Source of the DNA: Bilabrum cf. latius
Taxonomy: Eukaryota
Length of the DNA stretch: 64,000 bases
Direction of reading: 5' to 3'
NCBI GenBank assembly: GCA_965178125.1
Contig: OZ237769.1
Location: forward strand, 1 to 64,000
Part shown: one piece after another, positions 1 through 64,000 of the stretch
Layout of the letters: each line of letters opens with the position of its first letter
Numbering within the stretch: position 1 is the stretch's first letter
Program-made: the position numbers and the translations under genes
The notes under the pieces: model-generated
The model's database searches: none
What the model was told of the DNA's origin: nothing
What the model saw: only the letters and a program-made list of their open reading frames with translations

Positions 1-22
1 AAACGGATTCGTATTGATTCAT
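1..22 (-). CDS. rpsF: N-terminus of bacterial 30S ribosomal protein S6 (runs off the window edge)
   Basis: Minus strand ATG AAT CAA TAC GAA TCC GTT T reads MNQYESV(F), matching the typical Bacteroidota S6 start MNQYETVF. Only 7 full codons are visible. Confidence 0.6.
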
Positions 23-73
23 CTGTTAAACAATTAAGAATTAAAGCTTTAAACCTTTCTTTAAAAAGGACGG

Positions 74-81
74 CAAAAGTA
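74..81 (-). promoter_or_regulatory. Bacteroidota-type -7 promoter element (TAnnTTTG) upstream of rpsF
   Basis: Minus strand TACTTTTG lies about 50 nt upstream of the ATG at 22 and matches the Bacteroidota housekeeping consensus TAnnTTTG. Confidence 0.5.
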
Positions 82-292
82 GGGAAAAAGATGGGAAATG
101 AAGCATGGAGGTTGAAGAAGTTGGGAATTAGTAATTAGTAGCTAGTAACTAGTAGAAAGTAGAAAGACCTTGCCCTGTAGATTTTAGAACCAAGTATTAT
201 TGGTGAGGTGAAATTCTCAAATGCTTCTTAAATGAATCAAGACTTGGAACTAAATCCCATCTTTTTACTCTGTACTAGATACTAAGTACTAT

Positions 293-1666
293 TTATCTAT
301 ACACCCTCACTGTCCCCTGCTCAAACTTCTCAATGCGTCTCCCTCCAATCTCAGCATAATAAGTGATTTTATAAACGAACACTCCCGGTGGAGCATCCAC
401 GCCTTTGGAAGTTCCGTCCCAATAATCACCTATGTTATCATTGCTGAAAACAAGGATGCCCCAGCGATTAAAGATTTCAATTTGATAATTAAAACCGGCG
501 CAAGCACTTTTAATTTCAAATTCATCATTAAAGCCATCGCCATTTGGACTAAATGCATCGGGCATGACCAAATTGCAATCACAGAATTGATAGGATAAGC
601 TAAAATCTGTAGTCCGAACCCCACAAGGATGCACGTATTCGATGCCGTAGAGACCAGCCTCGCGGAAATGGAACAAGCCATTTTGGATAGGACTGCCATT
701 AATTCGCACTTCAGTAAATGGCTCCTGATTGAAGTCATAATAAAAGCTCTGTCTAAAACAAAGGCTTGTATCCGCAGGCAAAGGAACCTTTAGAGAATCA
801 AGATCCAGAAAATCTACGACAATAGTATCCTGGATCGTATCATTGTTTCCCATAATCCTCAGCCAATAGGCTCCACTTTGATAAACCGTTCTACTATGGG
901 AGGTACTGCCATTATCCCATAGGTAGTTTATGGTATTCGTATCGGGCATTATTATTTCCAGCGAATCGCCTAAACATAATGAAGTATCCTGTGGTAATCT
1001 GGGCAAGGGATCTGGAACCTGACCTTGAAAAATGGAATCAATTTGGTTGGAATTTAAGGCGCAGTCAAAAATCTTTAAGTCGTCAATCCTACCCTTAAAA
1101 AAGCGAATAGTCCTGGAGCGATGAGCGCCAATAACCAAGTGTACATAGGCGCTGAAAGAACTACCATTGGAATTGGAAAGTGCACCTGCCCTTAACTGTC
1201 CATTAAAATAGTAAAAGCAACTATCTGGTGTGCGCACCAGTGCAACATGGAACCATTTTGCCGTATCAATTGGCGCTGCATAGGTTAAACTACCTGTACC
1301 TCCTGCCCTACCCACCAAGCTTCCATTATCGATTTCTGAACTAAATGCACCGTAATTAAGGGTGTTGGCATCATGCGAAATAATGGAGCTCCTAGTGTTG
1401 ATTTGCTCTGCGTACGCCCAAAAAGTTACAGTGCGGCTGGGGAAATCATAAGTCGTATAGGTGTCAATATAATCGTCTACCCCGTCAAAATAAACGGCTC
1501 CGTTTGGATTGTTAAAGCGGTCTGGAGCAGGACTTAGGTTTCCGCCAAAAAAGGTTCCATGATTTTGGTAAACACTTGAATCTTGGGCATCACCATTTAA
1601 GGGGAAGTGAGCCCGTAAATCACATTGCGCCGAAATTGATTGGGCACCTAATGCACAGAGAAGAAA
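293..1666 (-). CDS. Bacterial T9SS substrate: LamG-like jellyroll domain plus gliding-motility-associated (type B) C-terminal domain; 5' end cut off by the telomere tract
   Basis: Remnant signal peptide LFLLCALGAQSISAQ; LamG motifs (HFPLNGDAQD, DRFNNPNGAVYFDGVDDYI, WFHVALVR, FKGRIDDLKIFD); CTD motifs PDAFSPNGDGFND...IFNRWG...WDG...GVFVY; TAA stop; AT-rich compared with the rest of the window; no start codon before the repeats. Confidence 0.85.
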   Translation of the reverse strand, partial: FLLCALGAQSISAQCDLRAHFPLNGDAQDSSVYQNHGTFFGGNLSPAPDRFNNPNGAVYFDGVDDYIDTYTTYDFPSRTVTFWAYAEQINTRSSIISHDANTLNYGAFSSEIDNGSLVGRAGGTGSLTYAAPIDTAKWFHVALVRTPDSCFYYFNGQLRAGALSNSNGSSFSAYVHLVIGAHRSRTIRFFKGRIDDLKIFDCALNSNQIDSIFQGQVPDPLPRLPQDTSLCLGDSLEIIMPDTNTINYLWDNGSTSHSRTVYQSGAYWLRIMGNNDTIQDTIVVDFLDLDSLKVPLPADTSLCFRQSFYYDFNQEPFTEVRINGSPIQNGLFHFREAGLYGIEYVHPCGVRTTDFSLSYQFCDCNLVMPDAFSPNGDGFNDEFEIKSACAGFNYQIEIFNRWGILVFSNDNIGDYWDGTSKGVDAPPGVFVYKITYYAEIGGRRIEKFEQGTVRVYR

Positions 1667-2458
1667 TAACCCTAACCCTAACCCTAACCCTAACCCTAAC
1701 CCTAACCCTAACCTAACCCTAACCCTAACCCTAACCCTAACCCTAACCCTAACCCTAACCCTAACCCTAACCCTAACCCTAACCCTAACCCTAACCCTAA
1801 CCCTAACCCTAACCCTAACCCTAACCCTAACCCTAACCCTAACCCTAACCCTAACCCTAACCCTAACCCTAACCCTAACCCTAACCCTAACCCTAACCCT
1901 AACCCTAACCCTAACCCTAACCCTAACCCTAACCCTAACCCTAACCCTAACCCTAACCCTAACCCTAACCCTAACCCTAACCCTAACCCTAACCCTAACC
2001 CTAACCCTAACCCTAACCCTAACCCTAACCCTAACCCTAACCCTAACCCTAACCCTAACCCTAACCCTAACCCTAACCCTAACCCTAACCCTAACCCTAA
2101 CCCTAACCCTAACCCTAACCCTAACCCTAACCCTAACCCTAACCCTAACCCTAACCCTAACCCTAACCCTAACCCTAACCCTAACCCTAACCCTAACCCT
2201 AACCCTAACCCTAACCCTAACCCTAACCCTAACCCTAACCCTAACCCTAACCCTAACCCTAACCCTAACCCTAACCCTAACCCTAACCCTAACCCTAACC
2301 CTAACCCTAACCCTAACCCTAACCCTAACCCTAACCCTAACCCTAACCCTAACCCTAACCCTAACCCTAACCCTAACCCTAACCCTAACCCTAACCCTAA
2401 CCCTAACCCTAACCCTAACCCTAACCCTAACCCTAACCCTAACCCTAACCCTAACCCT
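1667..2458 (+). repeat. Telomeric repeat tract 1, (CCCTAA)n, about 132 units
   Basis: Direct reading; one 5-nt variant near 1710. The C-strand on + is the orientation of a left chromosome end. Confidence 0.99.
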
Positions 2459-5280
2459 GGCAGCTGTCGGTGCGGAACCCTCCTCCGATGACGAGTGAAA
2501 AGCAGCCAGGCGGATGGCAATTGAGGTCAGTGGCAGCTGGGCCAGCTTGTGAGAGGAGCTTGCCAAAGTGCCAGCCAGTGACCCGTTAGGACGGAATAGT
2601 AGGAGCCAAGAGGCATTCTGTTTAGTCTTGGCTGTCAGCCGATGAATACCTTAAGTCAAAGCAATCCATCAATCGAATACAACGGTCATGTACACAATAC
2701 CCATTCTACAATTGACGAATCCACAATGCATTCTACAGAGACAAGCAATTCTTCATCCGGCCATATCGGCGCCGCGCGACAAAAACGGATCCTAATAAAA
2801 TTTTGCCCCATGTTGTGCCCCAGGACCGACCCAATGCAGTTTGAATCATCTTCATATCTACTCTGGTTGCCGAGATCTCAATTCCGTATTTTGGTCCACG
2901 AAACTCTTCATCCGGCCATATCGGCGCCGCGCGACAAAAACGGATCCTAATAAAATTTTGCCCCATGTTGTGCCCCAGGACCGACCCAATGCAGTTTGAA
3001 TCATCTTCATATCTACTCTGGTTGCCGAGATCTCAATTCCGTATTTTGGTCCACGAAACTCTTCATCCGGCCATATCGGCGCCGCGCGACAAAAACGGAT
3101 CCTAATAAAATTTTGCCCCATGTTGTGCCCCAGGACCGACCCAATGCAGTTTGAATCATCTTCATATCTACTCTGGTTGCCGAGATCTCAATTCCGTATT
3201 TTGGTCCACGAAACTCTTCATCCGGCCATATCGGCGCCGCGCGACAAAAACGGATCCTAATAAAATTTTGCCCCATGTTGTGCCCCAGGACCGACCCAAT
3301 GCAGTTTGAATCATCTTCATATCTACTCTGGTTGCCGAGATCTCAATTCCGTATTTTGGTCCACGAAACTCTTCATCCGGCCATATCGGCGCCGCGCGAC
3401 AAAAACGGATCCTAATAAAATTTTGCCCCATGTTGTGCCCCAGGACCGACCCAATGCAGTTTGAATCATCTTCATATCTACTCTGGTTGCCGAGATCTCA
3501 ATTCCGTATTTTGGTCCACGAAACTCTTCATCCGGCCATATCGGCGCCGCGCGACAAAAACGGATCCTAATAAAATTTTGCCCCATGTTGTGCCCCAGGA
3601 CCGACCCAATGCAGTTTGAATCATCTTCATATCTACTCTGGTTGCCGAGATCTCAATTCCGTATTTTGGTCCACGAAACTCTTCATCCGGCCATATCGGC
3701 GCCGCGCGACAAAAACGGATCCTAATAAAATTTTGCCCCATGTTGTGCCCCAGGACCGACCCAATGCAGTTTGAATCATCTTCATATCTACTCTGGTTGC
3801 CGAGATCTCAATTCCGTATTTTGGTCCACGAAACTCTTCATCCGGCCATATCGGCGCCGCGCGACAAAAACGGATCCTAATAAAATTTTGCCCCATGTTG
3901 TGCCCCAGGACCGACCCAATGCAGTTTGAATCATCTTCATATCTACTCTGGTTGCCGAGATCTCAATTCCGTATTTTGGTCCACGAAACTCTTCATCCGG
4001 CCATATCGGCGCCGCGCGACAAAAACGGATCCTAATAAAATTTTGCCCCATGTTGTGCCCCAGGACCGACCCAATGCAGTTTGAATCATCTTCATATCTA
4101 CTCTGGTTGCCGAGATCTCAATTCCGTATTTTGGTCCACGAAACTCTTCATCCGGCCATATCGGCGCCGCGCGACAAAAACGGATCCTAATAAAATTTTG
4201 CCCCATGTTGTGCCCCAGGACCGACCCAATGCAGTTTGAATCATCTTCATATCTACTCTGGTTGCCGAGATCTCAATTCCGTATTTTGGTCCACGAAACT
4301 CTTCATCCGGCCATATCGGCGCCGCGCGACAAAAACGGATCCTAATAAAATTTTGCCCCATGTTGTGCCCCAGGACCGACCCAATGCAGTTTGAATCATC
4401 TTCATATCTACTCTGGTTGCCGAGATCTCAATTCCGTATTTTGGTCCACGAAACTCTTCATCCGGCCATATCGGCGCCGCGCGACAAAAACGGATCCTAA
4501 TAAAATTTTGCCCCATGTTGTGCCCCAGGACCGACCCAATGCAGTTTGAATCATCTTCATATCTACTCTGGTTGCCGAGATCTCAATTCCGTATTTTGGT
4601 CCACGAAACTCTTCATCCGGCCATATCGGCGCCGCGCGACAAAAACGGATCCTAATAAAATTTTGCCCCATGTTGTGCCCCAGGACCGACCCAATGCAGT
4701 TTGAATCATCTTCATATCTACTCTGGTTGCCGAGATCTCAATTCCGTATTTTGGTCCACGAAACTCTTCATCCGGCCATATCGGCGCCGCGCGACAAAAA
4801 CGGATCCTAATAAAATTTTGCCCCATGTTGTGCCCCAGGACCGACCCAATGCAGTTTGAATCATCTTCATATCTACTCTGGTTGCCGAGATCTCAATTCC
4901 GTATTTTGGTCCACGAAACTCTTCATCCGGCCATATCGGCGCCGCGCGACAAAAACGGATCCTAATAAAATTTTGCCCCATGTTGTGCCCCAGGACCGAC
5001 CCAATGCAGTTTGAATCATCTTCATATCTACTCTGGTTGCCGAGATCTCAATTCCGTATTTTGGTCCACGAAACTCTTCATCCGGCCATATCGGCGCCGC
5101 GCGACAAAAACGGATCCTAATAAAATTTTGCCCCATGTTGTGCCCCAGGACCGACCCAATGCAGTTTGAATCATCTTCATATCTACTCTGGTTGCCGAGA
5201 TCTCAATTCCGTATTTTGATGCAAAAAATGAAGATGAAAATATTTTTTCCTCGACCCTGTCCCTGACTTTATATTAGATA
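2456..5280 (+). mobile_element. Telomere-embedded element family A, copy 1 (more 5'-truncated)
   Basis: Appears identical to 6006-8830 (offset 3550). Contains the last codons of the acidic ORF, a unique 3' region, a 155-bp array and a fixed 3' end ...GACTTTATATTAGATA abutting CCCTAA repeats. Confidence 0.7.
2751..5218. repeat. 155-bp tandem array, about 16 copies, no mismatches seen
   Basis: Unit CTTCATCCGGCCATATCGGCGCCGCGCGAC...GGTCCACGAAACT recurs every 155 nt; the last copy is truncated at GTATTTTG. Confidence 0.98.
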
Positions 5281-5497
5281 CCCTAACCCTAACCCTAACC
5301 CTAACCCTAACCCTAACCCTAACCCTAACCCTAACCCTAACCCTAACCCTAACCCTAACCCTAACCCTAACCCTAACCCTAACCCTAACCCTAACCCTAA
5401 CCCTAACCCTAACCCTAACCCTAACCCTAACCCTAACCCTAACCCTAACCCTAACCCTAACCCTAACCCTAACCCTAACCCTAACCCTAACCCTAAC
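5281..5497 (+). repeat. Telomeric repeat tract 2 (internal), about 36 units
   Basis: Direct reading of (CCCTAA)n. Confidence 0.99.
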
Positions 5498-6048
5498 TTA
5501 GTGGAGGAGCTGGCCGCGCCATTGACCAGGAGAAGAGGGGAGCAAGTGGCGCAAGGAGTGGAGCAGCAGCATCACTGCCTCGACAGGACTCTGAGGAAGA
5601 TGAAGAGGAGATCGGTGGTCGGTACCACGCAGACGCAGCCGGAGAGGAGGACGAGGATGAAGCTCCGATAGGGCTCGTGCAGCAGGACGAGGAGGATGGG
5701 GACGAGCTGGATGAGGAAGAAGAGAACGAGGCCCAGAACCAGCAAGACGACTCTGAGAACGACGGTGGAGTGGAGGACAACGGCTTCACCGACTAGCAGC
5801 GGCACCTGGTGGACCGCATTCTCACTGCCTGCGATGACACCGCGCTGGGCGTCAGCCGGACTGTCGACGACATGGTCGAGGACGTGCAGGAAACAATTGC
5901 AGAGAGGGACCACGGATTGGGCATGCTCGCAGACCTGATGACGGCCCTCGAGAAGACGGCGGAAGGAGATCTCAATGCGGCAGACGTGGACGCTGTGGAG
6001 GCGCTCCTGGCAGCTGTCGGTGCGGAACCCTCCTCCGATGACGAGTGA
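5497..6048 (+). CDS. C-terminal fragment of an acidic (D/E-rich) protein carried by element A; no start codon
   Basis: The frame is open from the telomere junction: LSGGAGRAIDQEKR...EEDEEE...DNGFTD*(TAG)QRHLVDRILTACDD...AEPSSDDE-TGA. One in-frame TAG, read as Gln. Confidence 0.7.
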
Positions 6049-8830
6049 AAAGCAGCCAGGCGGATGGCAATTGAGGTCAGTGGCAGCTGGGCCAGCTTGT
6101 GAGAGGAGCTTGCCAAAGTGCCAGCCAGTGACCCGTTAGGACGGAATAGTAGGAGCCAAGAGGCATTCTGTTTAGTCTTGGCTGTCAGCCGATGAATACC
6201 TTAAGTCAAAGCAATCCATCAATCGAATACAACGGTCATGTACACAATACCCATTCTACAATTGACGAATCCACAATGCATTCTACAGAGACAAGCAATT
6301 CTTCATCCGGCCATATCGGCGCCGCGCGACAAAAACGGATCCTAATAAAATTTTGCCCCATGTTGTGCCCCAGGACCGACCCAATGCAGTTTGAATCATC
6401 TTCATATCTACTCTGGTTGCCGAGATCTCAATTCCGTATTTTGGTCCACGAAACTCTTCATCCGGCCATATCGGCGCCGCGCGACAAAAACGGATCCTAA
6501 TAAAATTTTGCCCCATGTTGTGCCCCAGGACCGACCCAATGCAGTTTGAATCATCTTCATATCTACTCTGGTTGCCGAGATCTCAATTCCGTATTTTGGT
6601 CCACGAAACTCTTCATCCGGCCATATCGGCGCCGCGCGACAAAAACGGATCCTAATAAAATTTTGCCCCATGTTGTGCCCCAGGACCGACCCAATGCAGT
6701 TTGAATCATCTTCATATCTACTCTGGTTGCCGAGATCTCAATTCCGTATTTTGGTCCACGAAACTCTTCATCCGGCCATATCGGCGCCGCGCGACAAAAA
6801 CGGATCCTAATAAAATTTTGCCCCATGTTGTGCCCCAGGACCGACCCAATGCAGTTTGAATCATCTTCATATCTACTCTGGTTGCCGAGATCTCAATTCC
6901 GTATTTTGGTCCACGAAACTCTTCATCCGGCCATATCGGCGCCGCGCGACAAAAACGGATCCTAATAAAATTTTGCCCCATGTTGTGCCCCAGGACCGAC
7001 CCAATGCAGTTTGAATCATCTTCATATCTACTCTGGTTGCCGAGATCTCAATTCCGTATTTTGGTCCACGAAACTCTTCATCCGGCCATATCGGCGCCGC
7101 GCGACAAAAACGGATCCTAATAAAATTTTGCCCCATGTTGTGCCCCAGGACCGACCCAATGCAGTTTGAATCATCTTCATATCTACTCTGGTTGCCGAGA
7201 TCTCAATTCCGTATTTTGGTCCACGAAACTCTTCATCCGGCCATATCGGCGCCGCGCGACAAAAACGGATCCTAATAAAATTTTGCCCCATGTTGTGCCC
7301 CAGGACCGACCCAATGCAGTTTGAATCATCTTCATATCTACTCTGGTTGCCGAGATCTCAATTCCGTATTTTGGTCCACGAAACTCTTCATCCGGCCATA
7401 TCGGCGCCGCGCGACAAAAACGGATCCTAATAAAATTTTGCCCCATGTTGTGCCCCAGGACCGACCCAATGCAGTTTGAATCATCTTCATATCTACTCTG
7501 GTTGCCGAGATCTCAATTCCGTATTTTGGTCCACGAAACTCTTCATCCGGCCATATCGGCGCCGCGCGACAAAAACGGATCCTAATAAAATTTTGCCCCA
7601 TGTTGTGCCCCAGGACCGACCCAATGCAGTTTGAATCATCTTCATATCTACTCTGGTTGCCGAGATCTCAATTCCGTATTTTGGTCCACGAAACTCTTCA
7701 TCCGGCCATATCGGCGCCGCGCGACAAAAACGGATCCTAATAAAATTTTGCCCCATGTTGTGCCCCAGGACCGACCCAATGCAGTTTGAATCATCTTCAT
7801 ATCTACTCTGGTTGCCGAGATCTCAATTCCGTATTTTGGTCCACGAAACTCTTCATCCGGCCATATCGGCGCCGCGCGACAAAAACGGATCCTAATAAAA
7901 TTTTGCCCCATGTTGTGCCCCAGGACCGACCCAATGCAGTTTGAATCATCTTCATATCTACTCTGGTTGCCGAGATCTCAATTCCGTATTTTGGTCCACG
8001 AAACTCTTCATCCGGCCATATCGGCGCCGCGCGACAAAAACGGATCCTAATAAAATTTTGCCCCATGTTGTGCCCCAGGACCGACCCAATGCAGTTTGAA
8101 TCATCTTCATATCTACTCTGGTTGCCGAGATCTCAATTCCGTATTTTGGTCCACGAAACTCTTCATCCGGCCATATCGGCGCCGCGCGACAAAAACGGAT
8201 CCTAATAAAATTTTGCCCCATGTTGTGCCCCAGGACCGACCCAATGCAGTTTGAATCATCTTCATATCTACTCTGGTTGCCGAGATCTCAATTCCGTATT
8301 TTGGTCCACGAAACTCTTCATCCGGCCATATCGGCGCCGCGCGACAAAAACGGATCCTAATAAAATTTTGCCCCATGTTGTGCCCCAGGACCGACCCAAT
8401 GCAGTTTGAATCATCTTCATATCTACTCTGGTTGCCGAGATCTCAATTCCGTATTTTGGTCCACGAAACTCTTCATCCGGCCATATCGGCGCCGCGCGAC
8501 AAAAACGGATCCTAATAAAATTTTGCCCCATGTTGTGCCCCAGGACCGACCCAATGCAGTTTGAATCATCTTCATATCTACTCTGGTTGCCGAGATCTCA
8601 ATTCCGTATTTTGGTCCACGAAACTCTTCATCCGGCCATATCGGCGCCGCGCGACAAAAACGGATCCTAATAAAATTTTGCCCCATGTTGTGCCCCAGGA
8701 CCGACCCAATGCAGTTTGAATCATCTTCATATCTACTCTGGTTGCCGAGATCTCAATTCCGTATTTTGATGCAAAAAATGAAGATGAAAATATTTTTTCC
8801 TCGACCCTGTCCCTGACTTTATATTAGATA
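5498..8830 (+). mobile_element. Telomere-embedded element family A, copy 2 (longer, still 5'-truncated)
   Basis: Flanked on both sides by CCCTAA tracts; starts mid-ORF with no ATG; same 3' end as copy 1. Confidence 0.7.
6301..8768. repeat. 155-bp tandem array, about 16 copies (second array)
   Basis: Same unit and same copy number as 2751-5218. Confidence 0.98.
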
Positions 8831-9350
8831 CCCTAACCCTAACCCTAACCCTAACCCTAACCCTAACCCTAACCCTAACCCTAACCCTAACCCTAACCCT
8901 AACCCTAACCCTAACCCTAACCCTAACCCTAACCCTAACCCTAACCCTAACCCTAACCCTAACCCTAACCCTAACCCTAACCCTAACCCTAACCCTAACC
9001 CTAACCCTAACCCTAACCCTAACCCTAACCCTAACCCTAACCCTAACCCTAACCCTAACCCTAACCCTAACCCTAACCCTAACCCTAACCCTAACCCTAA
9101 CCCTAACCCTAACCCTAACCCTAACCCTAACCCTAACCCTAACCCTAACCCTAACCCTAACCCTAACCCTAACCCTAACCCTAACCCTAACCCTAACCCT
9201 AACCCTAACCCTAACCCTAACCCTAACCCTAACCCTAACCCTAACCCTAACCCTAACCCTAACCCTAACCCTAACCCTAACCCTAACCCTAACCCTAACC
9301 CTAACCCTAACCCTAACCCTAACCCTAACCCTAACCTAACCCTAACCCTA
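8831..9350 (+). repeat. Telomeric repeat tract 3 (internal), about 86 units
   Basis: Direct reading; one 5-nt variant near the right junction. Confidence 0.99.
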
Positions 9351-10154
9351 GTTTCTCCTAACACGAACGCCGGATCAACGCATAGTACCGAGCCTTCCGA
9401 TGCAGTACAAATTTGCTGTAGTACGGAATACAAATGGCTACGCTAGTGCGCAGATACATGCGTACCAACCTATACAATGAACCGCAAGCTTTCTTGAGCT
9501 ATGCAGCTTGCAGCGATGCAAATGCCCCGTCGAACGGCAAGACAGTCCAAGACGAAGTCACCGGGAACCACTCCAAGCAACTTCCACGGCGATGTGTGTT
9601 CCTACTTGGGACCTAAACCATGCTTCTACATCATTCAATCCCTCGAACTTTTCGAATCCTGGCAGCAGTCGGTCGTGTTCCGTAATCAACTGTTGCCAGT
9701 GGCGCCGCGCACACACCCTGAGCCAAAATATCCGTTCAGTGCAACACCCATTGCAACAAGTCTAGGATGGCCAGTGAACATTTTTGCACCATCGATAATG
9801 CGTGCAGTATCGTTAATGAAAAGGACTAGCTCGCATCTATGCGCAAGGTGCTTACACGGTTGGAGCAAGCCCTAACTCGACGGTCCATTCATTGGCAGCA
9901 AGTACCAGTGAGACCAGCTGTTGCACATGCTACAATGGTCCCGTCATGGCTCGCTAACTGATATTAAGTATATACCCGTATAATAACTTTCGCAGATCGC
10001 AGAGGAGAAATTGAGCTTAATCCGCGAGTTCAACCACGACTAGCCAAATCCACCCCGTGAAGTGAGACGTTTTTCATCGGTTTGCATCAACCAGTTACAA
10101 ATTTCAGTTTTCGGCACAAGTGCTACGCTTATAATTTCATGCGCCATCTCACAG

Positions 10155-10577
10155 ATGGATGGTGTCGAGACCCAAGAGATCGAGGACTGTCTCCGCTTGC
10201 TGCAAGTAAAAGCTGCTGACTTCGACAACTTGCTGGCTTCTCTACTCGTGGTGTACGATACACCGAGCGCCAATGCAGAGATCTCCCACAAGACGACCAT
10301 TCAATGGCTGCTGGAATCATCAGACCTACATTCCGATGTATCTTTGGTTGATTGCTGCCAATATGCTCCTCATGATCACCTCCCCGCGCAAGCAGCGCTG
10401 GCAAGCAGGACAGTGGCTCCCTCAGTGCATATTGATGGAGTGAGGTAGCCGTTGGCGGGTCCAACGGAGCACCTGCAGTCGCCAGGCAGTAGCAGCAGTA
10501 ACAGCAGTAACAGCAGTAGCAGCAGTAGCAGCAGTAGCAGCAGTAGCAGCAGTAGCAGCAGTAGCAGCAGTAGCAGT

Positions 10578-10616
<39 letters not shown>

Positions 10617-13600
10617 CGCAGTCTGTCAGGAGGTGCAAGCCAAGCCTCTGGGAGCTCACCAGCCCGTCCTCGCTCATCGAGAAGCGGTGGTCCCAGCAGC
10701 AGCCACAGTCTGTCAGGAGGTGCAAGCCAAGCCTCTGGGAGCTCACCAGCCCGTCCTCGCTCATCGAAGAGCGGTGGTCCCAGCAGCAGCCACAGTCTGT
10801 CAGGAGGTGCAAGCCAAGCCTCTGGGAGCTCACCAGCCCGTCCTCGCTCATCGAGAAGCGGTGGTCGCAGCAGCAGCCGCAGTCTGTCAGGAGGTGCAAG
10901 CCAAGCCTCTGGGAGCTCACCAGCCCGTCCTCGCTCATCGAGAAGCGGTGGTCCCAGCAGCAGCCATAGTCTGTCAGGAGGTGCAAGCCAAGCTTCTGGA
11001 GGTGCATCAGGCCGCATTCTGTCCCGACCAGCACCAGCGTCTGGCCAATAGAGGATGGTGGAGCTGTCACCATCGCAGAGATTCTTAGCAGATATGTGCC
11101 TTGGATTTGCACCATTGCCTCCTGTCCGTAGACAAGGAGCTCGTGCTGCGGCAAGAAAGAAGGCCATTGTTGCGGAGAGTCGATCATCTGGCTAGCCAAT
11201 CCCACCAAGTGCCAGCCGAGGCCTTCCAAGCTCGGCGTCAAGAAGGAGATCGACAAGCAGCACACTTTCGGACCGACCGTAGAGCTTTGCAGCGTTCTAG
11301 GTTCCCCCACTCTCTGACGACATGCCGCTGTCTTGTCACTGTGATTCTGCCTTTGATTTAGATGGATACACTGCACTTGGAGCGGTAGCGTGTTGTACTG
11401 GCACAGGTGAAGATGAGACTTCGAACTACTTCCTGCCTCAAACGTTGGCAAGGCCGCTGGGGCTGGACGGATCGGACCATACACTGCTGGACTGGATCAC
11501 AGATGGCGTTCTAGGCGTCCATGACTCAGATTCGCTGCTTCCGTCGTATACCAGCTTGTCTCAATCGCCTGCTTCTGGCGTGGTAGTTCGAGCGGCACAT
11601 GCCCAGCGCCCACCTGCAGGAGGCTCGATGCGACTAGCATGGTCGTCACACATTGATGGCGGTGATAGCGTCTTCAAGGATGAGCAGACTGCCATGCGAT
11701 GGTCTTCGTTAGAGAAACACGGGGATACCTTGGAGGTTGCGAGCGTGGTGGCCAAGGTGCATGCTCTGCGCCAGCAAAGTCCGCACGGTATTGGTGGCAC
11801 GAACATTCGGGTCCTGGCAGCTGGGGCTTAGGCAGACGTGTCTAGATATAGCAAACACATTGAGTAGCAGTGCAAACGTGAGTACCAGTGGACTCTCGAC
11901 AAAGCTGACAGGGGAGGCTGGTCCTCAGTGCTCCCGCACGCTGGAACCTTGTGGAGTCGGGCCGTGCATCAAGCGTCATCGAGCGGCCAGAGCGATCAAT
12001 AGGCTAATCTACCAAAGCTTCATGTCCTGAGCGGTCTTGCAACTGATATTCACGTTCAGCTTTTCGACGTTGGTGCAGCTACAGTGTCTGTCATGGTGCC
12101 GGGTGGTTTGCTTGCCTTCTGTCGAGACCTGATCGACGCCTTTGAACCTCCTATTAGGTCACTGCAACACACGCTTGATTCTGAAGGGGTTGTGGAACTA
12201 GCAAACGACGAGGGATTCTGGACCCAAGGATCACACATCGATGTCATTCGGAGTTGTTTGCTGTACGTGTTTGGCTCGGGCCTACGAGCTGCTGCCAAGA
12301 AGCTCGATTGGTAGGGACCCGAGCTAGTGATTCGTGTATAGCGCGGAGGTGGGCAAACTGGTGGATTCAAGTCATCTCTCACGCATGTTGCCAGTGGGCG
12401 AGGCCCGTAGACAAGCAGATTCTGGCCCAGTTCTCACACTCGGGACCGTAGTCCATCACGATTTCTGTCAAGTGCATTTCATTGGGTGCGATGCTTGGGG
12501 TATCCTGCTGTTGGTCAGACTGATGTGTCTGACTCCGACTCCGAGTCTGACTCCAGGTCTGACTCCGACTCTGGTGTGAGTGAGGCCACAGAAGCAAGGC
12601 AAGCAGAATCCGTTGCAGTGCTTGGCCGGGACAACTGGCTCTAGGATCAGGACGGCTTGCTGCGGCGCATGGTGCACGTTTCTCACTACAACCGATTCCT
12701 CATGATATTGCTCATGAGGCAGGTGGCAAGATGCTCAGTGTTTTATGTATAGCGAGTCGGCTGCAAGGCTTGCAAGCCGATGTCTCTCTTGCTGCAGGCT
12801 GCACAGCAACAGATGCGCAGAGCAGAGGCAGACATTGCTGCTCAGCAGTCAGCACGGGAGCGCGCTCGACAAGCTGCGATGGATGAAAGCGATGAAGAGG
12901 ACGCCAGAGGACGGAGAGGTGAGTGGTTTGGTCCGACAGGAGATCGCAGTGACGGGACATCAAGGACTCCCACAGGTCCAAGCTCTACAACAGCTGCCAG
13001 CAGCAAGCCAAAGACGCGTGTTGCCAGTCGATAGATGCAGACTGGCGTGGCGCAGGCGCGTGCATGGAGTGGATCTTAGTAGCGTCGAGGTATGCGAGAT
13101 CTTGCGGCCATCATTCATCCGCATGGTCTGCTGACTCCCCAGCAAGACGCAGACATGGCCACGTACTGCAGTTTTGGCGTTGGCTTTGAATTGTGTGGCC
13201 AGCCCTCGCACACAGTAGCAATTCCCAACCCAGCTATGATAAAGTTCATGCACAGCAGTCGTGATGAGCTTTTGCAAGAGGTTGTGCATGGTACGCCGCT
13301 CGAACGGGCTCGGTACGCCGTGGTGCGAGAGGCTACTCGTCCCTACGGGGCACTGGCGTCGGTTGGCGAGTACGCTGGGACATTGCAAGGGAAGCTGCCG
13401 TCTTCTATCTCTTGGGGTGACATCGCTGCAATACACCAGCGTGTACTTGCCAAGGATACCGCGCATGCAACCAGTGACGACGGGGGTATATCGTCCTTCC
13501 TGCCATTTGGCTGCCTGCTGTCGTCGTAGTTGCACGTGTATCAGCCCGGAGCGTTCCGATCCCAATAGCCAAGTCCAGGGACGCACGATTCCGCGCATGA

Positions 13601-16403
13601 TCTATTTCGGCGGCGTGTTCTCTCCAGGCTGCGCCACTCTGCTGAGACAGACGCACAAAGAGCAGTTGCACCCGTTGCGCGAGGTAGAGATGTCGCAGCT
13701 GCTAGTGGAGCACTCGAGACACTGCCAATTCGCAGGCATATACAGTGTGGGCTTCAAACAGCATACGAACAAAGCATGCAAAGGCTGTCGAAAGGCCTGA
13801 AAGGGTCAACGCGAGGCGAATTCGACGTGCCCGCATCAACCATGGCCTTGATGCTGGGCTGCGTGATGCTACCAGCTGAAGCAATCTACTAGCAGCAGCG
13901 CCCTGAGCACCGCGCCTAGACTACTGAAGAGTATTCTGAAGCTCCTTTCGCACGCCATTTCATAGAAGTCGTGCATGACGATGTCATGGAGGACTACATA
14001 CAGTTGGTTTACACTACTTTCAATCGAGCCCTCCAAAGGATCCAGAGGTTGCTTGTGGCATCTGTCTGCGGTTCTGACAGGATTCCGACATTCCAACGTT
14101 CTGCAATGTGGGCGCTAGCGGCATCAATGTCCCGGTGTTGCTTAGAAGGATGGGTGGCTTTACGAACGGATGCATGGTCGCAGGTTGTTGCAGAACAAAC
14201 TGCTGTGACATGGCTACCTGCAACAAGGCCTGTCCTGCGCAACCTTGGACCTGCTACAATTGAGTGGCAGGTCGTCCGCGACTGTCTGCAGTCATCTGGG
14301 TGCATGCCAGAGCAATCTGCTGTTGTTGCAGTCGCAGCAGCAATCGTCGATCAAGTTGCCAGTGCCGTGCATTCCGTTCGCGCTGGGGACGGCCACGGCT
14401 CGCGCCTGAACTCGTGGACGGTTTTAGCCGTATGTGAAATCATAGTTACGTCTTGGAGCCTTTGCGCCGTAGCAGAGTGCAACGGAATGACATGGCAAGT
14501 GGCCAGGAGGTCCACGCAATATGCCCTCTGTGGGCTTGTGTCGGCGCACGATAGCGAGCAGTTTAGGATGGGGATTAGTGGTGTCAATAGCGGGGTCGCA
14601 GGATTTCGCGCAATGGTACGAGCTGACGTTGTGGCGGCCATTCTAGACAAACTTCCTGTTCGGTGCTAGCTAGTCTATGACATGCGGGCGCTGACCGGTA
14701 TCAACGTTGCTATCACGATTGAGATGGAGCTCAGGAAGCTGTATCTGGCACAGTTGCATTTGCCAAAGCTCCACCTACGCAACGGCACACGGAAGGGAAT
14801 GCTAGCAAGGGGTAGTCTGGCTGTAGCACTGTACGGGCAGCTTGTGTCTCGATTGAAGTGCTCGAGGAGCTCGATCTTGGTGGGTCTGAGGTCGTGCATA
14901 TCGAAGACAGCAGTCTGCCCGTACCCCACCGCGGCTGCCATGTGGCGCGGGTCGACGAATGCAGGCAATTTCAGGGCAGATTACGCTACCAAGTCCTCTG
15001 CTCGAGCGTCTGGCCTTCCTGTTGCCGTTCTGACGACAGAGTCCCCAACCATGCAGCGCACGCTTCCTGCGGAATCCTCAGTAAAGACGTCGTATGTCGC
15101 GGCTCTGCTGCGAGCCGTTGTGAGCACCAGGCCGCAAGGACAGCCATCAGTAGCAGACGAGCAGTTCCGCAGCATGCTGTCCCAATGGCTGCTTCCAGCT
15201 TGCGTAATTGGATCTGCAACATTGCTACCAGACCGTATACAGCGAACTTAGCTGCCTGGAATCAAGCGACCGAGAGGTGATCAAGCACCAGACGCGGAGG
15301 ATGGACCGACCGTGGTGGTTGGGCCACCTCCAGCATCCGCATAGCCTGCCGTCATTGTTGCCCAGCGCGTCGAAGAGTTCATGGTGGAGCATGGCAAGTG
15401 GCAGATTCCAAGGTTTGGTGACAAGCAGACGTTTCAGGGAACCTTGAACCGACCAGATGGGTCTCTCAGGCGGGTGATCGATGTATGCTACCATGGCGCA
15501 GGCCTGTGCGTGGACCTGCAAGCAGCTCCATTCACCGTGCCTGCACTTTCGGATGCTCCGTACAACAAGTTGGCGGGCAAGGGAGACCTACGAATCTGCA
15601 TGCAGGACGACTTAAAGATTGTGCATGCTGCTCGCACGGAAGTCGCTCGCATCATTGGCGGTCAGGAACGTCTAAAGAGGATCCACAGATATAGGATATG
15701 GCAGGCAACCAGGGAAAGTTATCCCGCGCTGCCCAACGATACGCCCGATTTGTTCCGGCGTGCTTGCTCTGGTGAAGACATCGGGGCTACCAGCGCATCA
15801 ACGCAGTAGCCTTCAGCATCATTGAGTCCTGTCATGGAGAACCATGCAAGCCAGCAATGGCCCTCCGAACACAGTGATGAAGAGCATGATGAAATGCCGC
15901 GTTCCAAGAAGCGCTTCCGGCGGCCAGACATCCCAATAGCTTCACTGACCGGAACGTCGGGAGCTGTCAGTGACGGTGGTTTCAAGCCTCCGGCAATTGG
16001 CAACTACCAGTCTGGGCGGCCAGCATCCAGTGGAGCTGGGAGTGGTGGTGACGCGTTTACATTGCAGTCGTCACTAGGCATAGACGCAAGGAAACGTGCA
16101 GCATTGGCTGGTCTGGCACCGCCCTAGGGTTCCTCGAGCGGCACCGCAGCAGCACCCAGGGGGATCCAGCGGCTTGCAGCATCTAGCGAGGCAGAAGGAG
16201 CAGACGAGGAGGACGAGCAACGCTTGGCGATATCGCCCGTGTCAAGTTCGAGCCTACGTAGTCATGGCTCAGAAGCGTTGGAGCATGCCTACTCAGGTGC
16301 TCGTGGTGAAGTGGAGACGCTGGTTCCAGGCCATCCGCCGCAATGGATCTCCATTCCAGCCCTCGACGACGTATACTGGGACCATGACACGTATTGGGAT
16401 TGA
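10155..16403 (+). CDS. Orphan protein of about 2,080 aa (TAG read as Gln) with an N-terminal poly-Ser tract and 29-aa repeats; may have additional upstream exons
   Basis: Track ORFs 10062, 10452, 11322, 12084, 12780, 13092, 13971, 14682, 15381 and 15822 are all in one frame. The bridging segments contain only TAG stops (25 counted) and no TAA or TGA until TGA at 16401-16403. Confidence 0.8.
10487..10995 (+). repeat. (AGC/AGT)n microsatellite followed by about 4.3 copies of an 87-bp coding repeat
   Basis: CAGTCTGTCAGGAGGTGCAAGCC... recurs at 10619, 10706 and onward, encoding SLSGGASQASGSSPARPRSSRSGGPSSSH. Confidence 0.95.
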
Positions 16404-18597
16404 CAAATTGAACAAGAGTTTAGCTATGAGCAAGTACTATTCGACCTATGCTGAACAGTTTTCTAGAAATGGTCTGGAAACCAATATATGGGGCTGCCTC
16501 CAACACGTCGTCCTACATGTTGTACCAAGCCACATACTCCGTTCCGTAGATTGGTTGTTGTACAAGTACTAAGACTTTATGTATCGAGTTGGGATGCGGT
16601 CCACAAAGCGTACTGATCCCAATCGTGCACGGACACATCCGGTGACCTGACTTGCTGTGGTGACTGCCTGCCAGTGGGCTGATTCCGACGTCCGGGTTAT
16701 CAATTCCGTCCTAGGATGCCGCCGAAATGTTTCATTGAAACCTACTTAGTATCGTAGCCTGAGGTGCCGGTCAGTTGGTCAGCAAAGGAAGTCGCTTGTG
16801 CTGGCTGGCACTGAGGAGCAGTGGGGGCTTCAGCATGTCAACTGGAGGACAGCGATGCCTGCTGCGTAGCGTGTGGAATTAGACTAGATTGAATTGATGT
16901 ATGAATATGATGCGCCAGCGTTATCAAATCGCGAAGCTGTGCACGGTTCTCGTATACTTCTGGCAGCTGGAGCACCTGCTAACGTGAGCAAATCTCAAAT
17001 ATTCCCCCAAGTAATGCATAAATCGAACTGATAGCTATGATCAAGTGCAACGAAATAATAACTTGCTTGAAACAATGACGAGATTGACCGTATACACTGC
17101 TGAGTCTGGCTGCATCGTGAAGCTCAGACGCCGCGCCGCGGCATGCTGGTTCCGCTGTTCGCGACCGTTTGTGGATTCTGGCGCAACCACACCTCTCCGC
17201 GCCACAGACCGGCTCAACTGTCCTGGGGGCTGTTGGGATTCATGTTAATTACCATTTACTGCCATACATCGTTGTGTGTTCAAGGTGGAATGCTGCTGTG
17301 GCTCTGCTTTGGTCTCGTCTCCTTGGGGCGCGCGATGGCGTTTGCAGACAGAACAGCTAGGTACCGCATAGCCCGAGTACAACAACCGCCAGGTATTTTG
17401 ATTCTATTGTATTCATTCAGTTTGTTTGCTTTGTATTTGTGTTAGGTTCTGGCATCTGAATGGGAAGGTCGCTGGTCTGCTGACGTGCTTGTGCGTTGTC
17501 CAGTTTTCATGACAGCACTCAGGTATGCTGCCATGCATCGAGGGGCTATAAATTTGTTTTCAATCGTTTCATTCTTTTCCTATGCATTGCAGGCAGCCTT
17601 TAGGACCCACCTGTGCTGATGAGACCCTCTCGCCGCTTCTGGCAAACATTGCATGGAACTGAGCAGATCCGTGCGGTGGGCGAGCAGAGAGTCAGACCGG
17701 CCAACCGTATAGGGATCCGTACGGATGGCGGTTGATTCTTTGGTCTCTTCAGGGCAGTCCCAATGATGCGTCCCGTCCCCAGCTCCTGGACTCGGCCTTC
17801 GGCGGCACGCCCGTCATCCTCTCACGCGGCTGCCCGCGCACCCTCCCAGCACTTAGTCCTTGAGTCGGGCGGGAGCGCGGGTGCGTGCTTCGAGGCAGCG
17901 CGTGCCCCCGGGGCGAGAAGGAGCAGGCCAATGACGAGGAGCAGCATCCCGGGACAGGTGTCTCTGTAGATCCGATCGTCGAGTGTGGAGGTGTGTGTGG
18001 CAACACGATGAACCTGATGTCCCAGATCCGCAATGAGGTGGGGCAGGCAGTGCATGGGGAGCGCAAGCTCCTCGTGCACGCGCTTCATGCCGGCTCGCTG
18101 CCATCGGCCGCTGACTTGATCCCCGGGCTCGCGCACTTGTCGCGGCCCGTGCTGTCTCAGTCACGGACGGGCGAGCTGGATGGAGCACCTGCCCGACGGG
18201 GAGACAACCCCCTATTCTCGCGGGCGAAACACAGCAGGGCACACCTCCTTGGCAAACCCAATTTGCACGACGCGGTTTGGTCCAGACTCGCCGGGTGGGC
18301 GTCCATCCCGTGCAGCCCCCTGGGTGCTCGTCACCCACGGGCCGCACTGCCGAGGAGACCGCGGCCGAGATTCATTGCAAACCAAGCAGACACACATAAT
18401 CAAACACCAAATATGCATTGCCAATCACTTGCACCTCTTGCCGACTGCTTGCATCCTTGCAACTGGCCCAGATCCGCCTCAGTGCGATCTTGCGACCACT
18501 TCGACACTGCGCGGCACCGCCGTCTTTGCGGAACATGTCAACTTCTGCGGAACATGTCAACTTTCGCGGCGCCTTACCCTTCCCTGAGATGGTACTG

Positions 18598-19110
18598 TAA
18601 CCCTAACCCTAACCCTAACCCTAACCCTAACCCTAACCCTAACCCTAACCCTAACCCTAACCCTAACCCTAACCCTAACCCTAACCCTAACCCTAACCCT
18701 AACCCTAACCCTAACCCTAACCCTAACCCTAACCCTAACCCTAACCCTAACCCTAACCCTAACCCTAACCCTAACCCTAACCCTAACCCTAACCCTAACC
18801 CTAACCCTAACCCTAACCCTAACCCTAACCCTAACCCTAACCCTAACCCTAACCCTAACCCTAACCCTAACCCTAACCCTAACCCTAACCCTAACCCTAA
18901 CCCTAACCCTAACCCTAACCCTAACCCTAACCCTAACCCTAACCCTAACCCTAACCCTAACCCTAACCCTAACCCTAACCCTAACCCTAACCCTAACCCT
19001 AACCCTAACCCTAACCCTAACCCTAACCCTAACCCTAACCCTAACCCTAACCCTAACCCTAACCCTAACCCTAACCCTAACCCTAACCCTAACCCTAACC
19101 CTAACCCTAA
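18598..19110 (+). repeat. Telomeric repeat tract 4 (innermost), about 85 units, followed by degenerate units to about 19132
   Basis: Direct reading; decays into ACCCTATAATCTAAAACCTAAA, as is typical of the proximal edge of a native telomere. Confidence 0.98.
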
Positions 19111-19132
19111 ACCCTATAATCTAAAACCTAAA

Positions 19133-20393
19133 GACATGGACTGCCGGATCTCGGGGCAGGATCGAGTGCTTGGGTGCTTGGGTGCTGGGTGGACTGGTGG
19201 AGCGCGCGGGACATGGACTGCCAGATCTCGCGGCAGGATCGAGTGCTTGGGTGCTTGGGTGCTGGGTGGACTGGTGGAGCGCGCGGGACATGGACTGCCA
19301 GATCTCGCGGCAGGATCGAGTGCTTGGGTGCTTGGGTGCTGGGTGGTCTGGTGGAGCGCGCGGGACATGGACTGCCAGATCTCGGGGCAGGATCGAGTGC
19401 TTGGGTGCTTGGGTGCTGGGTGGACTGGTGGAGCGCGCGGGACATGGACTGCCGGAGCTCGCGGCAGGATCGAGTGCTGGGGTGCTTGGGTGCCGGGTGG
19501 ACTGGTGGGGCGCGCGGGACATGGACTGCCAGATCTCGGGGCAGGATCGAGTGCTTGGGTGCTTGGGTGCCGGGTGGACTGGTGGAGCGCGCGGGACATG
19601 GACTGCCAGATCTCGCGGCAGGATCGAGTGCTTGGGTGCTTGGGTGCTGGGTGGTCTGGTGGAGCGCGCGGGACATGGACTGCCAGATCTCGCGGCAGGA
19701 TCGAGTGCTTGGGTGCTTGGGTGCTGGGTGGACTGGTGGAGCGCGCGGGACATGGACTGCCAGATCTCGGGGCAGGATCGAGTGCTTGGGTGCTGGGTGG
19801 ACTGGTGGAGCGCGCGGGACATGGACTGCCAGATCTCGGGGCAGGATCGAGTGCTGGGATGCTTGGGTGCTGGGTGGACTGGTGGAGCGCGCGGGACATG
19901 GACTGCCGGATCTCGCGGCAGGATCGAGTGCTTGGGTGCTTGGGTGCTGGGTGGACTGGTGGAGCGCGCGGGACATGGACTGCCAGATCTCGCGGCAGGA
20001 TCGAGTGCTTGGGTGCTTGGGTGCTGGGTGGACTGGTGGAGCGCGCGGGACATGGACTGCCAGATCTCGCGGCAGGATCGAGTGCTTGGGATGCTTGGGT
20101 GCTGGGTGGACTGGTGGAGCGCGCGGGACATGGACTGCCGGATCTCGCGGCAGGATCGAGTGCTGGGGTGCTTGGGTGCTGGGTGGTCTGGTGGAGCGCG
20201 CGGGACATGGACTGCCAGATCTCGCGGCAGGATCGAGTGCTTGGATGCTTGGGTGCTGGGTGGACTGGTGGAGCGCGCGGGACATGGACTGCCAGATCTC
20301 GCGGCAGGATCGAGTGCTTGGGTGCTTGGGTGCTGGGTGGACTGGTGGAGCGCGCGGGACATGGACTGCCAGATCTCGCGGCAGGATCGAGTG
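19133..20393. repeat. 77-bp subtelomeric satellite, about 16 slightly diverged copies
   Basis: Unit GACATGGACTGCCAGATCTCGCGGCAGGATCGAGTGCTTGGGTGCTTGGGTGCTGGGTGGACTGGTGGAGCGCGCGG, with point variants and one 8-nt-shorter copy. Confidence 0.97.
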
Positions 20394-21453
20394 CATGAGC
20401 CGCGTTAGGAACGCGATCACATGAAAGGTAAATAAAATTTGTTGAAGGTATCTTTTTGCTTGCCGGTGTTCATGCTTTTCTGGTACCGGCACTGGGTCCG
20501 CCATTTACTATGATATAAGGTGTAGGCCTACATGCCTGCACATGAACAGTAGGCTGTCGAACTCCAGCTCAGTGTCAAAATTAACCCACTGTTGCAGACT
20601 CAGCCGCCATAATCCTGAGTAAATATACACGTTTAAGTTAGGAGACCGAATTCACTGAAAACTATATCGTAGTCTGTTCCATTGAGAGCGGCTGAATTAG
20701 GACGAACCGAGCCATCTCGATTGCCGTTTGTATATTGCTCGCATTCTGCTTTGATAGTATTCGCCCTACCTTGCCTGCTACTCGAATTGGCCCTGCTGAA
20801 GCAACACTTCTCTGTCGAGATGACGCCGCGATCACTGCCGACAAGAGCCGCTCGGCCTCCAGCCACCCTGTGACATCCCAAATGGGTCATCCTTGAATTT
20901 GTCAGCCTGCAAATATCCCCAGCAGCGACTAGTATACCGATTTAGATTTCGTCATTTTGGTTCTACTGATTCGGCGCTGCAGCCGTCAGTCGATGGACCC
21001 CTCTTTGGGGAAGGGGGTTATAAACTCCTCAAGGTAGCACCCCCTTTTGTTGACACCCTGTTGCTACCCCCCCCCCCCCCCCAAAAACCCGTGTGCAACC
21101 CCTTGGCGGGGTCTGTCTGATATCGCTTAGCTTCCGGGGAATTCCATTCCAGGCTTGATTCCACCGCCAGCGGGCGACAGAAGCACGGGTCCGACGGAAG
21201 ACGGACTTGAATCAGAGCTTCGCCTGGGTTTTGACTCGTGAAGTCCTCGTTAGACGCTCATTTCCGCCTGGGCACAACGGGTGAAAGAGTTGAGCAACGG
21301 CATCGACCTGCAGCCATACGCGAAACACGCCATGGCGTCTTCCGTGTGAGACCACCATTACGTGTCTAAGAGCTATTAGTATTGCTTGCGCCCCTGCATC
21401 ACCGCGATCGTCAGCCAAGTCCGCTCTGAATCGCGCCCCGCAGTCGGGCAGGC

Positions 21454-24400
21454 ATGCGCTGCGTGAGCTTTCTCTGCTTTCTCGTCATGGCGACCGCAAA
21501 CCGTCCTTTCGAGGACGTCATGCTCCGCAAAGGCAGTGATACTGAGCTGGTTAGAGGCAGCGGAGTGCTGCCCCTGAGCATCAGTGCGGGGTTTGGCACG
21601 GACCTCGCTTGGGCTGGCTACGTCGGCGGGGACGGGGCCGGGCACAGGATCTTCGTCACCGGCCACAGGTCGCGGTCACTGTGGGTCCTGTGGGTCTCGC
21701 CTGATGCCTCCAAAGTAGAGCGCTACGCTCGCATCAAGGTCAAGGAGGGGCCGGGCTTTGGCAGTAGCGTTACAGTCCTGGGTGACATCGACGGCAACTC
21801 GAGCACCATCGAGCTCGCCGTGGGCACTTCCCAGGAGCGCGCCTAGGGCGGCATGGACATCATCTCGCTCTCCCCAGACGCGCAGTCCATCGTGTGGAGG
21901 AAGCCTATCACGATTCATGGGTCCACCAACTTCGGGCTTGCAGGCTCCACCTCAGCAGGGAGCGTCGATGGCGACGGGCGGTGCGAGCTCATTGCCGGGG
22001 CTCCCGACGCAGATGCGGGCAGGGCAAACTCGGGCACCCTGCACATCCTGTGGCTGAGCGAGACGGGCACCATCACGCGCAACGTCGCGATCACCAACGG
22101 CAAGGGCGGGATGCCCTCCGGGACCATCCCGAGCAACGGCTACTTCGGGTCAAGCGTGCAGTTCGCCGGAGACGTGGACGGCGATGGCCGAGCATCCGAG
22201 ATCGCGGTATCAAGCAAGCACCCAGACAGATCAGGCACCATGTACATGCTGTGGCTGGACGATGCCGGCACCTCGATGAGCCGGATCGTCACGCTGCGAT
22301 CCACGAAGCGCCTGCAGTGGCTTGCCATGTGGGTGGGCGATATCGACGGCGACGGACTTTCATCTGAGATGGTCATGGCCATGGCAGATCTTTCCACAGG
22401 GGATGTTGGAGTGTAGGTGGCGCACCTATCTTCTGATGGCACCGAGATCCAGGGCACCCGCCATCTCACGAGGTCAGACGGCGGCCTGCCTGCCCTTGAG
22501 CTGGACCTGGCCTCCGGGCTCGGCGCATCAATGGGCGTCATACCACCGGTGCTCTCGGCCAGGACTGCAACCGCAGCCGTGCTGGTTGGTGCTCCGAACA
22601 GCGGCGCTTCCAGTGCCGGCTCCATGCACTCGGTGCCACTCGCTGCTGATGACACCCTCGCCATCCGAAGCGGCAGGGAGCTGCAGGTCGCAATGGAGGA
22701 GGCCGACGCATGCCGAGCGTGGGAAGAAGCAGCAGCGAACGACGCATATAACAGCATACCGGCGGAGGATGCCCAGTCGTCATACGCTTGCAGGCTGGGC
22801 TACCTGGGCGGCAACCACGACTGCATCGCGGCCGTGATCCCAGGAGGGCTGCTGCGCGGAGGTGCAGGGTACGTGAGCCAGTCCGACGAGTCGGCTCCGG
22901 GCATGAGCGACCCCTCCTACAGCTGGAAGCGCGTCCGTGACCTGGTGCACGTGTGGCTACACGATGCGTCGCTGCTGGGGATGCACACGCCGTGGGATCC
23001 TCAGAGTCGGTCCCGGATGCCCGGTGTGTGGGTGGGAGGAGAGCCGTGCCACGTGGTGGGCATCCGAGTGGACCCGGCGGTGGTGACGTGCCGACCGGCG
23101 CGGACGCTGCCGAAGGGCGTGCATCGCGTGGTTGTGTACTCGAAGGGTAGTTGGAGCAATAGCTCCGAGACTGATAGAAGTGGCGCGTGGAATGACGGGG
23201 TTCCTCGAGTGCTGGTGGGACCAGCGGCTAATCCGGCCTCGATCGTGCTGCAAGTCGGCAAAGTACGGAGCATTCCGCCCCTCCCATTGGGCCCAGGATC
23301 CAGGAGCACTCCCCAGCTGAGCGAAGGCGGCGGCTACGGCAGGTCCATGGCCCCGCTGGGTGACATGGATGATGTCGGTGCGTTGCAGAATGCCGTGGGG
23401 CCCCGTGCTGACGGTGATGGGGGGTTAGATGGACGGGCAAGGGAAAGCCGGTTGCTACAGTCGAGTAGCGTGGTGAAGTCGCATTAGAAGATATCTGGCA
23501 CGCAGGGCGGATTTTTAGGCCAGCTTGAAAATGGTGACCACTTTGGACATTCCATGACGTCGCTGGGGGACATGAACGGAGATGGGGTGGTGGACATTGC
23601 CGTGGGGGCGTACGGTACAGATGATGGAGGCTAGCGTAGAGGTGCAGTGTGGATCCTCTTCCTGGACACCGACGGCACGGTGAAGTCGCAGCAGAAGATA
23701 TCGGATACGCAGGGCGGCTTCACCGGGCAGCTGGGTAACTATGACATTTTTGGCTATTCGGTGACATCACTAGGGGACTTTGATAGAGATGGGGTGGTGG
23801 ACATAGCCGTGGGGGCGCATCTAAATAATGATGGAGGCCCAGATCGAGGAGCTGTCTGGATACTGTTCCTGCATTCGAACGGCACGGTGAAGTCGCAGCA
23901 GAAGATTTCGGACACGGAGGGCGGCTTCACAGGGCAGCTTGATGATAGCGACTACTTCGGCTATTCGGTGACATCACTGGGAGACATCAACGGCGACGGG
24001 GCGCTGGACATTGCCGTGGGGGCGCATTCGGACGATGATGGAGGCACTGACCGGGGTGCTGTTTGGGTACTGTTCATGCATTCGAACGGCACGGTCAGGT
24101 CGCATCAGAAGATATCGGACACGCAGGGCGGCTTCACCGGGCAGCTGGGTAATAGCGACCACTTCGGCGGTCCAGTGAAATCACTAGGTGACTTGGATGG
24201 CGACGGGGTGGTAGACATAGGCGTTGGGGTACACAAAGATGATGATGGAGGCACAGATCGAGGAGCTGTCTGGATACTATTCCTGCATTCGAACGGCACG
24301 GTGAAGTCGCAACAGAAGATATCGGACACGGAGGGCGGCTTTTTGGGTCAGATTGGAAATGGTAACTTCTTTGGACATTCCATGACCTTGGTGGGGGACT

Positions 24401-26623
24401 TGGATGGCGACGGGATGGTGGACATTGCCGTGGGGGCATTCAGAAGCTATGATGGGGGTCAAAGTCGAGGCGCTGTTTGGATACTGTTCATGCATTCGAA
24501 CAGCACGGTGAAGTCGCAGCAGAAGATTTCGGACACGCAGGGCGGCTTCACAGGGAAGCTCGACACTTGGGACCAATTCGGCGCTTCGGTGACATCACTG
24601 GGAGACATCAACGGCGACGGGGCGCTGGACATTGCCGTGGGGGCGCATTCGGACGATGATGGAGGCACTGACCGGGGTGCTGTTTGGGTGCTGTTCCTGC
24701 GAAACCTCCAACCAGAGACTTCACCTACTCCCTCCCCTGGCCCATCAAGCACTAGCACTAGCACAGCCACGGTCAGCCCCACGAGCAGCAGCACCAGTTC
24801 GGCCACGGTGTCACCGGTAAGCCATGAAGATAATGTGACAAGATGCCCGAGTCATGCAAATACGTGCCACCGGAAGCCGTTGCGATCCCACCACTGACCA
24901 CGTGCACTGTACCACCATGCCTCTTGCCCCGCAGACCCCGTCGACCACCAGCACGGCCACGGTTAGCCCCACGAGCAGCAGCACCAGTTCACCCTCTGCG
25001 TCGCCGTCCTCAATATATCGGTCGTGCCGGGATTCGCCATGCAGACAGGGGCTGTGCTACGACGTTTCTGGCTTGGATGCTCCCTTCATCTGTCTTTGCA
25101 GCCCAGGATGGACCAAGAACGATGACGGTCTCTGCACAATACGACGATAGGAGGTGCCTTGCGAAGACACGGATTGCGGTAACGGCCAGTGCATCGAGGA
25201 TGGGCGGGCGAGGGAAGGGTACTACTGCAGATGCGATGACGGATGGACGCAGCATGGCACTCTATCCAGCAGCTGCACAGTACCCCAGGATCCGTGCGAC
25301 CCATCGCCGTGCAGGAACCAAGGACAGTGCATCCAGCCCGCATATAATGGTAGCAGTCCGACTTGCGAGTGTGCCGAGGGTTTCTCCGGGGACCGATGCC
25401 AGGTAGTGGAGGTGCACGGCGTGTGCGAGAGCGAACCATGCGGGCTTGGCATCTGCATTGAGGATTCTACTAGTCATGATGGCCACAGATGCAGCTGTGA
25501 CCCGGGATCCACGTACGACGCAGCCAGAACCTGCATTTCCGCAGCACAGCTTTTCGATGATGCCAGCCCCCTGCAGCCCGCGTGCAGCGACGGCGAGAGA
25601 AATGGCATGGAGTCGGACGTCGACTGCGGGTGGGAGGGTGAGACACAGCGGGAGCAGTGCCCGCTGTGTGCTGAGGGGTAGCGGTGCCTGTCGAGTAGGA
25701 ACTGCAAAGACGGGCTTGTGTGCCGCTAGAGGACGGGCACCTGCGGGCCTGGTGTACAGCCACCGGGTTTGTGGGTCACACTGGAGCAGGTGGGAATCCG
25801 TGGAGTGTCGGTGGGTTAGTTCATGGACGTGCTGGCAGGGCTCTTCACGGCGCTTCTAAGAGCCAAGTTCGATTGCTTAGAAGTGGTCATCGACCGGGTG
25901 CTGGCGTTTGAATTGCCGGGAGTCCGACAACTGTCGATGCCGAGGGTACACGCATTGCACAGTGCATCGACTACCGCCAGGAGCAGCGCTTTACGATCCA
26001 TGCAGGAGGCAGACAGTGTGGGTGCCGGGGGATCTAGCGCGATCACGATGGATTTTAGTATCCAGTTCCAGTTCAAAGAAGACATTCTGGAGACTGAAGT
26101 AGCATTGTTAAGGTACATTCAGAGTGAACCTGTGACTGGCGGCAACGGGCTGCTGGAGGACCTTATCACCTATGTGCCTTCAATCGGATCCCGGCTGTCG
26201 GTGGTATCTGATAGATTGGAGATATCATCGGATTTGCTAGTGGTGGACAGGACGGAGAGGGTCCGGGACGAGGTTGCACCGTCACAGCATGATACAGATG
26301 ATAGTGCATCAATGGATGGGGGGCCATCCGAAGAAGCGGGGGGCGACAGTGGATCCAGGAGCGTAGTGATCGCGGCTGTCGCGTCCTCAACAGCAGTCGT
26401 GGCGCTGTGCGGGGCAGCCGCTATAGCCTTGTACATCTACACGAAGAACCGCAAGGCTACACAAAAAGAAGCCATCGCTTCATCTGTCGTAAGGCTAGGA
26501 AAAGTGTCTCTAGGGGAGCAACGGGAGGGTAAGGGGCAGGGGGGGGTGGAGGAATAGGTGGAGGAAGGAGAGAACGGGCAGAGGACGACAGCGAGGGAGG
26601 GCAGTAGGGGAGTGATTGCGTGA
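21454..26623 (+). CDS. Type I membrane protein of about 1,680 aa: signal peptide, FG-GAP (integrin-alpha-like) repeats, IPT/TIG-like segment, Ser/Thr stalk, EGF-like domains, TM helix; intron 24817-24934
   Basis: Repeats KISDTQGGFTGQL...FGYSVTSLGDxxGDGxxDIAVGA; Cys-rich EGF modules 25020-25530; TM VVIAAVASSTAVVALCGAAAIALYIY. Continuous when 9 TAGs (21844, 22414, 23485, 23632, 25148, 25679, 25727, 25817, 26555) are read through. GTAAGC...CGCAG intron; ends at TGA. Confidence 0.85.
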
Positions 26624-27360
26624 GGCACGGAGGCACGACGAGTCTCCAACGCTGATGCTAGCCATGGTAGCGGTCCCGATTTGTTATAATACGAAGGCAT
26701 AATTAATCTCTGTCCAACCTGCCGGTTGGTATTTGCTGAGAAAGACGGCGATGGGGACGGGGTGAGCTGGCCCGCACCAGCCTCACCCAAGGGCTGCCCG
26801 CCTCGGCAGCCCCACACCACCACGTCCCGGTCGTCGTCAGGGAACGTGAGCTCCCTGCCGGCAGGTTTGATATCAATCACACATAAAACACGTCAAGCAG
26901 GGACCAGTTGGCCGGATCAGCAGGTAGCATCCTGCACCGCAGCCAGTCTGTCCTGCCGTAGACCCTCCATGAGCTCACGGGTGGGCGGGCTTTCAACAGA
27001 ACTCCAGTGCCCAGATCTTTATATCTGTGGCGCTGCATGTTTCGTCTCAGCCTCCACTCGAGCACTTGCCCCAAGGGAAGTGCCTCGGGAGCACAAACCA
27101 GGACCCGAACGACTCGGAATCAGTCGGGCCTGATCCCAAGTCTTACCGGGTCCCGATTTGTTATAATACGAAGGCATAATTAATCTCTGTCCAACCTGCC
27201 GGTTGGTATTTGCTGAGAAAGACGGCGATGGGGACGGGGTGAGCTGGCCCGCACCAGCCTCACCCAAGGGCTGCCCGCCTCGGCAGCCCCACACCACATT
27301 GATGCTACTCGGACGGGAGGGGCGCCCGTCCGTTGTCCTCTCGCCATTCTGACTCATTCC

Positions 27361-28290
27361 TTAGAGCTCCGCTACTGCCTTCTTGAACGCCACAGCCAGC
27401 TTGGGCAAGTGGTCCTTGCTCATGTAGTACACGGCATTCTCCAACGACTTCCAGTCGGCGTGCTTGTACATAACACCCACGGCGGCAACTGTTGCCCGTT
27501 CGCCTAGAGTGCGTGCTGAAGAACTCCGTGATCTCGCTCGTGCCCGTGCAGTACGCCTCCATCATCCTCCTGATGGCTGTCGACCAGCTTGCTTACCAAC
27601 GCTTTGTTGTCTTGGCGTCCGAATTCACGAACCGATAGGTCTTGGAGTCAGCAGGGTCGTCGCCACAGCCGGCTAGTCTACTGCAATGTCCCCCAGATCG
27701 TGGTTCGCTGATGCACCTCGTCCAGTCGCTTCGGTGCGGTCTGGCCCATTGGGATGAGCACTGCCTACGGCGTGTCCCTTACAGCTGTTGTCTTCCAGAG
27801 AGAGAACATGGCCATATATGTGCACTTGCCCTTGTACATCATACTCGCGTCATCCATGGTCCGGGACCGCAGCTCGTTGCCGCGACACGTGCCGCCGATG
27901 CCCACTAGTGGAGCCTCGAGGGCAAGGATCTCTTCGGGTTTGCCCGCCTTGGGCACGCTGTCCGTGTTTATTGAGGTGCTCCATCTAGATGATGGGAGCA
28001 CGCTTCTTCCGGTTGCCCACGTCGTGCAGCCTCTTGTCCCTGCCTACCATCACCGTGTTGGTCGTTCCGGATGTGTCGGGGGATGGAGATGCAGCCCGTC
28101 ACGTCGATATATCTCGACACGTGGAGAAGATTGACCTGAGCGTGGAGCCCTGGAGATTGCCGCGCTCCATGCGCAGCACCATATGGGCAGGGATCCGGTC
28201 AAGATTCTTGATCGCCTCCGCAATCGTGGTGCCGTTGGGGCCGAAGTCTATCAACAGTCTACCTACTGGACGACGCGAAGCCACTCGCGC
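27361..28290 (-). pseudogene. Tyrosine recombinase of the Ngaro element, frameshifted
   Basis: Motifs in order: KKRAPII, GIGGTCRGNEL (catalytic R), WKTT (K), FSTHSRRTG (HxxR), HADWKSLENAVYY (H/W...Y). At least two frameshifts plus in-frame TGA (28099) and TAA. Confidence 0.8.
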
Positions 28291-28520
28291 CGGCTCGCCA
28301 GGCTGACATCAACCGCACTGCAGCGTATGGCAGGCGCACCCAAGCGCCATCGAGACCAAGCAAGCCCAACTCTGTGGCAGCCGACGCGAAGCAGCCCACC
28401 CCGGCTCGCCTGGCTGACTTTGACAGCAAGGCGGCCACTGGCAGGCGCGCACATGCGCCATCAAGCCCCAGCAAGAGCAAGTATACCCATAATGCACGCT
28501 GATCCCTCCAGCCTCATAGT

Positions 28521-31330
28521 CTGCACCACGATGTGCTCGGCTCTCACCAGCCGCCGGGCCTGCACCACGATGTGCTCGGCTCTCACCAGCCTCAGAGTCT
28601 GCACCACGATGTACTCTGCTCACAGCAGCCGCAGAGTCTGCACCACGATGTGCTCTGTTCACAGCAGCCGCAGAGTCTGCACCACGATGTGCGCGTCTCT
28701 CAACAGCCGCAGAGTCCGCACCACGATGCGCTCTGCTCACACAAGCACAGAGTCTGCACCACGATGTGCTCTGCTCACCTTAGCCGCAGAGTATCCTCGT
28801 CGTCATCCCCATCAGATACCTCTGCCTGTTTCCCACCGGCGAGCCCTCGTTGAATAGAGCCTACGGGGTCAACCCTAGTCGCCTCGGCAGAGCTGCCCTA
28901 TAAGAGGGCAAGACGCACATCCGGAGCGGGAGGAGAGGCAGCTGGCATCTACAGCGAGGCGCGCTGCTCACAGCAGCCGCCGAGCCTGCACCACGATGTG
29001 CTCTGCTCACTCTAGCCGCAGAGTATCCTCGTCGTCATGCCCATCAGATACCTCTGCCTGTTTCCCACCGGCGAGCCCTCGTTGAATAGAGCCTACGGGG
29101 TCAACCCTAGTCGCCTCGGCAGAGCTGCCCTATAAGAGGGCAAGACGCACATCCGGAGCGGGAGGAGAGGCAGCTGGCATCTACAGCGAGGCGCGCTGCT
29201 CACAGCAGCCGCAGAGTCTGCACCCCGATGTGCGCTTCTCTCACTAGCCGCCGGGCCTGCACCACGATGTGCTCGGCTCTAACTAGCCGCAGAGTCTGCA
29301 CCACGATGTGCTCTGCTCTCACCAGCCGCCGGGCCTGCACCACGATGTGCTCTGCTCACATCAGCCGCCGGGCCTGCACCACGATGTGCTCTGCTCACAG
29401 CAGCCGCAGAGTCTGCACCACGATGTGCTCTGTTCACAGCAGCCGCAGAGTCTGCACCACGATGTGCGCGTCTCTCAACAGCCGCAGAGTCCGCACCACG
29501 ATGCGCTCTGCTCACACAAGCACAGAGTTGGCACCACGATGTGCTCTGCTCACCTTAGCCGCAGAGTATCCTCGTCGTCATCCCCATCAGATACCTCTGC
29601 CTGTTTCCCACCAGCGAGCCCTCGTTGAATAGAGCCTACGGCGTCAACCCTAGTCGCCTCGGCAGAGCTGCCCTATAAGAGGGCAAGACGCACATCCGGA
29701 GCGGGAGGAGAGGCAGCTGGCATCTACAGCGAGGCGCGCTGCTCACAGCAGCCGCCGAGCCTGCACCACGATGTGCTCTGCTCACTCTAGCCGCAGAGTA
29801 TCCTCGTCGTCATTCCCATCAGATACCTCTGCCTGTTTCCCACCAGCGAGCCCTCGTTGAATAGAGCCTACGGGGTCAACCCTAGTCGCCTCGGCAGAGC
29901 TGCCCTATAAGAGGGCAAGACGCACATCCGGAGCGGGAGGAGAGGCAGCTGGCATCTACAGCGAGGCGCGCTGCTCACAGCAGCCGCCGAGCCTGCACCA
30001 CGATGTGCTCGGCTCTCACTAGCCGCAGAGTCTGCACCCCGATGTGCTCGGCTCTCACCAGCCGCAGAGTATCCTCGTCGTCATGCCCATCAGATACCTC
30101 TGCCTGTTTCCCACCGGCGAGCCCTCGTTGAATAGAGCCTACGGGGTCAACCCTAGTCGCCTCGGCAGAGCTGCCCTATAAGAGGGCAAGACGCACATCC
30201 GGAGCGGGAGGAGAGGCAGCTGGCATCTACAGCGAGGCGCGCTGCTCACAGCAGCCGCCGAGCCTGCACCACGATGTGCTCTGCTCACTCTAGCCGCAGA
30301 GTATCCTCGTCGTCATCCCCATCAGATACCTCTGCCTGTTGCCCACCGGCGAGCCCTCGTCGAATAGAGCCCACGGCGTCAACCCCCGAGGCCTCGGCAG
30401 ATCTGCCCTATAAGAGGGCAGACGCACATCCGGGGCTGAAGGAGAGGCAGCCAATAGGTCTCCCGAGAGTTGATCGGTTGTACGCAAAGCAGAGCTGGGC
30501 GGGGCCCGTAAGGGCCGCACAGCCACCCCAGCGTGGGACCCGCTCGACGGTAGGAGTGTGGGTCCAAGCCCATCTTTCCCCCTACTGTCGGCTATATCCC
30601 TTCTAGGAACGGAGCTGGAAGACGATGACGAAGAAGCACTACCTGAGGCCCCGCCCCGGCCAAGTACTTGTGTCGCGGCGATACGGCTGGCCCCACCTCC
30701 GGCAGCCAGCATCGCCTTGGCACGTTCAGCAGCGGAATCTGGCGCACGGGTGTAGGTCACGCTCTCCTGCTTGATCCAGCTACAACCTCAGCGCCCGAGG
30801 GTACCACACTGCTGCCGCTGCCGGAGTAGTGGCGCCGGCGACGTCGGAGCACTCTCCCCGCCCACGTCGGCGTCCCTCCTGAACCGGGCGCTGCTGCCGC
30901 CGCTTTCGTTTTTGCGCTATGGAGGATTTCCCCGCTGCGGAAAGCTCGAGGACGGCGGCCACTACATCATTTGCGAGTATGGCCTCCTCCATCACCACGG
31001 TCTGCACGTCCTGCAGCTTGACTGCGCCTTGAGCCCGACACGTCAGGCCCGCCGAGCACCTGCACTCCGTGGGTGCCCTTCGCACCAGCTCGCCAAGCTG
31101 CCCTCCACAGCAGGACAGTCTATGGCAGGCACACACTAGCGTTATCAAGACCATGCTAGCCCAAGTCGATCTACTAGACGACGCAAAGCGACTCGCCCAG
31201 CCTCGCCCAGATGACATCTACAGCAAGGCGCGCTGCTCACAGCAGCCGCCGGGCCTGCACCACGATGTGCTCGGCTCTCACCAGCCGCAGATTCTGCTGC
31301 CCCCTCGTCGTCATCCCCATCAGATACCTC
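28521..31330. repeat. Nested tandem expansions inside the Ngaro element: 39-bp units within about 232-bp units, plus a roughly 1-kb duplication
   Basis: CTGCACCACGATGTGCTC... has period 39 (28521, 28560...); GAGTATCCTCGTCGTCAT recurs at 28789, 29021, about 29564, 29796, 30067 and 30299; 30305-30855 recurs about 998 nt downstream. Confidence 0.9.
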
Positions 31331-32350
31331 TGCATGTTTCCCACCGGCGAGCCCTCGTTGACTAGAGCCCACGGCGTCAACCCCCGAGGCCTCGGCAGAT
31401 CTGCCCTATAAGAGGGCAGACGCACATCCGGGGCTGAAGGAGAGGCAGCCAATAGGTCTCCCGAGAGTTGATCGGTTGTACGCAAAGCAGAGCTGGGCGG
31501 GGCCCGTAAGGGCCGCACAGCCACCCCAGCGTGGGACCCGCTCGACGGTAGGAGTGTGGGTCCAAGCCCATCTTTCCCCCTACTGTCGGCTATATCCCTT
31601 CTAGGAACGGAGCTGGAAGACGATGACGAAGAAGCACTACCTGAGGCCCCGCCCCGGCCAAGTACTTGTGTCGCGGCGATGCGGCTGGCCCCACCTCCGG
31701 CAGCCAGCGTCGCCTTGGCACGTTCAGCAGCGGAATCTGGCGCACGGGTGTAGGTCACGCTCTCCTGCTTGATCCAGCTACAACCTCAGCGCCCGAGGGT
31801 ACCCCACTGCTGCCGCTGCCGGAGTAGTGGCGCCGGCGACGTCGGAGCACTCTCCTTGCGCCACCTCCTGCACCGGGCGCCGCTGCCTCCGCCTTCTCCT
31901 GCGCGATTGAGAAGTTCCACGATGCGGAGAGCTCGAGGCCGGCAGCCACCAGATCCTTCACGAGCTGGGCCTCCTCCAGCACTACGGTTTGATGTCCTCC
32001 AGCTCTACGGCGTCCGTGCTCGACACGTCAGGCCCGCCGGGCGCCTACTCCGTGGGTGCCGTTCGCCTCGGCCACCCGGTGGCTGCCGCCGTATCCACTG
32101 CCCCAGTTATTGCCGCGTTCTGCAGGCTGATGAGGTGCCGCATCGCCGTCATCTGGAGGAGGTCGCACGCTAGCTGCGCACCTGTTGGCGTGCCGTCGAG
32201 CATGGTCCACCGGAACACCCGCACCATCAGTGGCGCCTCGTCGCCTTCGGCGGACCGCCCTAGCTTAGGGAAAGAGTCGACCATGGCTGCTACCGCCTGT
32301 GGCCGTGGTTTCGAGCTCATTTCTGTGAAGAGAACTAGAGTGGGAGCCAT
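31237..32350 (-). pseudogene. ORF1 (gag-position) remnant of the Ngaro element
   Basis: First ORF downstream of A1 (MAPTLVLFTEMSSK...), continuing through TAGs at 32045 and about 31983, then frameshifted. Identity rests on position only. Confidence 0.5.
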
Positions 32351-34259
32351 GCTGACGAGAAAATGATCTCGCCGGCGCTGCTGTGCCTGGTCCGCGGTCT
32401 CGCCTGACTTATACGCGCATTCCGGTTCCGCTGGTGCTTCCTTGCATCCACAAAAGGTAAGCTTGGCTGCGGCTGCGGCCCCCAGGCCGTCAGGGATGCG
32501 GCACGAGCCGGGTCAAAATTTTGCGGTTAACTTCAGATACCCCGGGAACTCGCTACCGGCCGCACTTTGTACGCCCTCCAATAGTTCGTTAATAGTTCAA
32601 ACCAACATTCGCACTAAGAGTGATACGCTAAGCAGGCGAGTACGCATGGCGTTGAGTTGCAGCGTGAGTGTTGGCATTTCGGACCCGTCGGTGGCCAACA
32701 GTCGGTAAATTCCAGAGAATTCGTGGGCACCACCTTTCAACAGAACTCCAGTGCCCAGATCTTTATATCTGTGGCGCTGCATGTTTCGTCTCAGCCTCCA
32801 CTCGAGCACTTGCCCCAAGGGAAGTGCCTCGGGAGCACAAACCAGGACCCGAACGACTCGGAATCAGTCGGGCCTGATCCCAAGTCTTACCGAGGGATCC
32901 TCGATGCCCCAGCGCGCAGACGCGGATGAAGGATGTGATCGTAAGGGGGGGGGGGGGGGGGGTGAGGGGTCGCAATAAACAAGATGTAGGGTGCGGCAGC
33001 TCGTGGAAGTGGATCTGGGCGATCAAGGGACGGAGGCTGACAGGGCTGCAGAGCCGTTGTGGGATCGTGATCCGGTGCACTCCCTTTGGGCCAGGCACGC
33101 CTAAAGGAGCAGCACGCGCAGCACCAGCTAGCCACTGTGTGGTAGCACCAGTGCGGATTCTCAATACGAGTCTGGTTTCTTTGCCCACCCACCCGTGCGC
33201 GAAGTAGGCCGGAAGGTCAGGATAGTAGACGGTTCAGTCAAGAGCGAATGCTCTTTTCCTAGCACCACTCACGGAGTGAAGGCTAGGTTTTTCTAGGGGT
33301 GTCTGAACTTGGGGTGATCCGTTTTCCCGCCGTATCACGGAGGGTTTTTCACGGGCCAGCGAGTGGGTGTGATGGGGGTTGGGTGTGAATGCACTTAAGT
33401 GCATTCCTACGATACAGACAACTGACTCTACCACCCAAGCTACACAATGGATGGACTGACCATCGCCCACTGCCTCCACCAAGCAGCAGTAAAACAACAC
33501 TTTCAGCAGAGTCTACTCACACGTGTCAGACCTACGCAGCGGCCGCAAACGGCCCGAACCAGTGTTTGGATGGCCCCCAGCATCCGCCCAACTGCACGCA
33601 ACTCCCCCAGTTGCATGCCCGTGCAACCCCTCCAGTGACACCCCTGTCCGTCCCCACCACGACGTCAACCCTACCACGCTACACCCCACACCCTGTACCC
33701 TCCTCCTCTGTCCCTCCTTGCCGTCCTCCGCCTCCACGCCTCCTCGTCACTCGTCTGTCTCTCCACGCTCACTTCTCTACTAGTATCCCCTCCGTGGCTA
33801 CGTCGCAAGGATTGGGCTTGGCTGGTCAGTGTCAATGAAAAGACTCATGCTTTCTCAACACGTTCATCCCCTGCGGATCCGCCTCCTTCGCTTCCTGGTG
33901 GGTTCCACCAGGGCAACTAGGCCTACCACACCAAGTTCTCCCCCCCCCGCCCAGGTGATCCGGGGAATCCGGCGGGGATCCCATAGGTATTGTGTCACAG
34001 ACCAGTGCACACACACACAGATCCCCATTATGAATCGATGCAACCACTAGATCTACCACCCGGCAGCCGGGCGTGCCGCCATGACTACCCACTAAGACTA
34101 TCCGAAGGAAGCAGACAGGACCCCATGTCTGTGATCCAATCCATAGCTGTGCCTGCGACTCGTGTGCCTCTTTGCCCACATGTGACGGGTGACTTGTCCA
34201 CATCCGGATCCACTTCAAAATTCGGCGTCTAATGGGAATACGGCACCGCCAGCCCAAAC

Positions 34260-36988
34260 TCATAGCCCCTTTTGGATAGCTAGCACGGCATCACCGATGC
34301 TATCCCACTCCCCCTGCACAGCACCATCACCACCCAGTGGCTCAGGCCATCCTGAACTGCAGCAACCACTCTACGTTTCTAAAGGCGTGGTACCACCTGC
34401 ATCATCCAATCCAGTTTGGTTCGCCAGCACTGCATGCTCCAAGCTAGACCTCTGCCACAAGCTGACAAGGCGGACTTTCACCTCTGTTCCCTCCACGGGG
34501 GTGATTTCCCCGAGCGGGTACTGGCAGTGCATTCCTGCATCTGCTCCTACAAAGACGACGGGCGCGGGGGCAACGGCGCGGAGTAGCTCGAGCAACTCAC
34601 GTGACTAGGCTGTCCACGAGCCGAAATCCACAAATAGGTGGACAATCTGCCCACCAACCGGATAGAGCGACGCCAGCAGGTCCTCCACCGGTAGTTTGAC
34701 GCTGCCGCCGTCCCCCGAGGCGAGCTCTCGCACTGCTCTCGCGCTCTCTCGCGCACCCATGCCACGAGTGGATCCTCCCAGGAGCACAGCTGCTCCTCCT
34801 CTTCGCACGGCGCAGCTCAGCCAGTCCGCAGCTCTCTCAGCGAGCAGATGCGAAGCTGGACTTCGTAGGTGAGTGGAACACGAAGACGAGGGCGGCTCGT
34901 TGGGCACATCGGTCGAGTTGGGTACCGCTGCATTCAGTCGCGACTGTTTGCACAGGGGCGAGGTCAGCAGCCGTTGCACCAAGTGCAGCTCGATTTCGAT
35001 GGTGGGGGGCAGCTCTGGCGAGTACCGGTCGAACGACTCGCTGTGGGGGTACTTAAGCCTGGAGGATGCACCTGTAGGAACTGAGCCTGATGGTCGTGTG
35101 CTTCGTCGGGCGATCGGTGCCTGCTGCGCCGCCCTCAGTGCATCAAGCGCATCTGCCATGCCGTCTTCGTGTGCGCCATGCAGCACCACTGTGGCATTCC
35201 TGTCGAGACCAGAAGCAGGTACTAGCCTGACTTGGTGATGGACAGGTAGATGCAGGCTGGGGGGAGCAAGGTGGCTCGGAAGCTCAAAACCGTGCTTGTG
35301 CTGGTGCCTCCTCACATACCACAGGAACCTCTGCAATGCCCGTCGGGTGGTCGCCGCAATGCCGCGAGCGATCGAGAACCCGATTTGGCTATGCTCGTGC
35401 CTCTGGGCAACCCCAGTTGGCAAGGGATCAAGCGCCCCTGCCAGCGCCAGCTCACTGGTTGACGTGCCTGCCAGGCCAGAAGAGAGGCTGAACGCAGCTG
35501 GGGTATCTAAAAGGGCATCTGGGCCAGAATTGGTAATAGGTGCAGGAGTGCTTTTCGTATATCCTCTGTCGCTCGAGCTAGTATGGCAGGTTGCAGCAGG
35601 CTATGTACGTTCGGCCCGTCGCACAGCCTGCAAACCCCCCGAGACCGCCTTGGCTACGGCCGAAGCAGGCCGAGCTGCTGCCACTGCAGCGGCTCGCGAC
35701 TTGACGAGGGTGCCGATGCCTGCAAGGATCGTCCTTGCCATCTCAGCACCGAAAGGATCTATGTCGAGGAACTCGGCGCTGAAGTCCTCCGTGACATGCG
35801 TCTCCACAACGATGGACGGTGCCTCAGAAACCGGATGGGGGAAGCTACCAGCAGCCATGGGAGAGTCCCGATCCCCTCCTTGCAGCCAGGCGTCGCGCTC
35901 TCGGTCGTCGTGCAGTATGCCGTGCTCTCACCCCTCGGATCGTCGCTGCCAGGCCATGGCCCGCGTCATCACGCCTGCCCAACCTGGTGCAGCAGCTGCC
36001 TAGCCTCCGCGGGTGCCTGCCTCGACCAAGCGTTCCTGACCCAAATGCTGCCCTGAGACAAACACCCTGATGACTGGGTGCAGGAACCTCCCCTGAGAGG
36101 GGTCGTCCTTGCTGAAGACCGCCCGTCGCAACGAAAACACGTCCTTCTGGTCGTCAGTCGGTCCCACCCGCTTCCCACCTTGGCCGTACTCGAGTGACAC
36201 GGTCGCGTACACTGCAAACCCCGAGGTACCCAGGCCGCCTGGTGGGCTGCATGCGGTTGTTGTGCTGTGGCCATTCCGACTGCCACCTCGGGCACCCAAC
36301 CTGGCGCATCCGACTGCACGGGAGCAGGCCTGCAGCTGGTGCGACCATCGCCTCGCCAGTCGGTGCACCTCCCGCTTGGGCACCTCCTCGAAGAGAAAGC
36401 CGCCCGAGGAGCGCCGCAGCACTTCCGGCATGTTATTGATGTACGAGGGTGTGTCTGGGTTTCCGTCAGGATGCCAGATCTGGTCGCGGTCGGGTTCTGC
36501 CTGCCCCTGCTTGTACTTCTGGTTCGCCTCGGGGGCATGCATCCAGCCGCCGGCCTCGGGCACCGACGGTCGGAGGTGGCCTTGCAGATGAGCCAGCAAC
36601 TGAGACGCAATTACGGGCCTGCACGCCTTAGCCAGTTTCTTGTCAGGGTGGATGCCTTTCGAGAGGAGGGACAGCGCCTGAACAGCCACTGGTGCCGGCT
36701 GCTTCCACTCGCGAGACCCCGGGCCCCATGTGCCGCTGCCTAGGTCCAGCAGGTACACGTCATGCAGCTGTCCGAACATCTGGTACAGGCCCGACCCGAC
36801 CAGCACCCTGCGTTTGATCGCATACATGATGGCATCGAAGCCCTGCAGGCGGACCCTTGGCCAGGCCTTGGGATCGTGCTCGGCTTCCTCCTGCATGGCC
36901 CGGTGCTGCGCCCGGATGAGGTACCTGAAGCCGTGCACGAACCCGCCACTCGCCACCCGCCAGTCACCCGCGTGCATCAGTGTCCCGG
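34260..36988 (-). pseudogene. C-terminal half of a FOXRED2-like FAD-dependent oxidoreductase, 5'-truncated
   Basis: GTLMHAGDWRVASGGFVHGFRYLIRA, RRVLVGSGLYQMFGQLHDV, FLHPVIR and HVTEDF match FOXRED2-family motifs. One frame with 4 TAGs and one premature TGA (about 35928); no N-terminal FAD-binding motif upstream. Confidence 0.75.
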
Positions 36989-37931
36989 CTTATCGGATGC
37001 CAGGATGCAGTCTCTGCCTTGGCGTGTAACTTGCGTAAGTTATTCAGCTGAGCATTTTGGACACAGCGGTTTGGTACGGGGTTTCTTTATTTGCTTAGAG
37101 TATCGATTAAGATATCTAAAAAAATATCGGGCAGGGTCAGCTGTTCGTTCGCGAACAACAAGTTGTGTAAATATCGAGTTAAACTAAACTTGCTGCACAC
37201 CTTCAGCTCGCAGCTTTGGTGCGTTCGAGTGTACAACACTGGGTACGACGGTGCCGTGGCAGTGACAACCTGTGACGGTGAGCGACCCCGGCAACCCTGC
37301 GCGCACACGTTCATACGCCATGGCTATAGATTGCATACTATGTTTGTTGCAACAATGTCTGCACGAAATATCGTAGGGCAGCAGCCGGCAAGGCCATTCA
37401 TCCGGCTCCCCCCAGGCCACCCACAGGACCAGCTTGCGACCAGCTGCGCGACCACCCTGCGAGTCACGCCCGCGCTGGGCTTTCCTCGCTTCGGGACCAG
37501 GTGCGCCCTGCTCCCGGCCCCTTCCCCCCCGTAAGGCAGACGGGGGAAGGGGCCTAAGGCCATGTCTAGTTAAACAAGCTTTTACAAGCTACCCTCAATA
37601 GGCTGCATTACTTTCAGTAGGCGACTGCGCCTCAAGGCAGTCAATGCAGGGGCAGGCCATTACAAGTGCAACAGAGTGCCCCGGGCGCCTTTCCCAGCAG
37701 AATGCATGCCAAATGCACGCGTACCTCCGGCTCTGAAGCCGTTCACAGCCCTTTCAATGTCGCCTCCCTGTAGGTAACCTTCACCCTGTACTTCCCAGTG
37801 CAAAGTCTCCAACCCCACCATCAACCTCTTCCTCAAGCCGCATCTTCCTACATCAATCGCTCTGGTCACCTGCCATGCAACCGTCACCTGCCCGTTCGCC
37901 AGAGCTTCTCCAACCCTCATCCAACGGAGGG

Positions 37932-39209
37932 TCAAGAAAGCGGGGCAGGTGAACGATTGGCCTCCTTCCCTTTGGATTTCCACATAGGAGATGGGTGGCT
38001 CTCAAATTCCACCTGCGAGCCCCCAAGAGCACTCTCCGCGTCCTACGCAGCAGCAGCTGTAGGTCTGTCTAGTCTACCAGTAGCAGCACCGCTTGTGGTC
38101 TAGGCGGGCGCTGGAACAGACGGACTTCGGGTTGCCCGACTCTGGAATGCCGGGTGCCCACACATCCAAGCAAGTTGCGTACTCAGCACAGGCTCTACCA
38201 CGGAGTACAAAGCCCTGATACTCAGGATGATACCCATAACGAGACCCGCGATCGACCCGACGAGCAATCCAGTCCTGCGATCCCGTTTGCTGCTGGTGCT
38301 GACAGTTTGCTTGATGGTGCTACCTACGCCCATAGCAGATACACCAGCACTACCACCAACCTAATTGCCGCTGCTAAGACTGTCAACACCCCCGGCTGCC
38401 GAAGCCGTCACCGCTTGCCGCTCTGTCACCGCGAACACCACCGATCTGCGAACCTCGATCTGCAGCAGCGTCATTGAGACATTCACGTCAATGCTGCCAA
38501 CTGACCGAGTCGAGGTTGATCCAGCACGGGCGTTGTGCACCTTGAAGCCCTCCGATATCACCATTTCACTGCTGTTCGACTCGTCCATCAGCAGGTGGCC
38601 AACAAGGGCGATGGCCTCCGTGCGCAGGCTCAGCATCTCATCCGCATGCATGCTAGCATTCGGCACCCCAGCATCGATGGCCGGTGGCATGGCCACACCG
38701 TCCTCCAGCGACCACGCGTCCTCGGCGTCCATCGTGGCCAGCCGCCAGCCGACCACCTGCGCCGCCCAGTGCGCTTCGACTCGCAGCAAAGTAGCCTCAG
38801 TGAGGTCGCAGTCGGCGCACATGGCACGCATCCAGCACAGCGTCCCTCCATATCCACCCCTTGTCCCGAGCTCCTGGATCTCGATACTTGCTGTCAGGCC
38901 CATCAAGGACTTGCTTGGTGCCGACTGTCCGTCGCTCGACGTGATGGAAACGTGAGCCTGGTCTACGGTCAGATGCAGAGCATCCCGGCAGCCCACGAGC
39001 TGCGTGTGTGGCACGGCTACGTCCAACACCACGTCAGTACGCAAACCGACTGCACGGTTAGCTCCTGGAACACCGTTTGCGGCTACTCTGAGCTCATCGG
39101 CGGAAATGGTGCTCGTGTTGGCTGCAGGTACGTTGGTCCGCTGTCTGCGTTGCGCTGCGGGCGCGGGAAATGTTGGGGGGATCGTACGATTGCTGGAGCC
39201 CGCACTCAT
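37932..39209 (-). CDS. Hypothetical membrane protein with a C-terminal TM helix, possibly a 5'-truncated fragment
   Basis: ORFs 38361..39209 and 38100..38333 join through TAGs (38361, 38100, about 38043) and end at TGA 37932; hydrophobic segment LLVGSIAGLVMGIILSIRALYSVV. Confidence 0.55.
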
Positions 39210-39324
39210 CAGCTCTGAAATTGTAGCTCATTACATCGGGCATGCTTGATCCAAGTGATTGAAAATACTGCATTCTCACTTTATCGATGCACACCCTGGA
39301 AAAATCCACTTTGAGCAGATGCGC

Positions 39325-42300
39325 TGTGTTAGAGTATTAGTCTATAGAAGTCTGCCAGGCCCATTCATGAACTCAACTTTTGAGCCCCCTTGCAAAGGCC
39401 CCGCGCGGGCGCCGCCCGGCGCCACCGGTGCGCACCCCGTGCCCGCACCCGGGGCGGGGGCCCGCGGGGAACAGCGCCGGGCGGAACCGGGCGCGCGGGG
39501 CCGAAAACCGGTCCGCGAAACTGGTCGCAAGCGCGTTTCGCCCGGCCCCTCCGGAACCAGGACCTAACTCGAAAATCCGGCTTAGTACTTTTTTAAGTTT
39601 GCACGTTTCGCTCCGTTCGGGCCGCACGGCGCGGGCGCGCGCGGCGCCGGCGGGGCTGGCACTATTTTTCGAGTCGCGCCGAGATCCGGGCGCGCCGGGC
39701 GCCGGACCGCGGCGCCGCCCCCCGCATGTCGAGCGCAACGAATCGAATTAATCGACGGACCGGGACTGGCACGGGCAAACGGCGCTTCCGGCGGAGCCCC
39801 GGGCCGAAAAGCAGTTCGTCGCAATCGGTTTCGCGCATTTCTGCCAATCATCTTCGTCGCCAACCGGGCATCCGAACATCCGAGGCCAGCGCACCAAAAC
39901 ATCACGAAACCGGCGCGAGCGTCCCTTCAATGCCTTGAACGCAGGCAGCGGCCGCCATTGCTGCGGGCCGCTGGCGGCGGCAGGCCGCAGGGCGGCGCCG
40001 CGTCCGCCGGAATCCAGATGTTTGCCATTCCTGCGCGATCTGGCGTCGGCAAGGACGGTCGGGGCGCCGCGGCGCACCGATTCCAAACCGATGGAGGCCG
40101 CGCCAAAGCCCAAACGCACTAGTCAACACACAGAAACACAATTACGTGGCCAGCCGCTCCCGAAAACGCCTTCCGATTTGCAGGGAGCAAGGTGTCGTGC
40201 CGACGAACGCCCAGGAGCTCGAAGCCGCACGAATCGCGCGCATCATCCCCGCGTAACGTACGTATCGCGGGGCATAACGTGCATTATAATCATACAAGCG
40301 TACATTTGACCAGCCGCGCGCGACTTCGAACCCTTCCAACGCTGGGGCAGAGCGATTTTGCCACCGCACCGTGGTCCGCCACCGGTGCAGCGGCCGAGGG
40401 ACAGGGGAGGGGGGCCTCCCCCGGCAGCAAGCACTAGCGCTCAAGGGGGAGGCCGCCCAACCCTAGACAAGGACCGGCTGCACCTCCCTCTCCGGGCAAG
40501 ATCCGGCCTCGCACGCACTCGGTCAAACAGACGCCTCAGGCTCAAGCAAGAGGCGGCAAGGCAGCTCATGAAGCAAGGCGTGCGAGTGCGCCGCAGGCGG
40601 ATCTTCAGCGAAGCGGCTAGGCTAGGGTGCAGTGGAATGCCAGAGAGCTGCCTCTGAGAGCGACCGTGCGCGCCGCAGGCCGAGCTCTGCAGGTTGGGCG
40701 TGCGTGTGCGCCGCGGACGGACGGACCTTTAGCGAAGCCACTGGGCTGGGCTAGGGCGGAGCGGGGAGTTTAAGATTCCACGCGTGCCCGCATGGTCTGC
40801 AACCAGTGCAGCGACCGAGGGACAAGGGAGGGGGGCCTCCCCCGGCTGCAAGCACTAGCGCTGAAGGGGGAGGCCGCCCAACCCTAGGCAAGGACCGGCC
40901 GCGCCTCCCTCTCCGGGCAGGATCCGGCCTCGCACGCACTCGTCGGCCAAACGCCCTTGGGCGCTAGTGCTTGCTGCCGGGGGAGGCCGACGACCCCTAC
41001 CCTCCCTAGCAAAGGACCGGCCGCGCCCCCTCTCCGGTGTGCAGCGATCGAGGGACACGGGGATGGGGGAGCCTGCCGTGGTAGTGAGCACAAGCGCCCT
41101 GGTGGAGCACACCCCCCATCCGTAGGCACCACACAGCAAGCGCAAGGAGGCCATGCAGCGCAGCCGGATGTAAAGCGGGCCACCCGAACTGTTACACAGG
41201 CCTGGCTGAGAATCCTTGGGGCTTCGCTTCAGCATTTGCATTTGTTCCGCAATGTTAACATTCCGAGTCTGCGCGGCGCAACCAAGCAAGAAACACAGCC
41301 TCATTCTCCTCGAAGGTGTCATGAAATCTAGCTCGTCTCAGGTACCGGCAGCTTCAAGCTCTACGCCGTGAGTATGATTTCGGTCCAAAGCTGCAGTGCT
41401 TGCAGCCGTTAGTGTCAGCTAGGCGACTTAATGGCCATGATGTGTAGTGGGCTGGATACAAGAACTGTTTCGGAGGCGTCTTCCACGCACCGCATGACTT
41501 ATAGGGTTGCAGAACAGGCTAGATTTGTTACAAACGAATATACTAACTTGCATACGCGATCATGCAGCATATTTCTCGTGGTTTCTGGGTCAATTGGACC
41601 AGAAACTTAAGTTCTAGCGAGGATTTTGCGATCTTTTAAGGGAAATTTGCTTGACTCAAGTTGTATTCGTGCCGCTACACGGCAAGCCAGAAATGACATG
41701 GCAGCACATTGCAAATGTTAAATAACGAATTGCACGTTTTGCTTGATTCATGCTGTGTTAATTGGCCATAGCCTTCTTGAGCGATTGATTGAGCTGTCCT
41801 TGCTCTCTGTGAGTTGCACTTGCACTTGCACTTGCACTTGCTTTGCGTGTGCGAGTTGCAGATTGTATCGTCCATCATGTTGTATTTATTATTAGGAACG
41901 TTGAAGTTATGACAAGTGCTGTCGCTCGTTCGCACGCGATGCGTTGCCAAGAAATTTTGGGTCAGGCCCAATGATGCACCCCAGCGTGTGCACTGTATTG
42001 CAATACAAGCCAGAGATGCAGCAGAGAGGCACGAGATGGCAGCCGCGCGGTGATACGTGCGCCGCAGGCCGCGCTCCACAGGTTAGGCGTGCGTGTGCGC
42101 CGCAGGCGGATCTTCAGCGAAGCGGCTGGGCCAGGGTTGATTAGGGAGCCGCGTAAGTGCTACGCTTGCCCTCGGACCCCGCCTGGCGGGCCTGGCGGGA
42201 TGGCCTGTCGAGAGTGATCGTAGCGCACCTGGTCCTGCTCGCTGGGCCAGCTACCGCGACGAATTAAATGCCTACAGAAGTACTGCGATGAATAGCATGC

Positions 42301-45300
42301 ACTTTACCAGCCCTGGGACCGCGCCCTGACACTCCACCACCGTATTCCCACACGGATCCGGAGCCGCGGAGCACCTGCTCGCACCACACCGGCCAACCAC
42401 CCCCCCCAACCCCCCCCCCCCCCGCCCAACCCCTCCCACGGGCAGGAAACCGAAGAAGGCCTTCCCCCGCGGCACAAACAGCGCCCCGGGGGAAGGCCTA
42501 GAGACAAAACCTTGTTAGTGTATTAGTCTATAGGAACCTGCCAGGCCCATTCATGAACTCAACTTTTGAGCCCCCTTGCCGAAGCCCTTGCTTGGCGCCG
42601 CCCGGCGCCACCGGTGCGCACCCCCCGCCCGCACCCGGGGCGGGGGCCGGCGGGGAACAGCGCCGGGCGGAACCGGGCGCGCGGGGCCGAAAACCGGTCC
42701 GCGAAACTGGTCGCAAGCGCGTTTCGGCCGGCCCCTCCGGAACCAGGACCTAACTCGAAAATCCCGTCCGTGAACCTCCCGCTCCGTCTTATTTTGCTGG
42801 GTCCGGGCCGGCCGGCGCGCCCGCGCGCCCGGCGGATAGGGCCCAGATAAGGATCGTCGTTTTCCAGGATCCCGCCGCTGCGCCCCGCCGCAGGGCCCAG
42901 CGGCCCGCGCCGTCCGCTAGATGAAACCCCGCGGCAACTTTTGGGCCTGGCTGAGGGCCGCCGAAAGGCCGCGGCAGGGTCGCAAATGGGCGCCGAAGTC
43001 GCGGCGCGAAACCGATTTTCATTCATCTTCGTCGCCAACCGGGCATCCGAGCATCGGAGGCCAGCGCACCAAAACATCGCGAAACAGGCGCGAGCGTCCC
43101 TTTAATGCCTTGAACGCAGGCAGCGGCCGCCACTGCTGCGGGCCGCTGGCGGCGGCAGGCCGCAGGGCGGCGCCGCGTCCGCCGGAATCGAGATGTTTGC
43201 CATTCCTGCGCGATCTGGCCCCGGCAAGAACGGTCGCGACGCGGCGGTGCACCGATTCCGAACCGATGGAGGCCGCGCCAAAACCCAAACGCACTGAATA
43301 TTACACAGAAACACAATTCCGTGGTCTGCCGCTCCCGAAAACGCCTTCCGATTTGCAGGGAGCAAGCTATCGTGCCGACGAACGCCCAGGACCTCGAAGC
43401 CGCACGAATCGCGCACATCGCCACGCTAAACGTGCTTAGCGCGGGGCAGAAAGTGTATTGCAATACTACAAGCGTGCCGTGGACCAGCTGTGCGCGAGCT
43501 TGAGCCCATTCAACGCTGCGGCAGAGCGATTTTGCCACCGCGCCGAGGTCCGCCACCGGTGCAGCGACCGAGGGACTAGGGAGGGGGGCCTCCCCCGGCA
43601 GCAAGCACTAGCGCTCAAGGGGGAGGCCGCCCACCCCTACCCAAGGACCGGCCGCGCCTCCCTCTCCGGGCAAGAGCCAGCCCCGCACGCACTCGGTCAA
43701 ACGCGAGCCCCCAGGCTCCAGCAGGAGGCGGCACGGCAGCTGCTGCGATGAGGCGTGCGTGTGCGGCGCGGACGGACGGACGTTTAGCGAAGCCACTGGG
43801 CTGAGCTAGGGCGGAGCGGGGAGTCTAAGATGCCACGCGTGCCCGCATGGTCTGCCGCCGGTGCAGCGACCGAGGGACACGGGGGTGGGGGGGCCTCCCC
43901 CGGCAGTGAGTACAAGAGCACGGGTGGAGCACACCTCCATCCCTAGGCACCACGCAGCAAGCGCGGGGGGCATGCATGGGGGTGGGGCTGCCTCCCCCGG
44001 CAGTGAGTACAAGCCACTGCTGCGGGCCGCTGGCGGCGGCAGGCCGCAGGGCGGCGCCGCGTCCGCCGGAATCGAGATGTTTGCCATTCCTGCGCGATCT
44101 GGCCCCGGCAAGAACGGTCGCGACGCGGCGGTGCACCGATTCCGAACCGATGGAGGCCGCGCCAAAGCCGAAACGCACTGAATATTACACAGAAACACAA
44201 TTCCGTGGTCTGCCGCTCCCGAAAACGCCTTCCGATTTGCAGGGAGCAAGCTATCGTGCCGACGAACGCCCAGGACCTCGAAGCCGCACGAATCGCGCAC
44301 ATCGCCACGCTAAACGTGCTTAGCGCGGGGCAGAAAGTGTATTGCAATACTACAAGCGTGCCGTGGACCAGCTGTGCGCGAGCTTGAGCCCATTCAACGC
44401 TGCGGCAGAGCGATTTTGCCACCGCGCCGAGGTCCGCCACCGGTGCAGCGACCGAGGGACTAGGGAGGGGGGCCTCCCCCGGCAGCAAGCACTAGCGCTC
44501 AAGGGGGAGGCCGCCCACCCCTACCCAAGGACCGGCCGCGCCTCCCTCTCCGGGCAAGAGCCAGCCCCGCACGCACTCGGTCAAACGCGAGCCCCCAGGC
44601 TCCAGCAGGAGGCGGCACGGCAGCTGCTGCGATGAGGCGTGCGTGTGCGGCGCGGACGGACGGACGTTTAGCGAAGCCACTGGGCTGAGCTAGGGCGGAG
44701 CGGGGAGTCTAAGATGCCACGCGTGCCCGCATGGTCTGCCGCCGGTGCAGCGACCGAGGGACACGGGGGTGGGGGGGCCTCCCCCGGCAGTGAGTACAAG
44801 AGCACGGGTGGAGCACACCTCCATCCCTAGGCACCACGCAGCAAGCGCGGGGGGCATGCAAGGGGGTGGGGCTGCCTCCCCCGGCAGTGAGTACAAGAGC
44901 ACGGGTGGAGCACACCTCCATCCCTAGGCACCACGCAGCAAGCGCGGGGGGCATGCATGGATGCACAGGAGGCCACCCGAGCACTTACGCAGGCCTGGCT
45001 GAGAATCCTTGGGGCCCTGCTTCAGCATGTGCATCTGTTCCGCAATGAAAGCATTCCGAGTCTGCGCGGCGCCACCTACCGACAACAAACACAGCTATCA
45101 TTCTCACCGACGCTGCCATGGAATCTAGCTCGTCTGGTCTACCAGCAGTTTCAAGCACTACGCCGTGAGTATGATTTTGGTCCAAAGCTGCAGTGCTCGC
45201 AGCCGTTAGTTCCAGCTAAGGTACTCCGCGGTGCCTGGCGTGTAGTGGGCTCGATAGTACAAGTGTTTCTGAAAGACCTTACACGGACAGCATGCTTCCT

Positions 45301-48300
45301 AGGGTTACCGAACGGGCTAGATATGTTATTCATGTATATGTTGACTTGCGTGCGCAACCATGTAGTGTATTGTCTGCAGATTGTGGTTTAATTGGACCAG
45401 AAACTCAAGTTTCAGGGCGCATTTCGCGATCTTTTGAGGTAAATCTGCTTGACTCAAGTTGTATTCTGGCCGCTACACGGCGTGAAGGACGTGACATGCC
45501 AGCACATTGCAAATGTTATACAACGCATTGCTCGTTTTAACCGATGCATGCCGTGCTAAGTGGCCGTAGACTTCCTAAGCGATTGTTTCAGAAAAGAATG
45601 TTGCTCTGAGCGAGTTGCAGTTGCAGTTGTGTACGAGTTGAACGTCACACTTCCGTATCGTTCTCTGCATCATACTGTATTTGGTATGAAGAATATAATG
45701 TTGTTACAATAAGCGCTAGCGTCTGTCCTCACGCAATGCGTGGCAAGCAAATATTGGTGGAGGCTCAACCCAATGCAATGCACCTCAGAGAGCGTTGCAG
45801 TGCAATGCATGCCACACACCCATGGGTTCTCACATGCCTCAGGCCCACGTGAACGAGCAGCACCTCGATCCGCGCAGAATTGGCCTGTACATCAGCAGGT
45901 AAGCTTCGCGGCTGTATACCACTAGCCCGTGCGTCCATGTAGCTGCAGCATCCCTGCCAAGGCGTCCAGCCGTTCCTTTTGTCAGCAGGTACATAACGAA
46001 AACAGATGCCACTGGCGTGCTCAGTGCGGACGAGCAGCTCATGCTACCGCGCCACATTTCGGAAGCCAAGGTTACCCCTCGATCGGTGCAGAGTCGCATC
46101 TGCCAGCGGCTGGGCTTCTGCGTGTACTCGGCCACTGGCCGTGGCTTCGTGCCTGTGGATGCAAGACCCTTCGAGCACAAGACCCACTCAGTCAAATTGA
46201 CGCCCCAGATCGGGTGAGAGGCAAGACAGCGCGGCGCAGCCTCGATGCAGGTAGCCGGAGATGCGGGCGATCCTGACGTCGTTGGGCGTGACCCCTGCCT
46301 GCTGGACGGACGCAGGCAGGCACGAGATGGCAGCCGCGCGGTGATACGTGCGCCGCAGGCCGAGCTCCACAGGTTAGGCGTGCGTGTGCGCCGCAGGCGG
46401 ATCTTCAGCGAAGCGGCTAGGCTAGGGTGCGGTGGAATGCCAGAGAGCTGTCCCTGAGAGTTACCGTGCGCGCCGCAGGCCGCGCTCCACAGGTTAGGCG
46501 TGCGTGTGCGCCGCAGGCGGATCTTCAGCGAAGCGGCTGGGCCAGGGTTGATTAGGGAGCCGCGTAAGTGCTACACTTGCCCTCGGACCCCGCCTGGCGG
46601 GCCTGGCGGGATGGCCTGTCGAGAGTGATCGTTAGCGCACCTGGTCCTGCTCGCTGGGCCAGCTACCGCGACGAATTAAACGCCTACAGAAGTACTGCGA
46701 TGAATAGCATCCACTTTACCAGCCCTGGGACCGCGCCCTGACACTCCACCACAGGGGTTCCCACATGGATCCGGAGCCGCCGAGCACCTGCTCGCACCAC
46801 ACCGGCCAACCACCCCCCCGCGCCCCTCCACGGGCAGGAAACCGAAGAAGGCCTTCCCCCGCGGCACAAACAGCGCCCCGGGGGAAGGCCTAGAGACAAA
46901 ACCTTGTGTGTTAGTGTATTAGTCTATAGGAACCTGCCAGGCCCATCCTGTTTTTAGGCTGTTTGAGCCCCTTGCCGAAGCCCTTGCCCGGCGCCGCCCG
47001 GCGCCACCGGAGCGCACCCCCCGCCCGCACCCGGGGCGGGGGCCCGCGGGGAACAGCGCCGGGCGGAACCGGGCGCGCGGGGCCGAAAACCGGTCCGCGA
47101 AACTGGTCGCAAGCGCGTTTCGCCCGGCCCCTCCGGAACCAGGACCTAACTCGAAAATCCCGTCCGTGAACCTCCCGCTCCGTCTTATTTTGCTGGGTCC
47201 GGGCCGGCCGGCGCGCCCGCGCGCCCGGCGGATAGGGCCCAGATAAGGATCGTCGTTTTCCAGGATCCCGCCGCTGCGCCCCGCCGCAGGGCCCAGCGGC
47301 CCGCGCCGTCCGCTAGATGAAACCCCGCGGCAACTTTTAAGCCGGGCCGCGGGCCGCCGAAAGGACCGCGCCGGGTCGCAAATGGGCGCCGAAGTCGCGG
47401 CGCGAAACCGATTTTCATTCATCTTCGTCGCCAACCGGGCATCCGAACATCCGAGGCCAGCGCACCAAAACATCGCGAAACAGGCGCGAGCGTCCCTTCA
47501 ATGCCTTGAACGCAGGCAGCGGCCGCCATTGCTGCGGGCCGCTGGCGGCGGCAGGCCGCAGGGCGGCGCCGCGTCCGCCGGAATCCAGATGGTTCGCCAT
47601 TCCTGCGCGATCTGGCCCCGGCATGTACGGTCGCGACGCGGCGGCGCACCGATTCCGAACCGATGGAGGCCGCGCCAAAACCCAAACGCACTGAATATTA
47701 CACAGAAACACAATTTCGTGGCCTGCTGCTCCCGAAAACGCCTTCCGATTTGCAGGGAGCAAGCTATCGTGCCGACGAACGCCCAGGAGCTCGAAGCCGC
47801 ACGAATCGCGCACATCGCCACGCTAAACGTGCGTAGCGCGGGGCAGAATGCGCATTGCAATACTACAAGCGTGCCGTGGACCAGCTGTGCGCGAGCTTGA
47901 GCCCATTCAACGCTGCGGCAGAGCGATTTTGCCACCGCGCCGAGGTCCGCCACCGGTGCAGCGACCGAGGGACGAGGGAGGGGGGCCTCCCCCGGCAGCA
48001 AGCACTAGCGCTCAAGGGGGAGGCCGCCCACCCCTACCCAAGGACCGGCCGCGCCTCCCTCTCCGGGCAAGAGCCAGCCCCGCACGCACTCGGTCAAACG
48101 CGAGCCCCCAGGCTCCAGCAGGAGGCGGCACGGCAGCTGCTGCGATGAGGCGTGCGTGTGCGGCGCGGACGGACGGACGTTAAGCGAAGCCACTGGGCTG
48201 AGCTAGGGCGGAGCGGGGAGTCTAAGATGCCACGCGTGCCCGCATGGTCTGCCGCCGGTGCAGCAACCGAGGGACACGGGGGTGGGGGGGCCTCCCCCGG

Positions 48301-50910
48301 CAGCAAGCACTAGCGCTCAAGGGGGAGGCCGCCCACCCCTACCCAAGGACCGGCCGCGCCTCCCTCTCCGGGCAAGAGCCAGCCCCGCACGCACTCGGTC
48401 AAACGCGAGCCCCCAGGTTCCAGCAGGAGGCGGCACGGCAGCTGCTGCGATGAGGCGTGCGTGTGCGGCGCGGACGGACGGACGTTTAGCGAAGCCACTG
48501 GGCTGAGCTAGGGCGGAGCGGGGAATCTAAGATGCCACGCGTGCCCGCATGGTCTGCCACCGGTGCAGCAACCGAGGGACACGGGGGTGGGGGGGCCTCC
48601 CCCGGCAGTGAGTACAAGAGCACGGGTGGAGCACACCTCCATCCCTAGGCACCACGCAGCAAGCGCGGGGGGCATGCATGGATGCACAGGAGGCCACCCG
48701 AGCACTTGCGCAGGCCTGGCCGAGAATCCTTGGGGCCCTGCTTCAGCATGTGCATCTGTTCCGCAATGAAAGCATTCCGAGTCTGCGCGGCGCCACCTAC
48801 CGACAACAAACACAGCTATCATTCTCACCGACGCTGCCATGGAATCTAGCTCGTCTGGTCTACCAGCAGTTTCAAGCACTACGCCGTGAGTATGATTTTG
48901 GTCCAAAGCTGCAGTGCTCGCAGCCGTTAGTTCCAGCTAAGGTACTCCGCGGTGCCTGGCGTGTAGTGGGCTCGATAGCACAATTGTTTCTGAAAGACCT
49001 TACACGGACAGCATGCTTCCTAGGGTTACCGAACGGGCTAGATATGTTATTCATGTATATGTTGACTTGCGTGCGCAACCATGTAGTGTATTGTCTGCAG
49101 ATTGTGGTTTAATTGGACCAGAAACTCAAGTTTCAGGGCGCATTTCGCGATCTTTTGAGGTAAATCTGCTTGACTCAAGTTGTATTCTGGCCGCTACACG
49201 GCGTGAAGGACGTGACATGCCAGCACATTGCAAATGTTATACAACGCATTGCTCGTTTTAACCGATGCATGCCGTGCTAAGTGGCCGTAGACTTCCTAAG
49301 CGATTGTTTCAGAAAAGAATGTTGCTCTGAGCGAGTTGCAGTTGCAGTTGTGTACGAGTTGAACGTCACACTTCCGTATCGTTCTCTGCATCATACTGTA
49401 TTTGGTATGAAGAATATAATGTTGTTACAATAAGCGCTAGCGTCTGTCCTCACGCAATGCGTGGCAAGCAAATATTGGTGGAGGCTCAACCCAATGCGAT
49501 GCACCTCAGAGAGCGTTGCAGTGCAATGCATGCCACACACCCATGGGTTCTCACATGCCTCAGGCCCACGTGAACGAGCAGCACCTCGATCCGCGCAGAA
49601 TTGGCCTGTACATCAGCAGGTAAGCTTCGCGGCTGTATACCACTAGCCCGTGCGTCCATGTAGCTGCAGCATCCCTGCCAAGGCGTCCAGCCGTTCCTTT
49701 TGTCAGCAGGTACATAACGAAAACAGATGCCACTGGCGTGCTCAGTGCGGACGAGCAGCTCATGCTACCGCGCCACATTTCGGAAGCCAAGGTTACCCCT
49801 CGATCGGTGCAGAGTCGCATCTGCCAGCGGCTGGGCTTCTGCGTGTACTCGGCCACTGGCCGTGGCTTCGTGCCTGTGGATGCAAGACCCTTCGAGCACA
49901 AGACCCACTCAGTCAAATTGACGCCCCAGATCGGGTGAGAGGCAAGAAAGCGCGGCGCAGCCTCGATGCAGGTAGCCGGAGATGCGGGCGATCCTGACGT
50001 CGTTGGGCGTGACCCCTCCCTGCTGGACGGACGCAGGCAGGCACGAGATGGCAGCCGCGCGGTGATACGTGCGCCGCAGGCCGAGCTCCACAGGTTAGGC
50101 GTGCGTGTGCGCCGCAGGCGGATCTTCAGCGAAGCGGCTAGGCTAGGGTGCGGTGGAATGCCAGAGAGCTGTCCCTGAGAGTTACCGTGCGCGCCGCAGG
50201 CCGCGCTCCACAGGTTAGGCGTGCGTGTGCGCCGCAGGCGGATCTTCAGCGAAGCGGCTGGGCCAGGGTTGATTAGGGAGCCGCGTAAGTGCTACGCTTG
50301 CCCTCGGACCCCGCCTGGCGGGCCTGGCGGGATGGCCTGTCGAGAGTGATCGTAGCGCACCTGGTCCTGCTCGCTGGGCCAGCTACGGCCGCAGGCGGAT
50401 CTTCAGCGAAGCGGCTAGGCTAGGGTGCGGTGGAATGCCAGAGAGCTGTCCCTGAGAGTTACCGTGCGCGCCGCAGGCCGCGCTCCACAGGTTAGGCGTG
50501 CGTGTGCGCCGCAGGCGGATCTTCAGCGAAGCGGCTGGGCCAGGGTTGATTAGGGAGCCGCGTAAGTGCTACGCTTGCCCTCGGACCCCGCCTGGCGGGC
50601 CTGGCGGGATGGCCTGTCGAGAGTGATCGTAGCGCACCTGGTCCTGCTCGCTGGGCCAGCTACCGCGACGAATTAAACGCCTACAGAAGTACTGCGATGA
50701 ATAGCATGCACTTTACCAGCCCTGGGACCGCGCCCTGACACTCCACCACAGGATTCCCACACGGATCCGGAGCCGCCGAGCACCTGCTCGTGCCACACCG
50801 GCCAACCCCCCCCCCCCCCGCCCAACCCCTCCCACGGGCAGGATACCGAAGAAGGCCTTCCCCCGCGGCACAAACAGCGCCCCGGGGGAAGGCCTAGAGA
50901 CAAAACCTTG
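39325..50910. repeat. Head-to-tail array of three composite GC-rich units (about 3.2, 4.4 and 4.0 kb) with internal sub-duplications
   Basis: Each unit starts TG(TG)TTAG(A/T)GTATTAGTCTATAG (39325, about 42513, about 46905) and ends GGAAGGCCTAGAGACAAAACCTTG. Units 2 and 3 are near-identical over long stretches; unit 1 is more diverged. Confidence 0.9.
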
Positions 50911-51233
50911 TACACTGTACAGCTCTTAGATCTAGTCTCACCCAATCCCCCCGGGTGAGGCAGTCTCCATTTATGCCCCCCGGACAGGCCCAGGGGGTTC
51001 GAGAATTGAAATCATCACCCACCCCACCCCCCCCAGGATAGTACCCCTGGGACCCCTGCCCGGGGTTGCACTTTGGATGAGCTTGGCTCTTGCGGCCGCA
51101 GTCTGGCCCGGCCGCACCCACCCACAGACCACCTCCTCGTCAGCCCTCCACGGGTCGCCTCATCAACGAGTTGCCCGTCTCTCCAGCTCAATGCTTTGCG
51201 AGTAAACTTTCACTTTGAGGTAGAATGCCAGAC

Positions 51234-54200
51234 TCAAGTCTTGATGATAAAGTGCAGTAAGAGCGACGGGGGGGCTGTCCGCAGCTCAGTGTACGGGGCC
51301 GGATCCTGCTGGTAGGCGGTGATGTTGTAAGCCCTGTCCTACGAGATAGTTGTTGACTTTGTCTGGTCCCCATAATAACCCGCATGGCTCATTTTCGCGG
51401 TGGTCTTCGTCCGCCGGACCACTGAGGATGCTGGCACTACCTACCCCCTGAAATCATCCTTGGCAGCGCTGGGCAGGTCACTGACGCCCTGCGGCTCCTG
51501 CGTAATGAGGGACTCAAGGAGCACGGGCTTCGCGGAGCCATAGTTGCTGCTTGGGCTACCCCCTCTGATAATATCATAGGCTACTTGGATAGTCTGCACC
51601 TTGTGCTCATGGTACGGCAGGTGGGAGTGCTCGATCCTGCCTGAGAGGTGGTACCCGAGCTGATCCAGCGCGATCCCATCGATGGACCCTCCCTGGTCCA
51701 TCACTCCCGCTGGAAACCGACCCCGCAGATCCGGGATCTTAAATTGCGTGGCTAGTACCCCTGCTTCGCTCCTGTTGGTATACGTGTCCCCAATTACGGA
51801 CCACAGGGTGGGATACCCAGCTTTGGAAAGCACTCTCCCATCGCAGGGTAGCCACCCGATCGGGATGTTGGAGGGGACACGTACGTCAGACGAGTGCGTC
51901 ACGATGGTGCCAGATGGCACTGATTCACCAGAAGAACCACCGGATCCACCAGACGCTTGCACCTGCACCACCCCATCGCCACCCACGAGGCCGGTGCTGC
52001 CACCAGATGCCTCCGCATTCACCGATGCCTGCAGCACCGACATATATTCGGAACTGATGGCCCTGCCGATAAACAACGCCCCACCACCAACGCCATCCGC
52101 CTGCGTCACAACTCGTCCGTCACTAGGACGGGCAAAGTAGTTAGCGGATGGCACAAGCGACCTGTATGGGTGGCGCAGCATCCCGGACACCGCAATGGAC
52201 ACGGACTGCCCCCCGTTGCGCATCAGGGCCACGCCATTGATGGCGTCCTGAGGCAGCCTGGCGAAGCGGGTGATGCCCACGGGGAGCGGGCCCTCCTGCA
52301 GCAGGCCGACCTGGGCAAGCGCAGACTGATCGGACGAGCTGCGATGCAGGATTAACACCGAGTCCGCCGTCGATGGAGCCCCGGACAGCCCGATCCCAAT
52401 GGCCACGGTGCTCTCGCGGGCACTTCCCAGGATGGATGCACGGCCCAGCGCAATTTGTAACCGGCCGTCCGCAGTTGCCACAGCATCCCGGACCAGGGCA
52501 GACGCACTACCGTCGCGGTACACAATGGCGAACCGGCCCACCTTGCTGCACGAGCTGGTACCCGCACCAACTGCGCCAAATGCATGAAGATCCGAGCCGC
52601 ACGGGACCGTGCCCACAGAGACACGCAGGGCAGACGGCACGCTGGATCCAGAGTCCACCAGCACAGTTGGCCGGATGTTGACCTGCGGCACTGCATCATT
52701 GGTCACCGTGACGCCCATGACTAGCAGTGCCTGCCCCTGGTCAAAGTCCCGGTAGGCCATAATGATCTCTCCTTGTGACAACAGGCCCAGGTCCATGTGC
52801 TCGATCCTGCCGCTGCTAGACACGGGCCCGCTGGCTTTGGACACGGGCTGGCTGCCTGCTCTGCTGTCGAGCGTCAGCAGGTGGTATCTGGCCTCCTTGG
52901 TCCCTGCCTTCTGGTACACTGCAAAGAATGCCCCATCGAAAGGTGCCACGGCGTCCAGATACAGGCCGGACTGCCGTGGCTCGATAACGGTGGGGTTCGA
53001 GGGCGACTGCACCTGGGCAGTAATAGTGTCTGGCTGCATAGAGGCGGTCAATGCCACCACCACGCCGTCATCTCCATCCAGCAGTGACACCAGCAGCAGC
53101 ACGCGATGTGCAGATCCAGAGGCAGATGCAGGACCCGATGATGAGGGCTGGGACGCCACCACAGCGGCGACTGCCCCGTCCCGGACACCGTCCGTCCCCA
53201 TCCAGCTCGCGTCCATTTTCTCCCACGAGGCAGTCAGGGTGGCCGTCAGCGAGGGCTCGGATCCTGAAGCCTTGATGGTGGTGATAATCACGTCGCCCAC
53301 AGTGGCGTCGCCGCTGCCCAGATCGCCAGATGCCCCAATGTAGAGGCAGACGGCGGCATTGGCTGCCAGCGGGGCGCATGAGGTCGGGGCTGCCTGTGCC
53401 GCCACGGGAGCACCAGAGGGCGTGAGGGCGGCACTGCTGACCGCCAGCACACCATCCTATGTGGATACATTCACTCTGTTGACGTGAGCCCACAAAAGTG
53501 CCCCGCTGGCGACGGAAGTTTTTGAGTGGATCTCCAGCGCCACGGCGCCTTGCCCTGACCACACCGGGGCCAGCGACACGCGATCCAGGGCTGCATCCGT
53601 CAGCGCGTTCGAAGAGTCCTAGACGTCAATGCCGAACCCAGGAGAGACGTAGCCATCGAGACCAGCGCTTACCGCCGTCATGGGACCCACGGTGTTGGGC
53701 GTGTCGGGCGAGGCGGCGTTGGGGCGCAAAGGGACGGCGAGGGACAGGCCGGCGGAGGAGCCCATCACCTCCATGTCGCCATCCACCCGCAAAGATCCAG
53801 TCAACCCAAGCAGCGACCCCTTAAACGGTGTTGTGGGTGTGCTGAGCCCTGAAGCTGCGATGTACTCGCTGCCATCTGCCTGAGAGAGATTCAATGACGG
53901 CCCCAGCTGCAGCAAGTCAATTGCTTCTGCATTCTCCCCTAGTCGCTCGGAGCTGCCGTCAGCCTAGCCCCCCAAACGTAAAAATACGGACTTTTCTATG
54001 TGAAGACCCAGTTCAACCTGCTTGAGGGAAGCATCCTGGTCGTAGAGGAGGGCTGGTTGAGTCGGGGTGAAAACTTCCAGCCGTCTGGCCTCGGCCTGTA
54101 GCTCTACGTCATTCGCAAGCGAGCCGAGCGTAGCGCTCTTGGGTGAAGCGACATCATCAAGGAGGCACGAAGGTTTCAGTCTTGCTTGCAGCCTTCTGAC

Positions 54201-54338
54201 AGTTGCCTCTAGGGCTAGCATCCGTTCGCCGAGACGTGATACATCGAGGTGGACCCCGGCAAGCTCCGCCCTGGAACAGGTAGCGCAATGGAATACTGTA
54301 AACACTGCCAATAGTGCAATGCGGGCTTGAATCCGCAT
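51234..54338 (-). CDS. Secreted protein of about 1,034 aa with a C-terminal phage tail collar domain
   Basis: Signal peptide MRIQARIALLAVFTVFHCATCS; collar motif VPSGTIV...PIGWLPCDGRVLSKAGYPTLWSVIGDTY...FKIPDLRGRFPAG; family-typical end PPSLLLHFIIKT-TGA, reached only by reading through the TAGs (53964, 53619, 53457, 51441, 51339). Confidence 0.85.
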
Positions 54339-55160
54339 CGATAACCACTTCTGTTGGGAGTAGTCTAGGAGCGCGCGGAGAGCGCCGCTCCGGATCTCGG
54401 ATCTGCGTGGCCAAAATGTGATGCCTGCCTGGCACTGATTTTCGCACCATACACTTCCCCTCATTCGTACGCTGAAATAATTTTTAGGCGAAAGTCATAA
54501 CAGATGGCTTCCGGCGATTCCATGGGAGAGTCGATTGCTGAGCTCGCATCTCAACTTCGAGTGCTGGAGCAGGCTGTCGAAGGTGCTACGTCGGCCCACA
54601 TCAAGTTGCGGACTATCGGCTCCATATCTTCGAACATGTACGGAACGATTTACTAGATATGCGCCTTTTTGTCGCCTGTACTAGCTATTGGCAGGCCTGC
54701 TTGCCGATTCTGAGTTGTCTGCTTTGAACTCGCAGATTCCACTCAACAGACGAAAGAGGGCACAACCAAACAGAAAATACCCAGCGGTCAGGCAAATCAG
54801 TGTAGTCAAGTCGTGGTGGAAGCTGAAAGATATTATACCGCGAGCATTTGATGGGCGCAGCAGGAATATACGTTTTTGAATTGTATACTTGATCGACTGC
54901 CTTTGCTTGAAATCATTATGAGACAGTCACTTACATCTAAACTAGCGTGCTTATAACATTGTATTATTTGGTGGCCAGTCGTGTAGAGCGCTTCAATGCG
55001 ATGCAAGCCTTGCTCTTGAATTTGCCCCAGCGCCCTGGCATTCTTTGTGTGGTACTGCAAGCATAAAAGCGCGCGTGCATTCGCCAATCTGCAACATAAA
55101 TCTCGAATAGCAAGATATCACTCCTTTGTACTCGACACACGCCTTTGTTGACGGATTTCG

Positions 55161-55889
55161 ATGGCGCTGAGGCATTTTGCTGTCGGCGTAGGGAGATACT
55201 CGCAATTGTGGCAACGCCGAACATTCTCGATACCAAGCAATTGGGGCAGTCGGTAGCCGAAGGCATTAAATAATACGTTGGGTCGCAGCGCCGGGAAGGC
55301 TGGCGACGCCCGTCACATACATGGCTTGAAACAGGCCAACAAGTAGCAAGTCAGGCTGCTGTCACTATCCATTTGTACGAGCAAAGTACAGCCCGTTTCG
55401 ACAAGCAGTGCATCTAATCGGCAGAGTTCTGACACCCCGAGTGCACCTGATGCGTCAGAGAGCCGTGAGCAGTCGCAGCTGCAGGCGGCGACAACCAAGC
55501 CACAAGAACCGCAATTGAATGGCTTGCTGGCTGATCGCGATTAGAAAGGCACTTTGGATAATAGAGCCCTTCGGCATGACGATAAACTCTCTGTCGGGGT
55601 GGGATAGGGTGTACTGGAGGGGGCACGGCATGTGGAGGCGAACAGCGGGCAGCGGATGGTGCCTGCGTGGCTGTGTGTGGCCTGGTGCGTGCTGAGCTTT
55701 GCGGTGGGAGGCTGGTTCGGGTACGGGGAGGGGGAGAGAGACACGAAGGCCAAGGCGGGGCGCCTGGTTAGGCACTTGCTCAGGCAGATCCAGGCAGGTG
55801 AGGAGCAAGCTGGGGACCCCATGGCGAGGGAGGAGGCAAGGAGCCAGCAAAGCACTCCCCAGCAAGCTGCCAGCGCCAATTCGCAATAA
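55161..55889 (+). CDS. Hypothetical 242-aa protein with a mitochondrial-presequence-like N-terminus and a C-terminal TM helix
   Basis: MALRHFAVGVGRYSQLWQRRTFS...; 4 in-frame TAGs; TM VPAWLCVAWCVLSFAVGGWFGY; ends at TAA. Confidence 0.55.
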
Positions 55890-56425
55890 GACCAAGTGAC
55901 GTGCAGTTGATATTGTCGCTGCTGGTATCCAACCGGCACCGCAAGGCCAATATTCCATTCGCTATGTACAACCGCTCGGCGCGTGCATAGGGGTGCAGAA
56001 GCTTGGGCATGAGTGCAGCACGTGATGGGACTGGAGCAGGTGGCTTGTTGAACGTTCGAATCGATGGTATACATACTGGGTATGTAAGCCCGGAAGCACC
56101 TGCGACAATGGGCACTGGGCTGTCGGCTGCAGGTAGGTGCCTCTTCGAGTCGGCGTGCCGCTGACCTGTCCCGCCAGGCCCTCCTTTGTCTCGGCCACCA
56201 CCGGCAGCAACCGCCCATCTGTGCCCATCGAATTGCCCCTCGTCTCAACTCATAAACCCCTTATACAGGCGCAGTGCTTGCATGGGGACAGCATCATCAA
56301 CACGCGAAGCCGCGTCCGCTTTGCGCTTGCAATAAATGAAGATGATGATTCTCGGAAGCAAACACGTGGATCCTCTCCAGTTGGTTTTGCCTTGCTTGTC
56401 TGGTGTATTCTTGAACAACACGGCC

Positions 56426-57958
56426 ATGCGGTCCAATCTTATCACCATTGTTGCCCTTGCGGGGCTGCTTGGGGTCACAAATGCCCTGTATGGGTCAAGA
56501 GATGATGTCCAGTCTGTGTCTGGAGCCAAAGACTTCAGGGAGAAGGTCGTGAAGTCGCCGTCCGTTTCGATTGTAGAATTTTATGCCCCCGTGAGTCGAC
56601 TTTACACTTCTTTGTATGCATAGTTGGTATCGGAAGCTCCTCGCAAAGCCCATGTGTGTGCGATCCGCGCATGCCAGCTGGATGCGACTGGTGCCAGTAT
56701 ATCTCGTACGTTAATTGTGCTTCCTTAATCTGGCACATACTTGGTATCACAGTGGTGTGGACATTGCAAGAACGCGGCACCAGAAGTAAAGAAGGCGGCG
56801 AAGGCTTTGAAGGGCGTGGCCAACGTTGTGGCCGTCGATGCCACCGCCAAGGAGAACGAGAGACTGGCTGCAGAGCATGGCGTGCAGGGGTTCCCCACAT
56901 TCCTTGTTTTCGATGGGAGCGGCAAGTCAAAAGGAAAGCCTTACAACGGGGGCAGGTCGGCCAAGGACATCGCTCAGGCAGCCGTGCAAGAGGCGAAGCG
57001 TGCCGTGCAGGCTCGTCTGGGCGGGAAGGCGAAGGCATCGTCTGGTGGGAGCAAGTCCAAGAAGTCCTCCTCGGGTGGGGGCGGCGGTGGGAACCGTCGC
57101 AGCAGCAGCGAGCCCGGCGGGGGCCGGCATGTGGTCACGCTGACGGACTCCAACTTTGACGACCTGGTCATGGGCTCGGACGACCAGTGGATGGTGGAGT
57201 TCTACGCGCCCTGGTGCGGGCACTGCAAGAGCCTGTCCCCCGAGTGGGCCCAGATGGCAGAGGACGTGGAGGGCGAGGTCAAGGTGGGCGCGGTGGACGC
57301 CACGCAGGCGCAGGCGCTGGCACAGAGGTTCGGGGTGAGGGGCTATCCCACCATCAAGATGTTCCCTGCCGGGGCTGGCAAGTCGGATGGCAGCGCAGTG
57401 GACTACAACGGGCCCCGGGAGGCCGCCGGCATGACCCAGTGGGCCCTGCAGCAGCTGGAGAAATCGGGGGGAGGAGGCGCCCCCGTCACCGAGCTGGTGT
57501 CTGACGATGTGCTCCGGTCCAAGTGCAAGGGCAAGAAGATCTGCGTGGTGGCCTTCCTGCCGCACATCCTGGACGACGGCAAGAAGGGCAGAGAGGCGAG
57601 CCTTGCCATGCTGGAGGCCACCGCCAAGGCCCAGCGCAAGAGCCCCGTGCGCTTCCTGTGGACCTCTGCGGGGCAGCACCCCGAGCTGGAGCAGGCTCTG
57701 GGAGTGTCCATGTACCCGGCGGCAGCTGCCGTCAACCTGGCCAAGGGTGCCGGTGCACTGCATGTGGGCACCTTCGACGAGCGAGGCATCGGGTCCTTCG
57801 TGACGGGTGTCATGACAGGCAGGGCACGCACGTCCCCCGCCAAGATCCCCTCGCTCAAGGCCGTGAACCCCTGGGATGGGAAGGAGGGAAAGGCCCCCGC
57901 CATGGACGAGGAGGAGGACGACTTCGACCTCCAGGCCTTCCTCAGCGACGAGGAGTGA
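56426..57958 (+). CDS. PDIA6: Protein disulfide-isomerase, PDIA6/P5 type (a-a-b); intron 56591-56752
   Basis: Signal peptide MRSNLITIVALAGLLGVTNA; VEFYAP|WCGHCK split by a GTGAGT...CAG intron; second EFYAPWCGHCK; P5-type ICVVAFLPHILD and PWDGKEG; ends at TGA. Confidence 0.92.
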
Positions 57959-58150
57959 GCAAAGTGATGTTCGTGGGGAGAGGCAGGTCTCGCATAGACT
58001 ACGGCAGAGGGTATTCGGATAATAGACTACGTGGGGTTCTGGAACTCGGGCTGGCCTTGTACGGCAGGTGTTGCATTGCTTGGGGAACACTGTCGCGTCA
58101 TCTGGCTTGGCGGATCTGTGGTCTTGGTAGTGCACCTACACGATTCAAAA

Positions 58151-60994
58151 TCATTCGATTATATCCTCTAGTTCACCACCCACCACGCTTGCGACCCCTT
58201 CTGACTCCGAGTCACTCGCGAGATCGATGAGCTCTTCTCCCACATCTGCGCTGCCCCGGCTACTCCCTGCGCTGGGGTGGTTGCCACCTCCCGCACTTGC
58301 ATGCAGCTGTCGCAGGAGCCGGCCGATGCGGCCCCCGGCAGCGGGACTCCTTGGAGACCTGGCACCTGCGCCAGCACCCCCGTCCACGACTGCGCCGCCC
58401 CCCTCCCCGCCTGCATCACTGCCCTGGCTCTGACTCAGCAAGTCGACAACGTGCGAGCTGCCAGAGCCAGCGCCTTCTTTGGAACCTTGTGCTGCGCTGC
58501 TAGACGAAGACGAAGACGACGATGACGAAGCTGCCCATCGCTATAGCAGTGATGCCCCACTAGACCCTTGCTAGCTGTGGCTGCCTGCTGCCCCCGTGCC
58601 ACTGTGCCGCTGCTTTGCCAGGATACCACCCAGCCCGGGCATGCGAGGACCCGACACAGATCCGGGGGCAGCACCAGCAGGCGCATCCACGCCCTCGCCC
58701 GACTTGTTGACCGGCTGCATGAAGGTCTCGATGCCCGCCGTGCCCCCAGGGGCCTCGTCCTCGAACTGCAGCTCCGACATCTTGACGCCCATCAGCCGAA
58801 GCCGCAGACCTGCAGCAGCAGGCGTCTGGCCCGCAGACCCCCGACTCTTGGCGACCTCCACGTCGATCTCTTTGTCCAACAGGCGCCGCGCCGCAAGATA
58901 CATCGTGCGCGCATCGTTCGTGTGAGCGGGCAGCTGCACCTACCGCTGCCGCTGCGCAAAATTGGCCCCTTTCAGTTTGATCGTGAGCACGCGACCTCTG
59001 AATGCAAGCCGAGGACCCTGATCCTCAGGGCTGTCAGCGCTCCCGAAGCCCCCCGGGGCCGCAGAAGCCGCACCGGTGGGCAGAAATAGTCGGCTCGTGA
59101 CACTACCATGATCCGAAGCACTAGGCACTGCAGCAGGCGCCTCATCCTATGCGCTTGCCTCGCGACCACTGGAAGGACTATAGCTGGTGTCTTCTGCCCG
59201 GCGCTTCTTTGTGCTTTCACTCGCGCTTATGGCCTTATCTGCGCTGCGGCCCCGCTTCTACCCGACTGCAGCATCGCTTGAGTATCTGCGGCTTGACGTG
59301 GATGCTGGCCCGAAGGCAGCAGCAATTGGCTCAGGACCTTTGCCTGCCTTGCCTTTCAAACCGTCGGTCTGCTGTAAACCCTCCATGCCGTTCTCATAGC
59401 CCCTTGCCTCTGCCAATTTGCCCATACCGTCGCCAATCGCTGGATTCTCTTGCACTCCCTGCGCCTGATCCTGGCCGTGGGTCTCCTTCCTCCCCTGCAT
59501 CTGCGCCGCCAGCGAATGGATGAGCCCGCGCAAGATCACCCGCAGAGCATCGGGCCGTCCCTCGGCTCGGAAGGTCCTCTCCATGCTGATGCTCTTGCGC
59601 CGGCTCTCCTCATCGTCTCGCTCTGCATCGGCCACACCGATCGACCGCCGGGCCAGCGACTCCCGCATGGCCGGCTTCAGCACGCCCCACAAGCGCGGCA
59701 GCTCGCGCTCAAGGTCCTACACAGTGCGCACCCCCTGGCACTCCAGCATCTTCTCCGTCACCCTCCCCACGAAAGGCACCTCGCGGACCCTCTTGCCCTG
59801 CACCCACTGCTTGGATCCTCTCGCGCTGAACGGCACCACGAACTGACCGTCCGGCTTGTTCTCTTCGCTCGCCATCTTGGCAAGCATCGGATTGGGGCCT
59901 GCACCCGCGCTGCACGTCAGGCCAGTCGCTGCCTCCACCCGCCTCCGAATGTCAAGCACCACGGCCCCGATGCGGCGCTCAACGGGCAGCGACGGATCCT
60001 AGGCATCGTGCAGGCGGGGGAGCTCCTCCTCCCTGCGCTGGATCTCAGCAGGCGAGAGAGATGCCAGCGCGGCTCTTCTCGCCGCATCCGCCCCTGAGGG
60101 CGAGCCACTGGTCTCGCCTGGCTTACGGACAGCAGCTGTCTGATCAGAGGCAACCGTAGATCCAGCTTTGACAAGATCACCAGATTGCCCCGTAGATTGC
60201 CCACCAGCAGCAGCGGAAGAAGCGGCAAAGGAAGCAACTGCAGCAGAAGATGTATCGTCATCGTTAGACTGTGGGCCTGCGGCTACTATCGCAGCAGCTT
60301 GATTAGCTGGTGCATCGCATGACGGCGCCTCCGCCGCTCCTGGCATCGACACACCCGTCCGTATGCCCAGCCTCGCGCAGTGCTCGGTGATGTCGAGGTA
60401 AGCCTCGTCCAGGGAGGCAGCCCGCATGCCGGGGTCAAACTACCGATACACTGCCTTGCAGGCTTCAGAAGCCTTGCGGTACTCGTCGAAATCGCTGCGC
60501 ACGAAGACGAGGCTGGGACACAGCCGCTTGGCGATAAAGCCTGGCATTGCTGACCGCACACCAAACTTGCGCGCCGAGTAGGACGCTGTGCTGATCATTG
60601 ACATGCCTCCCACAGCCAAGGGTAGCTTCTCTAGCTTTGGATTATTCCGAATAGCTACTGCGGCAAAGAATTGATCCATGTCAACAACTACCCAGATTCG
60701 ATCCAACCGTCTGCTTGATTCAAGATGCTACATAGTCTTCCTGGCCTAAGCTGCGTGACCCTAAGCTTCATGCCGGGGCATGCGTCTAAGACTATCGTTC
60801 ATCTTTGCGATCGATGCTTCGGTTGATCTGTCCTTCCGTCTTTGCTCATCCCAGTACGAGGATCCCCTTGATGCCTGTTCAATAACTTTGGCTACATGAG
60901 CTTTGTTGACCCCTTCCATACCAGCTTTTTTGTGTGCAAATGGAACTAGGTGAGCTGCGCGTCCATCCTCAGACTTGGTGGCGCTTGCGCGCAT
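58151..60994 (-). CDS. POLK: DNA polymerase kappa (Y-family, DinB-like), 947 aa with TAG read as Gln
   Basis: N-clasp KAGMEGVNKAHVAKVIEQASRGS; VVDMDQFFAAV; STASYSARKFGVRSAMPGFIAKRLCP; SLDEAYLD; GLTCSAG...LAKMAS..NKPDGQF; little finger RKSISMERTF. Single frame with 11 TAGs, ending at TGA. Confidence 0.93.
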
Positions 60995-61284
60995 ATTGTG
61001 GATTTCTAATTCAAAACAGAGGTCTTTCTTGTGATCAACCGCGAGGATATGCACCGGCAAGGGTTCTGTGCATCACAAAACCTATGTATCATACGTCGTA
61101 CTCCAAGAATAGCGGTCCATTCCCTCGGGGCTCCGCAGGAGAGAGACAGAGTGATAGAGAGAATGGCAGAGCAAGGTCCCAGCGAAAATTTTCCGGTTTG
61201 TAGCGTTTAGTTTCACTCAAAATCAGATATCAATAGAACGGTCATGAAACTCCAAGGGGCAACTAACCCTGCGATAAGACAACC

Positions 61285-62732
61285 ATGGCGGGTGCGGAGC
61301 CAAGCATGAGCTCTGTAAGTATCAACTACCCAGGCAGCCTGGGTGTGTGTCGCGAAGCTCAGTATTCAAGCTCCTGGTGCTGTTGCACAAGACTGCCATG
61401 TGCAACTCGAGCTGGTATCGCATGTAGCACTGCCGTATCTGCACTACCCCTCGCTTTTCTTGCAGGATCCGTCTTCAAAACATTTCCGTAGCCGACTGCT
61501 AGCGGCCAAGGAGGCGAGGAAGCTCGCCGAACAAGACGCACAGCTGCTTGCCAACAGGATTGCCCTACTTAAAGCTGAGGAGGAAAGAGCTTGGAAAAAG
61601 ATAGACCAGACCAAGAAAAAGTGAGATCAGTGCTCATTTGCCGTGTAGCATTGGTGCTTCGCAGAGGCAAAAAGTGTGCGCCTGTGACTCCTGGTCTTTG
61701 ATGGTCCTTGCCACAAACCGCGCCGCCATTCGCAGAGCCGGTGAGATTCTTACGTTGCGCAAGGAAAATGAGGAACGATAGGCCGAATAGCGAAGACGGG
61801 CTGCCCTGCAGCGTGAGGCAGACGAGGCTGCTGCCCGGTCGCGAAGAAGTCCGGTGCGAGCCGGCAAGAGCGGCAAGGCCGGGTCCAGGGCGGGGACAGC
61901 GGGGCGCGCCGGGCTTGGAGCCACTGGGAGCAGTTCGGCCGGGACTCGATCCAGGCGGTCGTTGGGCGCCACGGGTGCGGCTGGTGGCCGCGCAGACGCC
62001 GCCGCGGCCAAACGCAAGGCTGTGCAGAAGATGAAGAAGGAGAAGCTGGCCCTCAAGAAGGAGATCGAGAGGGCGAGGGAGGAGGACAGGAAGAGGGCCG
62101 CGGCGGCCAAGGCCAAGATCAGGGCCGAGCAGGAGGCGGCCCGTCGCCGCCGCGAGGAGAAGGCCCGCGAGGAGGCGCGGAGGAGGAAGGAGGCATACGA
62201 GGCAAAGGTCAAGGAGGAGGAGAAGGCCAGGCAGGCCACAGAGGGGAAGGTGGGCGAGCTGGAGAGGCTCGAGATGGAGCTCATAGAGAGGCTCAGATCC
62301 ACTCAGATGCTGCAGCAGCGCGCATATTCGGAGCTAGAAACAGCCCTGGGGGGCACTGCAGCCATGGCTGCCGGGATCACCCCGGGGCAGGGGCATGGAC
62401 AGGGGCAGGGGGCAGGGGCTGGCAGCCCAGCAGGCGAAAGGGGGCCGGGCAGCGCCCGCAGTTCCCCGGGGCGTGGTGCGCCCGTGGATGGGTCTGTGGA
62501 GGGGGGCTCCCGGGCCCCGGCGCACGAGGGCCCTAGCTCGGGGGCGGCGGGGTTTGCGCCTGCCGCAGGTGGGTCCAGCGCTAGGTCCGGCGGCGGGGGA
62601 AGGGGCAGGGGCAGGGGCAGTGGCAGTGGCAGGGGCAGGGGCAGGGCTGGTGGGTCTGCTACGAGGAGGGGTGCCAGTGGTCGAGGGAGGGTTCGATCGA
62701 CTGGGTCAGCGGGGAGGAGGAGGGTCGGGTGA
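61285..62732 (+). CDS. Coiled-coil protein of an uncharacterised protist family; introns 61315-61465 and 61621-61735
   Basis: Spliced frame DAQLLANRIALLKAEEERAWKKIDQTKKK|AGEIL...LERLEMELIERLRSTQMLQQRAYSELE; GT-AG junctions; 2 TAGs; ends TGA TGA. Confidence 0.75.
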
Positions 62733-62831
62733 TGATTGAAACTTGCGCATCGCACCTTGTCGAAATGCAGATCGGATTCTAGCTCGCATTGCACTGCCAG
62801 CGTGGGTCGATCGAGCAAAAAAGTCTAGGCC

Positions 62832-64000
62832 TCAGTCCATGGCATCGATCTCCGCCTGCTGCACCACAGTGCCCTGCACCTGGGCCGGTGCAGCCGCGCT
62901 CTGTGGCTCGGGTACCTGTGCGCTAGAGGCTGCCGCGCTGGCGTGCATCAGCTCTACCAGCGATGGGCCTGTGCTGCCGTGCGATGCACCCTCATCCTCC
63001 TTGCTCTCCAGGTGGGCTCTATCTGGGCCTCCCTCGACCTCCTCGCCCTCCCCCATTTCCCCACGCACGGCCGCGCTAGCCCCCTCTGCTTCCCCACGCC
63101 CCGTGTGCCCAGCCGGAGCAGCTACGCCTTTCGCCCCAGCACCGCTCCCGGCGATCTACTCGCCGTTGAAGGGGTTCACGCGCCGCCCCTCGGCATCCAC
63201 AGCCCTGCCTGACAGTGCCCTGTAGGCCGCAGCTTCGGCATGCGCGTCACGGGAGACACCCGCAGCACCGCCTGCAGCAGCGGTAGAATGCTCCGAATCC
63301 CCCGCCCCGCTGCTGGCACCCGAGCCAGGTGCCGCATCTCCCGCTCTCTTACTTCCCTGCTCCCGCACCCTCCTGCCAGCCTCCTCCGCGGCCTGCAGCG
63401 CCTGCGCCACAGTCACTTTGCCCACCGGTTCCTTGCTCCCGTCATCAAAGGCCACCCCCTCCTCCCTCGCCCGCTCCCTTGCCCGGTCAGCGTCCCCCTC
63501 CAACGAGGCCAGGAAAGCCTCCTGCCTCGCCCGCTCCTCCTCCGCGTCCCTGCCCCTTGCCATCATCTGGGAGAAGGCCTGGAAGCGGCGCTCCTCGGCG
63601 GCCCGCTTCTCCTCTCCCTACCTCAGCCGCTCCAGCCGCTCCGCCTCCAGCGCGGCCTTCGCCCCCCCTTGTTCCATGCCCCTGGCCCAGGCCTCGCACC
63701 GGAGCCGCTCATCATCGAACACCGGCCTGTCGTCCAGAAACTTGAGCCCGGGAAGGCGCGCGATGACCGTTTTGCGATAATTTTTGATGCGCCTGACCAC
63801 TGGGTTGCCCTGCAGGTAGAGCACCCTGAGGGCTGGCAGCTTCTCTAGCACCTCGGGGAGGACGGCGGGGTCGTCGATGTCGTTGTCTTGGATGTCCAGC
63901 ACCGAGATGGTCCTGCACTCAACGACACCAGCCAGGTCCTCAGCCGACTACAGCCCGTTTCTCGCCAGGTTCAGCGTCTCAAGCGATGAGAGACCCTCGA
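62832..64000 (-). CDS. DNAAF1: Dynein axonemal assembly factor 1 (ODA7/LRRC50)-like LRR protein, 3' part
   Basis: LRVLYLQGNPVVRRIKNYRKTVIARLPGLKFLDDRPVFDDERLRCEAWARG matches the DNAAF1/ODA7 LRR-cap; 3 TAGs (63948, 63618, 63156); ends at TGA; 5' part lies outside the window. Confidence 0.85.

Follow-up and report, generated by a model that had tools for sequence, protein, structure and literature searches.

Organisation of the chromosome end

The DNA analysed here is a window of 64,000 nucleotides (contig OZ237769.1, positions 1 to 64,000) from a GC-rich eukaryote, for which the nearest named protein matches are in the stramenopiles. At its left end, telomere tracts (T1 to T4) alternate with non-telomeric units in the order T1, copy 1, T2, copy 2, T3, unit U, T4 and subtelomere, with a stretch of foreign DNA in front:

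1..1669, minus strand: fragment of a Bacteroidota-type secreted-protein gene (Pfam CHU_C 2.3e-18, Laminin_G_3 2.3e-16)
1670..2457, plus strand: telomere tract T1, CCCTAA, ~131 units (TRF 132.2 copies, 99% matches)
2458..5280, plus strand: element copy 1, 5'-truncated at the equivalent of 6008 (2823/2823 bases equal to 6008-8830)
5281..5496, plus strand: telomere tract T2, 36 perfect CCCTAA units (TRF and script count)
5501..8830, plus strand: element copy 2, 5'-truncated within its ORF (direct reading, script comparison and contigs of longer copies)
8831..9350, plus strand: telomere tract T3, ~87 units (84 units, then one 5-nt unit)
9351..18599, plus strand: unit U, 9.25 kb between telomere tracts, unrelated to the element in sequence and equal to it in polarity
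18600..19110, plus strand: telomere tract T4, 85 perfect units counted from 18601
19111..20394, plus strand: degenerate telomere-like repeats in 19111-19132, followed by 16.5 copies of a 77-bp satellite

By script count, T1 is made up of 7 and 123 perfect CCCTAA units with one 5-nt unit between them. Copy 1, copy 2 and unit U share one orientation, with their ORFs on the strand that has its 3' end facing the centromere, and each unit has its 5' end directed towards the chromosome tip and is capped on that side by telomere repeats. As the tracts between the units are perfect repeats, the array is young, and the region 19111..20394 is likely to be the original boundary between telomere and subtelomere. 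The first-pass annotation covered 2456-8830, and two additions to it are needed: beyond 8830 the array goes on with unit U (9351-18599), the third to be flanked by telomere repeats, and with tract T4, and the window does not begin at the chromosome tip, bases 1-1669 being a bacterial gene fused to the telomere. The ORF of this gene is broken off inside its signal peptide at the join to the telomere, and its GC content is 42.5% versus ~60% across the remaining window; the join is chimeric, and the fragment does not belong to the element. Since foreign DNA joined to a telomere is what would be expected from ligation to a natural DNA end, T1 is likely to be the true terminal telomere.

Two copies of a single element

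Within the two element copies, the following features were annotated:

2750..5218, plus strand: 155-bp tandem array of copy 1 (15.9 copies, 100% matches)
5497..5500, plus strand: four bases CTTA separating T2 from copy 2 (longer copies diverge at 5501-5504)
5500..6048, plus strand: C-terminal 182 codons of the element ORF (one in-frame TAG, stop TGA)
6300..8768, plus strand: 155-bp tandem array of copy 2 (15.9 copies, 100% matches)
8769..8830, plus strand: 62-bp 3' tail of the element, ending ...TTAGATA (repeated at 5219-5280)
8804..8816, plus strand: telomere-like motif ACCCTGTCCCTGA, 14 nt from the 3' junction (second occurrence at 5254-5266)

Script comparison of copy 1 with the 3' part of copy 2 gave identity at 2823/2823 bases, which is far above chance. 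Both copies terminate in ...GACTTTATATTAGATA (ending TTAGATA) with CCCTAA repeats immediately after, so that the 3' junction TTAGATA/CCCTAA is identical in both (n=2, in the window). In blastn and tblastn searches of all other parts of the window, the element gave chance-level matches alone. These results agree with the earlier description of two copies with an exact shared 3' end, which start at different points of one ORF, are each capped by CCCTAA and have their 5' end towards the tip; they also agree with its view that the 3' UTR is mostly the 155-bp array, which takes up 2469/2782 bases downstream of the ORF stop codon. The start points needed adjustment: that of copy 1, given as 6006, lies at 6005-6008-equivalent, and copy 2, given as starting at 5498, becomes homologous to the longer copies at 5501-5504. 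The CTTA at 5497-5500 is neither a canonical repeat nor common to the longer copies. Copy 1 retains just the last 13 codons of the ORF, and the trinucleotide CCT is common to its 5' end and the telomere repeat, which makes this junction ambiguous by 3 nt (6005-6008-equivalent); such an overlap is expected where telomerase extends an end.

The element ORF and its relatives in other sequencing runs

The product of the element ORF consists of an acidic disordered region followed by two helices, placed at residues 98-154 (long) and 160-174 (short) in a single-sequence AF2 model of the 182 amino acids (pLDDT 62.8), a model of too low quality and too little complexity to support a fold search. The ORF matched no Pfam family and had no relatives among 1.84 billion representative proteins, while a protein search of metagenome and genome contig collections gave 0 loci. 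Likewise, a 30-mer derived from the ORF had 0 exact matches in the metagenome or genome contig collections, and a 31-mer derived from the array had 0 exact matches in a viral contig collection.

Contigs from 4/4 public runs contain a multi-copy, variable family of this element; the evidence from the runs consists of contigs, and the longest piece listed on the compared stretch is 410 nt, although runs X1-X3 contain contigs longer than 200 kb. No RNA dataset is listed among those with the element, and three of the runs are RNA by guess alone. Variant letters occur at 32 listed positions of 5598-5933, with one contig differing at 11/162 positions. The 32 variants create no stop codons, and 12/32 are synonymous versus 23.5% expected (p 0.054). 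We conclude that the element family is multi-copy and old. Word depth summed over the 155-bp array is ~10-30x that of the unique part, a figure which is not a copy number. Seven contigs, representing 4/4 runs, extend upstream of 5501-5504 into non-telomeric sequence, and four distinct upstream consensus sequences remain open in the frame of the element ORF on hand reading. One further copy is telomere-capped at 6074 (one contig, run X1), bringing the telomere-joined 5' ends to three sites in the ORF region (~5501 and 6008 in the window, 6074 in run X1). The copy-1 junction at 6008 was absent among the loose ends listed (15 of 32).

An unrelated unit with a similar 3' end

Two features of unit U are of importance here:

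9987..16403, plus strand: ORF P0001, 2138 codons with 26 TAG in frame and neither TAA nor TGA before the TGA stop
18576..18587, plus strand: motif ACCCTTCCCTGA, 12 nt from the 3' junction of unit U

An earlier suspicion about the genetic code is confirmed, in that the host reads TAG as sense. Mesodinium, which came into question for its reassigned codons and lost introns, was rejected as the host since telomere repeats are missing from its assemblies (10.64898/2026.07.09.736142), and the literature listings searched for a eukaryote combining a TAG sense codon with TTAGGG telomeres contained no obvious match. For P0001, Pfam gave no family at thresholds up to E ≤ 10, and a PDB search gave nothing below E 0.09; its residues 900-2138 had no relative of near length, and a piece of the protein has an 84%-identical relative on five contigs of other assemblies.

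Alignment of the 3' ends of the element and unit U is limited to a short motif. In the window, ACCCT(G)TCCCTGA is confined to the three 3' ends (3 versus 0.06 expected, with 0/100 shuffles reaching 3), a motif that was spotted post hoc and of which the three matches represent two independent units.

Searches for copying machinery

The first-pass annotation had called for searches with RT, Penelope-like element (PLE) and endonuclease HMMs under the recoded TAG, and these were run on the ORFs of the window. Domain scans covered 73 proteins, 13 long ORFs with TAG read as Q, six segments at E ≤ 10 and 66/106 further ORFs; 12 of the remaining 40 were covered by the TAG=Q scan, and the 28 left out are alternative-frame ORFs overlapping known genes. 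None of the ORFs scanned within the window contained an RT, endonuclease or PLE domain, an absence which concerns two truncated element copies, with longer copies existing elsewhere. A helicase domain was found neither in the element ORF nor in P0001.

The window contained no hammerhead ribozyme by the Rfam gathering score, and more permissive scans of 5281-6700 (E ≤ 1) and 8300-19200 (E ≤ 5) likewise found none; the sub-threshold Rfam matches in the latter region are low-complexity sequence and not ribozymes. No RNA families or tRNAs were found in the window, poly(A) or A runs were absent at 5270-5280, 8820-8830 and 18590-18599, and the predicted RNA fold of the element 3' tail was no better than that of shuffled sequences (z -0.65). 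The earlier proposal of a telomere-targeted retroelement stands with regard to its architecture, and finds no backing for RT-made copies in the form of an RT, endonuclease, hammerhead or poly(A).

Origin of the array

Our leading interpretation, to which we assign a probability of roughly 0.4, is that the units are retroelements which were reverse-transcribed onto chromosome ends and then capped by telomerase, with the copying itself being what we infer from the architecture. The left chromosome end would have gained non-telomeric units at least three times in succession, with the 3' end of each attached to the TTAGGG/CCCTAA tract that was terminal at the time and new telomere added on its 5' side. 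Reverse transcription of the unit's RNA would be primed by the 3'-OH at the end of the telomeric G strand, which would place a fixed 3' end on the centromere side. Synthesis of the cDNA would frequently halt early, resulting in variable 5' ends within the ORF, and telomerase would extend each new end, resulting in perfect tracts of 217-520 bp between the units. The element copies in the window would be non-autonomous fragments, any RT would be encoded farther upstream in longer copies elsewhere or supplied in trans, and the telomere-like motif that the element and the unrelated unit U have in common close to their 3' ends may be a recognition or annealing signal. A more elaborate version, which is speculative and in our opinion unlikely, is a system resembling Terminons in a protist with recoded TAG: an RT encoded upstream or elsewhere would recognise ACCCT(G)TCCCTGA with its 12-14-nt tail and append varied RNAs, including the 9.25-kb unit U with its conserved 2138-aa orphan protein, without hammerhead, poly(A) or endonuclease, and telomerase would rebuild a full telomere each time, making two reverse transcriptions alternate.

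The main alternative, a DNA-templated origin, is possible although somewhat doubtful, and would need no RT. A module of telomere tract plus unit, the latter consisting of a subtelomeric gene's 3' end and a satellite, would spread and duplicate through invasion of an interstitial tract by a telomeric 3' end, which would then prime break-induced replication. The tract invaded could belong to the sister chromatid, to another chromosome end or, as a t-loop, to the same molecule, and the 5' truncations would represent aborted synthesis or terminal breakage with subsequent healing by telomerase. The adjacent copies are identical at 2823/2823 bases and have equal arrays of 15.9 units, whereas other family members differ by up to 11/162 letters, and because of this a local DNA duplication explains the pair of identical copies at least as simply. 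The lack of an RT in the window ORFs scanned points the same way, the perfect internal tracts supply ample homology, and copying out of an interstitial tract begins at the 3' end of a unit, which would produce a fixed 3' junction. Yeast Y' elements, which are tandem with telomere repeats between them, are made by recombination. However, this leaves unexplained how a non-telomeric 3' end came to lie on the distal side of a telomere, and why the same telomere-like motif is found 12-14 nt from the junction in both units. Two unrelated units both being in sense orientation has a 25% probability by chance, and break-induced replication normally reaches the end of its template, whereas here three capped 5' ends fall within ~600 bp.

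Insertion of a site-specific non-LTR retrotransposon inside a tract, with its own endonuclease nicking the repeat as in MoTeR/FoTeR or TRAS/SART elements, seems improbable. It would account for telomere repeats flanking each unit on both sides, and published descriptions of FoTeRs include a 3' end followed by canonical repeats without poly(A), truncated copies outnumbering full-length ones, and internal tandem repeats in such elements (PMC12857005). The ORFs scanned contain no RT and no REL or APE endonuclease, however, and the internal tracts of 510-520 bp approach the length of a whole telomere (T1 is at least 788 bp). In addition, the repeat register at the 5' junction of copy 1 does not match that of its 3' flank, which fits end addition and healing better than insertion into one tract.

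An assembly artefact, with the tandem pair or the whole array mis-joined from reads of different chromosome ends or cells, is very improbable. The contig does hold one proven chimeric join, that of the bacterial gene to the telomere at 1669/1670, the element copies are perfectly identical, and support comes from contigs (longest listed piece 410 nt) and not from spanning reads; however, the unit, the truncation within the ORF and the telomere-capped 5' ends recur independently in contigs of other runs, tract length and junction differ at every boundary, and the foreign DNA looks ligated to a natural end, which would make T1 a real terminus. A broken terminal fragment captured through end joining would give a variable proximal and a fixed distal junction, the reverse of what is observed, and this origin was rejected.

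Comparison with known telomere-associated elements

Telomere-attached retroelements, reported to date in rotifers, certain fungi, insects, Giardia and a small number of further lineages, are central to ideas on the relationship between telomerase and retrotransposons. If reverse transcription onto chromosome ends is correct, this locus would be an independent example in a GC-rich protist with its nearest named protein matches in the stramenopiles, unusual for its host (in which TAG is read as sense and the telomeres have a working telomerase-type repeat), for keeping whole telomeres between the units, and for one 3' signal common to two unrelated cargoes. Whereas the 3' ends of TRAS/SART, HeT-A/TART and GilM/GilT carry poly(A) or oligo(A), the 3' junctions described here are without an A run.

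Yeast Y' elements encode a helicase and spread by recombination between telomere tracts. They resemble our array in being tandem units with interstitial telomere repeats between them and near-identical neighbours, but Y' elements are not known to have a succession of telomere-capped 5' truncations, and neither ORF here has a helicase domain. The identical neighbours do fit recombination, and if the units spread in that manner, the locus would reflect ordinary though tidy subtelomere dynamics.

Close parallels exist with the endonuclease-deficient Athena and Coprina PLEs and the giant Terminons found in bdelloid rotifers, which likewise form head-to-tail arrays at chromosome ends with the 3' end facing the centromere, with predominantly 5'-truncated, telomere-capped copies, other genes between the units, and telomere-like reverse-complement hexamers near the 3' end, as described in the sections of the literature cited (PMC6431247, PMC8557442). 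For Terminons and Athena, head-to-tail arrays are reported in which telomeric repeats truncate the 5' ends of the copies and captured host genes lie in between (PMC6431247), and the window likewise contains 5'-truncated, telomere-capped copies arranged head-to-tail with the 3' end proximal. Unlike in Terminons, the Rfam scans of the window found no hammerhead near the 3' end. A PLE-type RT domain was seen in neither the 182-aa ORF, P0001 nor the other ORFs scanned, where both element copies are truncated and longer ones exist elsewhere. The hexamers in our element (CCCTGT CCCTGA) are degenerate and located 14 nt upstream of the 3' end (12-14 nt when unit U is included) instead of at the end, where the perfect CCCTAA tract masks any stretch borne by the element itself. 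Further differences are the length of the inter-unit tracts (217-520 bp, versus short stretches in Terminons), a 3' UTR which is mostly 155-bp satellite, and the TAG-recoded protist host.

The MoTeR elements of Magnaporthe and FoTeR elements of Fusarium are similarly located inside TTAGGG-type telomeres, with many truncated copies and internal tandem repeats (PMC12857005), and the 3' ends of both copies in the window resemble theirs in running from TTAGATA directly into CCCTAA without poly(A). MoTeR/FoTeR elements encode an RT and a restriction-enzyme-like endonuclease, domains of which neither was seen in the window ORFs scanned (both element copies being truncated), and have only a few repeat units between copies, whereas the tracts separating the units described here are of full telomere length.

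Organisation of the chromosome end

From the orientation of its CCCTAA repeats, the sequence is predicted to be a left chromosome end, in which telomere tracts (T1-T4) alternate with two copies of an element carrying a 155-bp array and with a third unit (unit U):

1-1669: stretch of 42% GC
1670-2457: telomere tract T1, CCCTAA, ~131 units
2458-5280: element copy 1
5281-5496: telomere tract T2, 36 perfect units
5497-5500: four bases outside both T2 and copy 2
5501-8830: element copy 2
8831-9350: telomere tract T3, ~87 units
9351-18599: unit U, 9.25 kb, with a telomere tract on each side
18600-19110: telomere tract T4, 85 units, all perfect
19111-19132: degenerate telomere-like repeats
19133-20394: 77-bp satellite (16.5 copies, 95% matches), adjoining the innermost telomere tract

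Beyond 20394 there are genes, with a GC content of ~60%. Given its degenerate inner edge and the satellite, T4 looks like the original telomere/subtelomere boundary, and everything to its left like a later addition. At the left edge, a minus-strand ORF within 293-1675 matches the CHU_C type IX secretion domain (Pfam, 2.3e-18) and Laminin_G_3 (2.3e-16) and encodes a Bacteroidota-type secreted protein; the signal peptide of this gene is interrupted exactly at the start of T1. We read 1-1669 as contaminant DNA in a chimeric join to a natural chromosome end, in which case T1 would be a real terminus, and at least one false join is shown at the left end of the contig.

Element copies in the window and in other runs

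The first-pass annotation had described copies with the same 3' end and different starts in one ORF, and this holds with small corrections: copy 1 matches the 3'-terminal 2823 bases of copy 2 at every position (2823/2823), the 155-bp array (15.9 copies, 100% matches) lies inside this common stretch, and the 3' junction is alike in both (...TTAGATA/CCCTAA). Copy 2 begins within an ORF open from 5500 to a TGA at 6046-6048 (182 codons, one in-frame TAG), of which copy 1 retains 13 codons, and the CCT at the 5' junction of copy 1 is common to element and telomere repeat.

The element stretch 5498-6460 is at least partly present in at least 12 runs of 7 studies, with five of the 12 listed runs carrying at least half of its sampled words; the run with the largest share may represent the source sample. 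Comparison with contigs (contigs only) of four public runs, X1, X2, X3 and X6, listed variant letters at 32 sites in the interval 5598-5933; the most divergent contig noted differed from the element in 11/162 letters, which indicates that the family is multi-copy and not young. Longer copies exist: seven contigs (three from X1, one each from X2 and X3, and two from X6) match the element from 5501-5504 onward and carry as many as 255 letters of non-telomeric sequence upstream of this point, and copy 2 is therefore genuinely truncated. Read by hand, the upstream parts listed, which give four distinct consensus sequences, are stop-free in the ORF frame and mutually similar. A third capped 5' end is seen in one X1 contig, where telomere repeats are joined at position 6074. 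None of the 32 variants creates a stop, and 12 are synonymous (23.5% expected, p 0.054), a weak sign of constraint. The summed word depth of the array, a figure which is not a copy number, is ~10-30x that of the unique part, in agreement with ~16 array units per copy. One X1 contig has 26 C's joined to element position 5981; an artefact of sequencing or of assembly may account for this.

Genetic code and host

Once TAG is read through, long ORFs appear in the window, including:

9987-16400, + strand: P0001, the ORF of unit U (2138 codons, 26 TAG, no TAA or TGA)
21430-24894, + strand: ORF with FG-GAP repeats (4 TAG)
51237-54494, - strand: ORF with a phage tail collar domain (5 TAG)
58154-61072, - strand: Y-family polymerase ORF with IMS and IMS_C domains (11 TAG)

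These four ORFs contain in-frame TAG, and all long ORFs end with TGA (9/9) and have no TAA inside; TAG is therefore a sense codon and TGA a stop, which bears out the earlier suspicion of an alternative code; TAG was assumed to be Q in the protein searches. The best named relatives of a PDIA6-like ORF (56729-57955) are from oomycetes and other stramenopiles (46-50% identity), and a 98%-identical relative is present in a Logan assembly. In the portions of the literature available, no described GC-rich, TAG-sense organism with TTAGGG telomeres and stramenopile-like proteins was found. The PDIA6-like ORF is without the N-terminal signal and the start of the first thioredoxin domain, which implies at least one upstream intron and thus a genome that is intron-poor, not intron-free.

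Proteins encoded by the units

The 182-aa element ORF matches no Pfam family, and a search of 1.84 billion representative proteins found no relative. Its low-confidence model shows an acidic, disordered part and two helices. P0001 matches no Pfam family, not even at E<=10, and has no PDB relative; its residues 900-2138 have no relative of near length. A stop-free 249-aa piece has a gapless relative (84% identity, 91% positives) on five contigs from Logan and ENA assemblies, so that P0001 is a real, conserved orphan protein; this relative stops at the position of an in-frame TAG in the window, and the TAG also appears to be conserved. The GC3 of P0001 (0.54) is lower than that of the element ORF (0.68) and of four neighbouring genes (0.64-0.83). 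The N-terminal part of P0001 is Ser-rich, with 87-bp repeats.

The ORF scans of the 64-kb window revealed no reverse transcriptase (RT) and no endonuclease; one scan took 66 of 106 ORFs, another covered 12 of the remaining 40, and the 28 outside all scans are overlapping alternative-frame ORFs. Of the telomere-targeted retroelement family first proposed at 2456-8830, the fixed 3' end and the 5' truncations stand, while the scanned ORFs provide no RT.

3' ends and origin of the units

Poly(A) is absent at the 3' junctions of the element and unit U, and no hammerhead, other Rfam family or notable RNA fold was found at the 3' ends. The element does not belong to the telomeric non-LTR elements with a poly(A) tail. 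Apart from one short motif, the element is unrelated in sequence to unit U. This motif, ACCCT(G)TCCCTGA, is located 14 nt (element) or 12 nt (unit U) before the telomere-tract junction. Within the whole window this pattern is confined to the three 3' ends (3 matches versus 0.06 expected; 0/100 shuffles reach 3, with both element copies being one independent unit), and it can be read as two or three degenerate CCCTAA-like hexamers.

We tentatively favour reverse transcription of the units primed by the chromosome end (probability about 0.4), based on the fixed 3' end combined with several different 5' ends, the sense orientation shared by two unrelated units, their common 3' motif, and the match with the architecture published for Terminons/Athena (PMC6431247, PMC8557442) and MoTeR/FoTeR (PMC12857005). 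Each unit most likely had its 3' end attached distally to an existing telomere and then gained a new telomere at its 5' end. On the sequence itself, the 5' caps resemble free ends extended by telomerase: the junctions are out of register, copy 1 has a 3-nt overlap, and the repeats are perfect. The main rival, somewhat less probable, is copying from a DNA template between telomere tracts, with healing afterwards; it better accounts for the perfect identity of neighbouring copies and needs no RT, but leaves unexplained the first joining of two unrelated units to a distal telomere end, their sense orientation and the same near-junction motif. Both processes may be combined, with retro-addition founding units and recombination duplicating them. 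Priming inside the telomere tract by an element endonuclease draws on the same fixed 3' end, 5' end series, orientation, motif and published architecture, and is ranked below chromosome-end priming as improbable; an assembly artefact is less likely still.

The units resemble endonuclease-deficient Penelope-like elements/Terminons in architecture, but here RT is unseen and the hammerhead was not found, and hence membership is not claimed. If the retroelement reading holds, this would be a new family of a kind already known, unusual in its telomere-length tracts between units, a 3' UTR filled by satellite, a second cargo with the same 3' signal, and the use of TAG as a sense codon in its host.

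Other repeats in the window

Large repeats of ~3.7 kb are located at 42-50 kb (42000-50700), in a region without Pfam families and with GC up to 68%, exemplified by the nearly identical ORFs 45713-46273 and 49434-49994. Tandem repeats of 39 bp and 232/271 bp are present at 28.3-30.3 kb (28270-30300).

What the first reader, a model, noticed from the sequence alone, without database searches (positions are those of the whole stretch)
5497..64000. Nuclear genetic code with TAG reassigned to glutamine
Seen: about 60 in-frame TAGs in nine reading frames that have no frameshifts, including conserved genes. Pol kappa has 11 (HEA*GHAA*ARKTM*HLESSRRLDRIWVVVDMD; AVYR*FDP; GVRTV*DL) and DNAAF1 has 3. 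The amino acid can be read from the FG-GAP repeats: KSH*KIS (23485) aligns with RSHQKIS and KSQQKIS, and DGG*RRGAVW (23632) aligns with DGGQSRGAVW. Established: TAG=Gln corresponds to NCBI table 15 and is known in very few eukaryotic nuclei (e.g. the fornicate Iotanema spirale). Inference: the host looks like a Cafeteria-like flagellate, and I am not aware of this code being described for that group. Standard-code gene calling would shred the whole genome.
Basis: partly seen in the sequence, partly recalled or inferred. Interest (0 to 1): 0.92.

Follow-up and report, generated by a model that had tools for sequence, protein, structure and literature searches.

The report
Flagellate nucleus reads TAG as glutamine
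This stretch of a protist chromosome, probably from a distant relative of the flagellate Cafeteria, uses the stop codon TAG as an ordinary glutamine codon, a rare change of the genetic code that I did not find reported for this group.

Summary
Eight reading frames supported by homology, codon usage, related fragments or spliced contigs carry 57 in-frame TAGs. In seven of them (6602 codons) there are 54 TAG, 0 TAA and 0 TGA, while their +1/+2 frames hold 121 TAG, 42 TAA and 255 TGA.

TAG is neither an error nor edited. Contigs from four runs of four studies match the window with no differences. Two runs hold contigs that lack GT..AG introns, and one such spliced contig carries two TAGs unchanged.

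The amino acid is glutamine. A 10-kb syntenic metagenome contig from a relative (L001) also has in-frame TAGs. At 21 sites where one organism has TAG and the other a sense codon, 10 are CAG or CAA. Gln beats the next residue by 22 log-likelihood units. One FG-GAP TAG aligns with CAG in all five other repeats.

TAA never occurs in frame. All 13 supported genes end in TGA.

The tRNA and eRF1 could not be examined because no genome is held. A single-gene tree places the organism near Cafeteria. Seven literature searches found no stramenopile with this code.

The parts
5497..6048 (+). Acidic ORF of 183 aa with 1 in-frame TAG (5794-5796); ends in TGA
   Evidence: Highest codon-usage score per codon of all ORFs (0.462). 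No Pfam family. TAG position.
9987..16403 (+). Single open frame of 2138 aa with 26 in-frame TAGs and no TAA or TGA; lineage-specific protein; ends in TGA
   Evidence: No Pfam, PDB or near-length homologue. Ten related fragments of 32-91% identity were found with residues 600-1799.
21430..24897 (+). FG-GAP repeat protein with 4 in-frame TAGs (21844, 22414, 23485, 23632); six 69-aa repeats; ends in TGA
   Evidence: Pfam FG-GAP, E 1.8e-41. In the repeat alignment, TAG at 23485 stands against CAG in all 5 other copies. TAG at 23632 stands against CCA, ACT, ACA, CAA, ACT.
24839..26623 (+). EGF-domain membrane protein ORF with 5 in-frame TAGs; ends in TGA
   Evidence: Pfam EGF, E 2.3e-09; TAG positions.
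51234..54494 (-). Collar-domain protein of 1086 aa with 5 in-frame TAGs; ends in TGA
   Evidence: Pfam Collar, E 5.9e-13. All 5 TAGs lie in run X5 record 9 (51118-54335), which has 0 differences.
55711..58119 (+). PDIA6-type protein disulfide isomerase gene. Intron 56591-56752 (GT..AG). No TAG among its Gln codons (15 CAG, 1 CAA); ends in TGA
   Evidence: Pfam Thioredoxin, E 2.8e-47. The joint 56590->56753 is seen in X5 and X9 contigs. The spliced frame was read; codon counts are.
58151..61072 (-). DNA polymerase kappa (Y family) with 11 in-frame TAGs; ends in TGA
   Evidence: Pfam IMS, E 3.1e-41, and IMS_C. Human Pol kappa structures match at E 4e-72, with alignment running across the TAGs. 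All 11 TAGs lie in X5 record 13 and X6 record 19, each with 0 differences.
61104..62732 (+). Coiled-coil protein gene with two GT..AG introns (61315-61465, 61621-61735) and 2 in-frame TAGs (61779, 61788); ends in TGA TGA
   Evidence: Joints seen in X5 and X9. X9 record 25 spans both joints and carries both TAGs with 0 differences. Both TAGs align with CAG in L001.
62832..63998 (-).
   Evidence: Pfam LRR_4, LRR_8, LRR_9. TAG positions. Two of the 3 TAGs align with CAG in L001.

Best explanation
This is nuclear DNA of a protist with telomere repeats and spliceosomal introns, probably a stramenopile distantly related to Cafeteria. Its cytoplasmic translation reads UAG as glutamine. TAG makes up about 17% of glutamine codons in the seven counted genes (54 of 317). 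It is absent from the PDI gene. UGA is the working stop codon, and UAA is not a sense codon. Shown here: TAG is in frame in conserved genes, it is kept in spliced transcript-type contigs, it corresponds to Gln, and at least one related organism (L001) shares the trait. Inferred from established cases (Panek et al. 2017, PMC5304391, section 9, read in full): a tRNA-Gln with anticodon CUA does the decoding. That is the only anticodon that pairs with UAG but not UAA, and it is one base away from the tRNA-Gln(CUG) anticodon. The release factor eRF1 has probably lost or weakened its recognition of UAG. Neither the tRNA nor eRF1 could be looked at.
For: (1) Only TAG is involved: 54 TAG, 0 TAA and 0 TGA in 6602 in-frame codons, against 121, 42 and 255 in the +1/+2 frames of the same genes. 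Five ORFs reach 800 aa only when TAG is sense. (2) Homology runs across the TAGs: pol kappa against human structures and Pfam domains. (3) It is not an error and not edited. No differing letters were listed for runs X1, X5, X6 and X9, which come from 4 studies. X5 and X9 hold contigs that skip four GT..AG intervals which X1 and X6 do not skip. Twenty-one TAGs lie in X5/X9 records with 0 differences, two of them on a record that spans two introns. (4) Amino acid identity. Against the syntenic L001 orthologues (PDI, pol kappa, coiled-coil, LRR), residues opposite TAG are Q x10, A x3, E x2, T x2 and D, I, K, R once each, plus one TAG-TAG pair. Log-likelihood is -47.5 for Q and -69.8 for A. Ordinary Q is conserved at 0.53 in the same alignments. 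Fragments of relatives give Q at 5 of 11 TAG sites of the large ORF. One FG-GAP repeat column has TAG against CAG x5. (5) The trait is shared. L001 has 11 in-frame TAG and 0 TAA or TGA in 2262 codons. Fragments P0246 and P0255 end exactly at this window's TAG sites. (6) Stops: 9 supported window genes and 4 L001 genes all end in TGA. (7) TAA is not Gln. The CAA share of CAR codons is 0.285, so 54 TAG with 0 TAA has probability 1.3e-08 if TAA were used in proportion.
Against: No tRNA gene lies in the window or in L001, and no genome is held, so the decoding machinery is unseen. The 120-sequence pol kappa alignment taken alone favoured Ala (posterior 0.998), driven by one column. The control on known codons showed the method recovers Gln from CAG in only 29.5% of samples of 7 columns. 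Eleven of the 21 ortholog sites are not Gln. ORFs were delimited by TAA and TGA, so '0 TAA in frame' is partly by construction, although gene lengths match their orthologues. Run X5 is labelled 'RNA? (probably DNA)' by the tool, so its RNA nature is my inference from the spliced joints. There is no peptide evidence.
Confidence: 0.92

Rival explanations
1. TAG is a sense codon but stands for an amino acid other than glutamine, such as Ala, Ser or Glu, as in the UAG=Leu, UAG=Ser and UAG=Glu codes of other protists.
For: The column likelihood from the pol kappa family alone ranked Ala first. In L001, 3 of the 21 sites are Ala and 2 are Glu. In the fragments of relatives, 2 of 11 sites are Ser.
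Against: In the ortholog likelihood Gln beats Ala by 22 log units and Ser by 23. Ten of the 21 sites are CAG or CAA, which equals the conservation rate of true Gln. The FG-GAP column has TAG against CAG x5. The pol kappa-only test is underpowered by its own control. At the column that drove the Ala result, the closest homologues P0005 and P0014, and L001, have Gln.
Confidence: 0.03
2. Both TAA and TAG are reassigned (table 6 type) with TAA merely rare in a GC-rich genome, or TAG has a dual, context-dependent meaning as both sense and stop, as in Condylostoma or Blastocrithidia.
For: TAA was never seen as a stop in any of the 13 genes, so its meaning is not directly shown. TAA is the rarest of the three trinucleotides (0.35 of expectation).
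Against: There are 0 TAA against 65 TAG in 8864 in-frame codons of two organisms, although CAA is 23-29% of CAR codons. No gene ends in TAG (0 of 13). Every gene ends in TGA at a length that matches its orthologue.
Confidence: 0.04
3. The TAGs are true stops: the genes are pseudogenes, or the TAGs are systematic C>T assembly or sequencing errors at CAG.
For: TAG is one transition away from CAG. The left part of the window shows signs of misassembly (a bacterial gene joined to telomere repeats).
Against: Decay would also add TGA and TAA, yet the in-frame counts are 0 and 0 against 54 TAG. Contigs from runs of four studies show no differences. A relative has its own TAGs at other sites, in the same genes and in the same gene order.
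Confidence: 0.005
4. TAG is removed before translation by RNA editing (U to C) or by small introns.
For: None was found. The genes do contain introns of 98-162 nt.
Against: X9 record 25 lacks two introns and still carries TAG at 61779 and 61788. X5 records cover all TAGs of pol kappa (11), the Collar protein (5) and the LRR protein (3) with 0 differences and no joints at those sites.
Confidence: 0.005

Closest known systems
Iotanema spirale (Fornicata) nuclear code: UAG = Gln, with UAA and UGA as stops (Panek et al. 2017, PMC5304391; abstract and section 9 read)
   Same: Only UAG is reassigned, it is reassigned to glutamine, and UAA is not a sense codon. The meanings of UAG and UAA are therefore decoupled.
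   Different: It belongs to an unrelated supergroup, Metamonada. In Iotanema UAA is the primary stop (abstract), whereas here all 13 genes examined end in UGA and none in UAA. Iotanema was known from a transcriptome only. Here genomic DNA with introns and telomere repeats is in hand.
Ciliates with UAG-only = Gln: Protocruzia tuzeti and two phyllopharyngean lineages (McGowan et al. 2024, PMC11687900; Discussion passages read)
   Same: The same codon takes the same amino acid while UAA keeps its meaning. These are cases of independent origin.
   Different: Ciliates are alveolates with many code variants, and the pol kappa tree does not put this window among them. The window has conventional chromosome features: TTAGGG-type telomere repeats and GT..AG introns of 98-162 nt.
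UAR = Gln codes (NCBI table 6 type): many ciliates, hexamitid diplomonads, oxymonads, ulvophyte green algae, Amoeboaphelidium (listed in PMC11687900)
   Same: A stop codon is reassigned to glutamine, presumably through a mutated tRNA-Gln.
   Different: Those organisms also read TAA as Gln. Here TAA is absent from 8864 in-frame codons while TAG occurs 65 times.
Cafeteria roenbergensis / C. burkhardae (bicosoecid stramenopile), the closest named relative by pol kappa
   Same: It is the best named pol kappa hit (52% identity over 40% of the query). It groups with window + L001 at SH-aLRT 93 in a single-gene tree.
   Different: Its pol kappa proteins are deposited as uninterrupted models of 598-653 aa. 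That is consistent with the standard code, although I did not test this directly.

Membership tests
Nuclear code of NCBI table 15 type (UAG = Gln; UAA and UGA stop) | In-frame TAG, and only TAG, in conserved protein-coding genes | tested here: met
   54 TAG, 0 TAA and 0 TGA in 6602 codons. Pfam and PDB homology runs across the TAGs.
Nuclear code of NCBI table 15 type (UAG = Gln; UAA and UGA stop) | TAG positions correspond to glutamine in homologues | tested here: met
   10 of 21 ortholog sites are CAG or CAA, and Gln leads the likelihood by 22 log units. 5 of 11 sites are Gln in fragments of relatives. In the FG-GAP repeats TAG stands against CAG x5.
Nuclear code of NCBI table 15 type (UAG = Gln; UAA and UGA stop) | TAG is present in the mature mRNA (not edited, not spliced out) | tested here: met
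   Intron-less contigs of runs X5 and X9 carry the TAGs with 0 differences. That these runs are RNA is inferred from the spliced joints, not from their records.
Nuclear code of NCBI table 15 type (UAG = Gln; UAA and UGA stop) | UGA terminates genes | tested here: met
   13 of 13 supported genes (9 in the window, 4 in L001) end in TGA, often with a second in-frame TGA within 1-3 codons.
Nuclear code of NCBI table 15 type (UAG = Gln; UAA and UGA stop) | UAA still terminates genes | tested here: inconclusive
   TAA is never in frame (0 in 8864 codons), but no gene among the 13 ends in TAA.
Nuclear code of NCBI table 15 type (UAG = Gln; UAA and UGA stop) | A tRNA-Gln with anticodon CUA | not testable with these tools
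   ARAGORN finds no tRNA in the window or in L001. No genome is held.
Nuclear code of NCBI table 15 type (UAG = Gln; UAA and UGA stop) | eRF1 altered in its stop-recognition motifs (GTS, NIKS, YxCxxxF) | not testable with these tools
   eRF1 is encoded neither in the window nor in L001. The motifs are named from PMC5304391 section 9.
UAR = Gln code (NCBI table 6 type) | TAA is also used as a glutamine codon | tested here: not met
   0 TAA against 54 TAG in the window genes, although CAA is 28.5% of CAR codons (P = 1.3e-08 under proportional use). In L001 the counts are 0 against 11.
Context-dependent dual-meaning stop codons (Condylostoma / Blastocrithidia type) | The reassigned codon also ends genes | tested here: not met
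   0 of 13 genes end in TAG. The sample is small.
Bicosoecida / Cafeteria-like stramenopile (host identity) | Phylogenetic placement with named bicosoecids | tested here: inconclusive
   In a single-gene pol kappa tree, window + L001 sit on a long branch (1.42) next to two unnamed sequences and a clade holding Cafeteria (SH-aLRT 93). The best named PDI hits are oomycetes and ochrophytes at 44-48% identity. No rRNA gene is in the window.

The most novel reading that the evidence does not exclude
A whole clade of heterotrophic stramenopile flagellates has turned UAG into a glutamine codon and uses UGA as its only working stop, with UAA left virtually unused. Members seen here are the window organism, a strain with 98% identical PDI, the L001 organism and more distant fragment donors. 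This would be the first nuclear code change in stramenopiles. Such cells are the kind of host predicted for the giant viruses that read TAG as glutamine and keep TAA and TGA as stops, which were noted elsewhere in this scan with 'unknown host'.
Probability: 0.15. Interest if true: 0.9.

Novelty: new member of a known kind. Interest (0 to 1): 0.75.

Why it matters
Changes of the nuclear genetic code are rare, and cases where UAG changes while UAA does not are rarer still. The 2024 paper I read lists Iotanema, Protocruzia and two phyllopharyngean ciliate lineages for UAG = Gln.

A further independent case would add a data point on how UAG and UAA can be decoupled. It comes from a different supergroup and from an organism with genomic and transcript-type data in public runs from four studies. 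It would also offer a system in which the predicted tRNA-Gln(CUA) and the eRF1 change can be found and tested.

There is a practical consequence. Standard-code gene calling breaks these genes into pieces. The public protein collection holds relatives of the 2138-aa protein only as fragments of 43-364 aa.

The finding also offers a candidate type of host for giant viruses that read TAG as glutamine (earlier notes of this scan). That link is not tested.

Tried and rejected
- **Genome and RNA genes.** No whole genome is held, so tRNA, eRF1 and genome-wide inference were impossible. ARAGORN found no tRNA in the window or in L001. Rfam gave no match at gathering score in the window.
- **Pol kappa columns alone.** A Codetta-style column likelihood on the 120-sequence pol kappa alignment gave Ala. 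I rejected it as underpowered. On known codons it was 85.5% accurate on average but only 29.5% accurate for CAG with 7 columns.
- **Large ORF.** A search for near-length homologues of the 2138-aa ORF, using residues 440-2138, found none. The PDB held none either.
- **Exact look-up.** Ten ATG-started standard-code fragments of the window's genes were looked up, and none is in the collection.
- **Collection scans.** A genome-contig scan with PDI found no relative. Viral-contig scans with the Collar protein and with pol kappa found no relative, so no link to viruses is shown.
- **Sequencing runs.** No RNA holder was listed. Parts of the stretch had no cover in X6 and X9.
- **Earlier notes of this scan.** Searches by place, by sequence and by a long word list returned nothing.
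- **Not pursued.** I did not test whether the FG-GAP and EGF ORFs form one gene, or whether the TGA between ORFs 35928-36989 and 34260-35927 lies in an intron.
- **Supplements.** Supplementary files of the papers were not opened. The eRF1 alignment and codon tables of PMC5304391 may hold details relevant to the mechanism.
Full report
**What the window is.** From about 9.9 kb onward the window is GC-rich (0.53-0.63) eukaryotic nuclear DNA. It holds TTAGGG-type telomere repeats. It has GT..AG introns of 98-162 nt that are missing from some public contigs. Its genes are typically eukaryotic: a Y-family DNA polymerase kappa, a PDIA6-type disulfide isomerase, an LRR protein, and FG-GAP and EGF proteins. 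No whole genome is held for it. It contains no tRNA gene and no Rfam family at gathering score.

**Checking the observation.** Under the standard code the window has 2 ORFs of 500 aa or more. With TAG read as sense it has 11. Five of those reach 800 aa or more (2138, 1155, 1086, 973 and 844 aa), against one such ORF under the standard code, one with TAA as sense and one with TGA as sense.

Eight frames supported by homology, codon usage, related fragments or spliced contigs hold 57 in-frame TAGs. Three further long ORFs without support add 7.

In seven genes totalling 6602 in-frame codons there are 54 TAG, 0 TAA and 0 TGA. The +1 and +2 frames of the same genes hold 121 TAG, 42 TAA and 255 TGA. 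Decay or chance would not spare TGA and TAA in this way.

The name 'DNAAF1' rests on nothing I ran, since Pfam sees only LRR families.

**Not an error, not edited, not spliced out.** I laid Logan contigs of four runs from four studies on 51000-64000.
- No differing letters and no indels were listed for any run.
- X1 covers the stretch at an even depth of about 19 with its introns in place, so it behaves like genomic DNA.
- X5 and X9 have very uneven depth. They hold contigs that skip four intervals bounded by GT..AG (54637-54736, 56590-56753, 61314-61466, 61620-61736). Three of these are skipped in both runs. X1 and X6 show none of these joints.
- I infer that X5 and X9 contain cDNA-type sequence, although the tool labels X5 'RNA? 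(probably DNA)'.
- X5 records cover all 11 TAGs of pol kappa, all 5 of the Collar protein and all 3 of the LRR protein with 0 differences.
- X9 record 25 spans two introns of the coiled-coil gene and carries its two TAGs (61779, 61788) unchanged.
- X6, from a different study, covers all 11 pol kappa TAGs with 0 differences.

**Which amino acid: the first attempt was weak.** I aligned pol kappa with 120 homologues. The TAG columns are variable. A column likelihood on 7 columns gave Ala (posterior 0.998), driven by one column. The same procedure on known codons was right in 85.5% of trials on average but in only 29.5% for CAG, so it cannot decide for Gln. At the column that drove the result, the closest homologues P0005 and P0014 have Gln.

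**Which amino acid: close relatives settle it.** The PDI search showed that the public collection holds close relatives, at 98% and 77-78% identity. A metagenome contig of 10,272 bases, L001, carries the 78% PDI. L001 is syntenic with the window: it has PDI, pol kappa, the coiled-coil gene and the LRR gene in the same order and orientation. It has its own in-frame TAGs, 11 in 2262 codons, and no TAA or TGA.

I aligned the four gene pairs with TAG masked as X, so that the alignment could not favour Gln.
- The window's 16 aligned TAGs face CAG x6, TAG x1, GCG x2, ACT x2, and GAG, GCT, GAC, ATC and AAA once each.
- L001's 7 aligned TAGs face CAG x3, CAA x1, TAG x1, CGG and GAA.
- Leaving out the TAG-TAG pair, 10 of 21 sites are Gln. 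Ordinary Gln codons are conserved at 0.53 in the same alignments.
- Using substitution frequencies taken from these alignments, the log-likelihood is -47.5 for Gln, -69.8 for Ala and -70.3 for Ser.

**Two independent lines agree.**
- A search of 1.84 billion representative proteins with residues 600-1799 of the orphan 2138-aa ORF returned 10 fragments of 43-364 aa at 32-91% identity. At 11 of this ORF's TAG sites that these fragments cover, they show Q x5, S x2, and P, E, H and N once each. Three of those alignments are weak.
- P0246 ends exactly before one of the window's TAG sites and begins two residues after another. P0255 ends exactly before a third. This is what one expects if those organisms have TAG at the same places.
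- In the six FG-GAP repeats, the TAG at 23485 stands against CAG in all five other copies. The TAG at 23632 stands against CAA in the most similar copy, and against CCA, ACT, ACA and ACT in the others.

**The other two stop codons.** All nine supported window genes and the four L001 orthologues end in TGA. A second in-frame TGA often follows within one to three codons. None ends in TAG or TAA.

TAA is absent from 8864 in-frame codons of the two organisms, while TAG occurs 65 times. With CAA at 28.5% of CAR codons, 54 TAG and 0 TAA has probability 1.3e-08 if TAA were a proportionally used Gln codon. So UAG and UAA are decoupled, as in table 15. Whether UAA still works as a stop is open. One caveat applies: the ORFs were delimited by TAA and TGA, so the zero is partly by construction. 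Against that, gene lengths agree with their orthologues.

**Mechanism.** Shown here: UAG is a sense codon in mature transcripts, and it corresponds to Gln. It accounts for 54 of 317 Gln codons in the seven counted genes, and for 0 of 16 in the PDI gene.

Inferred: a tRNA-Gln(CUA) does the decoding. According to Panek et al. 2017 (PMC5304391, section 9), CUA is the only anticodon that reads UAG but not UAA. It is one mutation away from the anticodon of tRNA-Gln(CUG). Codes of this kind usually come with changes in the N-domain of eRF1. Neither molecule could be examined here.

**Who it is.** The best named pol kappa hit is Cafeteria roenbergensis, at 52% identity over 40% of the query. In a quick maximum-likelihood tree of 39 rows I chose from the 120 hits plus L001, window and L001 are sisters (SH-aLRT 100) on a long branch. 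They sit next to two unnamed sequences (89), and then next to a clade that holds Cafeteria (93). Named PDI hits are oomycetes and ochrophytes at 44-48% identity. A stramenopile, perhaps bicosoecid-related, is therefore the best guess. It rests on a single gene.

**Comparison with what is known.** According to passages of McGowan et al. 2024 (PMC11687900), UAG-only = Gln is known from Iotanema spirale, Protocruzia tuzeti and two phyllopharyngean ciliate lineages. UAG-only = Leu and UAG-only = Ser occur in a rhizarian and in Scotinosphaera.

Seven full-text searches found no nuclear code change reported for any stramenopile. In a 2024 review of stramenopiles (PMC11412368), the terms 'genetic code' and 'codon' occur only in the reference list. 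The library lacks most subscription journals, so this is not proof of absence.

I therefore file the finding as a new member of a known kind. It differs from Iotanema in that UGA, not UAA, is the stop seen.

**A lead, not evidence.** Earlier notes of this scan describe giant viruses that read TAG as Gln, keep TAA and TGA as stops, and have an unknown host. A flagellate clade with that code is the sort of host they would need. My two scans of viral contigs with window proteins found nothing.

Noticed in passing
window 293-1666 (minus strand), abutting the telomere repeat at 1667: An AT-rich ORF read under the standard code carries a CHU_C type IX secretion signal domain and a Laminin_G_3 domain. 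This is a bacterial, Bacteroidota-type protein. It is joined directly to (TAACCC)n, so the left end of the window looks like a chimeric join of bacterial and protist DNA.
   Followed up: partly
window 1667-2458, 5280-5497, 8830-9350, 18598-19116: Four internal arrays of the telomere repeat lie in the same orientation. They are separated by two blocks of about 16 perfect copies of a 155-bp satellite (2750-5218 and 6300-8768) and are followed by a 77-bp satellite (19133-20394). This is either a stacked subtelomere or several chromosome ends concatenated by the assembler.
   Followed up: partly
window and L001 gene ends: All 13 supported genes end in TGA. Several have a second in-frame TGA 1-3 codons downstream: TGA TGA in the coiled-coil gene, TGA TTT TGA in pol kappa, TGA GCA AAG TGA in PDI, and TGA AGA TGA in the L001 coiled-coil gene. 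This may be a back-up for a single leaky stop codon.
   Followed up: no
window 35928-35930, between ORFs 35928-36989 and 34260-35927 (minus strand): Two long ORFs lie in the same frame and are separated by a single TGA. It could be an unrecognised intron, two adjacent genes, or read-through.
   Followed up: no
window 24834-24897: The end of the FG-GAP ORF and the start of the EGF ORF overlap in different frames. Both encode the same Ser/Thr-rich motif just there, which suggests one gene joined by an intron, or a frameshift.
   Followed up: no
window 56753-57955 compared with the other genes: The PDI gene, which had the highest summed contig depth in the transcript-type runs, has no TAG among its 16 Gln codons. 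The large ORF and pol kappa use TAG for 21-24% of Gln codons. TAG may be a disfavoured Gln codon in highly expressed genes.
   Followed up: no
window 28271-30302 and 43000-50700: These are families of long direct repeats (39-, 232-, 271-, 277- and 305-bp units) with open frames but no Pfam family. They are probably non-coding or mobile repeats.
   Followed up: no

Follow-up and report, generated by a model that had tools for sequence, protein, structure and literature searches.

Unit B, a 9,247-nt stretch embedded in telomere repeats, looks like a telomere-specific add-on without an enzyme of its own, because its repeated tail is joined to telomere repeats at one base. The unit consists of a 0.8-kb leader, one intronless predicted open reading frame (ORF) of 2,082 amino acids (aa) and a 2.2-kb untranslated tail, and it lies in a contig stretch of 64,000 nt, the whole of which we call the window and in which all positions are given. 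The explanation that we favour, tentatively and at somewhat less than an even chance, is that unit B is a telomere-specific non-autonomous element, similar to HeT-A or MoTeR2, that was added to a chromosome end with its 3′ end first and then re-capped.

To our knowledge, telomere-embedded elements sit beside telomerase repeats in only a handful of lineages, namely silkworm, rotifers, Giardia and blast fungi. Elements of this kind are the main models for the relation between retroelements and telomerase, and for the instability of chromosome ends. If unit B is a retroelement, it would add to the known lineages a protist with a reassigned stop codon, and to the known elements one with a giant orphan protein as its sole coding capacity. 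A limited literature search found no published description of the element.

Telomere tracts and units in the window

Four telomere tracts were located in the window by Tandem Repeats Finder, all with the same polarity, and they alternate with unit B and two copies of another unit, element A. The features are as follows.

1–1668, no strand: DNA of bacterial origin (Croceimicrobium-like, Bacteroidota), fused to the outermost telomere tract
1667–2458, no strand: outermost telomere tract, probably terminal (TAACCC ×132)
2459–5279, plus strand: element A copy 1, the more 5′-truncated, with a 155-bp array of 15.9 units inside
5280–5497, no strand: interstitial telomere tract (ACCCTA ×36)
5498–8829, plus strand: element A copy 2, which starts within an ORF ending at the TGA at 6045–6047
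8830–9350, no strand: interstitial telomere tract distal to unit B (ACCCTA ×87)
9351–10154, plus strand: unit B 5′ leader, without convincing coding signal
10155–16403, plus strand: orphan ORF of 2,082 aa, with 25 TAG codons read as Gln and a TGA stop
16404–17140, plus strand: non-coding stretch 3′ of the ORF, continuous with the ORF body on a single contig path
17141–18597, plus strand: 3′ terminal module, multi-copy and probably non-coding, present also in one or more other element families
18576–18587, plus strand: C-strand-like motif ACCCTTCCCTGA
18588–18597, plus strand: terminal decamer GATGGTACTG, directly before TAACCC and kept in variant copies
18598–19116, no strand: proximal telomere tract (TAACCC ×86) with a degenerate base

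The two flanking tracts, together with the junction sequences, which were read directly, place unit B at 9351–18597 and agree with an earlier note on this DNA, in which the unit was said to lie between two CCCTAA tracts of the same polarity. From the chromosome outwards, the order is telomere, B, telomere, A, telomere, A, telomere. The proximal tract is probably the former terminal telomere of this chromosome, because its base is degenerate and a subtelomeric array comes next, as at the base of a native telomere; this 77-bp array occupies 19133–20394. No tRNA was found in the 64,000-nt window.

At the other extreme, the tip of the contig is bacterial. All 1,668 of its 1,668 nt are identical to the chromosome of a Croceimicrobium sp. 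MAG (locus L001), the record of which diverges from the contig past the bacterium–telomere junction. This segment has a GC content of 0.425 and carries a minus-strand ORF with CHU_C and Laminin_G_3 domains (Pfam). The join is probably a chimeric read or an assembly join, and probably marks the physical chromosome end.

The copies of element A share one 3′ end (…TTATATTAGAT followed directly by ACCCTAA), and copy 1 corresponds to 6009–8829 of copy 2, with 2,821 of 2,821 nt identical. The left junction of copy 1 has CCT microhomology with the telomere repeat. Variable left ends, for which the earlier note proposed a check, are seen in element A, which has two different 5′ ends; for unit B one 5′ end is known, and no telomere-capped truncated copy is present among 20 of 34 loose ends listed. 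The ORF of element A matched no Pfam family. The statement that units A and B have no visible sequence in common holds at the level of blastn, which returned only internal repeats of unit B when it was compared with the whole window, but not for a 12–13-nt telomere-like motif near both 3′ ends. This motif, ACCCT(N)TCCCTGA, lies 10–13 nt from the junction in A and B, with one extra base in A (5254–5266 and 8804–8816). It occurs three times in the window against 0.06 expected, a post hoc count because the pattern was taken from these same ends.

The orphan reading frame and its code

Translation of 10155–16403 gives 2,082 residues and a TGA stop, with exactly 25 in-frame TAGs. The frame contains no TAA, and its sole TGA is the terminal stop; over this interval, the remaining five frames contain 24–58 TGAs, 4–7 TAAs and 16–26 TAGs. 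Far beyond chance, then, the frame is poor in TGA and TAA and not in TAG. These stop counts agree with the proposal that ten short ORFs are one 6.2-kb frame broken by 25 TAGs, the shreds being the product of a standard-code reading. The depletion of TGA and TAA, together with a coding region that is kept in diverged copies, likewise supports the view that the frame is too long for chance and is probably functional, or was so recently.

TAG is a sense codon in this organism, and host genes in the window also use it. A Pol-kappa-like host ORF has 11 in-frame TAGs, with X211 inside its IMS domain match (residues 130–403), and, of the Gln-type codons, TAG accounts for 25 of 120 in the orphan ORF and 25 of 165 in host genes. 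In alignments with the diverged copies, TAG stands opposite Q in 7 of 13 aligned cells (6 of the 12 distinct TAG positions with a residue). Together with the in-frame TAGs of host genes, these alignments favour the earlier reading of TAG as Gln, which is its most likely identity. TGA terminates all four of the domain-bearing ORFs checked, as it does the orphan ORF. Gene calling with the standard code fragments the genes of this organism at TAG.

Along most of the ORF, the coding frame outscores the other plus-strand frames on codon usage. Its GC3 is 0.54, lower than in both host genes measured (0.64 and 0.71). Ser/Gly/Pro low-complexity sequence accounts for about 200 residues, and low-complexity segments include poly-Ser at 10486–10612 and 29-aa Ser/Gly-rich repeats at 10619–10999. 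Codon scores are negative downstream, in 16404–17140, and every frame of the leader has a negative codon-usage score as far as about 10100; a leader ORF at 9498–9875 matched no Pfam family. A scan of the leader for bacterial-type promoters and terminators, a type of scan irrelevant for a eukaryote, gave results at chance level.

On sequence comparison, the 2,082-aa protein is an orphan, with diverged copies of its own family as its only relatives. A representative sequence search returned 11 short fragments of such copies, which appear as TAG-broken pieces at about 85%, 66% and 31% identity. A word-index search with the ORF gave three matches among 8000 scored candidates, and the fragment P0008 used as a query matched itself only. 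Protein-guided scans for the ORF gave 127 pattern matches in metagenome data and 3 in viral contigs, none of which was confirmed by tblastn.

Pfam searches agree with the earlier note, which recognized no domain. The whole protein matched no family at E up to 0.01, and four overlapping pieces and P0008 gave nothing above the cut-offs at E up to 10, with DUF3150 (E 0.37) and RICTOR_N (E 0.0086) both far below them. A six-frame read-through of 9351–18597 at E up to 0.1 also gave no family above cut-off, the lone match being poly-Q to TFIIA (19.6 bits against a cut-off of 36.2). With regard to particular enzymes and motifs, Pfam detected no RVT, telomerase or helicase family in the ORF, its pieces or the six frames; no reverse transcriptase (RT), endonuclease or Gag zinc knuckle in the six frames of unit B; no zf-CCHC or Gag family in the ORF protein; and no RT or endonuclease in the 39 other window ORFs scanned. 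A PHROGs search of the ORF protein found nothing, and the PDB yielded no significant match (best E 0.09 by sequence, and 0.78 and 0.31 with two profiles). Regular expressions for Walker A, DExD/H, YxDD, CCHC and GIY-YIG picked up just one LSDD in the ORF, and those for the helicase motifs Walker A and DE[AVI][DH] and for the zinc knuckle C..C....H....C had no match in it. AlphaFold2 (AF2) models built from shallow, seven-row alignments had a mean pLDDT of 46.2 for aa 600–1200 and 30.6 for aa 1201–1910. They are mostly helical at very low confidence, with one long helix alone confident, and are too poor for meaningful fold matching.

The 3′ module and its junction with telomere repeats

Evidence from public runs consists of the assembled contigs of four runs (X1, X2, X5 and X7). 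X1 (record 2) and X2 (record 13) each carry the ORF body through to 17364 on a single path, with 0 differences from the window. The module at 17141–18597 has a depth of 777–1093 in X1, against 126 for the ORF body, and is several-fold deeper than the body in all four runs. In X2, X5 and X7, the same 30-nt loose end precedes 17141, marking a different upstream sequence with the switch exactly at that position. At the opposite end, behind 18573, loose ends reveal that module variants in X1, X5 and X7 terminate in …GGATGGTACTG and then TAACC(C), and B-type contigs run past 18597 by 11 letters in X1 and 17 in X2. Within the ORF, the depth of X2 rises to 735 at 13134–13561 and 456 at 14347–14876, two to four times that of the neighbours (153–223), which suggests mosaic paralogues or gene conversion.

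The fixed right junction proposed in the earlier note, …GATGGTACTG followed by TAACCC, can be read directly and recurs in module variants of runs from three studies. A multi-copy 1.46-kb 3′ module with a fixed junction to telomere repeats also fits the proposal of a family riding on telomeres. A junction 25-mer had no match in metagenome, genome and viral contigs.

The module is probably non-coding, because its reading frames are not kept between copies. It matched no Pfam family, the module ORF as a query found one frame-shifted fragment (P0015), and variant copies have single-base indels at 17307, 17429 and 17557. We considered and rejected a membrane-protein gene that would start at the ATG at 17143 and have two small introns: its frames are lost in P0015, and the indels and negative codon scores speak against it. 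The region at 17360–17592, with signals that had hinted at extra exons, sits in this module of inconstant frames, so it too is probably non-coding. An Rfam search of positions 1–21000 (E up to 0.1) found no hammerhead or other match at the 3′ end; its two matches, both sub-threshold, lie in Ser-repeat DNA at 10519–10602. The RNA fold of the last 150 nt did not differ from that of shuffles (z −0.9 for B and +0.6 for A), and poly(A) is absent from the 3′ end of unit B.

Origin of unit B and its place among telomeric elements

Under the favoured explanation, unit B would be transcribed on the plus strand, perhaps into the downstream TAACCC tract, and the G-rich 3′ overhang of a chromosome end could prime reverse transcription from the 3′ end of the B RNA. 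The RT would act in trans and be supplied by an RT-bearing sibling with the same 3′ module or by telomerase, a partner that the model assumes. Because the overhang would prime from the RNA 3′ end, the copy would be laid down with its 3′ end proximal and its sense strand pointing inward. Telomerase would then re-cap the new distal (5′) end, the old telomere would become an interstitial tract, and repeated rounds of addition would produce the stack of B, A and A with telomeres between. Our guess, by analogy with HeT-A Gag, is that the ORF product might be a structural or targeting protein for the element RNA.

In favour of this explanation we counted the four same-polarity tracts around B, A and A and the native-like base of the proximal tract; the fixed right junctions of both A copies and of the B-type variants (X1, X5 and X7); the module common to different upstream sequences, which parallels the termini of MoTeR1 and MoTeR2; the variable 5′ ends of A, with their CCT seed microhomology, and the telomere-like 3′ motif in A and B; and a real ORF in the host code, with diverged copies. 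Against it we counted the lack of RT, endonuclease, Gag knuckle, hammerhead, unusual 3′ fold and poly(A); the offset of 10–13 nt between motif and junction, left unexplained if the overhang simply primed at the motif; the bacterium–telomere join, probably artificial, on the same contig; and the long interstitial tracts (36–87 repeats), which are nearer the native-length tracts of Pyricularia (PMC8381367) than the inter-MoTeR tracts (PMC7367193). The mobility of B in particular is countered by the single path and 0 differences of the ORF body and by the lack of a truncated B among the listed loose ends. That unit B represents a new class of telomere-specific mobile element, in a protist with telomerase, strikes us as improbable. 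Such an element would lack a polymerase and would carry just the orphan protein, for which no relatives were detected beyond its own family, and a conserved non-coding 3′ module that closes with a telomere-like motif and a fixed decamer. Host telomerase or another RT in trans would copy it onto chromosome ends with its RNA as an alternative template, and the orphan protein would recruit that RNA to the end.

The main rival explanation is a Y′-like subtelomeric unit spread by DNA recombination (break-induced replication), a possibility that we take seriously while thinking it unlikely. A shortened telomere would invade an internal tract, either at another end or on the sister chromatid, and copy all that lies distal to it, erosion and telomerase healing would create variable left ends, and the ORF would be a member of a fast-evolving subtelomeric gene family. 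The interstitial tracts of 218–521 nt, near the length of the outer tract, recall the native-length interstitial tracts, bounding tandem subtelomeric repeats, that arise in Pyricularia through telomere failure and break-induced amplification (PMC8381367). The 100% identity of the two A copies over 2821 nt is what a recent tandem duplication would leave; RT is absent from unit and window; fixed right junctions would be inherited whenever a junction is copied; and the uneven X2 ORF depth (735 and 456 against 153–223) suggests mosaic paralogues or gene conversion. Recombination leaves unexplained, however, the inward sense strand of two unrelated elements, the same telomere-like motif near the precise 3′ terminus of A and B, and the origin of the first junction between unique sequence and C-strand repeats in each family, and it needs extra events to join two upstream sequences exactly at 17141. 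Yeast Y′ and fungal TLH units are characterized by a helicase ORF; unit B has none, and the label Y′-like, raised in the earlier note, is not supported in this sense, for want of a helicase domain or a Walker A or DExH motif. The Y′ ORF, moreover, is transcribed toward the chromosome end; that of unit B points inward.

We consider it improbable, too, that unit B is an ordinary single-copy, lineage-specific gene in a rearranged subtelomere, in which the tracts are relics of breakage and healing and only the 1.46-kb module is dispersed, the unit itself being immobile. In X1 and X2, the ORF body and 16404–17140 do assemble into one path, less deep than the module and with 0 differences; no telomere-capped truncated B is present in the list of 20 of 34 loose ends; and codon usage and TAG use are host-like. 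However, simple healing of a break could not have placed C-strand repeats of this polarity after unique sequence on this side, the module–telomere junction recurs in variants from three studies, GC3 in the ORF (0.54) is below that of two host genes (0.64 and 0.71), and the ORF family has several diverged copies. Less probable again is an assembly artefact, in which unit B is real DNA and its placement, or the whole stack, results from mis-joined telomere-bearing reads. Suspicion arises from the fusion of a telomere tract to 1,668 nt that match a bacterial MAG chromosome at 100% identity, and from the suspiciously perfect pair of 155-bp arrays and pair of A copies, and public-run contigs do not reach 8830–9351 or the far side of 18597. 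Yet contigs from three studies independently end in the same decamer and then TAACC(C), those of X1 and X2 pass 18597, and the tract polarity is that predicted by sequential terminal addition, not by random end-to-end joins. Very doubtful indeed is the suggestion that the 2,082-aa protein is a helper, a novel polymerase or recombinase that mobilizes element A and itself: its position beside two A copies, its size and the common 12–13-nt 3′ motif speak for this and nothing else does. The protein has no catalytic domain or motif (Pfam, PDB and regular expressions; one LSDD) and no similarity to the protein of the A ORF, about 200 of its residues are low complexity, and AF2 renders it mostly helical at very low confidence.

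The module with its fixed junction offers a handle for finding an autonomous partner, and if the recombination reading is true, unit B would belong to a Y′-like system outside fungi. Under either reading, chromosome ends with interstitial telomere tracts of such length would be expected to be fragile and to change fast.

Zinc knuckles (CCHC) are a defining feature of HeT-A Gag, and the unit B ORF has none. The HeT-A element of Drosophila (PMC5537684) resembles unit B, as we interpret it, in being telomere-only, with one non-enzymatic protein and RT in trans, a very long 3′ UTR, a head-to-tail arrangement with the 3′ end centromere-ward, and 5′ erosion at the tip. It differs in that Drosophila lacks telomerase repeats, which here separate the elements, and in its poly(A) end, which unit B lacks (PMC5537684); the two have no sequence similarity. 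The terminons (Athena) of bdelloid rotifers (PMC6431247) are also multi-kilobase telomeric units, 5′-truncated by telomere repeats and arranged head-to-tail, with 3′ ends that abut reverse-complement telomere repeats, as those of A and B do, and among the ORFs that they may carry are some that are structural or of unknown function. Terminons always have an Athena-type RT (EN-deficient Penelope-like) and a 3′ hammerhead, and they carry many ORFs where unit B carries one. With RT absent from all six frames of unit B, and the hammerhead ribozyme absent as well, the earlier description of the unit as terminon-like is not supported. Y′ elements of Saccharomyces and the subtelomeric repeats of Pyricularia foxtail strains that native-length interstitial telomeres bound (PMC8381367) are, like unit B, multi-kilobase units with one very long ORF, telomere-flanked, end-stacked and amplifiable by recombination, but here two unrelated unit types are stacked.

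MoTeRs (PMC7367193) differ in several respects: no RT-bearing member was found here (unit B and the window ORFs); the telomere-like motif lies at the 3′ end in A and B and at the 5′ end in MoTeR; the common 3′ part is 1.46 kb rather than 77 bp; the interstitial tracts have 36–87 repeats, against half a repeat to about 20+ repeats between MoTeRs; and the conserved ORF of 2,082 aa contrasts with the 786 bp of MoTeR2, which are described as having no obvious function. The host here is a protist that reads TAG as Gln, not a fungus. Like unit B and element A, however, MoTeRs sit in (CCCTAA)n telomeres, in head-to-tail arrays of one orientation with tracts between, and, like element A, they are 5′-truncated with short seed microhomology at the new telomere (17 of 23 truncated junctions); MoTeR1 and MoTeR2 have common termini around unrelated interiors, so that the RT-less MoTeR2 carries the terminal sequence of its sibling, and telomere-like variants lie in the element end (PMC7367193).

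Architecture of the chromosome end

The left 20 kb of the window consists of units stacked between four C-strand telomere tracts, all of one polarity. As the earlier note had described, unit B, which carries the orphan open reading frame (ORF), sits between two long CCCTAA tracts with the same polarity as element A, the other telomere-flanked element; its limits are exact from the junction sequences.

Features of the window (forward-strand coordinates)
1667–2458, outermost telomere tract, TAACCC ×132
2459–5279, element A copy 1
5280–5497, telomere tract between the element A copies, ×36
5498–8829, element A copy 2
8830–9350, telomere tract distal to unit B, ×87
9351–18597, unit B, with the orphan ORF at 10155–16403 and the 3′ module at 17141–18597
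18598–19116, proximal telomere tract, ×86
5254–5266 and 8804–8816 (element A) and 18576–18587 (unit B), telomere-like motif, none elsewhere in the window
19133–20394, 77-bp subtelomeric array directly inside the proximal tract, 16.5 units, 95% matches
28271–30302, 44765–44957, 47944–48608 and 50111–50663, repeat stretches in a region (27–51 kb) crowded with repeats, both tandem and dispersed (39-, 232-, 271-, 97-, 305- and 277-bp units)
51234–54494 (−), 1,086-aa ORF with 5 in-frame TAG codons, whose sole recognised domain, in a eukaryotic chromosome, is Phage Tail Collar (PF07484, E 5.9e-13)

The proximal tract closes with degenerate repeats and the 77-bp array, beyond which the genes are ordinary ones (FG-GAP, EGF, tail-collar, PDIA6-like, Pol kappa and LRR). 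Spurious ORFs of 400–800 aa run on both strands through the 77-bp array and the telomere tracts. The 27–51 kb region also contains duplicated ORF-like stretches without Pfam families (for example, 30474–31214 resembles 31472–32407, and 45839–46675 resembles 49560–50402).

Positions 1–1668 match a Croceimicrobium sp. MAG chromosome at 100% identity over 1,668 nt, within a T9SS CHU_C/Laminin_G_3 gene. The outermost TAACCC tract abuts this stretch directly (junction 1668/1669), and the MAG record diverges past the join. The bacterial stretch most likely reflects chimerism, in a read or in the assembly, at the natural chromosome end, in which case the 792-nt outermost tract would be the true terminus; it may instead be a genuine capture of foreign DNA.

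The element A copies are identical over 2,821 of 2,821 nt (2459–5279 and 6009–8829), each containing an array in which a 155-bp unit is repeated 15.9 times at 100% identity. Both have the same 3′ end, on ACCCTAA, and their 5′ ends differ: copy 2 reaches 511 nt further and starts within an ORF whose end is at 6047; copy 1 shares CCT with the telomere repeat at its left junction. The partial ORF at the start of copy 2 is acidic and has no Pfam family. The variable left ends envisaged by the earlier note were found for element A; for unit B, the 20 of 34 loose ends listed from public-run contigs include no telomere-capped truncated copy. Neither blastn nor blastp found similarity between the elements, in line with the initial reading, beyond one telomere-like 3′ motif, ACCCT(N0–1)TCCCTGA, 10–13 nt ahead of the telomere junction in both (3 matches in 64 kb versus 0.06 expected, in a post hoc test).

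A giant orphan ORF and its genetic code

The 6.2-kb frame first recognised as broken only by 25 TAGs holds up: it encodes 2,082 residues with 25 TAG, no TAA and TGA solely as the terminal stop. The five other frames of the interval contain 24–58 TGA, 4–7 TAA and 16–26 TAG, so the orphan frame is depleted in TGA and TAA and not in TAG, which fits the prediction of a sense TAG. At TAG sites, diverged copies of the protein carry Q in 7 of 13 aligned cells (6 of 12 distinct positions). The remaining cells hold P, S, S, N, E and H, and there is one gap besides; Gln content of the orphan protein is 5.8%. Host genes also contain in-frame TAG: long Pfam-domain ORFs in the window have 4–11 each, including 11 in the Pol-kappa-like ORF (58151–61072), where one (X211) lies between the limits of the match to the IMS domain (residues 130–403). 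TGA is the stop in all four domain-bearing ORFs checked and in the orphan ORF. A nuclear code in which TAG specifies Gln is well supported by these sequence comparisons. The host has spliceosomal introns, as seen in the PDIA6-like protein disulfide isomerase gene at 56429–57958 (+), in which an intron of roughly 0.1 kb interrupts the first thioredoxin active-site motif between EFYAP and WCGHCK.

Nothing recognisable was found in the orphan protein by Pfam (whole, in pieces and in six frames of unit B), PHROGs, PDB searches by sequence and by profile, or catalytic-motif regexes, which agrees with the initial failure to recognise a domain. Residues 100–300 are 79% Ser/Gly/Pro/Thr/Ala, and the DNA encoding them is built of tandem repeats with 9-bp and 87-bp units. 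The AlphaFold check proposed in the earlier note gave no usable model: the two halves, with 7-row alignments, reached pLDDT values of 30.6 and 46.2, too poor for a fold search. Over most of the windows into which the ORF was divided, the coding frame scores best of the forward frames for codon usage; its GC3, at 0.54, is below that of the two host genes measured (0.64 and 0.71).

When residues 620–1819 were searched against 1.84 billion representatives, 11 proteins were found, all short (43–364 aa; 32–94% identity). They cover the query piecemeal, as fragments of three or more diverged copies would (~85%, ~66% and ~31% identity). The database protein P0013 ends at 1503 and another, P0002, starts at 1507, flanking TAG 1505 of the window's ORF; P0002 ends at 1697, immediately ahead of TAG 1699. 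These edges next to TAG sites suggest that the fragments are standard-code gene calls from genes using the same TAG-sense code.

Read evidence for the ORF body and the 3′ module

Eight public runs (X1–X8), none recorded as RNA, contained sampled window words at 0.93–0.94 in organism A (X1–X4, one study), at 0.60 (X5), 0.40 (X6) and next to none (X8, 0.00) in organism B, and at 0.06 in organism C (X7). Contigs from X2, X1, X5 and X7 were compared with 11000–18597, with 29 of 89 pieces, 20 of 34 loose ends and 40 of 81 differences listed. Among the pieces and differences listed, the ORF body is a single contig path with 0 differences. One X1 record spans 11537–17364 at depth 126, and X2 records 9–13 have depths of 153–223 apart from two short stretches 2–4 times deeper than their neighbours (13134–13561 at 735 and 14347–14876 at 456), which hint at locally identical paralogues, through gene conversion or mosaic copies. 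X5 has one 3.6-kb contig identical to the ORF body and X7 two identical 151-nt contigs.

From 17141 onward, the start of the 1.46-kb 3′ module, depth climbs to 777–1093 in X1 and also rises in X2, X5 and X7, with contigs diverging by about 2–15% among the pieces listed. One 30-nt loose end ahead of 17141, among those listed, is common to X2, X5 and X7, indicating that the commoner module variant has different upstream sequence. The shared right junction that the earlier note had asked about is present: variants in X1, X5 and X7 end on ...GGATGGTACTG and continue as TAACC(C), and B-type contigs reach beyond 18597 by 11 letters (X1) and 17 letters (X2). Given these recurring ends and extensions, the module–telomere junction is real and precise and recurs between copies, and the module forms a repeat family. 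The module is probably non-coding, because the database protein P0015 tracks one variant copy across no fewer than two reading frames of the window, variants contain single-base indels, the module has no Pfam match and 18060–18263 is identical across all X1 copies (depth 981.6).

Origin of unit B and comparison with known systems

A unique stretch that runs into C-strand repeats does not resemble a chromosome end; this layout arises by addition at a G-strand 3′ end followed by re-capping, and two processes can yield it. Tentatively, we favour an origin by terminal reverse transcription, in the manner of HeT-A/TART (PMC5537684), Athena (PMC6431247) and MoTeR (PMC7367193): sequence would be joined onto the G-strand 3′ end of the chromosome and the new tip would then be re-capped with telomere repeats. 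Pointing this way are the inward-facing sense strands of the two unrelated elements, their precise 3′ termini and common telomere-like motif, the attachment of the 3′ module to different interiors, and the 5′ truncation of element A with seed microhomology.

A possible but somewhat less probable origin is break-induced copying from another chromosome end already so structured, the route by which Y′ elements spread. It is favoured by the absence of a visible reverse transcriptase (RT), the long interstitial telomere tracts, the identical element A copies and the single path of the ORF body. Such copying is also the origin reported for arrays in Pyricularia that have native-length interstitial telomeres at their borders (PMC8381367). 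That unit B is an ordinary gene within a scrambled subtelomere seems improbable, and its artefactual placement more improbable still. Least credible is the orphan protein as a helper enzyme: the idea that unit B mobilises element A finds no enzymatic match and no blastp similarity between the two.

Unit B also departs from the other identities first proposed for it. Terminons are recognised by an RT and a hammerhead, and Y′/TLH units by a helicase; none of these was found in unit B, so neither the terminon-like label nor the Y′-like one, in the sense of a helicase unit, carries over. Nor was the zinc knuckle of Gag-type elements found. A limited literature search returned no published description of unit B. 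In working, it would most resemble MoTeR2 and HeT-A, telomeric elements that are RT-less. Unit B is best filed as a telomere-embedded element, a known kind, within which it is set apart by its giant orphan ORF, its shared, putatively non-coding 1.46-kb 3′ module and a host predicted to read TAG as Gln.

What the first reader, a model, noticed from the sequence alone, without database searches (positions are those of the whole stretch)
10155..60994. TAA and TAG are decoupled: TAA appears to stay a stop codon
Seen: over more than 6,000 codons of reconstructed intact ORFs there are about 60 TAGs but no in-frame TAA, although CAA is used. Most genes end in TGA. TAA sits at the apparent end of the 55161-55889 ORF and of the YR ORF (27361). 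Established: in most eukaryotic reassignments (ciliate code, table 6) TAA and TAG change together, and split meanings are rare. Inference: this is the rarer TAG-only reassignment. Evidence for TAA as a terminator rests on only two weak genes here.
Basis: partly seen in the sequence, partly recalled or inferred. Interest (0 to 1): 0.75.

Follow-up and report, generated by a model that had tools for sequence, protein, structure and literature searches.

The report
Flagellate reads UAG as glutamine
This single-celled flagellate uses the stop signal UAG to add the amino acid glutamine while UAA and UGA still end proteins, a rare split of two signals that normally change together, here in a branch of life where it seems not to have been reported.

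Summary
Confirmed, on better evidence than the window gave. The window lies in a 48.6 Mb nuclear genome of a flagellate that groups with Cafeteria (Bicosoecida, Stramenopiles). TAG is a sense codon for Gln: 18 of 22 conserved columns under TAG are Gln, including Ras Q61 and eRF1 Q44. TAG also swaps with CAG in a related species. TAA stays a stop: 24,104 HMM-matched codons hold 84 TAG and no internal TAA (about 14 expected). Of 78 gene ends in seven families, 11 are TAA, 67 TGA and none TAG. TAA follows prenylation motifs, Hsp70 ...EVD and the eRF1 C-terminus. One tRNA gene with anticodon CUA was found and none with UUA (search incomplete). The code itself (UAG=Gln; UAA and UGA stop) is known from Iotanema and a few ciliates. 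Three things differ here: a stramenopile host (no report in my searches), UGA rather than UAA as main stop, and a suppressor tRNA closest to tRNA-Tyr. eRF1 needs two UAG read-throughs for its own synthesis. No proteomics exists.

The parts
10155..16403 (+). Subtelomeric 2,082-codon ORF of no known family; 25 in-frame TAG, 0 TAA, ends TGA
   Evidence: Two identical and five divergent (68%) copies near contig ends. The C15 copy has 2,167 codons, 22 TAG, 0 TAA, and TAG faces CAA or CAG at 12 well-aligned sites.
21454..24897 (+). FG-GAP repeat protein frame; 4 TAG, 0 TAA, ends TGA
   Evidence: Pfam PF01839; counts
24839..26623 (+). EGF-domain frame (overlaps the FG-GAP frame, possibly the same gene); 5 TAG, ends TGA
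   Evidence: Pfam PF00008; counts
27361..27830 (-). TAA at 27361-27363 ends one frame; another frame has an internal TAA at 27593-27595. Not usable as evidence.
   Evidence: 11 copies at 98-100% identity; no long intact frame in the 4 copies read
51234..54335 (-). Large protein with a phage tail collar domain; 5 TAG, ends TGA (true start not fixed)
   Evidence: Pfam PF07484; counts; one contig of run X1 spans 51118-54335 with 0 other letters
55161..55889 (+). 242-codon ORF of no known family; 4 TAG, ends TAA (55887-55889)
   Evidence: contigs of X1 and X3 cover three of its TAGs unchanged
56426..57958 (+). Protein disulfide isomerase (PDIA6-like) with a GT-AG intron at 56591-56752; no TAG in exon 2, ends TGA. 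The orthologue in L230 has TAG where this gene has CAG.
58151..60994 (-). DNA polymerase kappa; 11 in-frame TAG, 0 TAA, ends TGA; best hit Cafeteria
61737..62732 (+). Last exon of a spliced coiled-coil-type gene; 2 TAG, ends TGA
62832..64000 (-). Leucine-rich-repeat gene, last exon; 3 TAG, ends TGA; one TAG faces CAG in L230

Best explanation
The nuclear genome uses UAG = Gln, with UAA and UGA as stops (UGA about 86%, UAA about 14% of ends sampled). Shown from sequence: TAG occupies Gln columns, TAA does not occur inside aligned coding regions, and TAA ends genes. Inferred mechanism: a single-copy tRNA with anticodon CUA (G000 C23:907607-907679) reads UAG. It cannot pair with UAA because of a C:A mismatch at the wobble position (PMC5304391), so the two codons come apart. 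It is presumably charged by GlnRS. eRF1 keeps GTS, E55, NIKS, S70 and YxCxxxF, which fits continued reading of UAA and UGA. It carries nearby changes (G29A, N30D, S60V, L69Q, K130H) that may weaken UAG recognition. Charging, decoding and eRF1 specificity are not shown.
For: TAG=Gln: 18 of 22 conserved columns (66 TAG sites scored) are Q, 2 E, 1 K, 1 P, none Y, W or L; the CAG control gives 85 Q and 13 E. Eight Rab/Ras genes have TAG at Q61. eRF1 has TAG at Q44, which is Q in 115 of 117 homologues. In a related species (L230) 6 of 13 well-aligned TAG sites face CAG. No sense TAA: 135 HMM segments, 24,104 codons, 84 TAG, 1 TAA and 2 TGA, all three within 2 codons of a segment edge; about 14 TAA expected, P0 about 5e-7. 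Over 334 HMM rows I count by hand about 185 TAG, 4 TAA and 8 TGA; all 4 TAA lie at exon edges or in introns. TAA as stop: 11 of 78 ends, e.g. ...CVVS...CGC...GCC...CMIL, Hsp70 ...IDEVD, eRF1 ...DFI (the commonest homologue end, 42 of 117), and twin Arf genes ending TGA and TAA at the same codon. No end is TAG, and L083 reads through a TAG 11 codons before its CAAX motif. tRNA: CUA found, single copy; a pattern for CUA or UUA gave 4 hits, of which only the CUA gene folds as a tRNA.
Against: No protein-level data. The 78 ends come from seven conserved families, not the whole gene set; 3 of the 11 TAA ends (L177, L265, L270) lack a defining motif. The tRNA inventory is incomplete: 63 of 780 Rfam candidates were scored and the pattern misses intron-bearing or long-arm tRNAs. 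The CUA tRNA is closer to tRNA-Tyr (50 of 73) than to either tRNA-Gln (42, 39), so its Gln charging is inferred only from the codon columns. The 11 TAG sites of Pol kappa fall in variable columns and do not by themselves identify Gln. Seven of 13 well-aligned TAG sites in L230 orthologues face other residues. The broken element has an internal TAA. The ab initio test on 200 kb of random sequence had no power for TAA (0 of 1).
Confidence: 0.95

Rival explanations
1. Ciliate-type code (table 6): TAA also means Gln but is too rare to see in a GC-rich genome, and only TGA stops.
For: A-ending codons are disfavoured (11-17% in two-codon boxes); TGA makes 67 of 78 ends; the window alone has just two weak TAA ends.
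Against: About 14 TAA expected in the HMM segments, 0 internal found. Two ~2,100-codon paralogues with 47 TAG and 82 CAA and 611 synonymous differences hold no TAA. TAA directly follows prenylation motifs that must be terminal (established knowledge) in 4 genes. No tRNA(UUA) found.
Confidence: 0.01
2. Context-dependent code (Condylostoma or Blastocrithidia type): TAG is Gln internally but also stops near the poly(A), or TAA is stop at ends and sense elsewhere.
For: eRF1 keeps its core motifs, so some UAG termination may remain. My end calls read through TAG by design.
Against: 0 of 78 ends are TAG; motif-defined ends are followed directly by TGA or TAA; TAG is read through 11 codons before a CAAX end (L083) and 5 codons before the end of a CCT subunit (L183); no internal TAA.
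Confidence: 0.04
3. UAG is decoded ambiguously or mainly as another residue (Tyr via the Tyr-like CUA tRNA, or Glu).
For: The CUA tRNA shares C1:G72 and 12 of 14 acceptor-stem bases with tRNA-Tyr; C1-G72 is a eukaryotic TyrRS determinant (PMC9976931, passages). 2 of 22 conserved TAG columns are Glu.
Against: No conserved TAG column is Tyr, against 169 for TAC. The Glu share matches that of CAG. The tRNA has G73, not the Tyr determinant A73, and lacks G34.
Confidence: 0.05
4. The TAGs are artefacts: assembly errors, pseudogenes, small introns or RNA editing.
For: The assembly has oddities (a bacterial-type gene joined to telomere repeats at 1-1660; a second 18S on C95).
Against: TAG occurs in single-copy essential genes (eRF1, Rab1, CCT, proteasome). 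An independent metagenome contig of a related species has it too. Runs with spliced contigs cross TAG sites with 0 other letters and no joint (run type is a guess, and contigs drop rare variants).
Confidence: 0.005

Closest known systems
Iotanema spirale code (UAG=Gln, UAA and UGA stop; Panek et al. 2017, PMC5304391)
   Same: Same codon table; TAG is a minor Gln codon (about 9% here, 84 of 912; about 8% there).
   Different: Fornicate versus stramenopile. UAA is the main stop there (104 versus 15 UGA) and the minor one here (11 versus 67). Iotanema eRF1 has T32G; here GTS is intact. The tRNA was only predicted there.
Hartmannula sinica, Trochilia petrani (UAG=Gln) and TARA phyllopharyngean MAGs (UAG=Leu); McGowan et al. 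2024, PMC11687900
   Same: UAG-only reassignment with UAA kept as stop; CUA suppressor tRNAs in two of the Leu genomes.
   Different: Ciliates, with UAA ending 86.9-98.3% of genes, which the authors use to explain why UAA stays fixed; that argument is much weaker at about 14%. No suppressor tRNA was found in the two Gln species, and the Leu ones derive from tRNA-Leu.
Rhizarian exLh (UAG=Leu; PMC5304391); Scotinosphaera (UAG=Ser) and Protocruzia tuzeti (UAG=Gln), as cited in PMC11687900
   Same: UAA and UAG decoupled; exLh eRF1 is changed at position 69 (L69A), here L69Q.
   Different: Other residues or lineages. Q69 also occurs in 4 of 117 homologues and in PDB 8IP8, so it is not diagnostic.
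Ciliate/hexamitid code, NCBI table 6 (UAR=Gln)
   Same: UAG=Gln, TGA the main stop.
   Different: UAA is not Gln here; no tRNA(UUA) found.

Membership tests
UAG-only Gln code (Iotanema type, former NCBI table 15) | In-frame TAG at conserved Gln columns | tested here: met
   18 of 22 conserved columns Q; Ras Q61; eRF1 Q44
UAG-only Gln code (Iotanema type, former NCBI table 15) | TAA absent inside coding regions | tested here: met
   0 internal in 24,104 codons; 4 apparent cases intronic or at edges
UAG-only Gln code (Iotanema type, former NCBI table 15) | TAA and TGA end genes; TAG does not | tested here: met
   11 TAA, 67 TGA, 0 TAG of 78 ends
UAG-only Gln code (Iotanema type, former NCBI table 15) | tRNA gene with CUA anticodon | tested here: met
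UAG-only Gln code (Iotanema type, former NCBI table 15) | That tRNA is charged with Gln and Gln is inserted at UAG | not testable with these tools
   needs proteomics or aminoacylation; the sequence is closest to tRNA-Tyr
Ciliate code (table 6) | TAA at Gln columns and a tRNA-Gln(UUA) | tested here: not met
Context-dependent stop/sense codes | The same codon is used internally and as terminator | tested here: not met
   0 of 78 TAG ends; no internal TAA; limited to seven families
Bicosoecida (host placement) | Groups with Cafeteria in a protein tree | tested here: met
   best Pol kappa hit is Cafeteria; 97% SH-aLRT clade in a quick one-gene tree of 39 rows, long branch, few named stramenopiles
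Bicosoecida (host placement) | Mitochondrial UGA=Trp with a UCA tRNA | tested here: met
   same in Cafileria (PMC6723347, passages); a shared trait, not diagnostic
Bicosoecida (host placement) | 18S rRNA placement to genus | not testable with these tools
   18S read but no named reference set was available

The most novel reading that the evidence does not exclude
This is the first non-standard nuclear code in stramenopiles, and its UAG reader arose by an identity switch: a tRNA-Tyr(GUA) copy became an amber suppressor by G34C and was then remodelled into a Gln acceptor (Gln/Glu-type D arm, G73). UAG would thus have passed from stop through Tyr to Gln. The two UAG codons in the eRF1 N-domain could tie release-factor synthesis to suppressor activity.
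Probability: 0.35. Interest if true: 0.9.

Novelty: new variant of a known kind. Interest (0 to 1): 0.76.

Why it matters
UAA and UAG almost always change together, and how eRF1 can drop UAG while keeping both UAA and UGA is open. The published cases I read are an uncultured rhizarian, a slow-growing anaerobe and partial ciliate genomes, and the two Gln ciliates lack an identified tRNA. Here a near chromosome-level genome gives the codon evidence, the candidate tRNA, GlnRS and eRF1 together, so the question can be tested directly. UGA-dominant termination shows that decoupling does not need UAA to be the near-universal stop. A natural amber-blind eukaryotic eRF1 would also interest genetic code expansion. 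In practice, standard-code annotation truncates genes of this lineage.

Tried and rejected
(1) The two window TAA ends were rejected as evidence. (2) A Markov coding-potential test on 200 kb of random sequence was too weak: at T=5, TAG embedded 11 of 30, TGA 0 of 15, TAA 0 of 1. Its 4 'embedded' TGA in the window fall in 39-bp tandem repeats. (3) picked strands by fewest stops, which flipped 2 of 135 segments (L163, L172) and hid 1 TAA and 1 TGA. One search used the reported strands; TAG stayed at 84. The column table still includes those two rows. (4) cox1 gave no named close relative. (5) No RNA holder is listed on record; this is no evidence either way. The listed differences of the divergent run X4 did not include TAG sites (40 of 331 rows shown). 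(6) Pol kappa homologue columns did not identify the residue. (7) The CUA tRNA was not found in viral contigs. (8) Tyr ancestry of the tRNA is not proven: 15 of 35 other tRNAs also reach 50 or more matches to a different family. (9) GlnRS was located (C33), but its anticodon-binding residues were not compared. (10) No earlier scan notes were found. (11) TGA inside two HMM rows (C13:416403; C20:1018244, below cut-off) was not inspected. (12) Left out of the end tally: 3 Ras rows (L075, L078, L084), 7 E2 rows with no stop in view, 10 E2 rows and 6 TCP1 rows not displayed, and all DEAD and kinase rows.

Full report
Setting. The window is C35:1-64000 of a 48.6 Mb assembly in 111 contigs, with TAACCC telomere arrays and GT-AG introns. 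The best hit of its DNA polymerase kappa is Cafeteria roenbergensis. In a quick IQ-TREE run on 39 rows (2 queries and 37 of 120 hits) it falls in a 97% clade with the four Cafeteria proteins, on a long branch. The 38.4 kb mitochondrion reads TGA as Trp and has a UCA tRNA, as Cafileria does (PMC6723347, passages). I place the organism among or next to the bicosoecids. It is not the Cafeteria in the database (about 50% identity). The genus is open. That Cafeteria uses the standard nuclear code is recalled, not tested.

The observation. Twelve long frames hold 8,503 codons with 66 TAG, 0 TAA and 97 CAA; 11 end in TGA and 1 in TAA. Frames cut at TAA cannot contain TAA, so I rely on ATG-to-TGA genes and on data from outside the window. 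The 55161 ORF has no family. The element at 27361 is frameshifted, has an internal TAA at 27593-27595, and occurs as 11 near-identical copies, of which the 4 read have no long intact frame.

TAG means Gln. I aligned 135 HMM-matched segments from five families against their paralogues. Of 66 TAG sites scored, 22 lie in conserved columns: 18 Gln, 2 Glu, 1 Lys, 1 Pro. CAG behaves alike (85 Gln, 13 Glu); TAC, TGG, TTG and GAG give Tyr, Trp, Leu and Glu. Eight small GTPases have TAG at the catalytic Q61 (motif name recalled). eRF1 has TAG at Q44, Gln in 115 of 117 homologues. A metagenome contig of a related species (L230, about 70% nucleotide identity, same gene order) has 8 in-frame TAG in two orthologues; 6 of 13 well-aligned TAG sites face CAG and 7 face other residues. 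Contigs from runs that contain spliced forms cross TAG sites with no other letter and no joint: X1 over 51118-54335 and 58474-61150, X2 over 58760-59257, X3 over 55056-55574. The run types are guesses and X1 is flagged as probably DNA.

TAA is not sense. The same 24,104 codons hold 84 TAG, 1 TAA and 2 TGA, the last three within two codons of a segment edge. With the A/G-ending ratio of other boxes about 14 TAA were expected (P0 about 5e-7). Across 334 HMM rows I count by hand about 185 TAG, 4 TAA and 8 TGA (Arf rows left out because they overlap Ras). All 4 TAA lie at exon edges or in introns. The window's 2,082-codon ORF and a paralogue of 2,167 codons at 59% amino acid identity differ at 611 synonymous sites and hold 47 TAG and 82 CAA but no TAA; TAG faces CAA or CAG at 12 well-aligned sites.

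TAA is a stop. Ends were read for 27 Ras, 13 E2, 9 TCP1, 4 Hsp70, 10 Arf and 14 proteasome genes and eRF1: 67 TGA, 11 TAA, 0 TAG. Eight TAA ends are fixed by motif or paralogue...CVVS...CGC...GCC...CMIL...IDEVD, eRF1 ...DFI, an Arf twin (LKG-TAA against LKA-TGA) and an E2 (KTIEE-TAA against KTLED-TGA). TAG close to an end is still read through (L083, L183).

Machinery. A well-folded tRNA with anticodon CUA lies at C23:907607-907679, in one copy, about 10 kb from Rab and CCT genes. A pattern built to catch CUA or UUA type I tRNAs returned 4 hits, and only this one passes ARAGORN. The inventory is incomplete. Among 35 other nuclear tRNA sequences the closest is tRNA-Tyr(GUA): 50 of 73, against a mean of 35 (z 4.2), with acceptor and anticodon stems differing by one compensated pair each. 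Its D arm matches Glu/Gln tRNAs and its discriminator is G73, as in tRNA-Gln(UUG). Eukaryotic Tyr identity is A73, C1-G72, G34, U35 (PMC9976931, passages); two of the four are lost. Cross-family matches of 50 or more are common (15 of 35), so a Tyr origin is a lead at roughly even odds. eRF1 (C35, four exons as I inferred them) keeps GTS, E55, NIKS, S70 and YxCxxxF. It has G29A, N30D, S60V and K130H, each absent from 117 homologues, and L69Q (4 of 117). It also differs at several unrelated positions, so fast evolution could explain some of this. Its own mRNA has two in-frame UAG and ends in UAA.

Mechanism. Shown: the codon assignments at DNA level and the presence of the tRNA gene. Inferred: a CUA anticodon reads UAG but not UAA (PMC5304391), GlnRS charges it, and eRF1 has lost or weakened UAG recognition.

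Comparison. The table equals that of Iotanema spirale (PMC5304391; passages and section 9 read) and of Hartmannula and Trochilia (PMC11687900; abstract and sections 9, 10, 11 read). That paper also lists the rhizarian exLh, Scotinosphaera and Protocruzia. In the cases with stop counts UAA dominates (104 versus 15; 86.9-98.3%); here it is about 14%. Ten literature searches (listings only unless stated) and passages of PMC11412368 and PMC10120064 showed no nuclear code change in a stramenopile. The library lacks most subscription journals, and I did not open any supplements (the eRF1 alignment in Panek's Figure S2 could bear on the eRF1 claims), so 'unreported' is about 70-75% likely.

Verdict. 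A real UAG-only Gln code (0.95): a known table in a lineage where I found no report, with UGA-dominant termination and an unusual candidate tRNA. New variant of a known kind; interest 0.76.

Noticed in passing
window 293-1660 (-): Bacterial-type gene (laminin G plus type IX secretion CHU_C domain, no TAG, ends TAA, low GC) abuts a telomere array; probably bacterial DNA joined to the chromosome end by the assembler.
   Followed up: partly
window 1667-19116: Four TAACCC telomere arrays alternate with two 155-bp tandem arrays and the large ORF, followed by a 77-bp array at 19133-20394; nested or misassembled chromosome ends.
   Followed up: no
window 10155-16403: A family of about 2,100-codon intact ORFs with no Pfam match sits near the ends of 8 contigs, in two subfamilies 68% alike; possibly a telomere-associated mobile element.
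   Followed up: partly
G000 C95:6099-7900 (L085): A second, different eukaryotic rDNA unit on a 17.9 kb contig; it looks dinoflagellate-like from recall, suggesting co-culture DNA in the assembly. The main 18S on C12 is short (1,700 nt).
   Followed up: partly
L051 3051-4924 (G000 C35 near 455.5-457.4 kb): eRF1 has two in-frame TAG codons in its stop-recognition domain, a possible feedback on release-factor level.
   Followed up: partly
L003 1500-1574 (-): The CUA tRNA looks like a hybrid: Tyr-like stems, Gln/Glu-like D arm, G73.
   Followed up: partly
window 51234-54335 (-): A eukaryotic gene with a C-terminal phage tail collar domain.
   Followed up: no
window 56729-57958: TAG seems rarer in some housekeeping genes: none in PDI exon 2, 7 in 4,553 TCP1 codons against 29 in 3,698 Ras codons; UAG may be avoided in highly expressed genes.
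   Followed up: no
L039, L044-L046: Several divergent tRNA-Met(CAU)-like copies resemble tRNA-Pro(UGG) (50-52 matches); their identity is unclear.
   Followed up: no
L053 4165-7356 and L052 5624-8050: Two very long, lysine-rich mitochondrial ORFs (1,063 and 808 aa) that look like expanded ribosomal protein genes from recall.
   Followed up: no
L230: A related species in a public metagenome shares the PDI-Pol kappa-LRR gene order and in-frame TAG, so the code predates their split.
   Followed up: yes
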